Notes under the pieces: model-generated
Told to the model about the DNA's origin: nothing
Seen by the model: only the letters and a program-made list of their open reading frames with translations
The model's database searches: none
Source: a virus
Lineage: Duplodnaviria > Caudoviricetes
IMG/VR virus record: IMGVR_UViG_3300038436_000160
Span: 1-58,954 of that record
Length of the DNA: 58,954 nucleotides
Direction: 5' to 3' (one strand)
Shown here: piece by piece, positions 1 through 58,954 of the stretch
Layout of the letters: every line of letters starts with the position of its first letter
Numbering within the stretch: the first letter of the stretch is position 1
Translations under genes and position numbers: made by a program

Positions 1-124
1 AAAAAAAAGTAAGCAAAATTGGTAACAATAAACTTGTTCTTTGTTTAAGTGCTGGGCTCTGTTCAAGCGGAGCACTATCTGATTGCTGAGAATTTTGTGA
101 GTTTGTGGCAGGTTGATTTTCCAT
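1..124 (-). CDS. Partial host gene running off the window edge; likely membrane protein
   Basis: Manual translation from ATG at 124 gives MENQPATNSQNSQQSDSAPLEQSPALKQRTSLLLPILLTFF: a polar N-terminus followed by a hydrophobic stretch. Confidence 0.55.
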   Translation of the reverse strand, partial: MENQPATNSQNSQQSDSAPLEQSPALKQRTSLLLPILLTFF

Positions 125-200
125 AATTAAATTCTAGGAATTTTTGAAATGATTTACTATACGATTTGTTGGTGATCTGTGTAAATTACTGTACATTTCT

Positions 201-244
201 GTCCCTTTTTGAGCTGGTCACCGTACTTTGCTCGAACCTAAGGC
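201..244. other. Candidate left att junction, core GAGC 211-214
   Basis: gtccctttttGAGCtggtcac aligns with ttcccctatgGAGCgggatac at 58850-58870; the downstream TCGAAC mimics the tRNA T-loop TTGAAC with a +5 bp shift. Confidence 0.5.
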
Positions 245-374
245 CTCTTATCGAGCCTAGTTTGGAACTCCAGCTTAGTTTTCTTAAAGAACATATTGGC
301 ATCAAATCTTTCGCTGTCACTTATCAATAAGACGTCTTTATTTTACTTTATTAACCCCTGTGGACACAAGGTTG

Positions 375-391
375 TTTCTGTCACTTTCTGT
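375..391. repeat. 17-bp repeat TTTCTGTCACTTTCTGT, copy 1
   Basis: Identical to 18896-18912. Confidence 0.7.
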
Positions 392-497
392 TGTTGCGCT
401 GATCTTGAGTTAGATGTATTGTATAATACCCATAACCTACATTAAAGATTATTCTTTATAGTAGGACATTTCTCGGTGGGTTAGTTGCCGTTTTTAA

Positions 498-812
498 ATG
501 ACTATGAAAGATACAGGCTCAAAAAAGAAGCCACAAGTAAAGATGACAGTCTTCGGGACCGCTCCGGTGAGTTCGCGCGGTCAAATTGTTATACCTGCAA
601 AACTGCGTAAAGCTCAGAACATTAATCCTGGTGATACTTTAATCTTTACCGGTAATCCTGATGCGGGATACTTCCATGTATTGAATGCTAACTCATTTAA
701 GGGATTTACTAATGATTTGAATAATCTTGTGTTCAATAACAAGTCAGAAGAAAAGCCTGTCAAAAAAGACAAGAAGACTAAGTCTTCTACCGAAAAAGAA
801 TACGGAAAATAA
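498..812 (+). CDS. AbrB/MazE/SpoVT-family DNA-binding protein
   Basis: VSSRGQIVIPAKLRKAQNINPGDTLIF signature. Confidence 0.85.
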   Translation: MTMKDTGSKKKPQVKMTVFGTAPVSSRGQIVIPAKLRKAQNINPGDTLIFTGNPDAGYFHVLNANSFKGFTNDLNNLVFNNKSEEKPVKKDKKTKSSTEKEYGK

Positions 813-1035
813 AATCTCCAACTATTGTTGCTACCGCCGCCGCAATACTGATCTTCACTGCCAAAGTACTTACCTTTACTTTTAAGTCGCTAACATCCGC
901 TTGTAATTGGTGTAAGTGGTTTTCTTTAATTTCCTTGAGCTCTTTATTCACAGAACCAAACCCACCATCAACCCGTTCTTCGAGTTTGGCTACCCGCTCG
1001 AGCATTTCAACGGTGTTTACTGGTTCGTTGTTCAT
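787..1035 (-). CDS. Small coiled-coil protein with C-terminal TM helix (lysis-cassette accessory)
   Basis: Coiled coil followed by a hydrophobic C-terminus; last gene of the lysis operon. Confidence 0.6.
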   Translation of the reverse strand: MNNEPVNTVEMLERVAKLEERVDGGFGSVNKELKEIKENHLHQLQADVSDLKVKVSTLAVKISIAAAVATIVGDFIFRILFR

Positions 1036-1037
1036 GG

Positions 1038-1262
1038 TTAGTTGGATTCAATATATTTACTATCGGTGAGCCATTTCCTAATGGTATTCACAACGACTGA
1101 CCAGAAAGCAACAACAATCGGAGTCCATTGGCCGAAGTCTATATTGGGAATCTTTTCAGTCAAATACGTTAATGCTGCTCCGAGGAGTGCAATTCCCAAA
1201 CCCGTACCAAGCTTTTTAAAGTCGTCGACTGTCAACTGATATTTTGGGCTGGTAACTATCAT
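1038..1262 (-). CDS. Putative holin (2 TM)
   Basis: 74 aa with two hydrophobic helices and a basic tail; follows the endolysin; GGAGGTG SD. Confidence 0.65.
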   Translation of the reverse strand: MIVTSPKYQLTVDDFKKLGTGLGIALLGAALTYLTEKIPNIDFGQWTPIVVAFWSVVVNTIRKWLTDSKYIESN

Positions 1263-2326
1263 GATTTTTCACCTCCTTTAGGTAATTTGTTACTGAGATA
1301 CTGAACAACTAGAGAAAAAATTAATTGTGGAGTTGGGACCAACGTGCCCTTTTGACAGGCATCCAACTGGCTTTTGGCCTCCTGAGCATCGTTGAGAGCT
1401 CTCCCCTTGGCTTTATTAGCCTCATCTAGCTGGCCCTCCAATACCCCAATCCGAGCTTGTGCTAAGGGGAGGGCATCTGAGCCGTTTTTGAGCTGTTTAT
1501 TCAACGCGTCAATCAGAGCTTTATAGTATTTATCTTTGTCTAGCAAATCCTTCTCAAGTCTGCCAACTTGTTCAGTTCTATTGGTTATCTCCTGGGTGGC
1601 TTTGCTGACTTCAATAGACTTCTCATTTAGCTTGTTAGATAGGTCAGTTTCTCTACTTTTATACCCTCCGACTATACTCTTGATTCTGTCGCTGGGGGTA
1701 GTGTTAGGGTCGTCTGCAACCTCTAAAATTTTGAGTGTATCGGCCCACTTGGTTGCGGAAGAGACAACCTGCTCGTACTTGGTCCGCCATTCAGGTGTGT
1801 TTGGCACCAGACAGCCTTCAGGAGCAGAGGTAGTGCCTTTTTCTTTCTTGTATTTTCTGAGCTCATCAAAGAACTCCTGGGGGTTAATTGCTCCGAAGTA
1901 GCCATTGTTATAGTTGTCACTGACAAATTTGCCATTCTGAAGCTGGCCTCGTTTTACAGTTAAATGGAGATGACTACCGGTACTGTTGCCGGTATTATCG
2001 CTGATGGCCAGCGTGTCACCTTCGTTCTTATTCTCAAAGTTTTCAATGGATTTGCAGTGAGCATAGGTCAGCTTGTAAGTGTTATAAAGTTGTACGATGA
2101 CTTCAACGTACAGCCCGAAGCCATCATTTCCTTCGTTGCCTTGCGTATAAAATTTAGAAGCCCAAGAAGAGAGAATATTTCGAAAGCCTTGTGGAGTATC
2201 GGGAAACTTTGTTTTTAAGTCCCAGCCGTTATGTCCTTTGAGTCCAAACCGAGCATAGTCTGCGGGGTTTTCTCCAAATCCCTGGTTTAGTTCAAATGGT
2301 TCAATTGGTCTGGTTATATCTGCCAT
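1259..2326 (-). CDS. Endolysin: M23 peptidase plus long C-terminal coiled coil
   Basis: M23 zinc motifs GHNGWD, YAH and TGNSTGSHLHL. Confidence 0.85.
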   Translation of the reverse strand: MADITRPIEPFELNQGFGENPADYARFGLKGHNGWDLKTKFPDTPQGFRNILSSWASKFYTQGNEGNDGFGLYVEVIVQLYNTYKLTYAHCKSIENFENKNEGDTLAISDNTGNSTGSHLHLTVKRGQLQNGKFVSDNYNNGYFGAINPQEFFDELRKYKKEKGTTSAPEGCLVPNTPEWRTKYEQVVSSATKWADTLKILEVADDPNTTPSDRIKSIVGGYKSRETDLSNKLNEKSIEVSKATQEITNRTEQVGRLEKDLLDKDKYYKALIDALNKQLKNGSDALPLAQARIGVLEGQLDEANKAKGRALNDAQEAKSQLDACQKGTLVPTPQLIFSLVVQYLSNKLPKGGEKS

Positions 2327-2332
2327 AACTGT

Positions 2333-5300
2333 TTATCTATAAATCAAACTCTTAATACTTTGATTGTCTGTGGAACTGGGCACATTCTTCAATGGATTTA
2401 GTGTTGATTTCTGTTCATCACTGTCCGTTTCTTGAGGAATACCACCGGGAAGAGTCGTTTTTAATAAGCGTTGTAAATCATTCGCATTGAAGGTGATGCT
2501 GCTTTGGAAAAGCGATGCTTCTTTAGGATCGTCTTTCATCAGAAGCGGGACAACCTGTGGAATTAGCTTTTCCGCTTCCTCATTCCACCTCAGTGCCATT
2601 TGCTGTGCTCCCTGAAGATCACCTGCCTCGACAAGCTTCTTCATTTGCAGACGGGTGGTGTTGTAGCCTACCTCGGCTTCATATTTGATATCCCAGGCTC
2701 TACGTTGTTTCTCACCGCCCTGAGTTCGGTAAAAACGATCCATTGTAAGTCCGAGGACATCTGCAGGGCTCAATAGCTCGCGCGCCAGGCTCCCTGTAAG
2801 CCCGTAAACGGCGTGTGTGAGCTTCATGGGGCTTACACCAAGTGCGCGACCGATTGTGACTGCTAAATCAGGTGTTCTACTATCGTATTGTTCTGATGGG
2901 GCGACCTTTTCTAATTTTCTTGGGACCACTGGAAATCCGGTGAAGAAGTTTGTGTTTGTGGCTATTTCAAGAGGTGTTCGAATAATTGGTGGTAAGGCAC
3001 CAGAGAAGAATGCTTGAGATGATAATTCTCCATCCCTTGTAAATGGAACTGGTGCCAACTGGCTCATCCATTCCAGACCCAGCTTAAAGAGATTCTGAGG
3101 TTCCTGCTTACGCACGTACTCAAATGAGTACATCAGGGGGTTGAAGAAAATTGTCCCGACATCACCTTTAGGAATCTGGATCACTTTGGGAACTTTATTA
3201 CCATCCTCATCTTTTTCCTCGCCGACAATAATGATGAAGTAGGTATCCTTTGCCCACTGTGGGATGTCATCCCACAATTCCTCATGGTTCATGACATTGT
3301 AAAAATAAGTAGCGATTCCAGGAAGAACAGTCATGGCAAGAGCTCTGGCGGCAGTCCGGACAGGATTATCTTTCATGACACGGGTGACATTTAGTAACCC
3401 TTGCCAGCGGGCATTTACAAACGGAACCCACATATTAATCAGGCGGGCTTCAACTCCTGCTTTGGCAAAGTCGACAGTGACATTTCGTGCTTCAAATGCT
3501 GCTTCTAAAGGACTGGCACCTTTGCTCAGAGCTTTTTTGTAGATTCCGAGTCGTGGAGCAAGCTCTATGGCTTCAGAAAAGTTTCCTATCAGCTCAAAGG
3601 GATTAAGGACCGCTTTTGTCCTTTCCATCCATCTGGGTCGGAATAATTGCTCAGAAGCAACTGATAGCCCTTTTGTTGATTCAATGTAGCTCCCATAGCC
3701 ACCTTGGTTTCTCATAAATTCGTCGTAGGCTTTAGATTCCCATTTAAATGCTGAGCGGAAACCGTCTTTAAATCCTGATAACCACACCGCAGGATTAAAA
3801 CCGTATTTGGAAACCATCGTAGCGGTTTGATAGTCACGGACTGCATTGGAGAGGGTGAAAGGAAAATAAAGAGTTGTTGTACCTGCCTTGAACGCTTTTG
3901 AAGACATCATTACCAATTTACCCATCAGGCCCGACTCTGCCGGACTCATGGCATGCATGGCTTCAGACAACTCTTTTGGCACAGCCCAGCGTGTTACCTT
4001 GCCACCAATAAACACACTAATTGATTCCCAATCTTGCGGAGCATTTTCTTTATTGGGTAAAAATCTAATCAACCCCTTGGTTGCATCAGGATGAGTCTTG
4101 CGAAGCTCTACCAATTTCAGGGCTACTTTATTTCGCTCCACTAGACTAACTGCTTTGGTGAGGTTGTCTATTACGGAGATAAATGGATCCCGAATGACTT
4201 TGTCTGTTCCTTCAAGAGCACTCACAACACCCTGTTTACTTACTGAGAATGTTTCAGAGCCGACTGCCATCTTATCTGCTTCTTCCAGTGTGGGGATGTA
4301 TTCCAGAACATGGAATGGTAACCAGTTTTTGTTTTTCTCTACGACGGCGTTGAAGGCTTTGTTACTTAAAATACCGGAATCTCTCATGGGCTCGAGAATT
4401 GCTTTCACTGCCCAATTCTGCATTCCATTACCAACTTGTTGGAATGTTTGAAATGTTTTATCACCAACTTTAGTTTTTAGTTCTTGAAGTGCTTTTTCTG
4501 CAGTTTCTTGGGTAACTTCAAGTGGATTTTCAACACCTCTGGCGGCTCTTTCTGCTGTTCTCTGGGCAAGTACGTAGCGAGTAAAGTCTGCCCGTAATTT
4601 TCTGACAGGTTGAAGTGCTGTATATAAATCTCGAAAACTTCCTTCTACGATGCCAAAGCGTCCGGCGTACATTCTGGCGCCAACATAAGGACTTGAATCA
4701 ATATCGATAGGCTTTCCTTGCAGTTTACTCACCTTGTTTTCAAACTCCCGAATAGGGGCAAAGCGGTCAGTAAATAATCTTGGGAAAACCTGGATTGCTT
4801 TTTTGGCTTTGTCCAAAAGATTTGCAGCAGGAGACAGTTTTCCAACCATTGCATCGATCTGACTTAAAGCACTCCCTTCCGGTGATGACGAGTCAGAACC
4901 GATAGGCGTTTCCTGGTGAGGTCTGGGAGGACTACCTGGCGGTGGATCTTTCATTTCATCTACTCGCGGTTGTTCCGGTGCAACTATTTGACCTTCGCGC
5001 CGTTTTTGAATGAGAGTTGTTTGTGATACATCCTTGTTAGTTCGTTCAAGTTTTTCTAGTTCGGTTTCACCAGGGACTCGGTATTTATCTCGTATCTCTG
5101 CAGCTTTGGCCGCTTTTTGATCTAAAACGGAGAAAGAGGTGGTTAGCGGAATGGAAGGCTTACCATCAACAATAGGTACTACATTTTTGGGGTCAAAAAT
5201 GACCATTTGATTCAAACCTTTGACTCCGTCATACCCTTTCTTTTGTAGAACTTCAGTAATTTTTTCAGGGTCGCCATACTTAGTCGCTTCGGTGTAGAGT

Positions 5301-6925
5301 TCATCAATCTTGCCGGACCAGTTGAAAAGTTTTAATCCTTTTTTAATCTTTGTGTCTATTACTGTACCGTATAATTTTGCTCCTTCACCACCTGGGGTAA
5401 GATCCAAATAAACACCCTTACCCATAACTCCGCCATAACCGCTCGTTTTTCCGGACTCCGCTAAACTAAAGCCTTCCTTTAAGATCTTTTCAGGAACTGG
5501 CGTGCCATGTTTATATGTTTCTGCACTTAACTCAGGCTGCTTAGAAGGGGTAACCGGTATTTTGTTTTCCATGGCCACTGTCACTAAATCAGCATCGGTT
5601 AGTTCTGCAACTCGTCCAAGTCTGGTTTTCGCTTCCTGTCCTCCAAGCGCAGTTACGATTTCACTTCTTTGAGCATCGTTGAGTGTGGCTCTGATTGAAA
5701 GGCCTGCAGGCATATTGCGGACTGCTCTGATGATGATGGCTCTTTTGTCAGGAACATTTTTCCAGAGTTCGTAATAAAGGTCCTGGAACTCCTGCCTGAA
5801 AGATTTGCCGGTATATCCAGTGGGATTGCTTACTTTTGCTAAAAACTCATAGGCTCTATTAGCTGTATTCCAGGCTTGATTAAATTGACCCATCTCTTGT
5901 GGTGTTTGGTTGGCTTGGGCTGGAAACTGTTTAGTAATACCTACTACTTTATTTTTCCATGCTTGTTTGACCTGTTCTGCTGTTGCAGTCTCATTTATTC
6001 CAAGATATTCGAACGCTTGTTTTTTGGTTATTTTCAATTGTTCGCTGGCAGCTTTCTCAATCTGGCTTTCTACAGCTGATTTGTTGGGTAAATACTTTGC
6101 TACAGCAAAGTTAAGAGAGTGGAGTCCAATCATTGCTGCAGTATTTTTTAGAGCGTCTTCATTGGAGTCGCCTTTAATAAGCGAAGTAACGTAAGTTGCT
6201 GGCCCGATAATTGCAGAAGACTTAAGAAATGAAGGTTTCATTCCGGCAATAGAAAAAGCTCCACCTAAAGCGAAATCACTGACAAAGTCTTTAGCGCGGT
6301 GTTGTGCATCTTTGTAGGATTCTTCTTTTTGTAGTTGAGTTAGTCCTGCAAAGGTAAGTCCATTCGAGAGTAGGCTAAATGTTCTTGGAGCAACTGTGGC
6401 GACTCTGCCCAGAAGAGGGACACCTTTTAGTGCTCCTTGGACAAGACCGCCACCTACGACAAAAGTTCCTATTGTTCCTAAAACATTAAACTCTACCTCG
6501 GTCATGTCGCCGGCCATTTTTTCAATGTCATTGGCATACTTTATTTCGGGATTCCACCAGCCAAAAGTTAATGCTTGAGCAAGCCCATCTCCGGCACCCT
6601 TCAAGGCTCCGATTGTGGCACTTGGCAAACGCTCTAGTACATCTGTGTCTCGGGCACCCAGACCAAGTGTTTGAGCGGCCGCTTCTACATAAATATTTTT
6701 AAACGGTTTATATGATCCGGTTGTAGGACCTGGAATGGCAATATCGTATTGTTCAGGCTTTAGTTTTTCGAGCGGTTTTAGGATGTCCTGAATTTTTTCG
6801 GAGCCTGAACGCACTAATGAAGAAGCCGCTTGTTGTGATTTCCCAAAGATGCCACCAAGAGTCTGACTCGTATTCTGAATTGACGAGGTAATATTTTTCT
6901 TGAGTTGTGATAAAAAGTTATCCAT
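2333..6925 (-). CDS. Large ejection/polyvalent protein (J-like, ART-like and LPD38-like domains)
   Basis: Likely start MDNFLSQ. J-like AFEYLGINETATAEQVKQAW; ART-like YKHGT..GKGVYL..GYDGV..QMVIFDP; C-terminus resembles LPD38. Confidence 0.7.
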   Translation of the reverse strand: MDNFLSQLKKNITSSIQNTSQTLGGIFGKSQQAASSLVRSGSEKIQDILKPLEKLKPEQYDIAIPGPTTGSYKPFKNIYVEAAAQTLGLGARDTDVLERLPSATIGALKGAGDGLAQALTFGWWNPEIKYANDIEKMAGDMTEVEFNVLGTIGTFVVGGGLVQGALKGVPLLGRVATVAPRTFSLLSNGLTFAGLTQLQKEESYKDAQHRAKDFVSDFALGGAFSIAGMKPSFLKSSAIIGPATYVTSLIKGDSNEDALKNTAAMIGLHSLNFAVAKYLPNKSAVESQIEKAASEQLKITKKQAFEYLGINETATAEQVKQAWKNKVVGITKQFPAQANQTPQEMGQFNQAWNTANRAYEFLAKVSNPTGYTGKSFRQEFQDLYYELWKNVPDKRAIIIRAVRNMPAGLSIRATLNDAQRSEIVTALGGQEAKTRLGRVAELTDADLVTVAMENKIPVTPSKQPELSAETYKHGTPVPEKILKEGFSLAESGKTSGYGGVMGKGVYLDLTPGGEGAKLYGTVIDTKIKKGLKLFNWSGKIDELYTEATKYGDPEKITEVLQKKGYDGVKGLNQMVIFDPKNVVPIVDGKPSIPLTTSFSVLDQKAAKAAEIRDKYRVPGETELEKLERTNKDVSQTTLIQKRREGQIVAPEQPRVDEMKDPPPGSPPRPHQETPIGSDSSSPEGSALSQIDAMVGKLSPAANLLDKAKKAIQVFPRLFTDRFAPIREFENKVSKLQGKPIDIDSSPYVGARMYAGRFGIVEGSFRDLYTALQPVRKLRADFTRYVLAQRTAERAARGVENPLEVTQETAEKALQELKTKVGDKTFQTFQQVGNGMQNWAVKAILEPMRDSGILSNKAFNAVVEKNKNWLPFHVLEYIPTLEEADKMAVGSETFSVSKQGVVSALEGTDKVIRDPFISVIDNLTKAVSLVERNKVALKLVELRKTHPDATKGLIRFLPNKENAPQDWESISVFIGGKVTRWAVPKELSEAMHAMSPAESGLMGKLVMMSSKAFKAGTTTLYFPFTLSNAVRDYQTATMVSKYGFNPAVWLSGFKDGFRSAFKWESKAYDEFMRNQGGYGSYIESTKGLSVASEQLFRPRWMERTKAVLNPFELIGNFSEAIELAPRLGIYKKALSKGASPLEAAFEARNVTVDFAKAGVEARLINMWVPFVNARWQGLLNVTRVMKDNPVRTAARALAMTVLPGIATYFYNVMNHEELWDDIPQWAKDTYFIIIVGEEKDEDGNKVPKVIQIPKGDVGTIFFNPLMYSFEYVRKQEPQNLFKLGLEWMSQLAPVPFTRDGELSSQAFFSGALPPIIRTPLEIATNTNFFTGFPVVPRKLEKVAPSEQYDSRTPDLAVTIGRALGVSPMKLTHAVYGLTGSLARELLSPADVLGLTMDRFYRTQGGEKQRRAWDIKYEAEVGYNTTRLQMKKLVEAGDLQGAQQMALRWNEEAEKLIPQVVPLLMKDDPKEASLFQSSITFNANDLQRLLKTTLPGGIPQETDSDEQKSTLNPLKNVPSSTDNQSIKSLIYR

Positions 6926-6930
6926 ATGTT

Positions 6931-7998
6931 TTAAACTCCAGGTGTAAACAGTCTCCTTAAGAAGCCCATGACACCTGGCTGGGTTTTTAATTGCCATTCT
7001 TCATCGATCACTTGTGTTGCTGATTTTCCTTTGTCCGTTGTTACGCCTGAGAGGTTAGTTTTGAGCTGATCTGCGTTATAGCCCTGTTTCCAGGCAGATC
7101 TGATTTCGGTTCTTAGATCACCTTCATTTACTGTGGTGGTTTGTGATTGACTCGATGGCTGTTCGTAAAGATTTGTCTTACCTGAGGTTGGATCGAAGAA
7201 ACCAACGACATTACCAAAGGCATCCTTGACTTGTTGTTTGGCGTAAGTTCCGCTACCGCCTTCACCAGCTCTTAACCTGCTGGTTTGAGCGTCGTAGAGT
7301 TTGAGTTCAAATTCCCGCTCCCAGCGTTCATCTTCTTTTGCCGAGGAAAGTTCAGACGACCTGATTTGGTTATAGGTATTTAAGAGACCACCTAAAAATT
7401 GGAGATCGTAGCGGAGATTATTCAGTTTGGCTTCTTTGCCCTGGGCTTCTGAGGTTACTTTACGGGTTATTTCGCCCAGACGTGCATTGTAGTCTTCTGC
7501 TTTGGCATTTCGTTCTTCAATGAGATTGCCAATCTTAGCATTGGCGAGGCGCTGAACCTCTCCGGACTCTCCGGTTATGGTGGCCGCTGAATAGCCTGGG
7601 TTCTTGCGAATCTTACTGACTGACTCATCGCGAACATTTTTCTCACTTGCGATGCTTGTATCCAAAGCACTAATGGTATCTTTGAGTTTGCCTAGTTCTG
7701 CCTTGACGTATTCCTCGTCATAACGCCTTGTCTGATAGGTTTCGAGATCAGAAGATAAATCCTGGGCTTGCTTATAAGTATCCTGGAATTTAGAGTTGAG
7801 CGTTCCTACATCAAAACCCAAGATACTAGAACCGCCAACCTGAGAAAGCCCGCTACTTAAGTTGCTGACAGATTGTTGTTTGCCTGGTTCATCACCGGTT
7901 GTGTAAATGTCTTTGCCAGAGGCATCAGTTCCCCACCATCTGAGAGCTTTATTTTGATCTGGTTGCCAATACCAACCGCCGTATTGTTTATCTGCCAT
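6931..7998 (-). CDS. Putative internal virion (ejection) protein
   Basis: Helical/coiled-coil protein between the fibre gene and the large ejection protein. Confidence 0.5.
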   Translation of the reverse strand: MADKQYGGWYWQPDQNKALRWWGTDASGKDIYTTGDEPGKQQSVSNLSSGLSQVGGSSILGFDVGTLNSKFQDTYKQAQDLSSDLETYQTRRYDEEYVKAELGKLKDTISALDTSIASEKNVRDESVSKIRKNPGYSAATITGESGEVQRLANAKIGNLIEERNAKAEDYNARLGEITRKVTSEAQGKEAKLNNLRYDLQFLGGLLNTYNQIRSSELSSAKEDERWEREFELKLYDAQTSRLRAGEGGSGTYAKQQVKDAFGNVVGFFDPTSGKTNLYEQPSSQSQTTTVNEGDLRTEIRSAWKQGYNADQLKTNLSGVTTDKGKSATQVIDEEWQLKTQPGVMGFLRRLFTPGV

Positions 7999-8230
7999 GA
8001 GGAGCTACCTCCTTTCTGGCTGGAGTAACCTCGGAAATTTCACCGGTTACTACATCAAAGTTGTATTCTTTTTGACTATCGAGGCCATACTTGAAAAATT
8101 TTCCAAGAAGCCACACGACCAATTGAGAATCAAGAGCCTGAGCTGTTAGCTGATGCTCTTTTATCATCTGCTTTCGTAACTGCAGTTCTTTTAAATCGGA
8201 CTTATCTAATTTAGTTTGTTTTTTCGACAT
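7988..8230 (-). CDS. Small phage protein, possible fibre chaperone
   Basis: Overlaps the fibre gene end; coiled coil. Confidence 0.45.
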   Translation of the reverse strand: MSKKQTKLDKSDLKELQLRKQMIKEHQLTAQALDSQLVVWLLGKFFKYGLDSQKEYNFDVVTGEISEVTPARKEVAPHGR

Positions 8231-9545
8231 GACCTATGGCCTCCTTTCTACCAACTGTGGTGATAAATTCACTTCGCAGTTGGGCAATTTGTTCCTGGAC
8301 GTTGGGACCACCTTTTTTGGTAATCTCGTTTATTCGGTGTTCCAGGTAACGCTCTTTGAAAGTTTCCTCGTCTTCGTCATCGCGTTTAATCGCAATGTCG
8401 CCTTCAGGTTCGAAATCAAAGTCGAAAAATTTATCGCGGACTGTGACGACCATGTAGTCAAACTGAGCGGAGGACATGCCTCCTTGCAGTTCTTGCACGA
8501 CAAGATGGTCGTTTGTTATTTCGACAATGAAAAGTCCGTTGCAGTTTTGCTTGGGAGTCAGATATGCGGTAATGTTTCTGGGATCGCTGACCGCTATGAA
8601 GTGGTCTGGGAAGTCAATTCGTGTCTGTCCGTTACTTAGAGTTGCGGTTCCTCGATGAACGAGGAGAACTTCTGCTGCCTCAATACCAGTATAGACCAAT
8701 CTATGGCCCTTTTTCAATGGATGAGGAATTGAGAAGTTTGAGGTACCACTTTTATTAATATTTCCTGCCACATTCAGAGCTTCCAATCCCGACATCAAAA
8801 TATTTATTCTGGTGAAATATCCGGTCCCTCCGTAAATACGTTCAGCACTCATTGAGCCGGCAGTGATCTTGCCGGCGTTTAAGTCGTTAATTTCAGCATC
8901 GGTAACTGCCAAGTCTTGAATCTTCGCTGTGCTGATTGCTGCGTTGGCAATTCTCGAATTGCCAACTTCAAGTGCTCCTATCTTGGCATTGGTAATTGCG
9001 GCATCAGCTATTTCGGCGTTAGTGACAGCTGCATCCTGAATTTTTGCCGTGCTGATAGCGGCATTAGCGATTCTGGAGTTTCCGACTTCCAAAGCACCGA
9101 TTTTTGCATTTGTAATCGCTGCATCTGCTATTTCGGCATTTGTTATGGCGGCTGTCTGGATTTTCGCAGTAGAAATTGAGGCGTTAGCAATTTTGGCATT
9201 GGTAATCTGAGCTGTTCCTATGTGAGCGGTGAGAATAATTGCTTCGGCTATTTGAGCAGAGACAGTAATAACGGATCCTGCCTTGTAAACCTTTGCAGCG
9301 GTAATGGCATCATCTTTTATCTTTTGAGTAGCTACTGCTGCATCCGCCAGTTTTTGCTCGGTAACAGAAAAGTCATCAAGCTCGTTATCTCCGACAGCGC
9401 CTGGCTTAATGTTGACGCTGTCGACAGTGTTTGCACCAAGAGCAGGTGAGTCGACTCCGTTGTGGGTATGAGGCACCACTTCAGGAAATGGTTGGTCTTC
9501 AACTTCCCGATTTGTTAATATTTTTTTAATATCTTTGGTCAACAT
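8211..9545 (-). CDS. Tail fibre with AITNAKI decapeptide repeats and a chaperone-like C-terminal domain
   Basis: HTHNGVDS shoulder motif; ITNAKIADAA repeats; FSIPHP..RGTATL..IDFPDHF C-terminus. Confidence 0.75.
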   Translation of the reverse strand: MLTKDIKKILTNREVEDQPFPEVVPHTHNGVDSPALGANTVDSVNIKPGAVGDNELDDFSVTEQKLADAAVATQKIKDDAITAAKVYKAGSVITVSAQIAEAIILTAHIGTAQITNAKIANASISTAKIQTAAITNAEIADAAITNAKIGALEVGNSRIANAAISTAKIQDAAVTNAEIADAAITNAKIGALEVGNSRIANAAISTAKIQDLAVTDAEINDLNAGKITAGSMSAERIYGGTGYFTRINILMSGLEALNVAGNINKSGTSNFSIPHPLKKGHRLVYTGIEAAEVLLVHRGTATLSNGQTRIDFPDHFIAVSDPRNITAYLTPKQNCNGLFIVEITNDHLVVQELQGGMSSAQFDYMVVTVRDKFFDFDFEPEGDIAIKRDDEDEETFKERYLEHRINEITKKGGPNVQEQIAQLRSEFITTVGRKEAIGHVEKTN

Positions 9546-9549
9546 AAGT

Positions 9550-10995
9550 TTATAAGACTCCTAAAGGTTCGAAATACGTTGTTGCTGAAATAACTTCGGG
9601 CGTATCGTTGCCGTTGGGGTGCAGATTCATTGCCAGTTCGTAATCTTCACCTGTACCTGGATCATCCTCATTACCTCCGGTTTCAATGGTGAAAATTGCT
9701 TTTGATCTTCCTTCTTGGTCAAAGAGTTCTGAGCCATCCTGCATAGTTGCCAATTGCCATTCGGCTTGTTGGTTTACTTTGTAGAAAACTTCAATGCTGC
9801 AATCTTTGGGAAGAGGTTTAGTTACTAACTTGATGTGACGGAATCCTTTTTGGGTGAATGACTCACCACCGTCGAAGACCAAACCTTCGTAGCGTGCTTC
9901 CGCTTTGTTGTCAGGGTCGATGACGTCTGTTCCAAAAGTAGCTCCGTCTTTCCATGAACAATAAATTTTGTCCTCATACATGGTCAGAGCTCCAATCAAA
10001 ACGTTTTCCATCTTGCCGCGTGAAGGGATGTACTCAAGGTTTAGGGCATAGGGTTCGTTTTTATTGAGGCGGCCATAAGAATAAATGCCACATTTATCAC
10101 TGCCGTTAACTCCCAGAAGAGGTAATCCACCCATGATAGTTACTCCACCTGGATTTACCCAAGCAAATTCTCCTGGCAGTTTTTTAATTCGCAAAAGACT
10201 TGAGGTATCCCAGAAATACAAACCACCACGTACTCCTGCCTGTATCATCAAAAACTCGCCTTGAAGCAAAGCATTAATTCCACGCTCGGCAACCATTCTT
10301 CTTTGGATCCATGAGGGTTGAATTTTGTCCCAAGTCCAGAGCCAGCCTTCTTCGACTTTGTCACCTTTAGTCGAGCCAAACACTACCAGTTGATCTAATC
10401 CAAGTAAGCACTTATTTCGATGGCTTCGGGGAAGATCAATAGCATCCAGATTAAATCCTCCTTCATAGTCGACCATTGCCAAATCTTTACTGTCACAAAT
10501 CAGAAGTACTCCCAGAGCTTCTGACATGGTATGCCAAGCAGGATCACCATCAAGTGTTTGCCAATCGTGTTCTACATCAGTGGGCCAGGTTCCAGAAAGT
10601 TTAATTCTGCTGACTTTTGTTTCAGTAGCCCAATAAAGGTAGGGAATATAATTGTCACTGCCATCATTATTGGTGTATTCAGCTGCACCGGTGATTTTTC
10701 CGTTTGGGTCGGTATAAACCAGCTCCCAAGCACTAGCTCCACCAGCTTTTCTATAAATCTTGCCTGTATCACCAAAGCCGTATAAGTTGCCATTCGAAGC
10801 AGGAACATAGAAGAGAATAAGATCGGTGATAACTGTGTCACTGCCTAAATCCTCTTTTAATCGTTGGTTACATTTGAGAGTGTTTTCTTCACCTCGGATA
10901 TTTAAGCCATAGCCGAAACGAAAAGCCTCTCTGACCCCTTGGAACGGGTCGTCAGCTATTCCTCCTCGAAATCCCTGTAATCTGTATGCATTCAT
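9550..10995 (-). CDS. Tail nozzle/stabilisation protein (P22 gp10-like beta-propeller)
   Basis: Beta-rich, about 480 aa, starts MNAYRLQGFRGGI, follows the adaptor. Confidence 0.6.
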   Translation of the reverse strand: MNAYRLQGFRGGIADDPFQGVREAFRFGYGLNIRGEENTLKCNQRLKEDLGSDTVITDLILFYVPASNGNLYGFGDTGKIYRKAGGASAWELVYTDPNGKITGAAEYTNNDGSDNYIPYLYWATETKVSRIKLSGTWPTDVEHDWQTLDGDPAWHTMSEALGVLLICDSKDLAMVDYEGGFNLDAIDLPRSHRNKCLLGLDQLVVFGSTKGDKVEEGWLWTWDKIQPSWIQRRMVAERGINALLQGEFLMIQAGVRGGLYFWDTSSLLRIKKLPGEFAWVNPGGVTIMGGLPLLGVNGSDKCGIYSYGRLNKNEPYALNLEYIPSRGKMENVLIGALTMYEDKIYCSWKDGATFGTDVIDPDNKAEARYEGLVFDGGESFTQKGFRHIKLVTKPLPKDCSIEVFYKVNQQAEWQLATMQDGSELFDQEGRSKAIFTIETGGNEDDPGTGEDYELAMNLHPNGNDTPEVISATTYFEPLGVL

Positions 10996-10999
10996 ATAT

Positions 11000-11704
11000 T
11001 TATGACCATCGGGTACTTTTTGCCTGTCCCACGAAGACGGCCGATGGTTCCTCGTCCTCGCGATCTTTGGTTTGTTGTAATAAAGCGTGAGCTTCAATAA
11101 CTTCTTTTTCTGCTTCGTTTTTTCTCCCTGGCTCTTTTGCCAGACAGGTTGCTAGTGCTAGTTTCAAAATGGGTTCATCCATCTCTTCAGGAGTAATCGG
11201 CTCGTCAGTTTCTTCAACCATCCGAACCGGGCGGCGTTTGTAAAATAGGTCGATTACCTTACCTGCAACGTCAGAGGGAGGATCTATAAAATATTGATCT
11301 CCGATTATGGCGTAGATTTTTTGCCATCGCCAATCGGTGTGAAGAGAGGGATGGACTATGTCGAGAGAAGGGTGAAAAGTAGGGGCTATCTTGTTATCTG
11401 ACTTACGACTGAGGTACTGGTTTTCGGTGGCTTTGTGGTATTCCTCACCATCTACCGAGATAAAAACCATGCCGCCTGGCTTAAAGTCGAAAGGAAGGAA
11501 GTACGATTCTTTGCCGGAACCGTCAGGATTTAATTCTGTGAGTTGACTGGCGTGTTTACTAAGGAATTTCCAACGAGCAAAGTTACAAGCCCGCACAACT
11601 GCCTTGTTAATCCAGCGATCTTTATCAGCATCTTTCCAGAAACCGCTTATCTTTGAAGCAGTCATTCTGGCGTTTAAGTCTTGTCTATATTCTTGTAATT
11701 GCAT
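11000..11704 (-). CDS. Head-tail adaptor protein
   Basis: DRWINKAV..W.FL N-terminus and YKRRP..DEPITPEEMDEPIL; position in the operon. Confidence 0.6.
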   Translation of the reverse strand: MQLQEYRQDLNARMTASKISGFWKDADKDRWINKAVVRACNFARWKFLSKHASQLTELNPDGSGKESYFLPFDFKPGGMVFISVDGEEYHKATENQYLSRKSDNKIAPTFHPSLDIVHPSLHTDWRWQKIYAIIGDQYFIDPPSDVAGKVIDLFYKRRPVRMVEETDEPITPEEMDEPILKLALATCLAKEPGRKNEAEKEVIEAHALLQQTKDREDEEPSAVFVGQAKSTRWS

Positions 11705-11709
11705 ATGTT

Positions 11710-13374
11710 TTATTGCAAACTTCCGGTTGCCCTGTATCTCTGGATATAAGGCAATAAGGCGTTTCCTGGGCAGTCTGTAGCTGATTCAGGAACTTCCCCA
11801 TGACCAAAAACTCTTTCTTTTGGAATACTTCTTTCTTGACGTAAGTCGTCTAAAACTTTCTGCAGGGTTGTTAATTGGGCGGAAGTGGGGGTTTCGCTGT
11901 TATGGAAGCTGCCGCATAGAACAACTCCTAGCGAGCGATAGTTCATTTTGTTGCTGTCGCAATGGGCACCGATAACATTGTCTGGTCGACCTAAGATCAG
12001 TACGCCATCTCCGTCAAGGGCTCCGGCTATCCATTTGTGGTATCCGATGTCATCCCAACCAAAGCCGATATGAGCTCTCTTAATGGTTTCAAAGCGGGTG
12101 TTATCCCGAGGAGTTGCTGAATGATGGACAATGATGAATTCAGGGTAGTTGGCTTTGTTGAAAGTCTCTACATCTTTATCTCTGGCGGTTACCCTCCGTT
12201 CTCGAGTCCAGGTGATAACTAACCGAGGTGCGTACTTTCCTGAGTCTTGGTTATAGTCCCAAATCTTTTTTACACTGCCATGACCTGATTCGTAGTTCTC
12301 AATAACAATCCCTATCTTGCTTGAGGTAAAACCCGGGCGATCCACAATTTCCTGAATGATCTCTTTTATTTCAGGACTCTCATAAACACTTTCTGCGCTC
12401 CAGTGATCTCCTATAAGCACACCTGCTTCAGCGTGGCCCAAGTTCCATTGAAGCTTGGCGTTTGTTTTACTTCGCAGAGAAGGTCTATTTGATCCGTTGG
12501 AAGCAAAGACTGCGACATCATCTTCGGCTATTCCTTTAATCCAGAGATTCGGCATGCCATTGTTTTGTTGAGAAGAGGTGACAAGTATTTTGGCTGAGAT
12601 AATTTCTGCGCCAGGCGGAATATTCACCGGACTGAAGATAAGACCTAAATCATTTGCTGATTCATTCGGGTCGTTACTGCCGTCATCGCCAAAGGTTGTG
12701 ATGTTGTTTTGGAATCCGCTAGGATACCATGTCGTGTCATAATCTTCTTCACCATCACGGTCATTTCCCTGGATTAAGCCAATGGTTATTTGTTCATGTA
12801 AACCCTGCGGAAGATAGTAAATTTCGAGCTCTGCTTCATAGCCTTCACCCTTACTGCTGTCGTAACAAGTCTTGGAGTTTTCAGCAGGACTTCCATCATC
12901 GGTGATAATAAAAACCATTGCGTTCCCTGGCTTCCATCCGTTTTGAGCGAGGAGTTCTTCCACGACTAGATTCAAGTTTGGTGTTTGAACCCATTCGTGG
13001 ACTTCCCATTTTTTGATGATGTCCCAATCAACAGCGTTTATAGTTTTCGTTCGAGTTGACGGTCGATTTGAGCCATCGGATTTAAATGGAGAGGGATCTG
13101 GCTCCTTAATTCCCTGGATTCTTAAGTTTGTGGTGAAGTCTGTATCATCAGTAAAAGCAGGTCTCAAGCGAAGCCTTGCTAGTAAGACTTTAGAAAATTT
13201 AGGGATATCAATAGCACGGAATCTAAAGGCTCCGGTTTGAGCCCCTGAGAAGTTGCCCAAGGTTATAACGTTCGAGGCATTACCATCTTTATTCCAAGTA
13301 GAAGATCCAGCTTCTTTGCCGTCATCAGAGTTCTCTTGGATTGTTGCTTTGATCTTCAATACTTGGTTTTTCAT
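11710..13374 (-). CDS. Two repeated beta-sandwich (carbohydrate-binding-like) domains plus C-terminal N-acetylmuramoyl-L-alanine amidase
   Basis: Amidase_2 motifs IIVHHSAT, DIGYH, GAHC, GHGE..TDCPG; internal repeat SDGSNRPS. Confidence 0.8.
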   Translation of the reverse strand: MKNQVLKIKATIQENSDDGKEAGSSTWNKDGNASNVITLGNFSGAQTGAFRFRAIDIPKFSKVLLARLRLRPAFTDDTDFTTNLRIQGIKEPDPSPFKSDGSNRPSTRTKTINAVDWDIIKKWEVHEWVQTPNLNLVVEELLAQNGWKPGNAMVFIITDDGSPAENSKTCYDSSKGEGYEAELEIYYLPQGLHEQITIGLIQGNDRDGEEDYDTTWYPSGFQNNITTFGDDGSNDPNESANDLGLIFSPVNIPPGAEIISAKILVTSSQQNNGMPNLWIKGIAEDDVAVFASNGSNRPSLRSKTNAKLQWNLGHAEAGVLIGDHWSAESVYESPEIKEIIQEIVDRPGFTSSKIGIVIENYESGHGSVKKIWDYNQDSGKYAPRLVITWTRERRVTARDKDVETFNKANYPEFIIVHHSATPRDNTRFETIKRAHIGFGWDDIGYHKWIAGALDGDGVLILGRPDNVIGAHCDSNKMNYRSLGVVLCGSFHNSETPTSAQLTTLQKVLDDLRQERSIPKERVFGHGEVPESATDCPGNALLPYIQRYRATGSLQ

Positions 13375-13636
13375 AGTCGTTTTTGCTTTTGCGCGGGACA
13401 TCTAATTTGATGTTTATTCGGGCGTTGGCTTTAACTCCCACGAGCTTCATAATTCTTCGGATCGCTGCTATGGTTTCTCCGCCTCTACCTATCAATGCGC
13501 CGGCATCCTTGTCATCCAGTCGGACTGATAACAGAACTCCCATTTCGTCTACTTTTCTTTCGATAACAACTTTTTCCGGTTTGGCAACTATGGCTTGTAT
13601 GATTTGTTCTAGTAGTGCTACATCGCTTTCTTGCAT
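13325..13636 (-). CDS. khpA: KH-domain RNA-binding protein, KhpA family
   Basis: IVAKPEKVVIERKVDEMGVLL..DAGALIGRGGETIAAIR (GxxG loop); GGAGGTG SD before MQESD. Confidence 0.85.
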   Translation of the reverse strand: MQESDVALLEQIIQAIVAKPEKVVIERKVDEMGVLLSVRLDDKDAGALIGRGGETIAAIRRIMKLVGVKANARINIKLDVPRKSKNDYEKPSIEDQSNNPREL

Positions 13637-13649
13637 GGTTTTCACCTCC

Positions 13650-14237
13650 TTATAAATCTGGCTCTATCGTTAATATGAGTTGTGGAGCATTTGCGGCACC
13701 ACTGTTAAAGTCCCAGACGTTTTCATAGTTGTTGGACGGGCTGGCGTTGTCTTCAATCGCTATGCCAATCGCCTTATTGGTAAATTCAGTCTGGTCAATA
13801 ATTTCCTGAATGATTGATTTAATGTCCGGACTTTCATACCAAGTGTTAAGTACCCAATCAGCTCCCGGTACCCAAGCAACTGTAGCCGTAGTCTTTGGTT
13901 GTTGTGAGGGTCTGTGAGTTGAATCGAAACTCAAAGTACTCGGTTGCTTAATACCTTTAATTGTCCAGACGGGACGCTTAGTTGAGTTAACGGCAGACTT
14001 CACCCGTAGAACGGCTTTCGTAATCTTGACGTTATTTGAAAGAAGCGGTCGTAAAAATCTTAATCCAGCATCATTGCTGCCTGTACCGTCGTGGCCTATT
14101 GATATTTGATTGCTCGCAAAACCATTGGGGTACCATGTTGTGTCGTAATCTTCTTCACCATCATCGGAGTTAACGATAATTCTCAATTTTGAGAACATTC
14201 TTTTAATATTCGCTTGTGATGGTTTAAATTTCGCCAT
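13650..14237 (-). CDS. Single-domain paralogue of the repeated domain in 11710-13374
   Basis: Shares DGEEDYDTTWYP.GF, RPS..KT.A and YESP.IK.IIQEI. Confidence 0.7.
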   Translation of the reverse strand: MAKFKPSQANIKRMFSKLRIIVNSDDGEEDYDTTWYPNGFASNQISIGHDGTGSNDAGLRFLRPLLSNNVKITKAVLRVKSAVNSTKRPVWTIKGIKQPSTLSFDSTHRPSQQPKTTATVAWVPGADWVLNTWYESPDIKSIIQEIIDQTEFTNKAIGIAIEDNASPSNNYENVWDFNSGAANAPQLILTIEPDL

Positions 14238-14241
14238 ATAT

Positions 14242-14538
14242 TTACAATTCGCTAATAACCTCGGCAATTTGACCGGAAACTCCGGAACTAACAACTACCT
14301 GAGCCGCACCTTTGATTTTCAGAGAAATACTGTCGCCGGGATTATCCAAGATAAACGGCGCGTTTTTGCTTGCCGTGTCATCGTGCGCAACTTTAAGAGC
14401 ACTGGTATTTGTTGCTTTACTTTTGATAACAACTTCACATCCCTCACCAACTTTGATATCTGGTAACGGGTACCAGGTATCAGCATCGGTCAGAGTCACC
14501 TGAGCCGTAGTAAATGTCGGTCGACTATCTGTTGACAT
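14242..14538 (-). CDS. Small beta-rich virion protein
   Basis: In the structural operon; beta-strand pattern. Confidence 0.5.
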   Translation of the reverse strand: MSTDSRPTFTTAQVTLTDADTWYPLPDIKVGEGCEVVIKSKATNTSALKVAHDDTASKNAPFILDNPGDSISLKIKGAAQVVVSSGVSGQIAEVISEL

Positions 14539-14548
14539 ATTTTTCTGT

Positions 14549-15157
14549 TTAAAACTTTGGCTGGTCTGCCGTACTTCTAACTCCGGACTTTGCCGTAGGC
14601 TGAGTAGCTCCTTCTTCTGCGCCGTTCAGTTCGACCTCTCGTTTGCGAAGTGCTGCTTCCCGGGCCTCAATTTCTTTCTCGCGTTCTTCAAGAGTTTTGA
14701 ATTTATCCTGGTAGATTTGATCAACACTCTTGCCGCCCTTTAAGTCTGCAGTTTCAATTTTTCTAAAGACGCTTCCGAAATTGGGGTGATTATCGAGATA
14801 TTCAACTTCCTCAGGGTTTGTGGTTTTGTACACGCCCTCATGGAATTGGATGTATGTACCTCGAATAATGAGCACTTTGCCACCGACTTCTTTTAAGTAG
14901 GAGGGGGACATTACCAACTTGAGTTCGTAATAGCGAGAGATATAAACAGTTTCTTTTGGAGTTTGAGCCTTAGCGGTTTTTGGTTGCTGGGGTGCTGGTG
15001 CTGGAGGAATGCCTCCTTGCTGCTCCTGAGCTTGTTTAATGCGTGCAATCAGTTCATCTCGCTTGCCGTCTTTGGAGACACCGAGCAATTTTGCAACGCT
15101 CCAGAGTTCTGCCATTGACATTTCGTCTATTGATTTTGCGTTTCTTTCTTCAGTCAT
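14549..15157 (-). CDS. Phage protein with N-terminal Rho-N/SAP-like helical domain
   Basis: IDEMSMAELWSVAKLLGVSKDGKRDELIARI; strong SD. Confidence 0.65.
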   Translation of the reverse strand: MTEERNAKSIDEMSMAELWSVAKLLGVSKDGKRDELIARIKQAQEQQGGIPPAPAPQQPKTAKAQTPKETVYISRYYELKLVMSPSYLKEVGGKVLIIRGTYIQFHEGVYKTTNPEEVEYLDNHPNFGSVFRKIETADLKGGKSVDQIYQDKFKTLEEREKEIEAREAALRKREVELNGAEEGATQPTAKSGVRSTADQPKF

Positions 15158-15192
15158 ATTTTTTCACCTCGCTTTCTTTTTTGTCTGATTAA

Positions 15193-15272
15193 CAACCCCA
15201 AGACTTGGGTTGAAGGGGTGATTACGCTCACCCCTTCTTAGGCGACTACACTGAGTAAGAAAGTGTGTAGTG
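15193..15272 (-). promoter_or_regulatory. Three tandem hairpins downstream of the capsid gene
   Basis: ACUACAC/GUGUAGU, GAAGGGGUGA/UCACCCCUUC and CAACCC/GGGUUG stems. Confidence 0.6.
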
Positions 15273-15321
15273 ACTTTCGTTGCGTTGCTTTTTTATTCAT
15301 AGGTTTCAGTAATGCTTAGGT

Positions 15322-16491
15322 TTAGAGAGCGCCGATACTCATAATGGCGTGGCGTTGCTCTTGCTCCATTTGCAGTCCACATTCGGTTAGGTACTCATCG
15401 ACCTGACTATCTTCACCAGGGTTTTGACGATTAGTCATAAGCTTGGTGTCACGATTTGTCAGATATCGGTATGTCAAAGCTTCCATGTCTAACCCGACGG
15501 CATAGTTTCCGTAGGTTGTTCCGATTAAGAGCGGATGCTTGATGATGTGCAGTGTGCCGTGTGGAGAATCGTAGGTAACGATTCTGAGTCCATAGGCTTT
15601 GGTCGGATTGACTACTTGGAGTTTCCCTTTTGCCCAGCCATTGATCATCGAAACGACCGAAGCTGAAGCGAAGAGATATTTTTCAGTGTTGCCGTGCGCA
15701 AAGAGACTTTCCAGCCATGAGTCAAACTCAGACTCGGTGTCAACGTTGGCGGTGGCGTAGGTAGCAATCCTTCCTAAGATTCCGCTTGTAAACCTCTTGG
15801 GGTGAGTTCCGGAAGTAAGAATGCCTTTTTTACCAAAGATAAATGTGCGCTCGATATCGACATAATGTTCAATACCTTTTTTGCGCCTCTGGTAGTCAAA
15901 GTCATTTTCTTTCACCCATCCTTGAGTATTTCGGGCAGTTTCAGTGATACCGACCGGAGTTCTGAAAATCTGACAGTAGTTGGACACTTCGGCAATGGTG
16001 GTCGATTTGATATCTCGCAAACCTGCACCTTCCTCATTGGCATTACCAATGAGCCAGACGTCTCCGACTGCTGACGCAGCCGAGCCTGTTGCTCCACCGA
16101 GTTCGGGACCAACTGTTACTGTGTTTGCGTCTACGATAGCGGTTACCTGAAAGACCCATTTCTGTGAGGACACCAAGATGATGTCACCAACTTGAAGATA
16201 CTGCGATTGCCCTGTGACCGTTAAGTTACCGCCATCAGGATCGACAGTGCTTGAGCCGGTAAGCTGTCGCTTTCCAAACTCATCTTCAAACCATTTAAAT
16301 TCTGGGTCAGTGGATTCTTTCTTTTTGAGTGCTTCGCCCTCGCCGGTTGCTGGATCCTTACCAGCGTTTGTTAATATCGCCATTAACGGATATCGGTTGA
16401 CATCCAATAGCGATACAACGTCTGCGACGTCATACTTTCGGGTTGCCCCTAAATTACCTGAACCTCTGATTCCTGTTGCTGATGCTGGCAT
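15322..16491 (-). CDS. Major capsid protein (DUF5309/SU10-like, HK97 fold)
   Basis: FKWFEDE, NYCQIFRTPV.IT.TA, DIERTFIFG, Y.SPHG.L.II.HP; strong SD. Confidence 0.85.
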   Translation of the reverse strand: MPASATGIRGSGNLGATRKYDVADVVSLLDVNRYPLMAILTNAGKDPATGEGEALKKKESTDPEFKWFEDEFGKRQLTGSSTVDPDGGNLTVTGQSQYLQVGDIILVSSQKWVFQVTAIVDANTVTVGPELGGATGSAASAVGDVWLIGNANEEGAGLRDIKSTTIAEVSNYCQIFRTPVGITETARNTQGWVKENDFDYQRRKKGIEHYVDIERTFIFGKKGILTSGTHPKRFTSGILGRIATYATANVDTESEFDSWLESLFAHGNTEKYLFASASVVSMINGWAKGKLQVVNPTKAYGLRIVTYDSPHGTLHIIKHPLLIGTTYGNYAVGLDMEALTYRYLTNRDTKLMTNRQNPGEDSQVDEYLTECGLQMEQEQRHAIMSIGAL

Positions 16492-16530
16492 ATATTTTTT
16501 TCACCTCCCTTCTTTTAATAACGTAGGGAG

Positions 16531-17400
16531 TTAGATTCCTAACCCTCCTAAGGGGCTTTTTGACCCGCTTCCGGCGAGGGCTTTCTGGATGCGTTTTGTT
16601 TCGGCATCCGAGCCATCGGGCTGTGTCGGAGCGCCCGCTCCACTCTCAACTTGAGCTTTGGCTTTTTTGAGCCGGCTCTTTTCTTCATCTGATAATTCCT
16701 CAGATCCATCTTTGTTCTCAGCTTCATCTTTAGCCTTATGCTTGCCGAGGAAAGCATCGACCTGAACACACGCTTCTTTTAGAGAAATCGTGGTTCCTTT
16801 AGCACTGGCTGCGTCCATTATGGTTTGCACCATTTTTCGGTAGTCAGGATCCTGCAGTGGGTGGTCTTTCTTTGCTTCTGCAATTTCTTTGCGAACTGAC
16901 TCACGGATTTTTTCCTGAGTTTCTATAGTCTTTTTGACTCCATCATCAATACGGGAGATTACCCATTTGGCAAAATCCGAAGGAGTCATTTTTTGAAGTT
17001 CATCTGCTGTGGGAAGATTTAAGTTTTCTTCTTCTTTGTCTTTAGCCTTAGAGTCTTCAGGCTGATTTTTTTCATCAGGCTTTTTGTCTTCGAGGGCTGC
17101 GACACGAGCTTCGAGAGTTTCATACTCTTTAATTACTTCTTCACGGCTTTTGCCGTTCCAGCGATCCTTATTTTCTTTGTCCTTGTTTTGGTTTTTAGAG
17201 TCTTTACCCGACTCATCCTCAGAACTTTCGGTGTTAGGTTTCTCGTCTTTGCCAGCTTCAGGTTTTTTGTCTTTATCTTTATCGGCATCTTCAGTTGGTT
17301 TGGTGTCTTTGTTTTTATCAGAAGAATCCTCCTCGTCTGGTGAATCGAGTAGGGCTCGTAGTTCTTCTTGTTCTTTTTGTTTCAGTTGTTCTTCGTCCAT
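16531..17400 (-). CDS. Scaffolding protein
   Basis: Highly charged, helical, directly upstream of the capsid gene; WNGKSREEVIKEYETLE. Confidence 0.7.
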   Translation of the reverse strand: MDEEQLKQKEQEELRALLDSPDEEDSSDKNKDTKPTEDADKDKDKKPEAGKDEKPNTESSEDESGKDSKNQNKDKENKDRWNGKSREEVIKEYETLEARVAALEDKKPDEKNQPEDSKAKDKEEENLNLPTADELQKMTPSDFAKWVISRIDDGVKKTIETQEKIRESVRKEIAEAKKDHPLQDPDYRKMVQTIMDAASAKGTTISLKEACVQVDAFLGKHKAKDEAENKDGSEELSDEEKSRLKKAKAQVESGAGAPTQPDGSDAETKRIQKALAGSGSKSPLGGLGI

Positions 17401-17404
17401 ATAT

Positions 17405-17659
17405 TTATTCCTTTCGTAAATCCTGAGCAGTTTCGTCTCGCTCTTTAATAACGCTGTCGACCATGCTCAAAACTTTTCTGTATGCCTTGATCATTTGTTT
17501 ATGTTCAAGGTCTTCTTCTATGGGGCAGTCCAGTAAATCTTTACTTTCAATCTCCAGCTCTTGATCGATAAGGCTTTTGATAATCTGCCAGCCTTCGGTT
17601 TGGGTCATTTCCCAAACTGCTCGGCCCCGATCAAGTTTTTCGTCAATATTGCTTGCCAT
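17405..17659 (-). CDS. Small conserved head-module protein
   Basis: MTQTEGWQII motif typical of small genes between portal and scaffold. Confidence 0.6.
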   Translation of the reverse strand: MASNIDEKLDRGRAVWEMTQTEGWQIIKSLIDQELEIESKDLLDCPIEEDLEHKQMIKAYRKVLSMVDSVIKERDETAQDLRKE

Positions 17660-17664
17660 AGGTT

Positions 17665-17991
17665 TTATAAGTTCGGATTAGCCGTTTCTTCTTCCTTCTC
17701 CGACTGTTCCTGATCTTCTAACTTCATTTTGTTTTTCTGAGTTAACCCACCAAGAGGGCGTACCTCGTTTTCCTTCATGTCCTGCAAGGTAGCGATTAAG
17801 CTATCCAGCACTTCTACAAAGGTGGAATTGCCCTGAAAGAATGTATTACGGGCGACTGTGAATAATGAGTCAACCTTGTCCCACATTTGAGCTTCATTTG
17901 GCTGAGTCGATGCACCAGCCTCAGGCTTTTTGTCTGCAGGCTTTTGATCCTGCATTGGCGCTTTTGGTTGTTTGTTTTGATCTGGTTCCAT
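17665..17991 (-). CDS. Hypothetical phage protein
   Basis: ORF fits the operon spacing. Confidence 0.5.
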   Translation of the reverse strand: MEPDQNKQPKAPMQDQKPADKKPEAGASTQPNEAQMWDKVDSLFTVARNTFFQGNSTFVEVLDSLIATLQDMKENEVRPLGGLTQKNKMKLEDQEQSEKEEETANPNL

Positions 17992-18000
17992 AGTTTTCCT

Positions 18001-18399
18001 TTAAGTAATTGGGAACGGTCTTTGTGCGTCCCACAGTAATGCTCCGACATATACTTCAGCTGACGGGGTGGACCCGGCAGTAATTGTTACAACTGCCCGA
18101 AAATATCTTTTCTTCCGTTCAATCTGCATCTTGTAGCCAGTGTCTGCTTCAACAGTTATTTCCTCTCCGCCTTTGGCAATGCTTACACTAGAAGAAAAAT
18201 CCGAGGCATCAGACTCCTCAATCTTTACCTTAGTGGAGGTTTGATCGCCGAGGTTCCCGATAGCGATGTCGACAAGACCAGAGTCGTAAGCTGGTCGGCC
18301 GGAGAGATATGAATCAACAGCTACGCCTTCAGTGGTTTCTGTAATTACTCCGATAGGGAGAAGAGTAGCTGGATGGATGTTCTGATTAAGTGTTTTCAT
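18001..18399 (-). CDS. Putative capsid decoration/cement protein
   Basis: Beta-sandwich pattern VKIEESDASDFS..KRYFRAVVT. Confidence 0.55.
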   Translation of the reverse strand: MKTLNQNIHPATLLPIGVITETTEGVAVDSYLSGRPAYDSGLVDIAIGNLGDQTSTKVKIEESDASDFSSSVSIAKGGEEITVEADTGYKMQIERKKRYFRAVVTITAGSTPSAEVYVGALLWDAQRPFPIT

Positions 18400-18413
18400 T
18401 TCTTTTAGTAACT

Positions 18414-18491
18414 AAAAAGGGCTGCAACTTCTAAACACACGCACGAATTGGCGTATATTCAGAAGCCACAGCCCCGATTGTTTCGTTAGGC
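18414..18491 (-). promoter_or_regulatory. Leader attenuator 1 (antiterminator motif overlapping a long terminator)
   Basis: GCCUAACGAAACAAUCGGGGCU, a 24-bp G-U-rich stem, then UUUUU 15 nt before the ATG. Confidence 0.75.
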
Positions 18492-18568
18492 TTTACTTCC
18501 TAATAGCTACAGTCTAGTAAAGGGGAAAATAGTTCTCAATACAGTTTCTGTTACTTTGTGGTGATTAA

Positions 18569-18823
18569 CTAGTAAACACGCTCGCTATAAAGCCTGTTTT
18601 TAAGATCCCGCAGTTGATTGAAGTAGCTTTGAGGGGTAACCATAATCTTATTTGTGAAATACTCATCTACGGTTTTTTCCAACTCCGCAGACCTTCTGAA
18701 GACAAATGCCGCTTTTCTTGGGTTACCACGATCAATGTCTTCCAGCGGAAAAGACATATTTAGTGTTGTTGCCAATGCTAAATCACTAGTTAGGAAAAAA
18801 TTGTTTGTGACATCCTGTTTCAT
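18569..18823 (-). CDS. DUF5659-like small protein
   Basis: FLTSDLALATTL..AAFVF..YFNQLRDLKNRLY. Confidence 0.6.
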   Translation of the reverse strand: MKQDVTNNFFLTSDLALATTLNMSFPLEDIDRGNPRKAAFVFRRSAELEKTVDEYFTNKIMVTPQSYFNQLRDLKNRLYSERVY

Positions 18824-18895
18824 AGTATTTTTGGTACTCTCTGTTAATTAGTAATACGTTTATGTTAATTAATGCCCAGAAGCCGTTCAATAAAC

Positions 18896-18912
18896 TTTCT
18901 GTCACTTTCTGT
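18896..18912. repeat. 17-bp repeat TTTCTGTCACTTTCTGT, copy 2
   Basis: Identical to 375-391; 14/17 variant at 18545-18561. Confidence 0.7.
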
Positions 18913-18987
18913 AAATAAGAAAAGTAAGATTTATCTAGCAAGTAACGCTATTTTCCTGATACATTAGCGGTGTTAAGATTATTAAAT

Positions 18988-19704
18988 ATGACACAGAATA
19001 AAGCTTATTGGTCATCCATCGCACAAAATTACGACACTGTCGTCAAAGAAACAGGAGATCAGTCTCAGCAGCTTATAATCAATCCTATCGTTCAAGAATT
19101 ACTCGGTGACCTTCAAGGAAAAGTTGTTCTCGATGCTGGCTGTGGGAATGGTTATTGGACTCGCCGAATCTCCGAAACCGCTCAGAGAGTGGTTGGAGTA
19201 GATTTTACTGAAGAGCTTATTGAAAGGGCTAGATCGAGAGGAGTTCCTAAAAATGCCGAGTTCATTATTGGCAATCTAGAAAGACTACTCTTAGCAAAAA
19301 ACACGTTTGATGTGGCTTTAATGAGCATGGTGCTTCTGGATCTCGAGGATCTATCGACTCCTATCGCTGAAGTTGCGAGGGTAACCAGACCAGAGGGATG
19401 TATTATTGTTAGCACCACCCACCCATGTTTTGAAAATCCACCTTATACTCGTTCACTAAGGGATGATAATGGAAATAAAACCGGTAGAGTGATTACGAAT
19501 TATTTTGCAACAGGCTTAGTCAAAGATGAAGTTAACAGCTATCAACATTGGCATTACAAAATATCAGATATTATCAATACTTTTGCCACGAATAGGTTAT
19601 TCGTAGAAAAAATGGTTGAGCCTACCAGTAATGGAGTTATGAAAAATGGTGGACCTGATCACTTTCCTTATTTTTTAATTATAAGATTTAGAAAGATAGT
19701 GTAG
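18988..19704 (+). CDS. Class I SAM-dependent methyltransferase (cargo)
   Basis: VLDAGCGNG, GVDFTEELI, FDVA, HPCF. Confidence 0.9.
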   Translation: MTQNKAYWSSIAQNYDTVVKETGDQSQQLIINPIVQELLGDLQGKVVLDAGCGNGYWTRRISETAQRVVGVDFTEELIERARSRGVPKNAEFIIGNLERLLLAKNTFDVALMSMVLLDLEDLSTPIAEVARVTRPEGCIIVSTTHPCFENPPYTRSLRDDNGNKTGRVITNYFATGLVKDEVNSYQHWHYKISDIINTFATNRLFVEKMVEPTSNGVMKNGGPDHFPYFLIIRFRKIV

Positions 19705-19719
19705 GGATACGGTTTATTA

Positions 19720-21519
19720 TTACCTTCCGTTGAGCTTAGTAGCCAACGCTTCTTGCTCGTTATACAAGGTTTTGTCTTGATCAACCATTTTCTGCTCAGC
19801 TCCAGTGAGCCACTGATTGGCCTCCATCCTTGAAACAATTGCTGATATATTCCCAATTCTTACTGCAATGATTTCACTCATCCTATCAACATCAGTTTTG
19901 TTATCTTGATAGAAGTTGGAATTATCTTTGAGGCTGTTCCATCCTGGCTGTATCTCTCTAAGTCTTGTGAGACTAGTTTTCCATGAATCAATATCTGCTT
20001 GCTTATAGTTAGGTGGAACATATCCGGCAAAGTGCTGCACAATAACTTGAGTTGGGCACCCATTAATTTCGCCTTCAACTTCAGAAATACCTACTTCTTG
20101 ATATGTTTTATCTGTTAAAAATTTCTTGGACTCTGGAAATTGAAATTGATTGTCTATGAGTTCTCCTGCTTCGTAGTACCCTTGAGTAGGGGCTTCACCC
20201 CAAACTGTATTTGAGTAACCAGCATCTCTCATGGACTTGGACATGGTATAGCCGCTTTCGGTTGCTTCAAATGAAAAATCATCAAATTTAAGAATTATTT
20301 CACCTCTCTTACTGGCCGAAGTTTCAAGTTTCGGCTGATACTTAAGTTCTTTAGCTCCAGCTTCTTTTCGCTTCTCATTAAGCAACTGCAAATATTTGTC
20401 TTTGTCTAGTTTAATTTTTGACTTTTCATCAAAATCGTTAGCAGTATCTCGCCAGGCATTATCAAGGGTCCCTGTTTGATTTTTTAGAGGCAGTACATGG
20501 TTAATTGCACTTATTTCTATAAATCCTATTTCTCGGGAGTCACCACTTCCTTTGCGGTTATCACCCATAACAAATATTGAATTTTCAGGGACTGTAACTT
20601 TGGTGCATTCGCTAAGGAATGTTTCCCCAAAAGTTGATCTTGGTTGTGCAGTGTAGGATTCTTTCAAGGGCTCACCGTTTAAATAAACAATCCCTTCACG
20701 AAGCTCAATAGTGTCTCCCGGCATTCCTACCACTCTTTTAACCCAGCCAGAAGGATCGCCATATATATTCTTTGTCATTTCTCTGATTTTGTCGTTTTCT
20801 ATTACGACGATGTCGCCTCGACCGATTTCATAGCCGAAGTAACGTCTTCCTGCAATTACAAGCCCGTTTGGATAACGCATCATTCCAGGAGTACCAACGA
20901 TCTGTTTTGCCAGTTCTTTTGGATCCTTACCCTCACCTTTAGGAAAGGTGGGAAACATAGAACCAGTACCAGATATCGTTATAAACTCAGTGCCATAGCC
21001 AAGAGCTTGTTGAACTGTTACTGCCGCCACAGCGTAGCCGCCAATCCAGATTGGGAGCATTACGAGTGTGATCGCTGCAGCTAATGCGAATCGTCCCAAT
21101 ACTCGTTTTGGGTGCAGGGATTTAAGTAACCCTTTTATTCCAGAGTGTTTGACCCTCTTGATCAACTGCAGGGGTTTTAAGATGTGGTTGAGTAGGTAGA
21201 GAGGAAAAATTGCCAGTACAAAAAACAACCTAATGAGAAACAGCAACGGATTCTGTTTTTGTTTTGACCTCGATATTAACAGCGATGCAAGCGCAAATAT
21301 TCCAACAAGAAACGCCAAACTCCCCAATAAAATTAGCCCTAGGAGAGAAAAAGCAAATATTTCAGGGGCATTATCAAAAAGTTCCTTCCTGATCAGCAAG
21401 ACGTAGCCAAAAATGGATACAACTCCTATGACACAAGCTGCCCAAATTAGAAATGATATCTTTGTAACACTTAACAGATATTTATGCTCTGCCTGTCCTG
21501 CAGGCTTTTCTTTATTCAT
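19720..21519 (-). CDS. Multi-TM signal peptidase I (S26) fused to a CAP/SCP-like domain
   Basis: GSMFPT, VKRVVGMPGD and GDNRKGSGDSR, then LNEKRKEAGAKELKYQPKL..WGE..EVGI..VQHF. Confidence 0.85.
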   Translation of the reverse strand: MNKEKPAGQAEHKYLLSVTKISFLIWAACVIGVVSIFGYVLLIRKELFDNAPEIFAFSLLGLILLGSLAFLVGIFALASLLISRSKQKQNPLLFLIRLFFVLAIFPLYLLNHILKPLQLIKRVKHSGIKGLLKSLHPKRVLGRFALAAAITLVMLPIWIGGYAVAAVTVQQALGYGTEFITISGTGSMFPTFPKGEGKDPKELAKQIVGTPGMMRYPNGLVIAGRRYFGYEIGRGDIVVIENDKIREMTKNIYGDPSGWVKRVVGMPGDTIELREGIVYLNGEPLKESYTAQPRSTFGETFLSECTKVTVPENSIFVMGDNRKGSGDSREIGFIEISAINHVLPLKNQTGTLDNAWRDTANDFDEKSKIKLDKDKYLQLLNEKRKEAGAKELKYQPKLETSASKRGEIILKFDDFSFEATESGYTMSKSMRDAGYSNTVWGEAPTQGYYEAGELIDNQFQFPESKKFLTDKTYQEVGISEVEGEINGCPTQVIVQHFAGYVPPNYKQADIDSWKTSLTRLREIQPGWNSLKDNSNFYQDNKTDVDRMSEIIAVRIGNISAIVSRMEANQWLTGAEQKMVDQDKTLYNEQEALATKLNGR

Positions 21520-21566
21520 ACTATTAAGTAAATTATATCGAACTTGAGTTAAAATGGCATTGTCGT

Positions 21567-22070
21567 ATGATCAAACCATTTATGAATCAAAGTGAAGATA
21601 ACACATATAAGTATTTTTTTAGGACAAAACACGTAATTAACAGGGTGTCAGAGACGAATATGAAAACTCCTGATTTTGAGGGTGAAAACGTTTTAGTCGA
21701 AGTTAAACAAATTTCTCCCGATGAAGTTGAAGGTTTAAGTAATGATTCTACGTATAACGCCATCAAAAATAATCTTCGTGATGCCGCCAGAAAATTTCGG
21801 GCTTATGACTCGAGTCATTCAAAAAGACATATCGTAGTGATTTACTCTGATGAAATTGTTAGAAACGATATTTATAGTGTATGGACTGGAGAATGGTCAC
21901 CAGAACATAAAGATAGAATTTTTAAAGGTGGTATGCTCCTCTCAAGTAACCACAAACAACATATCGATGGCATAGCCTGGTTCAAGAAGACCACTGACAA
22001 AGCTCCCGCTTATGTGTGGGCAGCAATTGAGGATATAAGGCAATATTTCCCCGAAATAAGCAATGAATAA
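21567..22070 (+). CDS. PD-(D/E)XK-fold protein
   Basis: KTPDF..VLVEVKQI. Confidence 0.6.
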   Translation: MIKPFMNQSEDNTYKYFFRTKHVINRVSETNMKTPDFEGENVLVEVKQISPDEVEGLSNDSTYNAIKNNLRDAARKFRAYDSSHSKRHIVVIYSDEIVRNDIYSVWTGEWSPEHKDRIFKGGMLLSSNHKQHIDGIAWFKKTTDKAPAYVWAAIEDIRQYFPEISNE

Positions 22071-22146
22071 TTTAGTAAAAAGTTTTATAATTGAACTGGT
22101 ATGAACTGCCCAATAAGTACCGCTCAACTGACTATTTTTGATAACT

Positions 22147-25100
22147 ATGAAAATGAAGTACCAATGGAGAAGATATTGGAGTCCGCCAGAAGGCAGAATA
22201 AGCCTTGCTGATGATGGTTTCCTTGACGATCCCTCTGAGAAATTTGGCAAAATCGTTAACCCTGACCTCGTTGAATTAAATACTCCTGATGACACTGGTT
22301 GTTTGGTAATGCTTGGTGAACCAGGTATTGGCAAAAGTGTGGAGATAGAAAATCTGTTTCAGTCTACGCTGTCCAAACACAGTGCAGACCACGTGCTCAT
22401 GATTGATCTTAGGAATATCCCCACACCGGAAATTTTTCGCGATGAACTTACGGGTGATGCTCGCTATCAAAATTGGGCAACCAATGGAGAGCCGCTTTAT
22501 TTATTCTTGGATAGTTTTGATGAAGGAATGACTTCATCTTCTTTTAAGTCATTTGCTAAATATTTTTACACTTTACTTTCTCGGTACCCAGACAAACTTT
22601 CAAAACTTTATCTTCGTGTTTCGTGCCGCACAGCTCTTTGGCAATCATATTTTGAAAATGACCTCAAGCGATTGTGGAGTACCGGAGATACTTTTCGGAA
22701 ATATGAGCTGTGTCCACTCATTAAAAGCGATGTTGAGAGCGCTTTAGAAGCTCGAGGGATCGATAAAGGACAATTTTTAAAGGACTTGCGAGCTAAGGAA
22801 GTCGTGGGGCTCGCAGGGAAACCACTTACCCTAAATCTCCTAATGGATGTTTATCAACGTGATGGCCAGTTTCCTGAGATGAAAAGTCAGATTTACTCTC
22901 AAGGGTGTGACCTCTTGATTCAGGAGCAAGATCCAGCAAAAAAGAATGATCCAACTGCGAGACCCACTCTCACGCTTGCTCAAAAGATTGCAGTAGCTGA
23001 AAGGATAGCTGCTGCAACAGTCATTGGTGGTAAACCAACAGTTGATCTAGATGGGGAGCTTGGAGAAGGAGAAATAGGATTATCTCAACTTCATGGCAAA
23101 GAATATGTTGACGAGATTCCTGTAGCTGTAGGCGATCAACAAATTCTGGAGGTATTAAATACGGGACTCTTTTCTTCGAGAGGTAATGGCAAAATGGGCT
23201 GGGCCCATCAAACCTACGGAGAGTTTCTGGCTGCAAGATATATCTTTAGACACAAACTCGATTGGCAGCAGACTCAAAGCTTGCTCTTCCATGATCCACT
23301 CAAGATTGGTACTTTTCAAGTTGTACCACAGTTGTATGAGGTTAGCGCATGGATAGCTAGTCTAGATCCATCTTTTTTTGATAACGCTGTTCAGCTTGAT
23401 CCTGAATTTTTGTTGTTGAGTGATGCAAATGTCATTACGGACCTTCAAAAGCAAGGTCTTACCGGACGTTTACTGGTCAAGCTTGATAAGGGAGAATTAT
23501 TCGACCGACGGGAAATCTATAACACCACTAACTACAAAAAGTTGAATTATCCAGGTCTTGGCGAGCAATTGAAACCATATATTGCTGATAACACAAAAGG
23601 TGTTGTTGTCAGAAGAGCCGCCACAGAAATTGCGCTAGCTTGTGCAGTAATCGACTTAGAAGATACTCTTATCAAAATTGCCTTAGACGAATCTGATGAA
23701 TTATCAGTACGTGTATGGGCGATTATAGCTATTGCCAACTTCGGCTCCGACAAATCAAGGGAGAGTATTAAACCACTCATAACCTCAGGCTTCGAAAATG
23801 ATCCGGAAGACGAGCTAAAGGGAGTTGTCCTTAGGGCATTGTGGCCAAAACACATCAGTATAGATGAAGTCCTCTCTTTACTTACACCACCTAAAAAACG
23901 AAGTCTCCACGGCACATATCATGGCTTTATGGGTGAAGATCTTGCCTCATCACTTCGTTCTGAAGATGTAATCCCCGGTTTGGAATGGATAGAAAAGAAT
24001 GTTGATAAGGCTCGAGATCTCGAATACTCCCAAAGAAAGTTGGTTGACGCCATTATGCTCAAGGCATGGGAGCATGCATCTGCTCCTGGGGTACTTGAGA
24101 AGTTTTCCAGCATAGCTTACGACCGGTTGAAAGAATATGAAGAGATAGTTGGAGAAAGAGCTTTAAGCGAAGATATTGCTACCAAGTTCCAGGGAATGCT
24201 AGACGCTCAAGTTGAAGATCGTCACAACTTGATCAAAAAGTTAGTTCGCCTCACGCTAGAAAACGATACTTCTTCAGGAAGGAAGGGATATATTCTTCTC
24301 CACCATAACAACGTGAGAATCGTTACACCTCAAGATATTCCCTGGTTGGTTGATTGGTTGTTGTCAGAAAAAGACGAAGAGACGCAAAAAGTTATTTCTG
24401 AAGTAGTCATGCGAGTTCTGGATGTCCACAGCGTGTCTCAGATTGACCTTGTCTTTCATGCCCGAGAGAAAAACAAATATTTGAAGGAGGACACTCATTT
24501 TTGGTTCCAAACTATAGAGCTCGCTTCTGAATCGGCAAAAACTCAACGAGAGCAATGGGAAGAGCAACAGAGCTGGCAAACAAAGGTTGAAAAAGACGAA
24601 AAAGAAGAAATACTGAAAACACTCTCACTAGAGAGAATCATGGGTCTACTAGAAAAAGTTGAAGGGGGTGATCTCGATTCTTGGTGGCAATTACATAACA
24701 ATCTTTGTATGTATCGTCACGAGTTGGAGGAGGATGACATTCGAGAGTTGCCAGGGTGGAAAATATTGAGTGAAGATCAACAAAAGAAACTTATTGAGTA
24801 TGGGAAAGCTTATCTAGAGAAAATGGAGTCCAAGCCAGAAATGTGGCTCGGGCAAGGTAAAATCTATTATCCTGCACTCGCTGGCTATAGAGCCATTAAG
24901 GCATACTACAGAGAGGAACCACAGTATATTGAAGACCAGGGTGCGGATTTTTGGAAACGCTGGGCGCCGATCACGCTCGGGTTTCCACTTGTCTCCAATG
25001 ACCCTGAAAATGGCAAGCTAATCGCTCTTGCTTATAAGAATGCTCCTGAGAAAGTGCTTTCAACTTTAAGTGTTTTGATTGATGATGAGGCTCAAAAGTA

Positions 25101-26361
25101 TAACGGCCTGTTTATCAATGATTTGCTCGAAGATTCTCTGGATCCAAAACTGAGCCAATTTTTACTAGAGAAAGCCAAGCAAGAAGGTTTTAGTCCGAAA
25201 GCTGCCGGCGAGATTGTTAGATTTTTATTGAGTCATGGAGATCCAGCCACTAAAGAATATGTGAAATCTTTAATCTCGATTCCTCTACCCGAAGATGAGG
25301 AGAAGAGAAACGAAATACTATCAGCCGCTGCTTCCCTAATGTGGAATGCTGACCTCAATGATTGGGAGTTTCTTTGGGGCTTAATGCAGAAAGATAACGA
25401 TTTTGCTAGGGCATTGGTTATCAGAGCCAATGACAGCCCACTAAGAGGCTCGACTGTACTGCAAAGCATGAGCGAACCGTTACTTGCTGATTTATATATT
25501 TGGCTCACCAGGGAGTTTCCACCTGAGAAATATACCCGACCCGAAGGCGTTCATACGGTTACACCACAAATTTCAATTGGCGATTGGCGTGATTCTACTT
25601 TGCGAGTGCTAATGGATAAAGGTACAGCCGAGGCTTGCCGTCAGATTGAACGGGTTGCTGCTATTTTTCCTCAGCATAAGTGGCTCCAACAATACACTCT
25701 TGTGGAAACACGCAGGATTGCCTTACAAAAAACCTGGCATCCACCAGCAGTAGACCAGATATTTAAATTGGTTGAAAACCATGAATTAAGGTTGGTAAAT
25801 AGCCCTGATGAATTGATGGATATTGTTATTGGTTCACTGAAGCGGCTAGAGAGTAAACTCCAAAGAGGTGAACATCCTCAAGCTATTAATCTTTGGAATG
25901 AAAAGCGACCCAAAGATGAAAATCGACTATCTGACTATGTCAAAGTCCATCTTGAAGAGGATTTGAAAAACAAGGGCATTATTGTAAACCGGGAAGTTGA
26001 AATCAAACGTGGGAATAAAACCGACATCCACATAAGCGTGTACGGTCGAGACCACCTAGGAAGGCCAACCGGAGACCCCATGAAAGTCACTATTGAGACT
26101 AAGGGCTGCTGGCATCCAGAACTAGACACTGCTATGGAGTCTCAGCTTGTTGGGCAGTATCTTTCCACAGATGTTTGCCGTCATGGCATTTATTTGATTG
26201 GTTGGTTTGTATGCGATGCCTGGACTGATCGGAAAAATCAAAAGGTTCCGTCTATAGACATCGTTGAAGCGAAAAAACAATTTGATGAGCAAGCCCAAGA
26301 AGTATCTACAAAAACTTCTTACAGAATTGAACCTTTTGTCTTGGATGCAAGGTTAAGGTGA
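22147..26361 (+). CDS. STAND/NACHT NTPase with HEAT-like repeats and C-terminal PD-(D/E)XK nuclease (NLR/Avs-like defence)
   Basis: GEPGIGKS, LFLDSFDE, VSCR, KPLTL, WAHQTYGEFLAA; C-terminal NREVE..KTDI..IETKG. Confidence 0.8.
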   Translation: MKMKYQWRRYWSPPEGRISLADDGFLDDPSEKFGKIVNPDLVELNTPDDTGCLVMLGEPGIGKSVEIENLFQSTLSKHSADHVLMIDLRNIPTPEIFRDELTGDARYQNWATNGEPLYLFLDSFDEGMTSSSFKSFAKYFYTLLSRYPDKLSKLYLRVSCRTALWQSYFENDLKRLWSTGDTFRKYELCPLIKSDVESALEARGIDKGQFLKDLRAKEVVGLAGKPLTLNLLMDVYQRDGQFPEMKSQIYSQGCDLLIQEQDPAKKNDPTARPTLTLAQKIAVAERIAAATVIGGKPTVDLDGELGEGEIGLSQLHGKEYVDEIPVAVGDQQILEVLNTGLFSSRGNGKMGWAHQTYGEFLAARYIFRHKLDWQQTQSLLFHDPLKIGTFQVVPQLYEVSAWIASLDPSFFDNAVQLDPEFLLLSDANVITDLQKQGLTGRLLVKLDKGELFDRREIYNTTNYKKLNYPGLGEQLKPYIADNTKGVVVRRAATEIALACAVIDLEDTLIKIALDESDELSVRVWAIIAIANFGSDKSRESIKPLITSGFENDPEDELKGVVLRALWPKHISIDEVLSLLTPPKKRSLHGTYHGFMGEDLASSLRSEDVIPGLEWIEKNVDKARDLEYSQRKLVDAIMLKAWEHASAPGVLEKFSSIAYDRLKEYEEIVGERALSEDIATKFQGMLDAQVEDRHNLIKKLVRLTLENDTSSGRKGYILLHHNNVRIVTPQDIPWLVDWLLSEKDEETQKVISEVVMRVLDVHSVSQIDLVFHAREKNKYLKEDTHFWFQTIELASESAKTQREQWEEQQSWQTKVEKDEKEEILKTLSLERIMGLLEKVEGGDLDSWWQLHNNLCMYRHELEEDDIRELPGWKILSEDQQKKLIEYGKAYLEKMESKPEMWLGQGKIYYPALAGYRAIKAYYREEPQYIEDQGADFWKRWAPITLGFPLVSNDPENGKLIALAYKNAPEKVLSTLSVLIDDEAQKYNGLFINDLLEDSLDPKLSQFLLEKAKQEGFSPKAAGEIVRFLLSHGDPATKEYVKSLISIPLPEDEEKRNEILSAAASLMWNADLNDWEFLWGLMQKDNDFARALVIRANDSPLRGSTVLQSMSEPLLADLYIWLTREFPPEKYTRPEGVHTVTPQISIGDWRDSTLRVLMDKGTAEACRQIERVAAIFPQHKWLQQYTLVETRRIALQKTWHPPAVDQIFKLVENHELRLVNSPDELMDIVIGSLKRLESKLQRGEHPQAINLWNEKRPKDENRLSDYVKVHLEEDLKNKGIIVNREVEIKRGNKTDIHISVYGRDHLGRPTGDPMKVTIETKGCWHPELDTAMESQLVGQYLSTDVCRHGIYLIGWFVCDAWTDRKNQKVPSIDIVEAKKQFDEQAQEVSTKTSYRIEPFVLDARLR

Positions 26362-26364
26362 ATT

Positions 26365-26622
26365 TTATTTGAAAGAATTATAGCAGTCGTTGGTGAGTTT
26401 TGTTTCATCATCAACAAGCTTATTCCACTGCTCTGATCCGAAATCAGTTATTCCCAATTCTTTTTTGCCTATTTCCAGATAAGCAACTCCAAGTTCTGCA
26501 CAATTTTTAGGAGCATCCTTACGCCCAATTTGAAAACCGATGAATAGAGCCGTGATAGCAAGAACAGCAGTTATTAATATTGCCGTAGACATTCTTATTT
26601 TTCTTACTTCCTTTACGTTCAT
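26365..26622 (-). CDS. Small membrane-anchored protein
   Basis: Likely start MNVKEVRK behind TTGACT-16-TATAAT; N-terminal TM; two Cys. Confidence 0.6.
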   Translation of the reverse strand: MNVKEVRKIRMSTAILITAVLAITALFIGFQIGRKDAPKNCAELGVAYLEIGKKELGITDFGSEQWNKLVDDETKLTNDCYNSFK

Positions 26623-26774
26623 ATCTTTAATTATATTAATTAGTTGACACAAGTCAAATCTAGAAAGAGATGAGGAGGTAGACATAACTACAAAGTAGAC
26701 TTGATGTGCCTACCTCCTCGGTTTGCCAGCTCTTAGATGGATGTTACTTGACTATCTGGGAGAACCAGTAGCGA

Positions 26775-27164
26775 TTACTGGACCCAAACGTACAGGTATG
26801 CTTCGACATTGCCGGGACCGCCTGCACTCCATGTGTCCGTGAATCCGGTGCAGATGTAAGCATCTGACGCCGTTTCGAGTTGATACCCGATCACAGATTT
26901 ACCACTGAAGGCGCTTGCGACAGTTCCGTTTGATGCATTGAGGCGGTAGTCTTCGGGGTCTGCGCTGAAGGTCTTCACGAGTTCGAACCCGTAATCGTTC
27001 CAGTCGCAGTTTGCGTACCCCATTCCCATCGAGTCTAGCGAATACCGCCAGGCATTGGGATTGTCCGCCCATTCGACGGGTTGATCGTTGGCGAGTGCAA
27101 CACCAACGATTGTGAGCATTGCCACTGCTGTCAGCAGTAGGGCCGCAATCAGCTTACGCTTCAT
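26775..27164 (-). CDS. Secreted protein (moron)
   Basis: Signal peptide ending VALA; AAAGGAG SD; visibly GC-richer than its flanks. Confidence 0.75.
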   Translation of the reverse strand: MKRKLIAALLLTAVAMLTIVGVALANDQPVEWADNPNAWRYSLDSMGMGYANCDWNDYGFELVKTFSADPEDYRLNASNGTVASAFSGKSVIGYQLETASDAYICTGFTDTWSAGGPGNVEAYLYVWVQ

Positions 27165-27183
27165 CTAACACTCTCCTTTGAGC

Positions 27184-27233
27184 TGTTAAAGAGCTGGCAT
27201 ATTTAGAATAAACAACTATGTATGAATTGTAAA
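27184..27233 (-). promoter_or_regulatory. Sigma70 promoter plus boxA
   Basis: TTTACA-17-TATTCT (27233-27205), then GCTCTTTAACA (27194-27184). Confidence 0.65.
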
Positions 27234-27253
27234 GAATATCTTACTAATATGAA

Positions 27254-29143
27254 TTATTGCTGTATCATTTTCCCTAACCCTGGAATCTTGCTGATAAGCT
27301 CTCTAATTTTGTTTTGGTTGGCCACAGGTGGCGTACTACTCGTTTGAGCGGGCAAAGTATCGCTAGAAGGCGCCACAGGGGTCACAATCTCGTCATTTAA
27401 CGGTTCTTCCTCTTTAGCTTCTTGAGATTGAGTAATTTCGGGACCAAGGAGAATATCGACATATTGATCAAGATCTAACTCCTCCAGAATCATTTTTTGC
27501 AAGGCACGCTTGCGGATTAGCCAACGTTTTACATCGGCAGTACTGTTGGGATCCGGTTTATCTTGGGCAATAAATTTGTCGTAAAGAAGCAATATCTGGT
27601 TAAGTCGGGCTTGTTTATCCGGAGGAATGACTGGCTCAACTTCAACAATTGCATCTACCTGGATTTTCTTATCTTCAGATTTAAACTCTTTGAAGTCGAC
27701 ATTGTTGCCAACAATGCGATAGAGTTTGTCTTCACCTATAAACTCACGGTTTAGTTGAATAAGGATGTTAGCCACTATTGTCAGGGCATTCGAAATGTTT
27801 TGAGCATTCATGCTTAGTCTGAGGTTGCTTTGACCCAATAGCATTGCCACCTTACCAAGTGGTTCACCTGATGATTGTGGAAGTCCTTGTAAGTATTCAC
27901 CGAGTGCAAGTGTTCTGGAGATTTCGTCTCGAAGAAGTTTGTCTTCATTCACACCCATTAGACTTATATCAGGTGGTCGCTCGATTACCACATCATCCAT
28001 TTTTCTGAGTTCCCATACAGCTCCCGGTGAGAAAATGATGTCATTCTTGGTTATACCAGTATCTTTCCGAATCTTTACTACTGGATCCAACATCAGCACT
28101 ACGTCATCCATTCTTTGGTTACGGAGATCTGCAATTTCCATAATGGTGCTTTCAACAGGTTCGACGTGACCGGTTGCCCAAAACTCCCAAAGCAGTGACA
28201 TATCAGGGAGGTCTACAAAAATGTGTCCGTTATTGACATCAAGGTAGGGATTTTCGTCATCTCGAATAACTACTTCACCGTTCGCAATAACTATCAGTTG
28301 ATCTTCTTCATAGTCCCAGCACTCCCAGAGCTCCAATTGTTTTTCCTGGTCGTTTTTAACAGGCAAAACTTTTTGTTCTCCGGTTTCTGGTTTTTTGATG
28401 TCACCATCGATTTGAGACATCTTTTTGGTGTTGATTTCATAGCGCTCTTTCTTCCAGTCCTCAACAACTTTTGGTTCACAAAACTCTAAGTTCTTATATA
28501 TTTTGTTCTCACCCCGGTTTTCTTCTTCTTTTGTGATCTTTTCCTTTGGCTTTACAATGCGGTGAATAAGCCACGGACATCCTTCCTGCAAATCTTCAGT
28601 TTCCGGAGCAGGTAAAAAGTCCCACAGATCGCAGAGGATCATTGTCGGGTCGTCGTAAATAGTTTTTATTTTCCCGTCTGATCGTTTCCTGTTGATTATT
28701 TTCCAGGCAAGCTTAACTATTCCGTTCCCATATAAAACTGAAGATTCAATCCAGTTAGGCAACTTTCTTGCGAGCTCAATAATGTCAAAGTCATAGTTAA
28801 CCAAATCTGCCCAGGAGCCGAGGGCAGTTGATTGAATATCAGCTTTTTCTCTGGGAATGACTCTGGTCTTTCGCTTCGCAGTGGCAAGCCTTGATACAAC
28901 GGTTTTAACGATCTCAAAAGCGATCGGAGGCATTAGCCTGGTGTTGTACGCATAGTTTTGTTTGTGCTGATAGGCGCGGTAGAGGCGATACATCCGCAAC
29001 CACTTGGCTTGGTATGGATCACGGAATTCTTTTGCTCGCTTAAATCGGGCTTTCCACTTAGTCAGAAGTGCTGCGTCACGCTCTGAAGGCTGGTATCTGG
29101 CTACTTGGGTGATTTTTACTTCTTTTACTTCGGGTTTTGGCAT
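27254..29143 (-). CDS. Portal protein (P22/T7-like podoviral type)
   Basis: 629 aa; LYGNGIVKLAW, DFLPAP, ELWECW, RDDENPY, LRNQRMD. Confidence 0.85.
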   Translation of the reverse strand: MPKPEVKEVKITQVARYQPSERDAALLTKWKARFKRAKEFRDPYQAKWLRMYRLYRAYQHKQNYAYNTRLMPPIAFEIVKTVVSRLATAKRKTRVIPREKADIQSTALGSWADLVNYDFDIIELARKLPNWIESSVLYGNGIVKLAWKIINRKRSDGKIKTIYDDPTMILCDLWDFLPAPETEDLQEGCPWLIHRIVKPKEKITKEEENRGENKIYKNLEFCEPKVVEDWKKERYEINTKKMSQIDGDIKKPETGEQKVLPVKNDQEKQLELWECWDYEEDQLIVIANGEVVIRDDENPYLDVNNGHIFVDLPDMSLLWEFWATGHVEPVESTIMEIADLRNQRMDDVVLMLDPVVKIRKDTGITKNDIIFSPGAVWELRKMDDVVIERPPDISLMGVNEDKLLRDEISRTLALGEYLQGLPQSSGEPLGKVAMLLGQSNLRLSMNAQNISNALTIVANILIQLNREFIGEDKLYRIVGNNVDFKEFKSEDKKIQVDAIVEVEPVIPPDKQARLNQILLLYDKFIAQDKPDPNSTADVKRWLIRKRALQKMILEELDLDQYVDILLGPEITQSQEAKEEEPLNDEIVTPVAPSSDTLPAQTSSTPPVANQNKIRELISKIPGLGKMIQQ

Positions 29144-29158
29144 AATGATTTAGACAAC

Positions 29159-29227
29159 AAAAAAGGGGCTTGGGTTCATCTACTTTTGAAAAATAGAGAA
29201 ACCTAAGCCCCGATAGATTCGTTAGGC
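29159..29227 (-). promoter_or_regulatory. Leader attenuator 2, homologue of 18414-18491
   Basis: GCCUAACGAAUCUAUCGGGGCUU..AAGCCCC-UUUUUU directly upstream of the portal ATG. Confidence 0.75.
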
Positions 29228-29326
29228 GGTTTTATTTCTGTTCTCAGACTATAAAATTGAACCCAAAAACTCTAGGTCGTTAATGTTAGTAAGTGAAAAT
29301 GCCTGATTGAAGTTATAATGAAACTG

Positions 29327-29355
29327 TTGAAATAACATCTGATATTATGTATTCT
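29327..29355 (+). promoter_or_regulatory. Sigma70 promoter of the defence operon with palindromic spacer
   Basis: TTGAAA-17-TATTCT; imperfect palindrome ATAACATC-T-GATATTAT at 29332-29348. Confidence 0.55.
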
Positions 29356-29366
29356 ATTAGTATCTA

Positions 29367-29555
29367 ATGGTAAGTAAACCTATGGAAGAATTGCTAACTC
29401 TGGGCGAGGCAGCGAAAGTGCTAAAAGTCCATCCTAATACACTTAGGTTGTGGGACAAAAAAGGTGTGCTTATTGCCATCCGGATCGGTGTTAAAAAAGT
29501 AAGGCGTTACAAAAGGGAAGATATTGAAAAATTCATCAATACCAAGAATAAATAA
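29367..29555 (+). CDS. Excisionase/MerR-like HTH protein
   Basis: LLTLGEAAKVLKVHPNTLRLWD..RRY. Confidence 0.85.
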   Translation: MVSKPMEELLTLGEAAKVLKVHPNTLRLWDKKGVLIAIRIGVKKVRRYKREDIEKFINTKNK

Positions 29556-29557
29556 AT

Positions 29558-32500
29558 ATGGCACTAATTGATAATAAAAACCAGACATTACAGGAAGCAC
29601 TTAAAAATGCCTTATTATCAGCTGACAGCGTAGATATAGCGGTCGGCTTTTTTTATTTTTCTGGCTTCCAAGCTCTCTTTGATCAATTAAAGGATAAGAA
29701 AATTAGAATTTTAGTTGGCTTGGAAGTCGATCCTCAGCTCGTTCCTATGATTGTTCAACAGTCTAAAGAAGGTGATATTGATCTTTCCAAGTGGCAAACA
29801 AGGAACAACGCCAACTCTAGAACCGTTCGGAAGCTCAATTACATTGATGCCTTTGTAAGTTTCATGAATGACAGTGATATTTTTGATAGCGATAGATCGA
29901 ATGATGTTTTTGACCTCTATATTCAGAAGGTAAAAGATGGAACGCTCGAAATTAGAAAGACTGTTTCTGACTATCATGGTAAGTTTTACCTCATTCATAA
30001 CAAACCAGAAGCATCTCAAAACGGAGATTTTCCTGGCACGATGTTTATGGGTTCCAGCAACCTTACCTATCGAGGGCTCATAGGGCAAGGCGAGCTAAAC
30101 GATTCCAACCGTGAGAAGAGTAAGTTTGAAGAGTACCAGACAGAATTTGAACGCATGTGGAATGATGCTCAGTCGATTGCCATTGCAGACATCAACACCA
30201 AAGAAGATTTTATCAAAGCTATAAAGCCTCGTATTTGGAAATATGCCGTTCCCGCACCTTACGACATCTATATTCGCATTCTCCATGAGCTATTTCAGCA
30301 AAAAGAGGTTGATTCCCTTAAAACTCCCAAAGTTATTACTGGAGGCTTATACAGTGACCTTGAATATCAAATCGATGCAGTAAAAATGGTTATCGATAAA
30401 TTAAGTAAATATGATGGAGCTATACTGGCTGACGTTGTAGGACTCGGTAAAAGTATTATTTCCTCGGCGGTTGCCCACAACATGGATATGCGAACAGTGG
30501 TTATCTCGCCACCTCACCTTATTCCACAGTGGGAAGATTACAAAGAGCAGTTTGGTATCAGAGGATCGAAAGTGTTTAGCTCTGGGAAAATTGGCGATGT
30601 CTATGAGCGGTATCAGGATTCTAGAGAGCCAATCTTATTCATACTTGATGAAGCCCACCGTTATCGCAATGAAGATACTTATGACTATAAACTCCTTCAC
30701 CAGGTCTGTAGAGGCAATCCAGACAACAAAGTATTATTACTTACGGCTACTCCCTTCAACAACGATCCCAAGGACGTGTTTGCTCTTCTTAAGTTATTTC
30801 AAACTCCAGGGCAATCAACTATTCGCTCTGTAGATAATCTGAGCTTACGTTATAGAGAACTGATTCAAAGGTATAAAAAACTTCGCCGAGACATGGCGCG
30901 GGATATGGATGCAGACGAAATTGATAAAGAGGCACAGGAAATTGCGGCAGAACAACGTCGACTTATTGAGCCAATTATCATTCGCCGCTCAAGGTTAGAT
31001 CTCAAATATATTACTCGTTATAGAGAAGATTTAGATGCTCAAGGTGTAGCTTTCTCTGAAGTCCTCGGGCCAAATTTGCTTGAGTATGACCTTGGTGACT
31101 TGTACGAGCTTTATATCGAAACTCTGAATTTGATTACAAAATCAGAAAATCAAGGTTTTATCGGTGCTCGCTATAAGCCAACAGATTCCGAGTACATGAA
31201 TGAAGAGAGTCGAAAGAAGTTTATTGAAAAATATAAGGATGAATTTGATGACGTCGAAGACATTAAAATTGCTCAATCCAACTTGGCTCAATTCATGAGA
31301 CGGTTGCTGGTTATGCGTTTTGAAAGTTCCAAAGATGCTTTCCGCTCAACTCTAGAGAAAATGATCGAATCCAATGAAAAGATCGAGAATTGGTGGAACG
31401 AGCTCGGCACTGTCCCTATTATGAAAAAGGGGCAACTACCTGATCCGAAGGATTATGATTTGGAGGATGGTGAAAATGGAGACGCTCTTTCTCAAGACTT
31501 GGAACTTTTACGCAACAGAGGTGGTTTTCTTGAAATAGACAAAGACCTGCTGAACCCTCGTTTTATTGAAGATGTTCGACATGACACTCAATTACTCAAG
31601 TCAATTCACAAGCAGTGGTATGGCAACTCCACATATGCTGATCTTGATCCCAAACTAGACGAATTAGTCTCTAAACTCAAAGACTTCCTTTCTGAAAATC
31701 CTGATAGAAAAATAGTTATCTTCTCTAGCTATAAGGACACAGTAGATTATCTTTTGGATCAACTTCACAAGCGTGGTTTCGATCGCGTAACTAAGTACAC
31801 TGCGGCAGAGGGAACTGATGCTTATAAACAGATAATAAAAGCCAACTTTGATGCTTCTTTCCCCTCTGAGCAACAAAAGAACGATTACGATGTTTTGTTG
31901 GCAACGGATGCCTTAAGCGAAGGTTTTAACCTGCATCGTGCCGGCATCGTCATTAACTATGACATTCCTTACAATCCTACTCGGGTAATTCAGCGTGTTG
32001 GACGTATCAATCGTATAAACAAGAAGGTTTTTGATTCCCTATTCGTTTACAACTGTTTCCCTACAGCAGTAGGTGAAGAAGAAACTCGAGTTAAATCAAT
32101 TTCGACTCTTAAGATTAAGTTAATAAACGCTGTGGTTGGCAGTGATACAAGAACTCTAACCAGCGACGAGGAGCTAAAGAGTTTCTTTAAAGATGAATTT
32201 GATAAAGCTAAACAGCAAGAGGAGCAATTGTCATGGGATGCTCCGCACCGAGAGGCGTATGAGAGAGCTCTTAGAAGTGAAAATATGCAGAGAATCTACG
32301 ATTTACCCAGGAGAAGCCGAATTATGCGTAGTGAAAGCGGCAAGCAAGGTGTGGTTGTTTTTGGAAAGAAAGGAGCTAATTCAATCTTCACCTACGGAAC
32401 AGTGCCTGAAGAGGCAGATGTAGTTTCTGCAGAATATGCTCTCACCTATTTCCAAGCAAAAAAAGACGAAGATGGATCCTCCGTTGGTGACAATTTCACT

Positions 32501-32842
32501 CTTGCCTTTAATACTGCTAAAGAAAAATTATTTGGTAAACACGAGTTGCCAAAAATTCAAGGTCGTAGAGCTAAATCAATTCAGGTATTGAAGGTTATCT
32601 CTGAAGAATTACCAACCTCAAGAGATTACTGCGAGGATATTATTTCTATTATCAAGACTTTGGATGACTTAAGTGACGGAGCCTTAAAGGATATTTCTCA
32701 CCTTGATCTTCGCAATGTTGAAAAAGCCTATGAAAAATTGCTTGAAATTGTTCCTGAGACGTATATCAGAAATGTACTTACTAGAGCGAATCGCACAGAA
32801 AGTGAACAGGAACTGCTCTTATTTGCAGAACAATTTGTATGA
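29558..32842 (+). CDS. PLD-nuclease plus SNF2-family helicase
   Basis: HGKFY..GSSNLT; LADVVGLGKS, DEAH, TATP, EGFNL, QRVGRINR. Confidence 0.9.
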   Translation: MALIDNKNQTLQEALKNALLSADSVDIAVGFFYFSGFQALFDQLKDKKIRILVGLEVDPQLVPMIVQQSKEGDIDLSKWQTRNNANSRTVRKLNYIDAFVSFMNDSDIFDSDRSNDVFDLYIQKVKDGTLEIRKTVSDYHGKFYLIHNKPEASQNGDFPGTMFMGSSNLTYRGLIGQGELNDSNREKSKFEEYQTEFERMWNDAQSIAIADINTKEDFIKAIKPRIWKYAVPAPYDIYIRILHELFQQKEVDSLKTPKVITGGLYSDLEYQIDAVKMVIDKLSKYDGAILADVVGLGKSIISSAVAHNMDMRTVVISPPHLIPQWEDYKEQFGIRGSKVFSSGKIGDVYERYQDSREPILFILDEAHRYRNEDTYDYKLLHQVCRGNPDNKVLLLTATPFNNDPKDVFALLKLFQTPGQSTIRSVDNLSLRYRELIQRYKKLRRDMARDMDADEIDKEAQEIAAEQRRLIEPIIIRRSRLDLKYITRYREDLDAQGVAFSEVLGPNLLEYDLGDLYELYIETLNLITKSENQGFIGARYKPTDSEYMNEESRKKFIEKYKDEFDDVEDIKIAQSNLAQFMRRLLVMRFESSKDAFRSTLEKMIESNEKIENWWNELGTVPIMKKGQLPDPKDYDLEDGENGDALSQDLELLRNRGGFLEIDKDLLNPRFIEDVRHDTQLLKSIHKQWYGNSTYADLDPKLDELVSKLKDFLSENPDRKIVIFSSYKDTVDYLLDQLHKRGFDRVTKYTAAEGTDAYKQIIKANFDASFPSEQQKNDYDVLLATDALSEGFNLHRAGIVINYDIPYNPTRVIQRVGRINRINKKVFDSLFVYNCFPTAVGEEETRVKSISTLKIKLINAVVGSDTRTLTSDEELKSFFKDEFDKAKQQEEQLSWDAPHREAYERALRSENMQRIYDLPRRSRIMRSESGKQGVVVFGKKGANSIFTYGTVPEEADVVSAEYALTYFQAKKDEDGSSVGDNFTLAFNTAKEKLFGKHELPKIQGRRAKSIQVLKVISEELPTSRDYCEDIISIIKTLDDLSDGALKDISHLDLRNVEKAYEKLLEIVPETYIRNVLTRANRTESEQELLLFAEQFV

Positions 32843-35800
32843 TGAACTTAAATGAAAAATACAATCGAGATGAATTTATCAACTTCCTAAGTGAGATTTT
32901 TCTTCAGGATTATCAAAGAGATGTTCGACCAATTTCCACTAGTGACTATAAGTCAATTAATAAAGCTTTCAGCCTTGGTAGAAGTGAGTCACTTGACCTA
33001 CAGGTTTTTGAATTTGAGTACTCGGGTTCCTTTAATAAGCGCATAGCATTAGCAAAAGATGCCTTTCAGGTAATGAAACAAAGTGCTGTTTTTCAAGCAC
33101 TAGCGGTCTTTCACTCTCACGGAAGTGATGACTGGCGGTTTTCGTTGATGACTGCAAACCCACAAAAAACTGACAGAGGAGGAGTTGCCCTCGCTTATTC
33201 AAATCCGAGAAGATACTCTTTTTTCTTAGGACCAAATGCTAAGGTAAACACTCCAATTAAGTTTTTATTAAAACGTGGAACCGTTCATAATTTAGTTGAC
33301 TTAAAAGACAGATTCTCCTTGGAGGTTGTAAATAAAGAGTTCTATAAGGAAATTTCTGAAAACTTCGTCAAGTTGGTAGGGGGGACTCTCGGTGTCGGCC
33401 GAGGAAAAACTACATATAAAGGTGTACTTAAGTTACCATCTATTCCTGAACACAGCCAAATAAGTGCTGAGTTTGCAGTTCGTTTGATAGGAAGAATTAT
33501 CTTTGGCTGGTTTTTGAGAGAAAAAAGAAGTCCTGATAGTGGATCGTTAATGCCTAGAGAGTTGCTTTCGCTTGACGCTGCAAAAACAAATAAAGACTAT
33601 TATCACAGTATACTTGAGCCGATATTTTTTGAGATCTTGAATCAGCCGGTTAAATCGAGGAAGGACGCTTATTTTAAAGAGCCTTATTCACTAATTCCAT
33701 ACCTTAACGGTGGTCTTTTTTCTCCACACGAAAGCGATTTCTATAAACGTCGAAATGGCGATTTGCAATCCCAATTCCACAACACTGTGGTTGTTCCCGA
33801 CGAATGGTTTGTCGAATTCTTTCAAACTCTAGAAACTTATAACTTCACCATTGATGAAAATACTAGCTTTGATGAGGAGTTATCTATTGATCCAGAAATG
33901 CTTGGGCGAATTTTTGAAAACTTGTTGGCAGAAATAAACCCAGAGACTGGAGAATCTGCTCGTAAGAGTACGGGAAGCTACTATACACCTCGTATGATCG
34001 TGGACTACATGGTTGATGAGAGTCTACTCCTGTACTTAAAACAACACACATCAATTAGTGAGGAAAAACTAAAAGCTATTATTAGCTATGATTTAACTGA
34101 TGATTCGGAATATCCTCTTAACGAGGATGAAAAGCAAGAAGTAATCAATGCTTTAGAGCGAGTGAAAATCTTGGATCCAGCGTGCGGATCAGGCGCTTTT
34201 CCTATTGGTGCATTGCAAAAAATGGTTTTTGTCCTCCAGCAAGTTGATCCAGAGGGGCACCTTTGGTTTAAGAAGCAAATCAAAAGCACTTCGCCAGAAA
34301 TAAGGAGAGTCATAGAAAGAGAGTTTACTCACAAAAACTTTGATTATATTCGTAAGCTCGGTGTGATTAGGGAGAATATTTATGGAGTTGATATTCAACC
34401 CATTGCTACTGAAATCTCCAGACTTCGATGTTTCCTAACACTTGTTGTCGATGAACGAATTGACGATTCTCTTGAGAATAGGGGCATTGAACCATTGCCA
34501 AACCTTGATTTCAAATTCGTGGCAGCCAACAGTTTGATTGGTCTTCCGACCACCAATAAGCAAGTTCAGGTTGGTCTTTTTGAAGACAATGAGGGTATCT
34601 CTGAACTAAAAGAGATCAGGGATATGTTTTTCAACGCTTCAGGGTCTGAACGTGATGCGCTAAAACTTCAGTTTGTCCAGGCACAGAATAAGATGTTCCA
34701 GCGCTTAATTAGCGAAGGTCGTCGTGGTCATGCTGACTTAACTACCAAGCTTACGAGTTGGGATCCGTTCAGTAACAAAGCCTCATCTTGGTTTGACCCT
34801 GAGTGGATGTTTGGCATAAATGAAGGTTTTGACATCGTTATTGCAAACCCACCTTACATAAGTTATGGCTTAAGAGGTACGCAAAAAATGACTCCTGAGG
34901 AGAGGAAAACTTTAGTTAGTTTTTACCCCAATTCGGCAGAGTATAAAATCAGCATTTATGCCATTTTTATGGATAAAGCTATTCAACTCTCTAAGGTTGA
35001 TGGTGGGATTCAAACTTATATCGTCCCAGACAGCTTCCTTCTTGGTAGATATTTCTCAAAAGTTAGAGGACAAATTCTCAATCACTGCGAAATAATTCAT
35101 CTTTCGTGGATGCCTTATAAAATTTTCGAGGCAACGGTTGGTTTCTCTATTGTTTACACTTTCCATCGAAAAATAAGTATAAATCCAGATCATAAATTGG
35201 CTGCACGCTATATTGCAAACAATAATCAGATATCAGATAAAACATACCAAGAGTTTAAATATAGGCAAGCGTACTTTAAGGCTCAGAAGCATCATCGTTT
35301 TAGAATGTTCTTTGACAAAAAGACTATGGATCTTGTCGATAAAATTGAGCACGAGACAGTGCCACTTGGAGACTACTTTATTGGAAGAACTGGTGTAAGG
35401 TCGTTAATTGGACAAAAAAACATAGTCGCAAAAGAAAAGAAAACGGAAACTTGGCAGAAGGGATTAACTTCTGGAGGACAAATTCTGAAGTATCGAATCA
35501 AATACGACGATGATTATATAAATATCGACCCAAAGCTACTTAATAAAGGCGGTTGGGACTATGATGTTATTCACAATCCAAAGATATTAATCCGTCAAAC
35601 AGCAGATTCTCTAACTGCATCTTTGGATACAAATAATTACTACCATTTAAACAACGTACACTCTTTTGCACCGAAAAACCCAGACGGAGAAATAAAACTT
35701 AAGTATTTGTTGTCCCTCCTAAATTCTAGATTATTTACATGGTTCTACCAAACAACCTCCCTTGAAACAGGGAGAACAATGGCTCAAACAGACATAGAAA

Positions 35801-36030
35801 CTTTAGAGTGTCTGCCAATTAAAAAAATTAGCATTACAGAGCAAGAGGTATTTATTAGTATTGTCGACGAATTACTGGCATTGGGAAGTGAGCCAAGTTT
35901 TGATAACGATAGTTCCAAACGATTAACGCTTTCAAAACTACAGGAAAAGATTGATTCAATGGTATATGGCCTTTATGAGTTGAATGAGAAAGAGGTTGCC
36001 ATTGTGGAAGGAGGCAGTAATGTTTCCTAG
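32839..36030 (+). CDS. Eco57I/type IIG-like N6-adenine DNA methyltransferase with TaqI-C-like specificity domain
   Basis: YLNGGLF, GSYYTP, DPACGSGAF, NPPY, KILIRQT, LLNS. Confidence 0.9.
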   Translation: MMNLNEKYNRDEFINFLSEIFLQDYQRDVRPISTSDYKSINKAFSLGRSESLDLQVFEFEYSGSFNKRIALAKDAFQVMKQSAVFQALAVFHSHGSDDWRFSLMTANPQKTDRGGVALAYSNPRRYSFFLGPNAKVNTPIKFLLKRGTVHNLVDLKDRFSLEVVNKEFYKEISENFVKLVGGTLGVGRGKTTYKGVLKLPSIPEHSQISAEFAVRLIGRIIFGWFLREKRSPDSGSLMPRELLSLDAAKTNKDYYHSILEPIFFEILNQPVKSRKDAYFKEPYSLIPYLNGGLFSPHESDFYKRRNGDLQSQFHNTVVVPDEWFVEFFQTLETYNFTIDENTSFDEELSIDPEMLGRIFENLLAEINPETGESARKSTGSYYTPRMIVDYMVDESLLLYLKQHTSISEEKLKAIISYDLTDDSEYPLNEDEKQEVINALERVKILDPACGSGAFPIGALQKMVFVLQQVDPEGHLWFKKQIKSTSPEIRRVIEREFTHKNFDYIRKLGVIRENIYGVDIQPIATEISRLRCFLTLVVDERIDDSLENRGIEPLPNLDFKFVAANSLIGLPTTNKQVQVGLFEDNEGISELKEIRDMFFNASGSERDALKLQFVQAQNKMFQRLISEGRRGHADLTTKLTSWDPFSNKASSWFDPEWMFGINEGFDIVIANPPYISYGLRGTQKMTPEERKTLVSFYPNSAEYKISIYAIFMDKAIQLSKVDGGIQTYIVPDSFLLGRYFSKVRGQILNHCEIIHLSWMPYKIFEATVGFSIVYTFHRKISINPDHKLAARYIANNNQISDKTYQEFKYRQAYFKAQKHHRFRMFFDKKTMDLVDKIEHETVPLGDYFIGRTGVRSLIGQKNIVAKEKKTETWQKGLTSGGQILKYRIKYDDDYINIDPKLLNKGGWDYDVIHNPKILIRQTADSLTASLDTNNYYHLNNVHSFAPKNPDGEIKLKYLLSLLNSRLFTWFYQTTSLETGRTMAQTDIETLECLPIKKISITEQEVFISIVDELLALGSEPSFDNDSSKRLTLSKLQEKIDSMVYGLYELNEKEVAIVEGGSNVS

Positions 36031-38830
36031 AGGATCACAGTGGCGTAGATGGGATCTCCATATTCACACCAAAGGCACAGCCAAAAATGACCAATTCACT
36101 AGCGATACTTTTGACGATTTCTGCATTGATCTTTTTAGGAAGGCCATCGATAAAGAAATAGCAGTTATCGGTATTACTGATTACTTCGCTATTGAGAACT
36201 ATAGAAAAGTTGTGGACTTTGTTCGTAACATTGACACTTTTACTAACACTAATACATCTGGGCAAACTATCTTTTCGAATGATGATAAACAGAGAATTAA
36301 AGAAATATTTATACTTCCCAATGTAGAACTTCGAATGATGCCTAGCACTAACAGTGGGCGTCTGGTTAACATCCATTGTCTATTTAATCCAGAGTTTCTT
36401 GGTTTTATTGAAAACGATTTTTTTGGGTCCATTGAATACTCAGCTGGTACTGCCACTAAGTTTAAGATGAATAGGCAGGGCATGATAGGTTTGGGAAAGT
36501 CTCTTGACTCGAGTCTAAATGAAGAAGTTGCATACAAGAAAGGATTGGCTAATTTTGTTGTTTCTCATGGAGATCTCCAAGCTTTATATGACAATAACAA
36601 AAACTTTAGAAACAATGTTGTCATCGTAGTTAGTAATTCCAATAATGATGGTGCTTCAGCATTCCAACAGCATTATGATTTGTTCGAAAACAATACTGAG
36701 AGTCAGTTAGATGCCGTTCGTAAATCGATCTACTGCATATCTCATGCGGTATTTTCAAGTAACCCAGAAGATAGAAAATATTTCTTAGGAGAACGGGTCG
36801 ATAATGAGGAAGTAGTTTCTGAAAAATGCGGTTCACTTAAACCATGCATACATGGGTCCGATGCTCACACAGAAGATAAGCTCTTTAATCCAAACAATAA
36901 TCTATATTGCTGGATAAAAGCAGACCCCACTTTTGAAGGACTGAAACAAATAATTTGGGACCCGAAAGAGAGAGTAAGGATTCAAGAGAGAAATCCTGCA
37001 GACAGCAAATCAGGCAGGATTATTATTGATAACATTACATACAAAGACGGCTCTGGACAAGTGAAAACGGTTCCCTTAAATCAGGATCTTAACTCAATTA
37101 TTGGTACTCGTGGAAGTGGTAAATCTACTCTTCTAAAGAATATTGCCTCAAAAGTTGATCCTATTCAGTTTTCTGAAAAAGACAAATTCGATAAGTTATA
37201 TAACTTGGACGAGTTCAAGGTTCACTGGGGAGATGGCGAGGAAGATCATGGCAATGATGACAGTCCAAAGAATGTATTTTATATTCCTCAAAATTATCTG
37301 AGTTCTCTTGCCTACGAAGAAGAAGATAAAGCACAAGAGCGAGATAAGTTTTTAACAAAACTCCTTAAAAAACACATTCGATTTGCTAATGCAATCCAGT
37401 CTTATGAGGAGTTTGTTTCGAACAGTAAGATACAAATTGAGGGACAGATTCAAGATTTACTGAGTGCTAATTCAACATTAATTGAAAATAGTAGCTTACT
37501 TAAGAAGCAGGGCTCTAAAAAAGAAATTGAAGGAGAAATATCGAACAAGAATGATGAGATCAAAAAATATAAAGGTTCAGGTGATCAGGCAGTTACCGAA
37601 AAAGAATTAGAAGATTATTCTGCTGCTAAAAAGACAGCTAGTGAAAGCAGCGATAAAATCATCATCTTGAACCAAGATAGAACTATTTTAGATGCGCTTC
37701 AGCAAAATGAAACGAACGTGCTCGTTACTAACCAAGAATTCAACAGACTATCTATTAAAAGGCAGGAGGCCTTAAGAGAAGAGTTAACAAAAAAGGGCAG
37801 GGAGAATTTAACAGATCTTATAAAAACTGAGATAGCTAAGATAGATCAGGAAATAAAAACCTTGAATAAGATTATTGTTGATCAAAATAAAATTATTGGA
37901 CCGTTAGACAAAAAGATTAAAGCAAACAAAGCGTTAGAAGGACTCACCAAGGAGCTTGCGGATTTGCAAATAATTCTTTCAAAGATAAACGAATATACAG
38001 AGAAAATAAAACAGGCAACAGCTCAAAAAACTGAGGCTATAGGCAAGTTGGTAGATTCCTATGCTAACTTTGATAACCAACAGCAAGCAATTTTTGGGAC
38101 TGCTCAATTTGATGATACCTTTTCTTTCTTAAAAATAGAAACAGTAACTGTCTACAACAGTAATGATCTAAAGAGATTTGTAGAAAGAAACATAAATACA
38201 AGAGATTCCGATCCCCAGGTAAAACAAGAGGAAGATATAGTTACTTTGTTCAGTGAATCTCCCATTAAACCATCAGAAGATACTATAAAAAAAGTTATCG
38301 TTGGCTTAGTAGATGGAAAAATCAAAACAAAGGTTGAAGTTAATGATGTATCACAAGTTATCTCACAACTACTAAAGAATAGATATGAAATTGATTACTT
38401 AAACTCGGTGAAGACTAAAGACGAAAATACTCATTTTAAAGACATGACTGGAGGACAGAAAGCCATAGCCCTTCTTGAGCTTGTTTTTAACTATGACGAC
38501 GAAAAATATCCGATCTTGATTGATCAGCCAGAAGACGACCTCGATGTCGTTGGCGTGGCAACTGATCTAGTAAGATTTGTGAAACAAGAAAAAGAAGAGA
38601 GACAAATAATCATTGTGTCTCACAATGCCAGTTTAGTCGTATGTGCTGATACAGAAGAAGTGTTGGTTTCCGAAAGTCATAGACAAGAGAATGGTAAGTA
38701 TGATTTCTCCTACCAAACAGGGGCGATAGAAGATTTAAATGTCAGAGACGAGATAATCAGGGTTTTGGAAGGTGGGAAAGCTGCTCTCAAACAAAGAGCT
38801 AGAAAGCTTAATTTTAAGCATGAAATTTAA
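36020..38830 (+). CDS. PHP phosphoesterase plus ABC/AAA ATPase (TrlF/Ppl-like defence protein)
   Basis: WDLHIHT, ITDYF, GSDAH; GTRGSGKST, MTGGQK, LIDQPEDDLD, VSHNA. Confidence 0.85.
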   Translation: MFPRGSQWRRWDLHIHTKGTAKNDQFTSDTFDDFCIDLFRKAIDKEIAVIGITDYFAIENYRKVVDFVRNIDTFTNTNTSGQTIFSNDDKQRIKEIFILPNVELRMMPSTNSGRLVNIHCLFNPEFLGFIENDFFGSIEYSAGTATKFKMNRQGMIGLGKSLDSSLNEEVAYKKGLANFVVSHGDLQALYDNNKNFRNNVVIVVSNSNNDGASAFQQHYDLFENNTESQLDAVRKSIYCISHAVFSSNPEDRKYFLGERVDNEEVVSEKCGSLKPCIHGSDAHTEDKLFNPNNNLYCWIKADPTFEGLKQIIWDPKERVRIQERNPADSKSGRIIIDNITYKDGSGQVKTVPLNQDLNSIIGTRGSGKSTLLKNIASKVDPIQFSEKDKFDKLYNLDEFKVHWGDGEEDHGNDDSPKNVFYIPQNYLSSLAYEEEDKAQERDKFLTKLLKKHIRFANAIQSYEEFVSNSKIQIEGQIQDLLSANSTLIENSSLLKKQGSKKEIEGEISNKNDEIKKYKGSGDQAVTEKELEDYSAAKKTASESSDKIIILNQDRTILDALQQNETNVLVTNQEFNRLSIKRQEALREELTKKGRENLTDLIKTEIAKIDQEIKTLNKIIVDQNKIIGPLDKKIKANKALEGLTKELADLQIILSKINEYTEKIKQATAQKTEAIGKLVDSYANFDNQQQAIFGTAQFDDTFSFLKIETVTVYNSNDLKRFVERNINTRDSDPQVKQEEDIVTLFSESPIKPSEDTIKKVIVGLVDGKIKTKVEVNDVSQVISQLLKNRYEIDYLNSVKTKDENTHFKDMTGGQKAIALLELVFNYDDEKYPILIDQPEDDLDVVGVATDLVRFVKQEKEERQIIIVSHNASLVVCADTEEVLVSESHRQENGKYDFSYQTGAIEDLNVRDEIIRVLEGGKAALKQRARKLNFKHEI

Positions 38831-38832
38831 TT

Positions 38833-39588
38833 ATGTCCCAATACTATAACTCACAACGAACCAAAGGCTTATACGACCCGGCTTCTCCTGAGACGTTCAA
38901 GCTTTCTCGTTCTAAAATAGATCTTTTCTTGCAGTGTCCAAGATGTTTTTACTTTGATCGCCGACTAGGAGTAGCTCGCCCTCCTGGTTTCCCATTTGCT
39001 CTGAATTCGGCTGTTGACCATCTTCTGAAGCTAGAGTTCGATGTTCATCGAATTAATGGCACAAAGCATCCCTTGATTGAGAAATATGGCATTGATGCCC
39101 GACCTGTTGCTCATGTTGATCTTGATAAATGGCGACACAACTTCACTGGTGTTCAGTACCTTCATCAACCTACAAATCTGCTCATTTTTGGCGCAATTGA
39201 CGATCTCTGGATTAACTCTGAGGGTGAGTACATCGTCGTCGACTACAAATCTACTTCTAAGAGCGAAGTTATCACTGAACTTAACAAGGATTGGCAGGAT
39301 GGCTACAAACGTCAAATGGAGGTTTACCAGTGGTTGCTAAGAAAAAATGGGTTCAAGGTATCCAACACTGGCTACTTCGTTTATTGTAATGGACAAACGG
39401 ACAGGAAAGCCTTTGATGGAAAGCTTGAGTTTGAAATCACCCTCATTCCCTATAAAGGTGATGACTCCTGGGTCGAAAATGCCGTCACAGAGGCTCACAA
39501 ATGCCTTCAATCGGCTGAGTGCCCTGATAGTGGTGCAGACTGCGATTATTGTGCATATAGAAAAGCTGCCTATGAAATTGAGCAATAA
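38833..39588 (+). CDS. RecB/Cas4-like PD-(D/E)XK nuclease
   Basis: CPRC, GAIDD, VVDYKS, QMEVY, CDYC. Confidence 0.85.
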   Translation: MSQYYNSQRTKGLYDPASPETFKLSRSKIDLFLQCPRCFYFDRRLGVARPPGFPFALNSAVDHLLKLEFDVHRINGTKHPLIEKYGIDARPVAHVDLDKWRHNFTGVQYLHQPTNLLIFGAIDDLWINSEGEYIVVDYKSTSKSEVITELNKDWQDGYKRQMEVYQWLLRKNGFKVSNTGYFVYCNGQTDRKAFDGKLEFEITLIPYKGDDSWVENAVTEAHKCLQSAECPDSGADCDYCAYRKAAYEIEQ

Positions 39589-39590
39589 AA

Positions 39591-40877
39591 ATGACAGATA
39601 TTTTAGAAAAATATTTTGATAAGCTATCGAAAGGTATTAAGGCTAAAGCCAAGAGCCTTTTGAGTAGATTTCGTGCGTATCTCAAGCGACTTGTTTTCCC
39701 TCTTTATTTATTTCCAATTAAGCTCATAAGCTACACTGCTTACTATTTAGTTACTTTTTCTTTTAAGTTCCTTATTTCCCTGATAAGGATAGTTATTGAT
39801 GTCATTGTCTTTCCGTTCAAAAGCTTGAAGAACTTCTTGAAAGCTATGTTTGTAATGGGAACCATGGTTTACATGATTGCTTCTTTGTTTGTAATTTTCG
39901 ACTACTTGTCCAAGGAGTATGGAAACCTCGACAAATTTTTCTGTGGCGTGGGCGTGCGAGATAAAGTACAAAACTCGGTAGTCAGAGTAGTTGGTGGTTA
40001 CTCAGAGGGTACTGGCTTCTTCATTGCCCCTGATCAGGTCTTGACTAACTTCCATGTTATTGCAGATGAACCAAGCCCAAAAGTGATCTTTCCTAATGGA
40101 GATTTCATTACAGTAACCAGGATTGTCGGGAATAAAGAAGCTGATCTGGCACTACTGTACACTAATGGTGTATATCCAGATTTAGTTATGCCTTTACCCG
40201 ATAGAGTGGCCGTACTGGAAGACGAACAATTGATTGCTGCAGGTTACCCGCTTGGGACCGGACTAACAGGCGATGCAACACTTCTCAAGGGAAGAATGAT
40301 TGACTTTAGGAAGTCCAAACAAACGCCTATGGCATACATCCAGACTGATATTAGCTTGGTCGAGGGTATGAGTGGTGGCCCACTGATTGATCAGTGTGGA
40401 GCAGTAGTTGGTGTTAACACCATGAGCTTGGCTGGTATCTCATTATTCATCAGTGCTGACTGGGCTAAAATGGCTGTACCTGATCTTACCGATCAAAATA
40501 TTACCAAAATTGAGGTTGATGCTTCAGTCTCACCCGAGAAAGCAGTCGAGGCGTTTTACACTTATCTTAAAGCTCGACGGATGGAAGACGGTTTCGCACT
40601 CCTGAGTCGTGAGTACCTAACAAAAACCAACTACGAGGAATGGACAAATAGATTTACTGACATTCTGGATGTCGATGTTATTTCCACCAAACCTTTTGAA
40701 GAAACCGATGATACTGTTTCTATTAAATTTTCGACTAAGAACTGGAACGATGGTGAAGTTGACTATCATTACTATGAGGGGACCTGGCAGACTGTCGAGG
40801 AAGATGGTATGTACAAGATGCTAAAAAGCAAGATAGTCGAGGTGGAGAATCCTGGTTGGGGTTGGTATTACGAGTAA
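39591..40877 (+). CDS. Membrane-anchored trypsin-like serine protease
   Basis: GTGFF, TNFHV, DLAL, GMSGGP; hydrophobic N-terminus. Confidence 0.85.
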   Translation: MTDILEKYFDKLSKGIKAKAKSLLSRFRAYLKRLVFPLYLFPIKLISYTAYYLVTFSFKFLISLIRIVIDVIVFPFKSLKNFLKAMFVMGTMVYMIASLFVIFDYLSKEYGNLDKFFCGVGVRDKVQNSVVRVVGGYSEGTGFFIAPDQVLTNFHVIADEPSPKVIFPNGDFITVTRIVGNKEADLALLYTNGVYPDLVMPLPDRVAVLEDEQLIAAGYPLGTGLTGDATLLKGRMIDFRKSKQTPMAYIQTDISLVEGMSGGPLIDQCGAVVGVNTMSLAGISLFISADWAKMAVPDLTDQNITKIEVDASVSPEKAVEAFYTYLKARRMEDGFALLSREYLTKTNYEEWTNRFTDILDVDVISTKPFEETDDTVSIKFSTKNWNDGEVDYHYYEGTWQTVEEDGMYKMLKSKIVEVENPGWGWYYE

Positions 40878-40885
40878 GATTAACT

Positions 40886-41455
40886 CTACTCAAAGGTTGC
40901 AGTTGATAAAATCTGCTCAGTAATTGCCTTATTTTCTTCTGTGTATGGAATAGTTGAGAAAGAGATCGGTTTGCTGTCTTTAATTATGTAAGTGGCATAT
41001 CTGGCTCTCGGGCCTTCAATTTGCCCTTCAACGCCTTTGTAGCCCCCTACAACCGTTTCACGAATGGTCAGAGGGTTCATTTCCTTTTTAATTCGTTCGA
41101 GTCCATCATCTGTGATATTTTCCTCTTGATATAAGCCATATAGTTTGTATGTTCCATCGTTTTTTTCTATGTAAAAACCCACACTCCTAATTACGCCTGA
41201 ATCGTCGGCTATCTCTTTTCGGAAGGTCATCCCATCAGGAACTGTGATATAGAGTCCAACAGGACTGATGAATTGTTCATTGGGTGCGAGATCCCTACTT
41301 GGTTTTTTATCAGGAGTTGCTGGTTTCTGAGCCACTGGAGCGGGGGTGGGTGATATCGAGGATGTGTTATTTAGAGAGGATAGTGTCTTTATTCCCAAAC
41401 TGATGGCTACTATAGCTATGATGCATATTAAGAATGTTTTCAGCTTCATATACAT
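40886..41455 (-). CDS. Membrane-anchored PsbP-like fold protein
   Basis: N-terminal TM, Pro-rich linker, ITVPDG, EQILSTATFE. Confidence 0.55.
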   Translation of the reverse strand: MYMKLKTFLICIIAIVAISLGIKTLSSLNNTSSISPTPAPVAQKPATPDKKPSRDLAPNEQFISPVGLYITVPDGMTFRKEIADDSGVIRSVGFYIEKNDGTYKLYGLYQEENITDDGLERIKKEMNPLTIRETVVGGYKGVEGQIEGPRARYATYIIKDSKPISFSTIPYTEENKAITEQILSTATFE

Positions 41456-41473
41456 ATTTTACTAGATTTTTTA

Positions 41474-41998
41474 CTAGTTATCCGGTGTTTTCTGATTTTC
41501 AGCTGGTAAATCATTTGGCATGAATATGTAATTGTAGCTGTCTCCTTGTAGGTAATTGGGGCGGTTGAGCAAAATGTTTGCGACTTCTTGTGTGGGCAAC
41601 CCCTTTTTTAGCTGATAGTAGGCATTGACGTCTATAGTATTGTTGCCCACCTTGAGAGCACCTGACTTTCCTGGTAGGTTATCCTTTGTTTGTTCTAATG
41701 CCCTCCTTAACGTTTCTTTGTCTTTTATAAGACTGTATTCGTGAAGGTTTTTTACTACTTCATCGAGGGTGGTGTCTTTTGTTATAAAAAATGAGAAGTC
41801 GTTCTCTGCGAATTGTTTTGCTTCCTCAGCAGACATACCTAGTTTTTCAATGAAGTAGTCATCTAATTCTTTACTGCCCGAATTGAATATTGATATCTTG
41901 AGCCCATCTGTCAGGCCGTACGAAAAATAGAAATATGATCCTATGCCTATTACTAGGCACCCTAAGACAATAATTAGTATTTCCTTAACCTTTTTCAT
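41474..41998 (-). CDS. Membrane protein with MltG N-terminal-like subdomain
   Basis: Paralogous to 44733-45371 (NLH.Y..K..E..AL...DN.PG..GA.KVG.NTID..ANILLN). Confidence 0.6.
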   Translation of the reverse strand: MKKVKEILIIVLGCLVIGIGSYFYFSYGLTDGLKISIFNSGSKELDDYFIEKLGMSAEEAKQFAENDFSFFITKDTTLDEVVKNLHEYSLIKDKETLRRALEQTKDNLPGKSGALKVGNNTIDVNAYYQLKKGLPTQEVANILLNRPNYLQGDSYNYIFMPNDLPAENQKTPDN

Positions 41999-42026
41999 AT
42001 TAATTTCATATAAGTTATCTTTTTTA

Positions 42027-42073
42027 GGGATAGAGCCAGACCAGCCCCTTGCGAGGCTGGTGCTGACTTTCCC
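42027..42073 (-). terminator. GCAA-tetraloop hairpin after 42080-42706
   Basis: CCAGCCUC-GCAA-GGGGCUGG. Confidence 0.5.
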
Positions 42074-42079
42074 ACGACC

Positions 42080-42706
42080 TTAATCCCTTCTTACGTGATT
42101 ACCAGGACAGTTGGAACTCCATTGTCCAGATTCATAACACTTCTGAACTTCGTCAAATCCGATCTGTCTTGATGGACTCTCGTAAGTGACATCTGTTAGC
42201 CAGGTATTCATGATCTGAGTAAAATTCTCAGTTCGTGAACCCGGTGTCACCCAGATGTTAGAGTACGAATTTTGGTTTATAGTGAAGTTGTATCCACTTC
42301 CACCAGCATACGTAATCGTATATGGTGCCGCAGTGGTTGTAGCATAGTTGCTTGGGATAAAAGCGAACCAGTACCACCATCCACCAGCATTACCCATATT
42401 CCAGCGGGCGTAGTTGCTCTGAGAGCTACCTGAGTAGGTCTTCCACATACTGCGGGATACAGTGTTGTATGGTGAATTGTGTGCACACTCACCGTGTTCA
42501 CACCAGTTGTTGCCTGAAGGGGCATTACACCATCCCATACTGCCATGTTCCCACCAGTATTCACTCGGACCAAACCTATCGAAGTAACCTCCACCTGTAC
42601 AGTAAATAGATGCTTCGCCATAGGCAGAGACACTATTGACTGCGGAGAAGCCAAAGACGACTACTAAGGCCAATGCTAGAAAGATTTTTGATACTAAATT
42701 TTTCAT
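42080..42706 (-). CDS. Secreted Cys/Trp-rich protein with golvesin/CBM-like domain
   Basis: Signal peptide; YARW..FIPSNYATTTAAPYTI..INQ..WV. Confidence 0.6.
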   Translation of the reverse strand: MKNLVSKIFLALALVVVFGFSAVNSVSAYGEASIYCTGGGYFDRFGPSEYWWEHGSMGWCNAPSGNNWCEHGECAHNSPYNTVSRSMWKTYSGSSQSNYARWNMGNAGGWWYWFAFIPSNYATTTAAPYTITYAGGSGYNFTINQNSYSNIWVTPGSRTENFTQIMNTWLTDVTYESPSRQIGFDEVQKCYESGQWSSNCPGNHVRRD

Positions 42707-43491
42707 AGTTGATCAAAAAAGCCTGCATTGATGTAGCCAATCAATTGCCCACCTTGGGTATAAGCAACGTACAAGAAAGGTTGTACTCCATCGGCTATCT
42801 TTTCACCTTCCCAAGTGTAGAAGAATGTCCCGACTTTTTGATTCTTCTCAAGTTTCAAAGAATCAAGGTTCACGCCTAGTTTTTGTGACTCGATTAATTC
42901 TCGAGCTTTTTGCTCTAACTGAGCATCGTTATAGCGTGGCGTCATATCTTCATACTGTTTTGGTTCACCAACTTCTTTTGGTCGGACATACATCTCGAGC
43001 ATTTTGTTGGTTTGTGGGTCAACGGTGAATTGATAATCCTGAGAGAAGTAACGCTCTGCACCAACTCGTTTGGTACCTTGAACTTGTCCTGAGCGACCAG
43101 CATATTGGATTGCCTGTTTAGGCATTCCTTCTGCAGTTGGATGGAGATACTTATCGTTCCATTCATTGATAGCTGTGATAGTTTTCGATCTATCCTCTGC
43201 AGGCCTTGCGGTTAGCTCACGAATTTCAGCACCTACTTCTTTCTCTAGTCGTAGCAAGTCTTCTGCTGTTTTACCGGCATAGACTTTTTCGCCAAATTGA
43301 TTGGTAGTAAATTCACCATTCTTTTTAGCGTCTTCAACTGCATCTAGATACTTTTGTTGGAGAGCTTCAACCTTCGCTTGTTTCTGGTCTTGCTGCGCGC
43401 CTACTGGGCTAGTCTTTGTAAGACTAAAGCCTACAAAAGCTGATATTGCAAGCAAGGGAAGGATTACGAGCATTTTTTTTGGATATCGCAT
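42703..43491 (-). CDS. Secreted protein paralogous to the anti-sigma ectodomain
   Basis: FTVD..TN..EM, D.TP.Y, WEG and YTQGGQLI shared with 45469-46374. Confidence 0.7.
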   Translation of the reverse strand: MRYPKKMLVILPLLAISAFVGFSLTKTSPVGAQQDQKQAKVEALQQKYLDAVEDAKKNGEFTTNQFGEKVYAGKTAEDLLRLEKEVGAEIRELTARPAEDRSKTITAINEWNDKYLHPTAEGMPKQAIQYAGRSGQVQGTKRVGAERYFSQDYQFTVDPQTNKMLEMYVRPKEVGEPKQYEDMTPRYNDAQLEQKARELIESQKLGVNLDSLKLEKNQKVGTFFYTWEGEKIADGVQPFLYVAYTQGGQLIGYINAGFFDQL

Positions 43492-43748
43492 AGCTTTTTA
43501 TTTTTTCACCTCCTTTCTACAGCTTTAGTTATAAATAAACCCGGATTTCGCTGTTAACCTGGGTTTGCAAAGGAAGGGAAAATGGTCGAGACTGATTACA
43601 CGGTGTCGGAATTTTGTACTGAAGAAGAGGGAGTGGTGTAAGTATATTCATACTATTCTTACTTCTCATATTTCCATGATTGCAGAACATTTTCTAAATG
43701 TCAAGTTCTGTTTATTAGTGGTGATTATAAAACTCTAAAGGGAGTGAA

Positions 43749-44726
43749 TTAGCGGAGATATCGGTCTATATTCAACTCATGTTCTGCGAAGGAGGCACTG
43801 CAATGGATCACTCCATCGCTGTCGTGAAGGTAGTAAATGCAGTCTGTTTCTTGTGGATTTAGGACTGCATCAATGGCATCCATTCCTGGATTAGAAATTG
43901 GGTGTGGCGGTAAGCCTTTATTGAGGTAGGTGTTGAATGGTGATTCCAGACTTCTGGTTTCACTCCCTTTAATCGGTGTCCACCAGCCCTTTTCTGTCTT
44001 TCCTCTGGCGTATTGTACTGTAGCATCTATCTCGAGTTGCTTATTTTTGTCGAGTCTATTCCATAAGATACCTGCGATTAAAGGCATATCGTGGGATCCT
44101 GCAGCCTCACGTTGGATGATAGAGGCTAGGGTGAGTGCCGTTGTCCATTTTATGTTTTTAGCTGCAAACATGTCTGGGTATCCTTGAAACCTTTCGTTGA
44201 AGCGATTGATCATCCTCTTGGCTGTATCAAGTCCATTTTCATCGACTGGAATGAGGTAAGTATCGGGGAAGTAAACTCCTTCCCGGTAATCGTACTGCAT
44301 GGCTGTATAAGTGTTGTTCCATTTTTCCAGTTCTTCGTTAGTCCAGTGGAGCTGCTTTGCAAGACGTTCGCCAATTTCTTCTTTCCGGAGTCCTTCAGGG
44401 AAAGTGATCCATTTGAGCTGTGGTTCTGAAGTTAGAATCATAACTAATTCTCTGGCACTCATACTCTGAGAAATTTTGTATCCACCTGGTTCAATCCCTC
44501 CAAATCGCAAAGTCATTAAACGGGCTATTGGTAGTATCCATCGGGACTTGATGTATCCACCCTCTACTAGTCTTTCAGTGGTCTGGTTTTGGTTCGTTTT
44601 ACTGATGGTGAAAACGCTGATGTTTGCTTGTTTCTGTGAAGCACTTGTCAATAAAAATCCTAAGATGATAAAGATAACTAGTGAGATGGGTATTATAAAG
44701 AGTGGATTTTTAAAGTTAAATTGCAT
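43749..44726 (-). CDS. mltG: Endolytic transglycosylase MltG
   Basis: FPEGLR, EGVYFPDTY, LASIIQREA, LEIDAT, SPFNTY..GLPPHPISNPG. Confidence 0.9.
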   Translation of the reverse strand: MQFNFKNPLFIIPISLVIFIILGFLLTSASQKQANISVFTISKTNQNQTTERLVEGGYIKSRWILPIARLMTLRFGGIEPGGYKISQSMSARELVMILTSEPQLKWITFPEGLRKEEIGERLAKQLHWTNEELEKWNNTYTAMQYDYREGVYFPDTYLIPVDENGLDTAKRMINRFNERFQGYPDMFAAKNIKWTTALTLASIIQREAAGSHDMPLIAGILWNRLDKNKQLEIDATVQYARGKTEKGWWTPIKGSETRSLESPFNTYLNKGLPPHPISNPGMDAIDAVLNPQETDCIYYLHDSDGVIHCSASFAEHELNIDRYLR

Positions 44727-44732
44727 ACCGTT

Positions 44733-45371
44733 TTATGGTGAAGGTTGGTCACTCCACCCTTCCTTGCCTTGAGTAAATTCTCTACCATCAGGGGAGACGC
44801 AAAGTCGTATTCCAGTTCGTTCGTAATATTGTTCTGAGGACAACTGTCCTCCGTCACTTCCTATCGCATCCGCACAATCTTCATATGTCTTGACCCATTG
44901 GTACTTCACCTGCATTCTCTCTTTCAAGGTAGGGGCAACATCTCCACCTGGGAGTAGCTCGGGGGTAAAGGGGTGTGAGTTTGGACATCCGTGATCACAG
45001 TTACTTGGACTTGGGGTACCCTGATTAAGAAGTATGTTTGCTATCTCCCATGCGGTCATTGATTGAGATATGTTGTAAGAGGATTCCGTGTCTATGGTAT
45101 TACTCCCAACTTTAATTGCACCCTCATTACCTGGAGTGTTATCTCTAGAATTTTTGAGAGCATCCAGGAAGGCTTCCTCATTTTTTACAAATCCGTAGTA
45201 ATGAAGGTTCCCTGTAACCGCCGTAATTGTATTTTGTTTTGATATCCTGAATTCCATCATCGGTGCGTTTGTTCTGGGAGCGGCAAATCTCTCTCCGCTG
45301 TTTTTCTTCCAGGCGAAGGCTAATGTCGAGAGTATCAGTATTAAGATGATTGCACTTATTATCTTTTTCAT
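44733..45371 (-). CDS. MltG N-terminal-like domain protein with Cys-rich C-terminus
   Basis: Signal/TM; YNISQSMTAWEI resembles the MltG YKISQSMSAREL; C..PDGREF tail. Confidence 0.6.
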   Translation of the reverse strand: MKKIISAIILILILSTLAFAWKKNSGERFAAPRTNAPMMEFRISKQNTITAVTGNLHYYGFVKNEEAFLDALKNSRDNTPGNEGAIKVGSNTIDTESSYNISQSMTAWEIANILLNQGTPSPSNCDHGCPNSHPFTPELLPGGDVAPTLKERMQVKYQWVKTYEDCADAIGSDGGQLSSEQYYERTGIRLCVSPDGREFTQGKEGWSDQPSP

Positions 45372-45468
45372 ATATTTACAGGCATCACCATTCTTGAACC
45401 AAGTATACCGGCTCATATCAAGAATATCCATACAATTCTTACTTTTACTACTTTTCCGAGAAATCTGG

Positions 45469-46374
45469 CTAATTTTTCAATTCATTTAAGAAGTGAATAA
45501 GCTGACCACCTTGAGTATATGTGATAAGTACTGTGCCATTATTTCCTTCCCACTTCAAAAAATAGGTTAACTGGTTTTCTTCGGCACCCTTAGATTCTAC
45601 CTCTAGTGTCATATCGTTCAGCTTTATCTTTCCTAAAGCCAACTCGTGCTCATTGATGAATTCTAGAGCCAGTTTTTTGACTCCCTCTTGTGAATAATGT
45701 GGAGTAAAATCGTAATCCTTTTGAGGACTAAACCAGCGGGAGCCGTCTTTATTTGTACCCCAGGTGCCTTCCTTTGGTGACATTTCAATTACCAGATTAG
45801 TCTTGGTATCTACGGTGAATCGGTCAAAGTCAACGGTATAGCTTTCTGTTTGAGGCTGTTCATCGGGATTACTGTTCGGATTCCTCACACATTCATACTC
45901 AACGTTGGCATCAGGCCTGTCCAGAAAATCCCTGACTGCTTCAACGGCTTTTTCGCGCTCTTCAGCCGGTCTTGCACTGACAAGACACCACTCTTTCTGA
46001 GCCTGTTGATACTTTTGAGTACCTTTGTCCCTGTAGCTGGGGTCATTGTTCAAAAGGTTAGATAGTTCCTGCTGAAGCGCATTTCTCAGGTTCAAGAGCA
46101 TCTCTATAACTGAGCCTCTCGCCATCACGTTGGTCGCAGTGAAACTTATTAATAAAACGCCTAAAACAACTACAGCAAAAGCGTAGGGGATTCTTATGTT
46201 TAGAAAGTCCCAGAATGGCCGCGGTGCTTGAGAGAATGATTTATCTAATTTTTCTTCTAACTTCTGTTCTTCTCTTACTCGAGCCAATATTTGACTCTCT
46301 AAAGCGCTAATGTGCTTGAACTCTTTTTTGCTCTCCTGAAGGAAGAATGATCGGATAATGTTTTTTAGTCTCAT
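45469..46374 (-). CDS. Putative transmembrane anti-sigma factor
   Basis: Overlaps the sigma stop; cytoplasmic N-terminus, one TM, ectodomain. Confidence 0.65.
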   Translation of the reverse strand: MRLKNIIRSFFLQESKKEFKHISALESQILARVREEQKLEEKLDKSFSQAPRPFWDFLNIRIPYAFAVVVLGVLLISFTATNVMARGSVIEMLLNLRNALQQELSNLLNNDPSYRDKGTQKYQQAQKEWCLVSARPAEEREKAVEAVRDFLDRPDANVEYECVRNPNSNPDEQPQTESYTVDFDRFTVDTKTNLVIEMSPKEGTWGTNKDGSRWFSPQKDYDFTPHYSQEGVKKLALEFINEHELALGKIKLNDMTLEVESKGAEENQLTYFLKWEGNNGTVLITYTQGGQLIHFLNELKN

Positions 46375-46874
46375 ATCAGTGATTCTTTGAGCTTAACTAT
46401 AGCTCTATAAAAACGCATCTTAACTGCTGCTTCTTTTGAATCGAGGGCAGTAGCGATATCACAAAACTGCATATCCTCGGTAACCCGTAGCCTGATGATT
46501 TCCTGTTCGGCTGGCTTGAGCTTTTTAAGTGCTGCGGTAACTTTCTTTATATCTTCTTCCTGGGTGATTTTTGCCTCAAGCATAACCTCAACATCACTAT
46601 CATCAAAAAGTTCAATGTTATTCTGCTCGATAGACAGGTGGTTATTATGCTTTGACCTGAGCATGTCCGTAATTACGTGACGGCAAATAATAAGGAGCCA
46701 ACTTTTCAACTCACCCTCGCTTTTGAATTTAAAGTTTGTGTATGCTTTCATAGCCTTTAAAAATGTTTCCTGGACGACATCATCAATGTCATCCTGTTGG
46801 GACAGGGACTTTTTCGCAAAAAAATAAACTAATCTGATGTAATCTCTGACTACATCTTCAAAAGGTGGTTTCAT
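46371..46874 (-). CDS. ECF sigma-70 factor
   Basis: DDVVQETFLKA, KSWL, EAAVKMRFYRA. Confidence 0.9.
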   Translation of the reverse strand: MKPPFEDVVRDYIRLVYFFAKKSLSQQDDIDDVVQETFLKAMKAYTNFKFKSEGELKSWLLIICRHVITDMLRSKHNNHLSIEQNNIELFDDSDVEVMLEAKITQEEDIKKVTAALKKLKPAEQEIIRLRVTEDMQFCDIATALDSKEAAVKMRFYRAIVKLKESLI

Positions 46875-46988
46875 TTTGTTTTATTTGTCCTGTCCCACCC
46901 TTCTACTAAAGTAAACGGATGAGTTAGGAAAAGTAACATTTTTACTTCTTACACAATTATAGCTAAATTCTTAAGAAGAGGCTTGGGG

Positions 46989-47129
46989 TTATTGCTCAGT
47001 AGAAGGGGCTAGGTTTATTTTCTTCATCAACGCTTTGATTTCGTTAACCAGGGTCTGAGCTTTATCGAGCTTTTTGAGAATAATGTATTTGATTTTTTGT
47101 TCTTCATCGAAGTCTATTTTTTGTGTCAT
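46989..47129 (-). CDS. 46-aa hypothetical protein (below the ORF-track cutoff)
   Basis: MTQKIDFDEEQKIKYIILKKLDKAQTLVNEIKALMKKINLAPSTEQ; ATGA overlap and GGAGGTG SD. Confidence 0.55.
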   Translation of the reverse strand: MTQKIDFDEEQKIKYIILKKLDKAQTLVNEIKALMKKINLAPSTEQ

Positions 47130-47308
47130 GTTTCCGTCACCTCCCATTGTTTTTTGTATTTTCGATAGTTTGTCATTATTTCCAGGATTTTCTCTCTGGA
47201 GAGACCTGATAGTTTTACAACGTTTCTGAGATCAAACATATTGGTTTCGCCGGAATTCTGTACTTTTAAGTACGCTTGAAAATCCTCTTTTGTTATCGTA
47301 ATAGCCAT
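47126..47308 (-). CDS. DUF5049-like small phage protein
   Basis: VQNSGETNMFD motif. Confidence 0.6.
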   Translation of the reverse strand: MAITITKEDFQAYLKVQNSGETNMFDLRNVVKLSGLSREKILEIMTNYRKYKKQWEVTET

Positions 47309-47418
47309 AGGACTCCTTTAATTGCTAATAGGGCGATAACAATGACGTAAATGAAACCGAAGAAGTAAGCTAAACGTTTTTCTAACTTGGGGTCGGCGTA
47401 GTTTTCTTGGCGTTTCAT
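47293..47418 (-). CDS. Small single-TM protein
   Basis: MKRQENY start with a hydrophobic C-terminal half. Confidence 0.45.
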   Translation of the reverse strand: MKRQENYADPKLEKRLAYFFGFIYVIVIALLAIKGVLWLLR

Positions 47419-47470
47419 AGCGATGCAACAAGCAATTATCATCAAACAACTCAGGAAGTCAAACTTTATT

Positions 47471-47692
47471 CTATAGTTCGACATCGCTTTGCTTTTTGGG
47501 TGTTTCTCCGGCACTACCACCTTCTTTAGGGTCTATTCTTTGTTGTTCTGTGATTTCCTTGCGGTAAGGCTTGCCGTTCTGTATAAACACTTCAACCTTA
47601 CCGAATTTAACCGCTCGGATGTCCTCAATGATTTTGGCTTCTGCCGGTGTAACAGCGATGGTGGTAATGGTTGGTTTATTTGTTTGGCTCAT
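47471..47692 (-). CDS. DUF2292/YezD-like small protein
   Basis: IIEDIRAVKFGKVEVFIQNGKPYRKEITEQQRI matches the FG.V...V.DG....E..E pattern; overlaps the terL end. Confidence 0.7.
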   Translation of the reverse strand: MSQTNKPTITTIAVTPAEAKIIEDIRAVKFGKVEVFIQNGKPYRKEITEQQRIDPKEGGSAGETPKKQSDVEL

Positions 47693-49250
47693 ATTTGAGT
47701 CTTTTCTTCATGGCTATCTGCCAATAAATAAGTGATAGCCAGAAATCATTTGGTCCGGTGTTGGCCCACTCACGTTTTGCCTGACCAAACTTGTCTGTGA
47801 CTGTTCTCGCATACATTGTCTGGGCATGGGTAATAAGGAGCTTGAAAGCTGGATTACTTGCTGGCACGGCAAATTTAATATCTCCACGCCTGAGTGCTGA
47901 GATAGTGTCGTCCATGATTCTGGTACGGGAGGAGAAGACTTTTACTTCATCCTCAAAAACCGCGTCTTTACTTTCTTTCTCATCAAAAAAGCGAATAACC
48001 TCAAGCATTTTGGGGTCATCTTTGAACCAGCTCAGGTAAACCCTGTAAGGAAATTCCTTGGCCAGGTCAAAGGCTTCTGCGGTATAAGGTTGACCATCGA
48101 TAACAACAACTCTCACATCAAAAAACTTAATCAAATCGGAGGTTTGCTTCCAGCGATCTTGGCCTTCATTGTCTTGGAGAATGCCGATCCAAAATATGCC
48201 TTTATTATTGCCAATCATTACGTGATTGCCTTTGCCGGTTCCCATGCCCGTATCAATGCCCATAACGTTATATTCACCTGTGGTGTCGGCTTTTGTTTCA
48301 GTTACATTGCGAATAAAGAGGCTGGCTGGAATCTTCTGGTCGGTAGCAAGATATGGCAACCCTAGCACAAAGTTGAAGAAGTAAGTGTCATCATCTGCGT
48401 CTTTTCGTTCTTTGATAAGATCTATCGCTGTTCTCCAAGGACAGTGCATTTGGCTAATCCAGTATCCGGAGATGGGCCTGCCTGGGAAGCGGGCTTCCCA
48501 GCTCCCTAACTCACCGATTTCTTTAGACGTGAGTTCTTTCTTACAGTTTTGACAGTAGTAAATTCCTCTTTCTTCATCAACATTTTTCTCCCATTCCATG
48601 TGTTGCCTATAGTCACAGTTCGGGCAGTTGAAGCGCCAGTGTTTCTGGTCGGATTGTTCAAAAAGTTTATTAATCCCGAAGTCGGGGATGGTTGGTGTTG
48701 ACAGGAAATGTTGACTTCTTACTTTTGAGTAACCCATCCGGGAAGTGTAATCCCTGACTACCTCAGGTTTCGATTTATCCAGTTCATCATGAATATTTCT
48801 GTCGGATGTAAGCATAATTGCCTCCCGACCTGTAAACGTACCCTTGAAGTGTATAAAGGCCTTACCGAATTGTTTCTGCTCTACGGAGTCAATGTTTTTA
48901 GAATCAACTCCCTCTTTTATGCAGGGGTTTGTCCTGATAATTTGATTCACTTTGCTTGGAACAAATTTGAGGACGTCATCAGTGGTTGGCAGGGTATAGA
49001 TCTGACCAATACCCCAAAATCTTGCTGCGTGCAAAACTCTCAATATCTCCATGGTACTCGCTCCGACCTGTGAAGCTTTTTGTATAACCTGAATCCGGGA
49101 AGTGTCGCGATAAATGTCGACCATAAACCTATGGTTTTCAAATTCGATAAGCTCACCGTTTTCATTTTTAATTTTGTTTCTTGAGATCCAGTAATCAACA
49201 CCGGCTTTTTCAAGATTTTTTATTATTTCCAGATTTCCGTCTTGCATCAT
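47676..49250 (-). CDS. terL: Terminase large subunit (GpA-like ATPase, Zn finger, RNase H-fold nuclease)
   Basis: QKASQVGAST, HDELD, STPT, CPNC..CQNC, FFNFVLGLPY, MGIDTG. Confidence 0.9.
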   Translation of the reverse strand: MMQDGNLEIIKNLEKAGVDYWISRNKIKNENGELIEFENHRFMVDIYRDTSRIQVIQKASQVGASTMEILRVLHAARFWGIGQIYTLPTTDDVLKFVPSKVNQIIRTNPCIKEGVDSKNIDSVEQKQFGKAFIHFKGTFTGREAIMLTSDRNIHDELDKSKPEVVRDYTSRMGYSKVRSQHFLSTPTIPDFGINKLFEQSDQKHWRFNCPNCDYRQHMEWEKNVDEERGIYYCQNCKKELTSKEIGELGSWEARFPGRPISGYWISQMHCPWRTAIDLIKERKDADDDTYFFNFVLGLPYLATDQKIPASLFIRNVTETKADTTGEYNVMGIDTGMGTGKGNHVMIGNNKGIFWIGILQDNEGQDRWKQTSDLIKFFDVRVVVIDGQPYTAEAFDLAKEFPYRVYLSWFKDDPKMLEVIRFFDEKESKDAVFEDEVKVFSSRTRIMDDTISALRRGDIKFAVPASNPAFKLLITHAQTMYARTVTDKFGQAKREWANTGPNDFWLSLIYWQIAMKKRLKYEPNK

Positions 49251-49791
49251 GTTCTTTCCTCCAAACTTGCAACGCTTTTTGAGTTGGCTCGTCAATGTCA
49301 AGATTTTGTTCGGCAGGGTTTATAACGTTAACGTCCTGTTTCCCTGTACTTAGTCCGGACTCCAAACGAATCATCTCCCAAGCCTTTTTAAAGTCATCGA
49401 CCGTCAACACTCTATTTGCAGTTATTTGAGGAAGGAGATAAGTCTTTATTCTGTGGAATAATCTGGCAACACTAATACCTCTCTCGTCAACAATTTGCTG
49501 AAATTCAAGGGCTGATATCTTCTTTCGTTCCTCAGTCCACTTTTTAGCTCTTTCCTGCCAGTGAAATTTAGCGGACCAGGAAAGAGCTGTTGTTTTGGAA
49601 ACAGGTTTTCCCAGCCTGATACCGGAGTTTTGCTGCTCCAATTCCTGACCAAGTTTTGACCAGGTTTTGACCAGGTCTCTAACATTTCTTTTTAGCATCA
49701 AACAGTAAGCTAAAAAGGCCGCAAATTGCTGCTCGGTTTCACCCGGCATACGCTCAATAATTATTTGTGCATTTGTCTGTTTTTTCTTCAT
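49210..49791 (-). CDS. Terminase small subunit (putative)
   Basis: ET..QFAAFLAY..WSAKFHWQERA motif; directly upstream of terL. Confidence 0.65.
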   Translation of the reverse strand: MKKKQTNAQIIIERMPGETEQQFAAFLAYCLMLKRNVRDLVKTWSKLGQELEQQNSGIRLGKPVSKTTALSWSAKFHWQERAKKWTEERKKISALEFQQIVDERGISVARLFHRIKTYLLPQITANRVLTVDDFKKAWEMIRLESGLSTGKQDVNVINPAEQNLDIDEPTQKALQVWRKEHDARRKSGNNKKS

Positions 49792-49793
49792 AC

Positions 49794-51050
49794 TTAAAGT
49801 TTCAAACGCCTAGCACGCTTTCTAATCAGATCGCAAAACTTCTCATCACGTTCCATCAGATAAGCAATCCTGCCAGTTTTATGTGCAGCCATTAGAGTGC
49901 TTCCGGAACCTCCAAAGAGATCCAGCACAATGTTTCCGAACCGGCTACCTCCTTTGAGAGCTTTCATAATCAACCACTCTGGTTTCTCGGTTGGGTGAAC
50001 CATTTCAGTCACTGCTTTTCTTGGCATGTTCCAAACATCACTTTCGTTTGTCTCTCCGGTGAATACATGCTTCTCTCCTTGCTTCCAACCGTAAATAATG
50101 CCTTCAGCTTTGGTTTTACCTTTGCCTTTTTTACCCTTCATAATTTGCTCATATTGCTTTTTATAGTCACTCCAGCCGACCGCGAAAGAAGGTTTTACCC
50201 AAACGATGGCACTACTAAACACAAAGCCTGAGTTCAGCATTTGATAGTAGAAAAGTGGGTAGGAGGTGTATCCAGTACAGACGTAAATAATCCCTCCGGT
50301 TTTTAGAGCATCGTGCATCGTATTGAAAAACCCTTCTGTAAATTTCTTGAAGTCTTCCTGACTTTGGTCGTCGCCAAGAATTATTCCTTTTTCTGTATGA
50401 AACTTACCTTGTTTTTCTTTACTAGTATGGGCAACGTTATAAGGCGGATCGGTAAAGACCATGTCTGCCAGTTTTTCTCCCATGAGTTTTCTGACGTCAT
50501 CTGCGTTAGTAGAGTCGCCACACATTAGCCGATGGGGACCAATCTGATAAACCTCACCATACTTCGATATTGGTTCAGTGATGTTTTTTATTTCTTCTTC
50601 AGTGTCCCACGGTTTTTCTTCTTCCTGCTCCAGAAGCATTGTTGTATCCAAAAGATTACTTACCTCTACTTCATTAAATCCGGTAAGGGAGATATCAAAG
50701 TCTGACTGAGTCAGATCTGTTATTATCTGCGCAAGTTTTTCCTCATCCCACTGGTCTTCAATCTTGTTAAGAGCCAGATTTAGTGCCTTTTCCTTTTGTA
50801 GTGGAATATCAACGGAGTTATAAGGAATCTCCGTCCAGCCCAGCTCTGTTGCTGCACGTACTCTTTTTTCACCACCCACAATGACATTTTCTCTGCCTTT
50901 ATGGGTGTTAATCACAATAGGCACAGGGCATCCGAACTCTTGAAGTGAGCGCTTTAATTGTTCAATAACACTCCTGGTGACTTTGCGGGGATTGTACTCC
51001 GCAAACCTCAATGAGCTTATTGCTATTGTTGGGTACGTTTTGCTTTCCAT
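49794..51050 (-). CDS. ParB-like domain plus beta-class N6/N4 DNA methyltransferase
   Basis: YNPR..G..R; DPPY, HPTEKP, LDLFGGSGST. Confidence 0.9.
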   Translation of the reverse strand: MESKTYPTIAISSLRFAEYNPRKVTRSVIEQLKRSLQEFGCPVPIVINTHKGRENVIVGGEKRVRAATELGWTEIPYNSVDIPLQKEKALNLALNKIEDQWDEEKLAQIITDLTQSDFDISLTGFNEVEVSNLLDTTMLLEQEEEKPWDTEEEIKNITEPISKYGEVYQIGPHRLMCGDSTNADDVRKLMGEKLADMVFTDPPYNVAHTSKEKQGKFHTEKGIILGDDQSQEDFKKFTEGFFNTMHDALKTGGIIYVCTGYTSYPLFYYQMLNSGFVFSSAIVWVKPSFAVGWSDYKKQYEQIMKGKKGKGKTKAEGIIYGWKQGEKHVFTGETNESDVWNMPRKAVTEMVHPTEKPEWLIMKALKGGSRFGNIVLDLFGGSGSTLMAAHKTGRIAYLMERDEKFCDLIRKRARRLKL

Positions 51051-51220
51051 AGATTAAAAAATTTATTAATAAATACTTTTATTCTCAAAATTGTGTATCC
51101 GAAAATTGAGACTTTTTGACCTTCAATGGGTAATAAGGGGATGTATCTTTTTTGTGTTTCGTCTTGAAGGTTCCCAAATTTAAGGTCAATTGATGGAACT
51201 TGATGAATGATATTTTTCAT
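51023..51220 (-). CDS. Hypothetical protein
   Basis: Overlapping ORF in the operon. Confidence 0.4.
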   Translation of the reverse strand: MKNIIHQVPSIDLKFGNLQDETQKRYIPLLPIEGQKVSIFGYTILRIKVFINKFFNLWKAKRTQQ

Positions 51221-51228
51221 ATTTGTTC

Positions 51229-51444
51229 TTAAATAAATTTGCCTTCCAACGCCTCGAGTAAAAGTTGTAGCCAAGCTCTCTTTCCGATTTCATCAATCAT
51301 TCTTTCGTTTATTGATATCCACTTCTCTTTATTAATCAATCTTGGACCATCGTTTGTTCTAAATAACCGATGCAACCGAATTACATAAAAAGGGTTTACA
51401 TACACTCTTTTTTCGCGTTTTGTTAAAATTTCGTTTTCTGTCAT
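51229..51444 (-). CDS. Hypothetical protein
   Basis: ATGA coupling with the upstream gene. Confidence 0.55.
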   Translation of the reverse strand: MTENEILTKREKRVYVNPFYVIRLHRLFRTNDGPRLINKEKWISINERMIDEIGKRAWLQLLLEALEGKFI

Positions 51445-51716
51445 ACTTTCTCCGGTGATAATTTTTTTATTATTGCTAGAACCTTTTGTCGTTTTTTAAT
51501 GTCTTCTGCATATCGGGCAAGGATGTCTTTCTTGGTCAGGCTTTCTTCCCGCGCACCCAAAGGGGACCGCTTAACTACAGTCTCGATAACTTTGTCATCT
51601 GGGACATCAGCCAAGGTTGCTGTGGCAATCTCCATTCTGAGGATTTCCTCATGAACGCTGTTATATATCTCATCTAGTAGTTCAATTCTAGTTTTGGTCA
51701 TATGTTTAATATTCAA
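51441..51716 (-). CDS. Hypothetical protein
   Basis: Coupled ORF. Confidence 0.55.
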   Translation of the reverse strand: MNIKHMTKTRIELLDEIYNSVHEEILRMEIATATLADVPDDKVIETVVKRSPLGAREESLTKKDILARYAEDIKKRQKVLAIIKKLSPEKV

Positions 51717-51879
51717 CTTTCGATTTATTTTTATTGAATGTCTCCTCTGACCATTCCAAGGTTTTTCCTGTTTTGAGGTCTAAAACCATATAAATCGTTT
51801 TGCCTGATTCACTTTGCTTAGTTCCTTCAAAGTGATATTTCGGATTTTTAGGGTTTTGGTCATTTAATCCTGGCTTCAT
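51706..51879 (-). CDS. Hypothetical protein
   Basis: GGAGGTG SD before MKPGLND; ATGA overlap with the C5 MTase gene. Confidence 0.55.
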   Translation of the reverse strand: MKPGLNDQNPKNPKYHFEGTKQSESGKTIYMVLDLKTGKTLEWSEETFNKNKSKVEY

Positions 51880-53147
51880 ATTTGATTCACCTCCATTGTT
51901 TGAATAAGTTTTCGACCTATTTCTGCGATAACTAAGGTGGTTACCGCATTTCCTAAACACTTGTATCGCTGGGTGTCGCTGATGCCTTCAGTCCAGTTGT
52001 CCGGAAAGCCTTGCAGTCGTTCGCACTCGACAGGAGTTAAGCGGCGAATGCTTAAACCGTCGTACACGCCATGTTTGTCCTGACTGGTTAAAGTAAAGGC
52101 TGGATCACCATCATTTTTAAACCTTCGGCCGTTTTGTCGTTTCTCCATTCGATTGGGAGTTAGAACCGGAATTGCTACGCCATTAGGATTGGAAGCTCTG
52201 ACGGTAAATGCCTCGTTCCGGTCACCAATGACTGTTCCTGCCTTAGCAGCCCGGCTCTTTTTTCCTTGACCAACTTGAACCGGCACTGCATAGAGTCCTG
52301 TCTTGCCACCTAGGCCACCGGCATTTCCAGCAATGGTTGAAGCTATACCATCGGAGGAGTAGACCCTCTGGCCTTGACTAAAGTTTCGACTGTTTTGTTT
52401 ATTGTCTTTTAACCACATATCTCTTTTCCCTTTAATGCCTCCGATGTAATGGAGGTAGGTTTCTCCGGCGTTTCGGAGTGATCCATAACGGGCATCAATC
52501 GTGCTCGAAATCCTCGACCTTCCTGCTTGTTCTGCATACTTCGTCTGATGAGAAATTGAGTAGCTTTCGCCGATAGGAAATACTTCCGGTCGACTTGTTC
52601 CTCTAAGATGTCCGATAATGAATACCCGCTCTCTGTTCTGGGGAACTCCGAAATTCTTGCTGTTAAGAACTTGCCATTGATACTCATACCCCAGGTCGGA
52701 GAGAACCCCAAGTATTGTCTGGAAAGTTTTTCCTTCGTCATGACTAAGTAGCCCTTTAACATTTTCAAGGAGAAAATATCGGGGTCTCTTGTCTCTGATA
52801 ATCCGAGCGATTTCAAAAAACATAGTCCCTCTGGTGTCCTCAAATCCCAATCTTTTTCCTGCGATGCTAAATGATTGACAAGGAAAGCCAGCACAGAGGA
52901 GATCATGGTCTGGGATCTCGCTTGTGTTGACTGTTCTGATGTCTCTGGTGTCACATTCTCCATAGTGTTTTTTGTATATTTGGTTTGCATATTTATCCCA
53001 TTCGTTGGACCAGACGCAATGAAATGCACACTGGCCGTGTTGTGATGTTCCGCTCTCACTGTCGGAGCCACTTTCGGATTCAGCTGCCACTCTCTGTAGC
53101 CCATATCTGAATCCTCCAATGCCGGCAAATAAATCTATAAATTTCAT
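51876..53147 (-). CDS. C5 DNA cytosine methyltransferase
   Basis: DLFAGIGG, GFPCQSFS, ENVKG, QNRERVF, RLQGFP, GNAV. Confidence 0.95.
   Translation of the reverse strand: MKFIDLFAGIGGFRYGLQRVAAESESGSDSESGTSQHGQCAFHCVWSNEWDKYANQIYKKHYGECDTRDIRTVNTSEIPDHDLLCAGFPCQSFSIAGKRLGFEDTRGTMFFEIARIIRDKRPRYFLLENVKGLLSHDEGKTFQTILGVLSDLGYEYQWQVLNSKNFGVPQNRERVFIIGHLRGTSRPEVFPIGESYSISHQTKYAEQAGRSRISSTIDARYGSLRNAGETYLHYIGGIKGKRDMWLKDNKQNSRNFSQGQRVYSSDGIASTIAGNAGGLGGKTGLYAVPVQVGQGKKSRAAKAGTVIGDRNEAFTVRASNPNGVAIPVLTPNRMEKRQNGRRFKNDGDPAFTLTSQDKHGVYDGLSIRRLTPVECERLQGFPDNWTEGISDTQRYKCLGNAVTTLVIAEIGRKLIQTMEVNQI
52409..53128 (-). CDS. Nested alternative-frame ORF inside the C5 MTase (possible second subunit)
   Basis: 239 open codons in a different frame; SLSDILEEQVDRKYFLS is MTase-like. 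Confidence 0.55.
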   Translation of the reverse strand: MPALEDSDMGYREWQLNPKVAPTVRAEHHNTASVHFIASGPTNGINMQTKYTKNTMENVTPETSEQSTQARSQTMISSVLAFLVNHLASQEKDWDLRTPEGLCFLKSLGLSETRDPDIFSLKMLKGYLVMTKEKLSRQYLGFSPTWGMSINGKFLTARISEFPRTESGYSLSDILEEQVDRKYFLSAKATQFLIRRSMQNKQEGRGFRARLMPVMDHSETPEKPTSITSEALKGKEICG

Positions 53148-53878
53148 GATTCATGTTTTGTTTGTTGTAGAGCTCTTTCATTTGCTCTGATAAGAATTTC
53201 TATTACTTCAAGTGTTGCTCCGGTGGCTTTTTGGGCATGGGACTTTAGGACTTGAGTGTTTATCTTCAGTTCCTGAGCTGATTTTTGGTGAGGTGTGAGA
53301 GTCGCTAGTTCCTTCAGGGCGAAGACCAGCTCGCGTTCTTCTAGATCAGTAATTACTGAATCAACTGTTTCTATCCAGTGTTCAGTGTTACAACCGCTTG
53401 AAGATGGGCAATATGTTTCTCCCAGATCTTTGGTTTTGCCAGAGTTTCGGTATTCCTCGTAGTACGGCAAAGTTGCAATTCCTTTTGATACCGCTTGGCA
53501 TGCCAACTCAAATGTTGAGAAGTGATTACGGCAGCTACTCCAACCAAACGGATTTCCTTCACAGGTATTCTTACCAAAGGTGCTCTCGACTTTGCTTATT
53601 CCAACCAGAAGGTAAGGGGAAATATTGTTCTCATCCGCACAGTCAACAAAACTTTCGCTTTTCTCAGTTAACGGACTTTCAAATTCCCCGAGAAGTTCGT
53701 GGATCGCATCAGTTTTATAAGTGAAATACTCTTGCTTTTGAGTTGGCCTGGGTTCGTAGGTCGGAGTTGGAACAGGTGAGATAAGTTCTTCTGGCTTATT
53801 ATTTCTTGCATCATTGATAAACCCAATAAAGGCTATGCAAAGAATGACCACTAGTATTATTGCTATTAGTTTTTTCAT
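53144..53878 (-). CDS. Membrane-anchored lysozyme-like/glucosaminidase-like protein
   Basis: N-terminal TM; ISPYLLVGISKVESTFGK..NPFGW..YCP. Confidence 0.65.
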   Translation of the reverse strand: MKKLIAIILVVILCIAFIGFINDARNNKPEELISPVPTPTYEPRPTQKQEYFTYKTDAIHELLGEFESPLTEKSESFVDCADENNISPYLLVGISKVESTFGKNTCEGNPFGWSSCRNHFSTFELACQAVSKGIATLPYYEEYRNSGKTKDLGETYCPSSSGCNTEHWIETVDSVITDLEERELVFALKELATLTPHQKSAQELKINTQVLKSHAQKATGATLEVIEILIRANERALQQTKHES

Positions 53879-54606
53879 ACTTCGTTGCCGGCACAATGCC
53901 AGTAAAATAACTGCTCTTTATTGCGGACACCGACAGCATCATTGCAATAGGAAAGGGCTGCCGACAATCTGCCTTCCTGGTTATTAAGAAATGCTTTCTT
54001 AACATGACTGAAAAATTGACGGGTTGGTTCACCCACCATACCGAGCTCACTCCAGATTCTGATGGCATCGACCTGCCATTCATAAATAATGCCGTCGTTT
54101 TTTCTTTTAGATAACTTATGGTGTTTAACTATTTCTCCTATCGAAGCAATTCCGTTTCCTGAATTTTTATGACCCACAGTACTATTGTCTTTTTCTTTGT
54201 CTATATCTTTGTTTGCTCTCATTTTGAGACGCGGTGGAGTCTCAATTTGATACGAGTCGTATCCCGATTTGATACTGGCAGTCTCATTTTGAGACTCGAA
54301 TTTAATCATGACTTCATCGAACCAATTAGAGGTTGCTTTTATGAGTGCTGGCTGATCGGGATGTTTTTCCAGAAGGCGAAGAGCTAATCCTTTGTTTATT
54401 GCTCTGAATACTGTTGCTCGGCCGAGGTCTAAATATGCTGCCAAGGTTTCTTTCTTTGCGTAGCACCAACCCATTTGGGCGTTTTTGGGATTAGTGGCTA
54501 GGTTATGTATTAGGTCAATCACACAGTATTCGTTAATAGTTAAGCCAAGTCTCACCCTGGCATCGTGATTTATAGTTGTATAGTTGAGTCTTGCTACTTT
54601 GCTCAT
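53875..54606 (-). CDS. Replication initiator (winged-HTH)
   Basis: WCYAKKETLAAYLDLGRATVFRAINKG; internal iterons. Confidence 0.8.
   Translation of the reverse strand: MSKVARLNYTTINHDARVRLGLTINEYCVIDLIHNLATNPKNAQMGWCYAKKETLAAYLDLGRATVFRAINKGLALRLLEKHPDQPALIKATSNWFDEVMIKFESQNETASIKSGYDSYQIETPPRLKMRANKDIDKEKDNSTVGHKNSGNGIASIGEIVKHHKLSKRKNDGIIYEWQVDAIRIWSELGMVGEPTRQFFSHVKKAFLNNQEGRLSAALSYCNDAVGVRNKEQLFYWHCAGNEV
54216..54295. repeat. Four palindromic iterons (GTCTCA-N3-TGAGAC), putative phage origin
   Basis: Copies at 54216, 54239, 54261 and 54281, next to a T-rich tract. Confidence 0.75.
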
Positions 54607-54649
54607 GTTTGGTTTTCGTGCAACTTTTCATAGGCATTACTGTTTTTTG

Positions 54650-54937
54650 CTATGCTTCATTCGTTTCGGGAATATCTGTCGTATCAAGTGGTTCTCTGTC
54701 GATGTACCACTTTTCAGCTGGAATGCCTAAGTAATCGCCGACTTTTTTAACGGTCGAAGGGCGTGGGTCACCACCAATTACCAAGACCCGTCTGACTGTT
54801 TGGGGAGAGAGCTCAACGTCTATAGCTAATTTAAATCTGGAAAGGCCCTTTGTAAGTCGAATTTCATCAAAGAGTTCACTATGAACTCTTTTGTCCTTAT
54901 TGATGTAGATTGTCTTTTTGTGGGCAGTAGTTGTCAT
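54650..54937 (-). CDS. Cro-like XRE HTH protein
   Basis: IRLTKGLSRFKLAIDVELSPQTV..PRPSTVKKV; divergent from the repressor. Confidence 0.8.
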   Translation of the reverse strand: MTTTAHKKTIYINKDKRVHSELFDEIRLTKGLSRFKLAIDVELSPQTVRRVLVIGGDPRPSTVKKVGDYLGIPAEKWYIDREPLDTTDIPETNEA

Positions 54938-54947
54938 CTTTAATACT

Positions 54948-54984
54948 AAAGTACAGATTGTTGTAATTTACCTCAATAAACTTT
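54948..54984 (-). promoter_or_regulatory. Early lytic promoter/operator
   Basis: AAAGTTTA-TTGAGG-17-TACTTT; 19 bp identical to 56971-56989. Confidence 0.75.
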
Positions 54985-55089
54985 ATGATGATTTATGTTC
55001 ATTTGTGTAAACTATTCTCATTATAGTATGATTAGTAAGAGATTTCTTACTTTATTTGCTACAATAAATTAGTCGGGAAATTTTTAACT

Positions 55090-55548
55090 ATGAAAAATAC
55101 ACCAGTACCAAAAACCACGCTTCAGGGACCTGACGACTTTTCAACCGTCTGGGAATATCTCAGATCTATAAGAGAAGCCAAGGGGTATACGATCCGCGTT
55201 GTCATCGATTTAATAAATCAAGCCATCACAGAAGAAAAGCTGGAACCTCAGGCTGCAATATCTCGAGGTTACCTTTCTAACTTGGAGTCAGGTAAATATC
55301 TTCATCCCTCTCCTTTTAAACTCAAGGGACTGGCTGTCGCTTATAACATTCCTTACGAACTACTGCTAAATAAAGCTGGGTATTTGGATAAAACAAGTAA
55401 GAGAGTCAAAGAGGATGCAACATTTACTCTTATGTTGAAAGAAGTTCAGGATATGACAGTTCTCGAAAGACAAACCGTTCTGGACTACATCGAGTATGTG
55501 AAGTCCAGAAGGAATAAAAAATATGATAAAAGCCCAAAAAAGGGCTAG
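55090..55548 (+). CDS. Phage repressor (XRE HTH, ImmR/CI-like)
   Basis: LRSIREAKGYT..ISRGYLSNLESGK..PS..LLNKAGY. Confidence 0.85.
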   Translation: MKNTPVPKTTLQGPDDFSTVWEYLRSIREAKGYTIRVVIDLINQAITEEKLEPQAAISRGYLSNLESGKYLHPSPFKLKGLAVAYNIPYELLLNKAGYLDKTSKRVKEDATFTLMLKEVQDMTVLERQTVLDYIEYVKSRRNKKYDKSPKKG

Positions 55549-55975
55549 GCAGGTTTTGCGAAAGTACAACCTGACTACTGCCCCTATTAATTTACAGACA
55601 ATTATTGACGGTGAAGAGCTGATACTTGATAGTTGGGCATTTCATGGAAGGGTAAAGGAAGTCTACCTCGGCGACAGCATCGGCATTAACAAAAACGAGT
55701 GCCCAAAAAAACAGCGTGAGCTGATTGCTCACGCCTTAGGACACCATTTCTTACACCAGGGAAATCATCTCTACTTTGAACGACGGGATCAGTTCACCGC
55801 TTTTAAACAGGAGCACGAAGCCCAATGTTTTGCAGCAGAACTTCTCCTACCCAAAGCAGAGCTTCAAAAAGTTAAGCATCTTTCTATTGCAGAAATCGCC
55901 AACTTTTTTTCTGTCCCAGAGGATTTTACTCAGTATGGGGTAAACGTTGTTTTAAAGGGGGGCTTATGCCGCTAG
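55523..55975 (+). CDS. ImmA/IrrE-family (DUF955) protein with HALGH in place of HELGH
   Basis: RELIAHALGHHFLH..EHEAQCFAAELLLP. Confidence 0.85.
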   Translation: MIKAQKRARQVLRKYNLTTAPINLQTIIDGEELILDSWAFHGRVKEVYLGDSIGINKNECPKKQRELIAHALGHHFLHQGNHLYFERRDQFTAFKQEHEAQCFAAELLLPKAELQKVKHLSIAEIANFFSVPEDFTQYGVNVVLKGGLCR

Positions 55976-55977
55976 CG

Positions 55978-56601
55978 ATGCTCATTTTTATGGATGAGTC
56001 CGGAGACACTGGATTCAAACTGAAGACTGCCTCCAGTAGGTATTTTGTATTAACGATTGTTATTTTTGACAACCTCGAAAGCGCAGCCGAGGCAAATGAG
56101 GCGATTAACGAGTTACATAGGGAACTTAAATTTCCTGAGAACAAAGAGTTCAAATTTAGCACCGGCACATCGAATAAGTATAAGACGGTGTTTCTTAGTA
56201 AACTCTCAAAATATGACTTCCGATATCGAACGATAGTTATCGACAAGGAAAAATTGGCACAGCTTGAACCAAACAATCCGGAAGAAAGCTTATACATGCT
56301 AGTAACAGACCAATTATTCCTCAGGGCTCAGGGTCGGGTTAAGAACGCTTCGCTTTTCGTTGATAGAACGGCTCAATCAAAAGCCTTCATTCAGAAATTC
56401 AATCGGTACTTAAAGAAAAAATTAAACACTGATATGAATAAGTTAATCGGGGAAATCCGGCACAAAGACTCCAAAAGCAACAACCTGTTGCAGCTCGCTG
56501 ACATGGTCTGCGGTGCAATTTATAGAAAATACAACAAAAAGGACGACTCGTTTTATAAGATGATCAGGAAGCGAGAAGAAGACTTGTGGAAACCCTACTA
56601 A
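55978..56601 (+). CDS. DUF3800 family protein (RNase H-like fold)
   Basis: FMDESGDTG, EFKF, VD, DSK..LLQLADMVCG. Confidence 0.85.
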   Translation: MLIFMDESGDTGFKLKTASSRYFVLTIVIFDNLESAAEANEAINELHRELKFPENKEFKFSTGTSNKYKTVFLSKLSKYDFRYRTIVIDKEKLAQLEPNNPEESLYMLVTDQLFLRAQGRVKNASLFVDRTAQSKAFIQKFNRYLKKKLNTDMNKLIGEIRHKDSKSNNLLQLADMVCGAIYRKYNKKDDSFYKMIRKREEDLWKPY

Positions 56602-56697
56602 ACAAAAGCGACCTCTGTGGCTAAGCTGAATCACTATTTCTAGTGTCAACAGTTCCCTAAAAGTAAGGTACCTTCACCACAAAGGTCATTCGGTACT
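56601..56697 (-). ncRNA. Putative structured sRNA convergent on DUF3800
   Basis: Own promoter TTGACT-17-TATATT; 11-bp closing stem, GAAA tetraloop, possible pseudoknot, U-rich end. Confidence 0.7.
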
Positions 56698-56700
56698 GTT

Positions 56701-56729
56701 AATATACCAAACTCACCACCCAGAGTCAA
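56701..56729 (-). promoter_or_regulatory. Sigma70 promoter of the sRNA
   Basis: TTGACT (56729-56724), 17-nt spacer, TATATT (56706-56701). Confidence 0.75.
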
Positions 56730-56734
56730 TGCCG

Positions 56735-56884
56735 CTAGGTAAAAATCAGGTACAGCCCGAGTAATAAACCTGTAAGCAAAATACCTCCGATAACCCGACC
56801 AGAATAGTTTGGTTTACTTCTACGAGTTTCTATTGCTGAATACATAATTGGCTGTTTTTTCTCCTGACGGAAAAAGGTTGGCAT
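56735..56884 (-). CDS. Small C-terminal-TM protein
   Basis: Near-leaderless start after TGcTATGAT; hydrophobic C-terminus. Confidence 0.45.
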   Translation of the reverse strand: MPTFFRQEKKQPIMYSAIETRRSKPNYSGRVIGGILLTGLLLGLYLIFT

Positions 56885-56970
56885 GTTTTTATCATAGCAA
56901 ATTCGGGGTAATTGATCAGTAATGTACACAAGCTTCCTACTAATTTACATAAGTGGACAAACTCACTCAC

Positions 56971-57007
56971 AAAGTTTATTGAGGTAAATCAACAGTTTCT
57001 GTACCTT
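56971..57007 (+). promoter_or_regulatory. Promoter/operator of the excision-integration operon
   Basis: AAAGTTTA-TTGAGG-17-TACCTT, twin of 54948-54984. Confidence 0.75.
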
Positions 57008-57018
57008 TGGTTATAAAG

Positions 57019-57264
57019 ATGACAGAAACTGCTGCTCAGGTATCACAAAATATAGGAAATAATCCCATACTAACCAACTCCTTAATGACAAGACAGGAGC
57101 TGGATAAGTTTAAAGAAATTGTCCGTAAAGATTATGGAGTATCGCTCTCTGATGAGCAGGCTTTTGAGCAAGCTACGGCCCTGCTTAACCTGTTTGATTA
57201 CGTAATCGAGTCCCGACTTGATTCAAGGCGGAATAGAGTTAATATGAACAACAACCAGAAGTAA
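57019..57264 (+). CDS. Small protein upstream of the integrase, candidate recombination directionality factor
   Basis: ELDKFKEIVRKDYGVSLSDEQAFEQA; position and shared promoter. Function is inferred. Confidence 0.55.
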   Translation: MTETAAQVSQNIGNNPILTNSLMTRQELDKFKEIVRKDYGVSLSDEQAFEQATALLNLFDYVIESRLDSRRNRVNMNNNQK

Positions 57265-57311
57265 GATTTTTCTTACTATCCGGTACAATCAGTTTGACAG
57301 TCACTATAGCT

Positions 57312-58925
57312 ATGAATACTTGTTTTATATACTGCAGAAAATCGTCCGAAGATAAAGACCGACAAATTCTTTCCCTCAATGATCAGGAGAATATTTGTAC
57401 TGAATTAGCTCAGGATAAAGGATTCATTATTCTTGGGGTATACAAAGAGAGCAAGTCAGCTAAAAGACCAGACAAAAGACCAGAGTTCAAGGCAATGATA
57501 AAAAGACTAGCCAATGGTGAAGCTAGTCACGTTGTGTGTTGGAAAGCTGATCGCCTTTGCAGAAATGCTAAAGAAGGTGGAACACTCATCGATAAAGTTG
57601 ATTATGATGGCATGCAGATTGTCACTCCCACAATGGATTATGACCGCAATAATTCTACATTTCTTTTTATTGAATTCGGCATGGCCACTAAGTTTAGTAA
57701 GGATCTCTCAGACAACGTAAAGCGTGGCATGAATACAAAGTTGCAAATGGGTTGGCAGCCGTCTAAGGCTCCTATGGGATACCTTAATGACAAGATAAAT
57801 CCCAAGGGACAAAAAGAAATATCGCCGGATCCAGAACGCTTTGATTTATGCCGTAAGTGGTGGGAGCTTATGTTAACCGGCACTGAAACTGTAGAAAGCT
57901 CACTGGAAAAAATTACAACCCTAGGGCTTCGCAGCACACGTACAGGAAAAGCCATTAGTAAAACCGAGGCTTTTCGTTTCTTCAGAAGAGTGTTTTATAC
58001 AGGTTTGTTTGACTACAAAGGCGAGAGATACGAAGGTAAGCACCTGCCGATGGTCAGTATTGCAGAATTTAATAGGGTGCAGGAAATCATTGATGGTCGG
58101 AAAAAAGTTATCCAAAATAAGAATGACTTCTACTTCATGCGTATTTTGAAATGTGGTGAGTGCGGTTCCGCTATCACTTGTGAGACTCATACCAAGCGAT
58201 ATAAAAATGGAACTTTTCAAACTTTTACCTATGCCCGGTGTACCAAAAAAAGCAAAAACTGCAGCCAGCCTTTTCTTAATGCAAACGAGCTAGAGAAACA
58301 AGTCAGAGCGTTCATTGAGGGATTAGAAATTTCACCGGACCTGGTCGTATGGATTAAAGATAATATAAAACGCCGAAACGAGAAAGAATTCGAGTTTGAA
58401 AAGTCGCAAAAGGGCAAGCTCACTAAGCGTCTTGATGGTCTTTTGACTGAAAAGAAGAACCTCTATGGAATGAAAATAGAAGGTTTAATCAGCGAGGAAG
58501 ATTATCAGAAGGAAAAAGCCCGCCTCATGGCTGAGGAAAAACAAATTAACAAAGGAATTACCACTGATGGTATAGCGTCATGGACTCAGACTATGGAAGA
58601 AGCACTCTATTTTGCATCTAAACTTTCGCTCTTATTTGATGCGGCAAAACAGGACCCTGAAGCTCAAAGAATGATCCTAAGGATACTTGGCTCGAACCTA
58701 AAGCTAAAAGATAAAATAGTGCGAATTGACGGGCAAAAAGCGTTTGTCTTCTTCAAACAGATAGAAAAATTACAAAAAGGTGAAATTGATCCGCTCGAAC
58801 CTGAAAATGGATTGATAACTGGGGATAATCAGGCTTTTTCGCCTTCTCATTCCCCTATGGAGCGGGATACGGGAATTGAACCCGTGTTTTTTGCTTGGGA
58901 AGCAAATGTTCTACCGTTGAACTAA
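57312..58925 (+). CDS. Large serine recombinase (integrase)
   Basis: YCRKSS, DRLCRN, APMGY, CGECG zinc ribbon, coiled coil; reads through the antisense tRNA. Confidence 0.95.
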   Translation: MNTCFIYCRKSSEDKDRQILSLNDQENICTELAQDKGFIILGVYKESKSAKRPDKRPEFKAMIKRLANGEASHVVCWKADRLCRNAKEGGTLIDKVDYDGMQIVTPTMDYDRNNSTFLFIEFGMATKFSKDLSDNVKRGMNTKLQMGWQPSKAPMGYLNDKINPKGQKEISPDPERFDLCRKWWELMLTGTETVESSLEKITTLGLRSTRTGKAISKTEAFRFFRRVFYTGLFDYKGERYEGKHLPMVSIAEFNRVQEIIDGRKKVIQNKNDFYFMRILKCGECGSAITCETHTKRYKNGTFQTFTYARCTKKSKNCSQPFLNANELEKQVRAFIEGLEISPDLVVWIKDNIKRRNEKEFEFEKSQKGKLTKRLDGLLTEKKNLYGMKIEGLISEEDYQKEKARLMAEEKQINKGITTDGIASWTQTMEEALYFASKLSLLFDAAKQDPEAQRMILRILGSNLKLKDKIVRIDGQKAFVFFKQIEKLQKGEIDPLEPENGLITGDNQAFSPSHSPMERDTGIEPVFFAWEANVLPLN

Positions 58926-58931
58926 TCCCGC
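58858..58931 (-). tRNA. tRNA-Gly (CCC)
   Basis: GCGGGAT acceptor stem, UUUGC-UUCCCAA-GCAAA anticodon arm, GGGUUCAAUUCCC T arm, UCCA end. Confidence 0.95.
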
Positions 58932-58954
58932 TGATGGGGATATTTTACTACAGG

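What the first reader, a model, noticed from the sequence alone, without database searches (positions are those of the whole stretch)
201..58931. Predicted att site inside the integrase ORF swaps the enzyme's C-terminus on excision
Seen: the integrase has no stop before the tRNA and ends ...SPMERDTGIEPVFFAWEANVLPLN, read from the antisense tRNA. No long tRNA duplication exists at the left end, but 201-221 aligns with 58850-58870 around GAGC. Joining at GAGC gives an attP with TTCG and CGAA each 18 nt from the core. The TCGAAC motif then sits 5 bp further out than the tRNA T-loop TTGAAC, matching the known attP/attB register shift of large serine recombinases. The join is in frame and open to TAA at 328-330, giving ...SPMELVTVLCSNLRPLIEPSLELQLSFLKEHIGIKSFAVTYQ. 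Inference: a 58,649-bp circle, two integrase isoforms that may differ in stability or directionality, and an encoded tRNA CCA supplied by the phage.
Basis: partly seen in the sequence, partly recalled or inferred. Interest (0 to 1): 0.7.

Follow-up and report, generated by a model that had tools for sequence, protein, structure and literature searches.

The report
Integrase gene that spans its attachment site
A 58.6 kb prophage sits at the last bases of a tRNA-Gly gene, and its serine integrase gene runs across the recombination site, so the enzyme carries one tail in the integrated state and probably a different, conserved tail once the phage DNA is excised.

Summary
That support comes from comparison with relatives, not from the 14-of-21 match, which is at chance level.

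- **Left boundary.** In 10 other elements, left-end homology starts exactly at GAGC, window 211.
- **Right boundary.** In 24 of 27 loci examined, a conserved phage arm ends at GAGC and then meets differing tRNAs.
- **Empty site.** A sampled Patescibacteria genome joins a window-like left flank (26 of 30 bases) directly to tRNA-Gly(CCC) at GAGC.
- **The tail is coding.** Positions 211-330 are open in frame in 10 of 10 relatives, and pN is below pS in 45 of 45 pairs. The segment has no start codon of its own.
- **Fused forms exist.** It occurs fused to recombinase ORFs in metagenome proteins: P0090 (53% identical to this integrase), P0009, P0007 and P0008.

Not shown: an excised junction for this phage, translation of the tail, or any functional difference between the two forms.

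The motif GCTCGAACC occurs three times and is unexplained.

This scan noted the same architecture earlier on other DNA. I rate it a new variant of a known kind.

The parts
1..210 (.). Host DNA left of the prophage. This is the B arm of the former attB.
   Evidence: It is unrelated to the left flanks of 10 related elements. None of four sequencing runs that hold the phage part carries it. Its last 30 nt match 26 of 30 bases of the sequence abutting tRNA-Gly(CCC) in genome G227.
211..214 (+). GAGC core at attL. The crossover lies inside it.
   Evidence: Homology with all 10 other left ends begins here.
211..260 (+). P' arm of attP. It includes GCTCGAACC at 230-238, which I read as the zinc-ribbon-domain motif.
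   Evidence: Family consensus. TCGAAC starts 17 nt after GAGC here against 12 nt in the tRNA arm. The published shift is in PMC3783163.
211..330 (+). Orphan 3' coding segment of 39 codons plus TAA. It is the predicted C-terminal tail of the integrase in the excised form.
   Evidence: It is open in frame 1 in 10 of 10 relatives, while frames 2 and 3 carry 1-6 stops each. Indels are in multiples of 3, and pN is below pS in 45 of 45 pairs. Only 3-47 open codons lie upstream, with no conserved start. It is fused to recombinase ORFs in P0009, P0007, P0008 and P0090.
331..497 (.). Non-coding stretch at the phage left end, upstream of the AbrB/MazE-like gene.
   Evidence: Long invariant runs in the alignment with record G003, for example 359-470.
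498..812 (+). SpoVT-AbrB/MazE-like DNA-binding protein, the first phage gene.
   Evidence: Pfam PF04014, E = 9e-8. PHROG 4681.
57007..57264 (+). Small 85-aa ORF directly upstream of the integrase gene. It is a candidate accessory or directionality factor, which is an inference.
   Evidence: A homologous ORF sits at the same place in L004. It has no Pfam or PHROG match.
57312..58925 (+). Large serine recombinase gene in its integrated form, 537 aa from the ATG.
   Evidence: Resolvase, Recombinase and Zn_ribbon_recom domains. PHROG 95 integrase. Homologues at 67-78% identity.
58690..58698 (+). First internal copy of GCTCGAACC, inside the LGSNL codons.
   Evidence: The motif occurs only three times in the window against 0.11 expected. 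GGC TCG are invariant codons in 19 integrase genes, where only 11 of 225 amino-acid-invariant columns have invariant codons.
58793..58801 (+). Second internal copy of GCTCGAACC, inside the LEPEN codons, 58 nt before GAGC.
   Evidence: CTC GAA are invariant codons.
58810..58859 (+). P arm of attP, which is also the last integrase codons before the core.
   Evidence: It is conserved among relatives up to GAGC, while the tRNA beyond it differs. Consensus.
58860..58863 (+). GAGC core at attR. It is the antisense of the tRNA's last two acceptor bases, the discriminator U and the first C of CCA.
58858..58931 (-). tRNA-Gly(CCC), host gene. Bases 58858-58859 (the CA of CCA) come from the phage arm.
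   Evidence: ARAGORN. The empty-site relative has a 72-nt tRNA without CCA.
58932..58954 (.). Host DNA right of the tRNA.
   Evidence: It lies beyond the tRNA 5' end. At 23 nt it is too short to test.

Best explanation
The window is a complete prophage of 58,649 bp. A phage large serine recombinase inserted it at the very 3' end of a host tRNA-Gly(CCC) gene, probably in a Patescibacteria bacterium.

**Shown by comparison.**
- Strand exchange lies inside the four bases GAGC, at 211-214 and 58860-58863.
- Only these four bases are shared by both ends, as expected for a serine recombinase with a 2-bp crossover.
- The recombinase gene ends on the crossover. In the lysogen its last 22 codons are read from the antisense tRNA.

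**Inferred, with sequence evidence.**
- In the excised circle the gene continues in frame into 211-330. It then ends with a conserved 39-residue tail that has no start codon of its own.

**Inferred from the sequence.**
- The enzyme recognises the tRNA T-loop (TCGAAC-like) as its zinc-ribbon-domain motif, 5 bp closer to the centre than the same motif in the phage arm.
- It has little sequence requirement on the other host arm.

**Speculation.**
- The two tails may make the infecting and the prophage enzyme differ in activity or stability.
For: **Boundaries.**
- The left end of the window and of record G003 become alignable exactly at GAGC.
- Ten further left ends show unrelated flanks and then GAGC plus a conserved arm.
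- In 24 of 27 loci examined, the conserved arm ends at GAGC and is followed by differing tRNAs: Gly CCC, Gly TCC, Gly GCC and one Thr.
- In 17 of 20 genome loci the ORF end overlaps an antisense tRNA-Gly. The other 3 have no tRNA call; for L032, L033 and L035 the held sequence ends shortly after GAGC.

**Empty site.**
- In G227, a stretch matching 26 of the last 30 left-flank bases abuts tRNA-Gly(CCC) at GAGC. The tRNA is 55 of 72 bases identical to the window's.

**Sequencing runs.**
- In three of the four runs laid (X1, X3, X7) contigs match from 210/211 onward; in X8 they start at 458. None of the four covers 1-200.

**The tail is coding.**
- Frame 1 is open in 10 of 10 relatives. pN is below pS in 45 of 45 pairs, which are not independent. 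Indels are of 3 and 9 nt.
- 95 clusters at 50% identity carry the tail, and in 81 of them it ends within 12 aa of the protein end.

**Fused ORFs.**
- P0090 is 53% identical to this integrase over 319 aa and continues into the tail.
- P0009 is a full 543-aa recombinase, 30% identical to this integrase, whose last 39 aa are 85% identical to the window's tail.

**Enzyme family.** Resolvase, Recombinase and Zn_ribbon_recom domains.

**Register shift.**, with PMC3783163 passages.
Against: - No excised (attP) junction of this phage, and no empty site of its own host, was seen. Four runs show only that homology stops at 210/211.
- A motif-gap-motif pattern for the excised junction found nothing in viral contigs. 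In metagenome contigs it found two loci, neither with a recombinase gene upstream.
- The fused ORFs could come from tandem prophages rather than free phage. Their DNA could not be fetched.
- Five database homologues of this integrase all carry tRNA-antisense tails.
- Dyad symmetry around GAGC is weak, at 4-13 of 28 positions. The best centre differs between elements, so the crossover dinucleotide is not fixed.
- The empty-site hit alone has E = 6.2e-4 per genome, over 401 genomes. Its weight comes from its position and register.
- The AlphaFold2 model of P0090 is poor, with mean pLDDT 58.9, and does not show the tail docked.
- No RNA or protein evidence exists for either isoform.
- CheckV rates the record 67% complete.
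Confidence: 0.8

Rival explanations
1. The boundaries are right, but 211-330 is never translated. Under this reading its conservation reflects DNA functions (the phage arm of attP, regulator sites), and the open frame is a leftover of an ancestral gene end.
For: - The first 28 nt are an att arm and are constrained as DNA.
- The downstream non-coding stretch is at least as conserved as the tail.
- There is no expression evidence.
- The model gives the tail only about 60 pLDDT after a disordered linker.
Against: - Beyond the arm, pN is below pS in 45 of 45 pairs, and second codon positions change least.
- Frame 1 is open in 10 of 10 relatives while the other frames are closed.
- Indels are multiples of 3.
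- The stop position is kept, and 81 of 95 clusters end within 12 aa after the motif.
Confidence: 0.1
2. The contiguous recombinase-tail ORFs in metagenomes (P0090, P0009, P0007, P0008) are junctions between tandem prophages. A second element would have inserted into the tRNA end already occupied by a first. They would then say nothing about free phage.
For: - The host arm on the far side of GAGC has no consensus, so an occupied site could still serve as a target.
- P0009 joins a recombinase only 30% identical to this one to a tail 85% identical to the window's.
- L050 carries two tail-type sequences about 800 nt apart.
Against: - Among the matches listed for 401 sampled genomes, none ran past residue 336 of the 369-residue query P0090 (19 further matches were not listed). 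No contiguous form was therefore seen in these genomes.
- Even if true, the frame is kept across GAGC in four different fusions, which the main model predicts.
Confidence: 0.12
3. The tRNA belongs to the phage and the record is an arbitrary fragment. The left end would then be no att site.
For: IMG/VR classes the record as linear and 67% complete. Phages do carry tRNAs.
Against: - Relatives with near-identical arms abut different tRNAs that sit in host tRNA clusters.
- The homology break at 211 recurs in 10 other left ends.
- An empty site exists in a relative.
Confidence: 0.02

Closest known systems
Characterised phage large serine integrases: Listeria A118/LI, Bxb1, phiC31, SPbeta
   Same: It has the same three-domain architecture. 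Its att sites are short, with no long duplication. The distal motif lies 5 bp nearer the centre in attB than in attP, as described for LI integrase. I saw that description as passages of PMC3783163.
   Different: The target is the last bases of a tRNA gene. The gene's own 3' end is the P arm. A conserved tail is encoded on the far side of attP. Two extra motif copies lie inside the gene. I recall, from no call, that the characterised enzymes have attP outside their ORFs. The main text of PMC10083194 held no occurrence of 'tRNA' in the search listing.
phiRSM1/phiRSM3 Int/attP unit of Ralstonia filamentous phages
   Same: It is a phage serine recombinase with attP/attB at the 3' end of a tRNA gene, in reverse orientation. 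I saw this as passages of the review PMC3816273.
   Different: That enzyme is a small resolvase/invertase-like protein. Its core is 13 nt of identity and is described as lying between ORF14 and ORF15. No change of protein tail is described in the passages I saw.
Integration-dependent immunity of mycobacteriophages BPs and Brujita and their relatives
   Same: attP lies inside the 3' end of a phage gene, so the viral and prophage proteins differ at the C-terminus. I saw this as passages of PMC6109161 and of PMC3694055, and as a search listing for PMC4557955.
   Different: The gene there is the repressor and, as I recall from no call, the recombinase a tyrosine integrase. Integration removes an ssrA-like degradation tag. 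Here the integrase's own tail is exchanged, and no tag-like ending is evident.
phiRSS0 ORF13
   Same: attP lies inside an ORF, which loses 26 C-terminal residues on integration. I saw this as a passage of PMC3816273.
   Different: It is a regulatory protein, not the recombinase, and integration uses the host XerCD at dif.
SSV1-type archaeal integrases (recalled, from no call)
   Same: attP lies inside the integrase gene, so integration disrupts the gene.
   Different: It is a tyrosine recombinase of an archaeal virus, and the gene is split rather than given another short tail.

Membership tests
Large serine recombinase (serine integrase) | N-terminal resolvase-type catalytic domain | tested here: met
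   PF00239, E = 3.7e-22, residues 11-153. R9, K10 and S11 are invariant in 23 sequences.
Large serine recombinase (serine integrase) | Recombinase domain followed by a zinc-ribbon domain with a helical insertion | tested here: met
   PF07508 and PF13408. Long helices at 155-257 in the model of relative P0090, which is a low-confidence model.
Large serine recombinase (serine integrase) | Short att sites with a 2-bp crossover, so prophage ends share only a few bases | tested here: met
   Only GAGC is common to both ends across the family. There is no tRNA duplication. The dinucleotide itself is not resolved.
Large serine recombinase (serine integrase) | Distal motif 5 bp closer to the centre in attB than in attP | tested here: met
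   TCGAAC starts 17 nt after GAGC in the P' arm and 12 nt after it in the tRNA arm, in the consensus of 8 and 23 distinct arms. Criterion from PMC3783163.
Large serine recombinase (serine integrase) | Unidirectional attP x attB recombination, reversed by a directionality factor | not testable with these tools
   This needs recombination assays. The only candidate partner is the conserved ORF at 57007-57264.
Integration-dependent immunity system | attP inside the 3' end of the immunity repressor gene | tested here: not met
   The att core lies in the integrase ORF. The HTH and ImmA-like genes at 55090-55975 are intact and lie away from the ends.
Integration-dependent immunity system | Viral form carries an ssrA-like C-terminal degradation tag that integration removes | tested here: inconclusive
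   The tails end in ...TYQ...NYQ...ATFN or ...LSC. No Ala-Ala type ending is seen, but the proteolysis tags of these hosts are unknown to me.
phiRSM-type Int/attP unit | Small resolvase/invertase-like recombinase | tested here: not met
   The protein has 537 aa with Recombinase and zinc-ribbon domains.
phiRSM-type Int/attP unit | att core equals the 3' end of a tRNA gene, in reverse orientation to int | tested here: met
   The shared core here is 4 nt, against 13 nt in phiRSM.

The most novel reading that the evidence does not exclude
The exchange of the integrase tail is a built-in state sensor.

- The enzyme made from infecting or excised DNA carries the conserved 39-residue tail and is tuned for integration, or for rapid turnover.
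- The prophage enzyme carries a meaningless tRNA-antisense tail and behaves differently, for example being permissive for excision or inactive.
- The three co-oriented GCTCGAACC copies are integrase-binding sites that assemble a higher-order complex on attP and attR. Two lie inside the gene and one in the P' arm.

This would be a way of controlling direction in serine integrases that does not rest only on a separate directionality factor. It would be used by a recombinase clade that is common in Patescibacteria.
Probability: 0.25. Interest if true: 0.85.

Novelty: new variant of a known kind. Interest (0 to 1): 0.65.

Why it matters
**For serine integrase biology.** Serine integrases are valued as genome-engineering tools because their sites are short and the reaction runs one way. 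How direction is set is an active question. Here a whole clade of such enzymes writes part of its own protein across the recombination site. The enzyme's sequence therefore reports whether the DNA is integrated. Two purified isoforms and four short sites would test this directly.

**For Patescibacteria.** The result defines exact ends for prophages of Patescibacteria, whose viruses are poorly known. Relatives of the recombinase at E <= 1e-20 occur in 122 of 401 sampled genomes of that phylum. In 8 of the 9 best more distant loci the ORF overlaps an antisense tRNA.

**For annotation.** The tail is mostly called as an orphan ORF of 120 aa or less, in 89 of 95 clusters. The record was also scored as incomplete although both att sites are present.

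Tried and rejected
- **Excised-junction pattern.** A motif-gap-motif pattern found 0 loci in viral contigs. It found 2 in metagenome contigs, L050 and L051. Neither has a recombinase gene upstream, and both carry longer tail variants. They were not used as evidence for attP.
- **Sequencing runs.** Contigs of four runs from four studies were laid on 1-1500. No joint was reported and 1-200 had no cover. One 26-letter loose end before 211 in X1 could be another host flank or a variant integrase end. I left it undecided.
- **Empty site by host flank.** The 1.5 kb host flank of G013 was searched in 61 genomes of its family. It gave only repeats and weak gene matches, with no tRNA-Gly adjacent.
- **More viral-contig scans.** Scans with a conserved left-end 24-mer, with P0009 and with the tail alignment added nothing beyond record G003 and two N-terminal fragments.
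- **Placing the crossover by symmetry.** Symmetry counts did not settle the crossover dinucleotide.
- **Structure.** The AlphaFold2 model of P0090 was too poor to say where the tail sits.
- **Docking test.** It never entered the queue, so there is no result.
- **The 17-of-18 repeat.** I considered the repeat 224-241 / 58684-58701 as the true crossover and rejected it. 58700-58859 is conserved among phages that sit in different tRNAs.
- **Left end as a tRNA fragment.** I considered this and rejected it by inspecting the sequence.
- **Literature searches.** The search for 'within the int gene' plus attP gave 0 papers. Searches on serine integrase or large serine recombinase, tRNA, attB and Patescibacteria found no description of this arrangement. 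One patescibacterial phage paper was checked by passages and is unrelated. Supplements were not available.
Full report
**What the window is.** The window is one whole IMG/VR virus record of 58,954 bases. It is classed as linear and estimated 67% complete. It encodes an SU10-like major capsid protein, a portal, an amidase and an M23 peptidase. It also encodes a very large LPD38-domain protein, an HTH plus ImmA/IrrE-like pair and a DUF3800 protein. At the right end lies a 537-aa large serine recombinase with Resolvase, Recombinase and Zn_ribbon_recom domains (PHROG 95).

**Checking the observation.**
- The recombinase ORF (57312-58925) has no stop before tRNA-Gly(CCC) at 58858-58931 on the other strand. 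Its last 22 codons are antisense tRNA.
- No copy of the tRNA lies at the left end.
Seven such pairs exist between the two ends, against 6.3 on average after shuffling. That match carries no weight by itself.
- The TTCG/CGAA spacing, the in-frame join and the open frame to TAA at 328-330 are as stated.

**Right boundary.**
- Five viral contigs and 22 genome loci encode relatives. 21 of the genome loci are 66-81% identical and one is 34% identical.
- In 17 of 20 genome loci scanned, the ORF end overlaps an antisense tRNA-Gly: CCC in 7, TCC in 8 and GCC in 2. The other three have no tRNA call; for L032, L033 and L035 the held sequence ends shortly after GAGC.
- Among the viral contigs, three end on Gly-GCC, Gly-TCC and Thr-TGT. 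One of these is followed by a host tRNA cluster.
- In 24 of the 27 loci examined, a conserved arm runs up to GAGC and the sequence beyond it is whichever tRNA is there. Several near-identical arms abut different tRNAs. The three loci without the pattern are L007, L027 and L036.

**Left boundary.**
- The left end of record G003 aligns with the window from exactly GAGC (window 211) onward. To the left the two are unrelated.
- Searching 17 of the genomes with window 205-500 gave matches in 11.
- Ten other left ends show the same picture: an unrelated flank, then GAGC, then a conserved arm ending in GCTCGAACC.
- By hand from the coordinates, the paired ends enclose about 33.5, 50.1, 54.1, 63.9, 65.3 and 68.7 kb in six other elements. 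The 58,649 bp found here is in range, despite the completeness estimate.

**Empty site.**
- Searching window 1-210 in 401 sampled genomes of the phylum of G013 gave five weak hits.
- One of them, in G227, lies directly against a tRNA-Gly(CCC) gene in the right orientation, with GAGC at the joint.
- 26 of the last 30 flank bases and 55 of 72 tRNA bases agree with the window.
- 22 of 24 phage arms end in TG before GAGC and would do the same.

**Sequencing runs.**
- The best holders carry 0.80 of the sampled words of 1-1200.
- When four runs from four studies were laid, contigs in three of them (X1, X3, X7) matched from 210/211 onward; in X8 they started at 458. None of the four covered 1-200.
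- This agrees with the boundary but shows neither attP nor attB.

**The tail.**
- From GAG, the segment 211-330 reads 39 codons to TAA.
- In 10 of 10 complete relatives this frame is open for 37-46 codons, while the other two frames hold 1-6 stops each.
- Gaps against G003 are 9 and 3 nt.
- Beyond the att arm, pN is below pS in all 45 pairs, and second codon positions change least. The pairs are not independent.
- In the lysogens only 3-47 open codons precede GAGC, and no start is conserved. The segment can therefore be read only as the continuation of an upstream gene.
- A profile of the tail finds 95 clusters among 1.84 billion representatives. 89 of them are 120 aa or shorter, and 81 end within 12 aa after the motif. 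The databases mostly hold the tail as an orphan ORF.

**Fused forms.**
- The tail also occurs as the end of recombinases.
- P0090 is N-terminally cut and 53% identical to this integrase over residues 193-511. It runs through the junction glutamate into a tail of this type.
- P0009 is a complete 543-aa recombinase, only 30% identical to this one. Its last 39 residues are 85% identical to the window's tail.
- P0007, P0008, P0093 and P0065 are C-terminal fragments of the same kind.
- The frame is therefore kept across GAGC in several independent combinations.
- I could not see their DNA. They may come from excised phage or from two elements inserted one after the other at the same tRNA.
- Among the matches listed for 401 sampled genomes, none extended past residue 336 of the 369-residue query P0090; 19 further matches were not listed.

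**How it most likely works.**
- The enzyme is a serine integrase that exchanges strands within GAGC. These four bases are the antisense of the last two acceptor bases, the discriminator and the first C of CCA.
- The tRNA arm carries the T-loop sequence TCGAAC (TTGAAC in this host), starting 12 nt from GAGC. The phage P' arm carries TCGAAC starting 17 nt from it.
- This is the 5-bp shift of the zinc-ribbon-domain motif reported for LI integrase. I saw that as passages of PMC3783163.
- The host arm on the other side has no consensus. The tRNA half therefore probably supplies most of the specificity, which would explain the use of several tRNAs.
- The crossover dinucleotide is not resolved. Symmetry counts are 4-13 of 28 and peak at different centres. 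GC would be palindromic, so GA or AG seems more likely, which is an inference.

**An unexplained feature.**
- GCTCGAACC occurs three times in the window, all on the + strand, against 0.11 expected. The copies lie at 58690 (codons LGSNL), at 58793 (LEPEN, 58 nt before GAGC) and at 230 (P' arm).
- In 19 integrase genes, only 11 of 225 amino-acid-invariant degenerate columns keep one codon. Five of those 11 are GGC TCG, CTC GAA and the junction GAG.
- The two internal copies are therefore constrained as nucleotides.
- They may be extra binding sites for the integrase or for a partner. I have no test for this.

**Breadth.**
- 11 of the 22 genome-record titles name Patescibacteria lineages. Eight are titled Gammaproteobacteria or Pseudomonadales, which I did not resolve.
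- Relatives of P0090 at E <= 1e-20 occur in 122 of 401 sampled genomes of the phylum.
- Of the nine best more distant loci, eight have an antisense tRNA (Leu, Asn, Lys or His) overlapped by the ORF by 12-135 nt. The ninth has no tRNA call.

**What is known.**
- Serine recombinases that target a tRNA 3' end in reverse orientation are described for the Ralstonia phages phiRSM. Those are small enzymes with a 13-nt core between two ORFs (PMC3816273 passages).
- attP inside a gene, with different viral and prophage C-termini, is the basis of integration-dependent immunity. There the gene is the repressor (PMC6109161 and PMC3694055 passages).
- The same holds for phiRSS0 ORF13.
- My searches found no description of a large serine integrase whose own ORF crosses attP into a conserved tail. 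Supplements could not be read.
- Two earlier notes of this scan describe the same architecture on other DNA. One of them gave me the phiRSM lead.

**Verdict.** The functional meaning of the tail exchange is open. The model of P0090 was poor, and the interaction prediction could not be run.

Noticed in passing
window 29558-40877: A block of defence-like genes sits inside the prophage. It holds a PLD-SNF2 helicase fusion, an Eco57I/TaqI-C type methylase, a 948-aa protein with no Pfam match, a PD-(D/E)XK nuclease and a trypsin-like protease. GC content is lower here, at 0.36-0.41.
   Followed up: no
window 230-238, 58690-58698, 58793-58801: Three co-oriented copies of GCTCGAACC. The two internal copies are invariant at synonymous positions in 19 integrase genes. 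Their function is unknown.
   Followed up: partly
window 57007-57264: An 85-aa ORF with no family match lies directly upstream of the integrase gene. It is conserved at the same place in L004. It is a candidate partner of the integrase.
   Followed up: no
window 340-470: A non-coding stretch at the phage left end is more conserved against G003 than the neighbouring coding sequence.
   Followed up: no
L050 2099-2351 and about 2921-3190; L051 5474-5758: These metagenome loci carry tail-type sequences without any recombinase gene. L050 has two of them about 800 nt apart. Both loci have longer tail variants of 61-73 aa. They may be relics of past insertions.
   Followed up: partly
L073-L081 (G114, G163, G363, G147, G083, G218, G340, G123, G425): More distant recombinases of the same clade (26-44% identity to P0090) overlap antisense tRNA-Leu, Asn, Lys or His by 12-135 nt in 8 of 9 loci.
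   Followed up: partly
run X7, window 211-248: A 914-nt contig at depth 542 matches only the 38-nt phage arm and then differs. It is probably another abundant element with the same att arm.
   Followed up: no
protein P0026: An orphan ORF joins three pieces. It carries the same host-flank peptide as the window (VNYCTFLSL), then a short tRNA-antisense-like piece, then a tail. This hints at a partial tRNA remnant next to an attL in a related host.
   Followed up: no
window 2333-6997: A 1554-aa protein with an LPD38 domain, typical of large polyvalent proteins of mobile elements.
   Followed up: no

What the first reader, a model, noticed from the sequence alone, without database searches (positions are those of the whole stretch)
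18414..29227. Paired terminator/antiterminator leader RNAs gating the portal and head operons, with a DUF2292-like protein as candidate ligand
Seen: two leaders on the minus strand, 18414-18491 (before the first head gene) and 29159-29227 (before portal), share GCCUAACGAA-NNN-AUCGGGGCU. Each then has a long hairpin of largely different sequence and a U-run about 15 nt before the ATG. The 24-bp stem of copy 1 contains several G-U pairs that work only on the minus strand, which points to selection on RNA structure. The shared 5' motif folds as GCC/GGC, UAA bulge, CGA-5nt-UCG, and this uses the same GGGGC that opens the terminator stem, so the two folds compete. Established: overlapping antiterminator/terminator pairs are how BglG/LicT-type RAT switches work. 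Inference: the DUF2292/YezD-like protein at the end of the terminase operon (47471-47692) stabilises the small hairpin and licenses late transcription in trans. I recall similar bulged hairpins next to DUF2292 genes but have not verified that. I know of no described late-gene control of this kind in CPR phages.
Basis: partly seen in the sequence, partly recalled or inferred. Interest (0 to 1): 0.85.

Follow-up and report, generated by a model that had tools for sequence, protein, structure and literature searches.

The report
Antiterminator switch before phage late genes
Two short leader RNAs in a prophage of ultra-small (CPR) bacteria can each fold either as a transcription stop signal or as a small competing hairpin, and a tiny phage protein of unknown function that always travels with this hairpin is the best candidate for flipping the switch that turns on virus-particle genes.

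Summary
The 22-nt motif occurs exactly twice (0 expected). Each copy runs into a strong hairpin plus U-run about 15 nt before the portal ATG or the head-operon ATG. The element is conserved at these two places in relatives from viral, metagenome and Patescibacteria (CPR) genome collections.

The small 5' helix, here called P1, reads GCCU / AA bulge / CGA-loop-UCG / GGGC. It shares CGGGGC with the terminator's 5' arm. In 43 distinct P1 regions all six pairs are always paired, with G-C to A-U and C-G to U-A swaps. The terminator's 3' arm changes in step. The apex tolerates a 25-30 nt inserted hairpin that itself covaries, so the element works as RNA.

P1 alone is weak (-4.9 kcal/mol against -26 and -40), so a stabilising factor is needed.

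A DUF2292-family gene directly after TerL was found in 34 of 37 P1-bearing records; the 3 without it also lack TerL. It was found in 0 of 8 related records without P1. In two relatives it abuts the leader. This is circumstantial: no RNA binding is shown and no known fold was recognised.

The system works like BglG/LicT-RAT attenuation but is not a member of that family. No Rfam family and no paper was found.

The parts
18511..18539 (-). sigma-70-like promoter of the head-operon leader (TTGAGA-17-TAGACT); its -10 element ends 19 nt before P1
   Evidence: The consensus scan lists it at 9 of 12. The same position holds an 11-of-12 promoter in relative L046. No transcription start is shown.
18471..18491 (-). 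P1 antiterminator helix, head copy: GCCU / AA bulge / CGA-5 nt loop-UCG / GGGC
   Evidence: Exact motif; MFE -4.9 kcal/mol in this fold; covariation across 43 regions; CM hit at 27.1 bits.
18414..18475 (-). Intrinsic-terminator-like hairpin (25 pairs, 7 of them G-U by my reading) plus U-run 18418-18414; its first 6 nt are the 3' strand of P1
18001..18399 (-). First gene of the head operon (132 aa, phrog_5707, function unknown). The SU10-type major capsid gene 15322-16491 lies downstream.
29246..29274 (-). Weak proximal promoter-like hexamers of the portal leader (TAGAGT-17-TAGTCT, assigned by eye). They sit at the position where relatives carry consensus-grade promoters. The scan instead lists a 9-of-12 site further upstream at 29378-29351.
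   Evidence: Read; tool sites; 18-20 nt spacing to P1 in relatives.
29207..29227 (-). P1 antiterminator helix, portal copy
29159..29211 (-). Intrinsic-terminator-like hairpin plus U-run 29164-29159; it shares CGGGGC with P1
27254..29143 (-). Portal gene (629 aa; weak SU10_portal and P22_portal matches, phrog_332/156)
47471..47692 (-). DUF2292-family small protein (73 aa), last gene of the block p91 / ParB-MTase / TerS / TerL. It is the candidate P1-binding factor; this is an inference.
   Evidence: Pfam 22.6 bits. Of the 99 rows of alignment A6 (the window protein, 5 relatives from fetched records and 93 library hits), 77 match DUF2292. Co-occurrence.
47676..49301 (-). Terminase large subunit (lambda gpA type), directly upstream of the DUF2292 gene

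Best explanation
Each leader is a promoter-proximal conditional terminator.

Transcription starts at a sigma-70-type promoter about 12 nt before P1 (inferred from hexamers). The first ~21 nt of structured RNA fold into P1. P1's 3' strand, CGGGGC, is also the base of a long terminator hairpin that abuts a U-run 14-15 nt before the portal ATG or the head-operon ATG.

Left alone, the far more stable terminator displaces P1 and transcription stops, so a lysogen makes only a short leader RNA. When a phage factor clamps the bulged P1 helix, the bottom six pairs of the terminator cannot form. The remaining hairpin then ends 4-8 nt short of the U-run, RNA polymerase reads on, and the late genes are made.

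The action is local, one P1 per terminator, not processive.

The factor is most likely the 73-aa DUF2292-family protein encoded at the end of the terminase block. That arrangement would give a cascade from the packaging operon to the portal and head operons.

Shown: the two competing helices and their covariation, conservation at both sites, and co-occurrence with the DUF2292 gene. Inferred: transcription start, termination, read-through, and RNA binding by the protein.

My odds are about 0.75 for the RNA switch and about 0.4 for DUF2292 as its ligand. The confidence given is for the joint statement.
For: The element is not chance: 2 exact copies against 0 expected. The same motif lies before the portal and head genes in 7 other viral contigs and in many metagenome and CPR-genome loci.

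P1 in 43 distinct regions:
- All 6 pairs are paired in 100% of cells.
- Pair 1 is GC in 40 and AU in 3. Pair 2 is CG in 40, UA in 2, UG in 1. Pairs 3 and 4 vary through wobble pairs.
- Slid controls pair in 29-63% of cells; 0 of 500 shuffles reach the observed score.
- The terminator's 3' arm changes in step: ACCU/GGGU/ACCCC, GUCU/GGAC/GUCCC, ACCU/AGGU/ACCUC.

The apex of P1 varies from 7 nt to a 25-30 nt insert holding a hairpin with 4 of 5 compensatory pairs. That fits an RNA helix, not a DNA site.

The terminators also covary: 4 of 20 pairs and 4 of 25 pairs are compensatory.

Energetics:
- P1 is -4.9 kcal/mol; the terminators are -26 and -40.4.
- The equilibrium probability of P1 is 1e-6 to 1e-8.
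- Forcing P1 costs 8-11 kcal/mol and leaves GCCC or CAAGCCCC unpaired before the U-run.

Promoters upstream are consensus-grade in relatives (11 of 12 in L046 and L186), at a fixed 19-22 nt from P1.

The portal leader in the window follows a divergent intergenic region, so it has no upstream gene to terminate.

The CM of P1 gives 36 hits (E up to 0.0024) in 772 kb. All are at portal or head leaders, and none lies in 12 related loci without P1.

DUF2292:
- Found in 34 of 37 P1-bearing records. The counts are 11 of 11 for G000-G010 (G002 only by iterated HMM), 8 of 8 loci in which TerL was in view, 3 of 3 for G021-G023, and 12 of 15 MAGs.
- The 3 MAGs without it also lack TerL.
- Found in 0 of 8 related records without P1.
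- In L185 and L186 the gene ends 19-46 nt before the leader or its promoter.
- L174 and L141 keep promoter and terminator but lack the 5' strand of P1. L174's genome and L141's record both lack DUF2292. They nest inside the P1 clade with 100% support.
- On the portal tree the P1 label needs at least 3 changes.

Sister clades carry a different small protein (a 4-Cys zinc ribbon) at the same place and a different leader.

G001 has a second promoter + P1 + terminator only 2 kb after the first. That argues for local rather than processive action.
Against: - No experiment or usable RNA data shows a start, a 3' end or read-through.
- The DUF2292 protein has no known function. Profile search of the PDB found nothing. 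The better one (75.5) is a helix plus beta-hairpin with no significant structural neighbour (best E 1.2).
- Its fixed place after a lambda-gpA-type TerL is also where lambda keeps the small head-completion protein gpW (recalled), so it may be a packaging or head protein whose link to P1 is only synteny within one clade.
- The records are related, so the tallies count records, not independent events.
- With P1 formed in the head leader, a 20-bp hairpin still ends only 4 nt before the U-run, so termination might be reduced rather than abolished.
- The window's proximal portal promoter is weak (6 of 12, by eye).
- In insert-bearing leaders the MFE prefers a register shifted by one.
- A KhpA-type KH RNA-binding protein is also encoded.
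Confidence: 0.42

Rival explanations
1. The RNA switch is the same, but another factor clamps P1: the phage KhpA-like KH-domain protein (13325-13645), a host RNA-binding protein, or another phage protein. The DUF2292 protein would then be a packaging or head-completion protein that merely sits beside TerL.
For: The KH protein matches PF13083 at 56.4 bits and belongs to a known RNA-binding family. It is present in G000, G001, G002 and G005 and in several MAG loci. The DUF2292 gene occupies the slot between a gpA-type TerL and portal that lambda gpW occupies (recalled). No RNA-binding fold was recognised for DUF2292.
Against: The KH gene was not found in G003 (90% complete) or G004. It is present in relatives without P1: L174 and L132/L152. 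The 91-aa protein before ParB-MTase also occurs in phages with no leader (L146, L157; read by eye). The phage sigma factor occurs in only 2 of the 6 genomes G000-G005. DUF2292 alone tracks P1, including the joint loss in L174.
Confidence: 0.25
2. The leader is a factor-independent attenuator or insulator. The terminators are leaky by design and simply set a low, fixed level of portal and head transcripts, or block read-in from inserted islands. P1 only tunes their efficiency co-transcriptionally.
For: P1 forms first during transcription and could delay terminator folding without help. Both leaders in the window sit just downstream of inserted opposite-strand modules (29367-40877 and 18970-26361). 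L174 and L141 apparently live with promoter + terminator and no P1.
Against: P1 is 8-11 kcal/mol worse than the terminator, with an equilibrium share of 1e-6 or less. The strict sequence conservation of the bulge (RA) and of the CG pairs across portals of 44-95% identity goes beyond what a passive spacer helix needs. Relatives without any inserted island (G001) carry the same leaders. Consensus promoters directly before strong terminators call for a release mechanism.
Confidence: 0.15
3. Processive antitermination of the lambda Q / N-nut / HK022 put kind. The conserved motif is a loading site (RNA or DNA) that makes RNA polymerase resistant to terminators. Its overlap with the terminator would be incidental.
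For: The layout of regulator gene, promoter, short leader, terminator and late genes mirrors lambda Q-pR'-tR' (recalled). The candidate gene abuts the leader in L185 and L186.
Against: Covariation ties the motif's 5' strand to the terminator's 5' arm. In every relative the motif directly abuts the terminator. In G001 a second full leader stands 2 kb downstream of the first, which a processive complex would not need. No Q-family or N-family domain appeared in the 50 of 65 ORFs scanned with Pfam. A variable-length apex speaks against a DNA site.
Confidence: 0.08
4. The long hairpins are RNase III processing sites or 5'/3' stabilisers of late mRNAs rather than terminators. P1 is part of the processing signal.
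For: 20-25 bp near-perfect stems are of the size that RNase III cuts (established knowledge; not tested here).
Against: A U-run directly follows the stem in nearly all relatives. Processing does not explain a competing helix that covaries with the stem base.
Confidence: 0.05

Closest known systems
BglG / SacY / LicT antiterminators with their RAT RNA (recalled from the literature)
   Same: A short imperfect hairpin in a leader overlaps the 5' arm of an intrinsic terminator. It is too weak alone, and a protein clamps it to allow read-through. The action is local, one site per terminator.
   Different: No CAT/PRD protein was found (50 of 65 ORFs scanned). P1 is 21 nt with a single RA bulge and a length-variable apex, and its sequence is unrelated. 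The targets are phage portal and head operons. The candidate protein is a 73-aa DUF2292 member.
Lambda Q with pR'-qut-tR' (recalled)
   Same: Late genes lie behind a promoter plus a nearby terminator, so a lysogen would make only a short leader RNA. The regulator gene lies just upstream of its site in the minimal relatives.
   Different: Q binds DNA and a paused polymerase and acts processively. Here an RNA helix competes with the terminator, and each terminator has its own copy.
Lambda N-boxB and HK022 put RNAs (recalled)
   Same: A small phage RNA hairpin near a promoter governs read-through of terminators. There are two copies per genome.
   Different: Those act processively and do not share a strand with the terminator. 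There is no sequence likeness and no Rfam match.
ANTAR regulators (AmiR, NasR, EutV) and HutP (recalled)
   Same: Protein-stabilised small hairpins exclude a terminator.
   Different: ANTAR sites are two hexaloop hairpins and the proteins carry ANTAR domains. No such domain was seen here.
Phage Mu Com-mom (recalled)
   Same: A very small phage protein binds a leader hairpin and opens an inhibitory structure before a late gene. Sister clades of this phage group carry a 4-Cys zinc ribbon at the place of the DUF2292 gene.
   Different: Com acts on translation. The zinc ribbons here do not reach the Pfam Com threshold (13.3 against 22.9 bits, 1 of 5 tested). The window has no such protein.

Membership tests
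Intrinsic (factor-independent) terminator | G+C-rich stem-loop directly followed by a U-run | tested here: met
   -40.4 and -26.0 kcal/mol, followed by U5 and U6. Kept in relatives.
Intrinsic (factor-independent) terminator | Stem maintained by compensatory change | tested here: met
   4 of 20 pairs and 4 of 25 pairs have changes on both sides.
Intrinsic (factor-independent) terminator | RNA 3' ends form at the U-run | not testable with these tools
   Only assembled contigs of public runs were available.
Terminator/antiterminator attenuator | A second helix that uses a strand of the terminator stem | tested here: met
   P1's 3' strand CGGGGC is also the first 6 nt of the terminator's 5' arm.
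Terminator/antiterminator attenuator | The alternative helix is itself under selection | tested here: met
   100% of cells paired in 43 regions, 2 pairs with changes on both sides, 2 with wobble changes. The three strands change together.
Terminator/antiterminator attenuator | Read-through responds to a signal | not testable with these tools
   Needs transcription assays or Term-seq.
BglG/SacY/LicT-RAT | RNA-binding CAT domain protein with PRD domains | tested here: not met
   No such Pfam match in the 50 of 65 window ORFs scanned. 15 ORFs were not scanned.
BglG/SacY/LicT-RAT | RAT hairpin of about 29 nt with two internal loops (recalled) | tested here: inconclusive
   P1 is 21 nt with one 2-nt bulge. 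No RAT model was on hand for a formal comparison. Rfam scans gave nothing relevant.
Lambda Q-type late antitermination | Q-family protein, and a DNA site at the promoter | tested here: not met
   No Q-family domain in 50 of 65 ORFs. The motif behaves as an RNA helix.
Pfam DUF2292 (PF10055, YezD-like) | Score at or above the curated cut-off (22 bits) | tested here: met
   Window protein 22.6 bits; G004 homologue 23.2; G003 homologue 18.3. 77 of 99 rows of A6 match, best E 5.5e-20.
Any Rfam 15 family | cmscan hit at the gathering score on the leaders | tested here: not met
   Whole window: only a tRNA. E-value mode on both leader loci: no relevant hit.
Mu Com zinc-ribbon RNA binders (for the sister-clade proteins only) | Pfam Zn_ribbon_Com at or above 22.9 bits | tested here: not met
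   Best is 13.3 bits in 1 of 5 zinc-ribbon proteins.

The most novel reading that the evidence does not exclude
DUF2292/YezD is a new family of small sequence-specific RNA-binding antiterminator proteins. In this clade of CPR phages it recognises the RA-bulged P1 helix and thereby times portal and head expression. The many DUF2292 proteins of other phages and of Bacillota would then control their own leaders in the same way. That would assign a function to a widespread domain of unknown function and describe the first late-gene switch in phages of Patescibacteria.
Probability: 0.3. Interest if true: 0.8.

Novelty: new variant of a known kind. Interest (0 to 1): 0.66.

Why it matters
Almost nothing is known about gene regulation in phages of the Candidate Phyla Radiation, and their hosts cannot be grown alone. 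Here a complete, compact and testable late-gene switch can be read from sequence: promoter, 21-nt bulged antiterminator, terminator. It is conserved with covariation across prophages of at least seven CPR lineages.

It is a new RNA motif. No Rfam family matched, and no paper was found in three full-text searches. It also gives the first concrete, falsifiable functional hypothesis for DUF2292. A profile search of a 1.84-billion-protein library found 116 cluster representatives, and the language-model atlas places the protein nearest to mostly viral clusters (a lead only).

The parts are small enough for direct in vitro tests and could serve as an orthogonal read-through switch.

Tried and rejected

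Known RNA families. Rfam at gathering score found only the tRNA. E-value mode on both leader loci found nothing relevant.

Other candidate factors:
- The phage sigma factor (46371-46874; Sigma70_r2 and r4) was considered as the universal factor, or the motif as its promoter. It was rejected because it occurs in only 2 of the 6 genomes G000-G005, and because the motif's variable apex and covariation mark it as RNA.
- The 91-aa protein (51441-51716) is in all six genomes but also in relatives without a leader (L146, L157, by eye). Rejected as a specific factor.
- The KH protein is kept as a rival.
- Mu Com likeness of the sister-clade zinc ribbons is below the Pfam threshold. No CxxC protein is among the window's small ORFs.

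DUF2292 structure. PDB profile search gave one hit at E 0.67. The first AF2 model was too poor. The second (pLDDT 75.5) has no Foldseek match at E 0.001 or better; a few AbrB/MazE-type rows appear at probability 0.12 or less. No fold is assigned. The atlas search gave hits of 0.83-0.85 only, which are leads.

DUF2292 elsewhere. The alignments were too divergent for the search for related loci. tblastn of two DUF2292 proteins against 50,697 GenBank phages found no match.

Public runs. All 24 runs listed hold only small shares of the stretch (0.23 or less) and are kept as contigs. When laid, one 188-nt contig from a metatranscriptome library covers 29073-29240. It spans P1, the terminator and the first 70 nt of portal, then runs on into 20 letters unlike the window that resemble a relative's -10 region. 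DNA carry-over cannot be excluded, and contigs show neither ends nor strand. No inference is drawn from this or from uncovered parts.

Regex caveats. My first regex required P1 complementarity. I repeated the parse without that condition. Two leaders (L075, L077) were mis-anchored on an upstream partial repeat and were re-anchored by hand for A3. Two spurious rows (L048, L148) were dropped. L185 was added by hand. Regex hits L159:18504, L179:1167 and L180:21705 were not confirmed by the CM and were not followed up.

Tree caveat. The portal tree is the quick version because the careful search did not finish. Long branches make the placement of L185 and L186 unsure.

Literature. Three searches were run, and only the result listings were seen: 'DUF2292/YezD' (the one relevant listing is a B. 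subtilis genome note), 'antiterminat + prophage + Patescibacteria' (0 papers), and antiterminator/terminator/late genes/portal/leader RNA/phage (6 papers, none on such a leader). No paper was read. Supplements are closed and none bears on a claim here.

Complex prediction was not used, because no protein-protein claim is made.

Full report
WHAT IS THERE. The window is an IMG/VR virus record of 58,954 bases, rated 67% complete. It has a serine recombinase next to a tRNA-Gly at one end, an HTH / Peptidase_M78 pair suggestive of a lysogeny module (by recall), and a packaging block on the minus strand. That block runs 91-aa protein, ParB-methylase, TerS, TerL, then a 73-aa DUF2292 protein. Further on lie an SU10-type portal and an SU10-type major capsid gene. 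There is no further match at up to three mismatches and none in 100 shuffles. Each copy continues into a strong hairpin and a U-run (-40.4 and -26.0 kcal/mol, z -7.4 and -5.6). The ATG of the first head-operon gene and of portal follows 14 and 15 nt later. This includes the strand asymmetry of copy 1: 7 G-U pairs by my reading, and -40.4 against -21.8 kcal/mol on the other strand. Copy 2 shows no asymmetry.

CONSERVATION. An exact-pattern scan of viral contigs found the motif in seven other contigs. It is always before a portal gene or before the homologue of the head-operon gene, and four of those contigs carry both copies. Protein-guided searches with portal then brought in 16 + 39 viral loci, 79 metagenome loci and 32 loci from species-representative genomes. 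The genome hits are prophages in Patescibacteria MAGs: Woese-, Davies-, Gottesman-, Shapiro-, Roizman- and Nealsonbacteria and Saccharibacteria. A few are machine-labelled as Gammaproteobacteria. 'CPR phage' is therefore right. A covariance model of the small helix found 36 matches (E up to 0.0024) in 772 kb of related sequence. All are at portal or head leaders, there are only two in the window, and there are none in 12 related loci that lack the element. No Rfam family matches.

ANATOMY OF THE LEADER. In relatives a sigma-70-type promoter lies 19-22 nt upstream of the helix, at consensus quality (11 of 12 in L046 and L186; by eye in L185, L024, L174). In the window the head copy has TTGAGA-17-TAGACT (9 of 12). 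The portal copy has only weak hexamers at the homologous place, plus a 9-of-12 site further upstream. The start site is inferred, not shown. The small helix, P1, folds as GCCU/GGGC, a two-base AA bulge, CGA/UCG and a five-base loop. Its 3' strand CGGGGC is also the first six bases of the terminator's 5' arm, so the two folds exclude each other.

IS P1 REAL? I aligned 43 distinct P1 regions from portals of 44-95% identity to the window's and counted pairs. All six pairs are paired in every sequence. Pair 1 is G-C in 40 and A-U in 3. Pair 2 is C-G in 40, U-A in 2 and U-G in 1. Pairs 3 and 4 vary through wobble pairs, and the two C-G/G-C pairs next to the bulge never vary. Partners slid by one to three columns pair in only 29-63% of cells, and no shuffle of 500 reaches the observed covariation score. 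Wherever the shared strand changes, the terminator's 3' arm changes too. All three strands therefore move together, as expected if the middle strand must pair with either partner. The A-U swaps occur in three different backgrounds: a head-type leader of G005, the short-apex group around L024/L114, and the insert-bearing L135. The U-A swap occurs in L089 and in the distant L185. The apex of P1 is 7-8 nt in some phages. In others it holds a 25-30 nt insert with its own hairpin, in which 4 of 5 pairs show compensatory changes. Conserved halves held at variable distance by a structured insert are the signature of an RNA helix and are hard to reconcile with a DNA binding site or a promoter. The terminators themselves covary as well. 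One caveat: in insert-bearing leaders the MFE prefers a register shifted by one. The pair-1 swaps in L114 and L135 favour the register used here.

WHY A FACTOR IS NEEDED. P1 alone is worth -4.9 kcal/mol. In the full leader its equilibrium probability is 1e-6 (head) and 1e-8 (portal). Forcing it costs 8 and 11 kcal/mol and leaves GCCC or CAAGCCCC unpaired between the remaining hairpin and the U-run. By established knowledge of intrinsic terminators, which need the stem to abut the U-tract, this should weaken or abolish termination. For the head leader the 4-nt gap makes 'weaken' the safer word. The bulge (always purine-A) and the adjacent C-G pairs are invariant across all 43 regions. That is more than helix stability requires and is typical of a protein-recognition site.

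WHICH FACTOR?
- I compared the window's 65 crude ORFs with five whole related phage records and used iterated HMMs.
- The phage sigma factor is in only 2 of 6 genomes.
- The KhpA-type KH protein is in 4 of 6, and also in relatives without P1 (L174, L132).
- The 91-aa protein is in all six, but also in phages with no leader at all.
- The DUF2292-family protein is in all six, always directly after TerL.
- Extending the test, it was found in 5 of 5 further viral records with P1 and in 8 of 8 MAG loci where TerL lay within the flank.
- It was also found in 3 of 3 further viral records and in 12 of 15 further P1-bearing MAGs.
- In the three MAGs without it, TerL was not found either, so the packaging block is missing from those assemblies.
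- Among relatives without P1 it was found in 0 of 8 records or genomes. Two of these are 92-94% complete.
- These are counts of records, not of independent events.

On the quick portal tree the P1 label needs at least three changes. L174 and L141 keep the promoter and a terminator that starts with the same CGGGGCUA, but have lost the 5' strand of P1. L174's whole genome and L141's record both lack DUF2292. They nest, with 100% support, beside a P1-bearing phage inside the P1 clade. In their relative G003 the gene and the leader are 5.5 kb apart, so this looks like two separate losses. In L185 and L186 the DUF2292 gene ends right at the leader's promoter. That is the usual place for a phage regulator relative to its site. 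In sister clades (portals 47-54% identical) the same slot after TerL holds a small 4-Cys zinc-ribbon protein, and the leader is different: small UACG-loop hairpins overlapping a terminator. In still more distant relatives TerL runs straight into portal, with neither a small gene nor a leader.

Family membership is sound. The window protein scores 22.6 bits against a cut-off of 22. A profile of nine phage proteins found 116 representatives in a 1.84-billion-protein library. Of the 99 rows of the resulting alignment (93 of those hits, the window protein and 5 relatives), 77 match DUF2292, with best E 5.5e-20.

What the protein does is unknown. There is no PDB relative. The model is a helix followed by a beta-hairpin (pLDDT 75.5). 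It has no significant structural neighbour. Some library hits carry the domain twice in one chain, which hints at a dimer.

MECHANISM AND RIVALS. The best-supported reading is a local, protein-dependent antiterminator/terminator switch before each late operon, with the DUF2292 protein as the most likely clamp. I put about 0.75 on the switch and about 0.4 on the ligand. The second leader standing only 2 kb after the first in G001, with its own promoter and its own P1, argues against a processive Q-, N- or put-like mode. The rivals are:
- the same switch with another factor (the KH protein or a host protein), with DUF2292 as a gpW-like head or packaging protein;
- a factor-independent leaky attenuator or insulator;
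- processive antitermination;
- RNase III processing.

COMPARISON WITH KNOWN SYSTEMS. The system works like BglG/SacY/LicT-RAT attenuation and shares its layout with lambda Q-pR'-tR'. It is a member of neither. No CAT/PRD or Q-family domain was found in the 50 of 65 ORFs scanned, and P1 resembles no Rfam family. Three full-text searches found nothing on DUF2292 function or on antitermination in Patescibacteria phages (listings only). I rate it a new variant of a known kind: a new RNA motif, a new candidate protein family and a new biological setting.

LIMITS. Nothing here shows transcription starts, termination, read-through or RNA binding. Public runs gave only contigs with small shares. The neighbourhoods of DUF2292 genes outside this clade could not be examined.

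Noticed in passing
window 29367-40877 (+): An opposite-strand island sits between the 189-aa gene 40886-41455 and the portal leader. It holds an HTH_17/MerR-like 62-aa protein, an HKD(PLD)+Snf2 helicase (1094 aa), a type IIG RM-like methyltransferase (1063 aa), a Ppl-like ATPase (948 aa), a Cas4-like PD-(D/E)XK nuclease and a trypsin-like protease. It looks like a defence island. In relative G005 the 189-aa gene's homologue lies directly upstream of the leader, with no island.
   Followed up: partly
window 18970-26361: A second inserted block lies between the portal module and the head leader. It holds a 1407-aa protein with a weak HEAT-repeat match (+), a 599-aa protein with a signal-peptidase S26 domain (-), and a 244-aa protein matching PADLOC mad2 (+). 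These ORFs have no matching counterpart in the five compared genomes, apart from one 68-aa stretch at 32% identity (18970-19704 against G002).
   Followed up: partly
window 46371-46874 (-): Phage-encoded sigma factor (Sigma70 r2 + r4, ECF-like, phrog_1740). It is present in only some relatives (G005, L171, L183, L179). Its target promoters are unknown.
   Followed up: partly
window 13325-13645 (-): KhpA/KhpB-type KH-domain RNA-binding protein (PF13083, 56.4 bits) encoded among the structural genes. In G002 and L132 its homologue sits upstream of the packaging block instead.
   Followed up: partly
L126, L143/L149, L144, L148, L156 (upstream of portal): Sister clades have TerL, then a 56-96-aa 4-Cys zinc-ribbon protein, then a leader with small UACG-loop hairpins overlapping a terminator, then portal. 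This may be an analogous switch with a different protein. Likeness to Mu Com is below the Pfam threshold.
   Followed up: partly
L174 about 9690-9990; L141 upstream of portal: A consensus promoter and a long terminator starting CGGGGCUA lie before portal, but there is no 5' strand of P1 and no DUF2292 gene. How these phages pass the terminator is unexplained.
   Followed up: partly
L153 about 2770-2900: After TerL comes a 68-aa protein with a DUF2292-like hairpin by eye (not detected by HMM). It is followed by a terminator whose apex, not its base, holds a GCCUAA...UCGGG element. This does not fit the competing-fold model.
   Followed up: no
window 47126-47308 (-) and 29367-29555 (+); L046 5561-5917: In G001 the homologues of the 60-aa ORF and of the HTH_17 protein form one 118-aa protein. 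In the window they are 18 kb apart on opposite strands. This suggests a rearrangement that accompanied the island.
   Followed up: no
window 58858-58931 (-) and 57294-58925 (+): A tRNA-Gly(CCC) overlaps the 3' end of a large serine recombinase ORF at the window's edge. It is probably the attachment site of the prophage.
   Followed up: no
window 43749-44726 (-); 11710-13401 (-): A YceG/MltG-like protein (218 bits) lies between TerL and portal and is conserved in G001-G004. An Amidase_2 domain sits at the end of a 563-aa tail-region protein. Both are likely cell-wall enzymes of the phage.
   Followed up: no
L075 and L077 about 2902-2925: A partial tandem repeat of the UAACGAA part of the motif lies just upstream of P1 in these relatives.
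   Followed up: no
insert-bearing leaders, e.g. L022, L088-L094 (about 90 nt between first terminator and portal ATG): A second hairpin plus U-run follows the first terminator before the portal start in many distant relatives. There may therefore be two stops in series.
   Followed up: no
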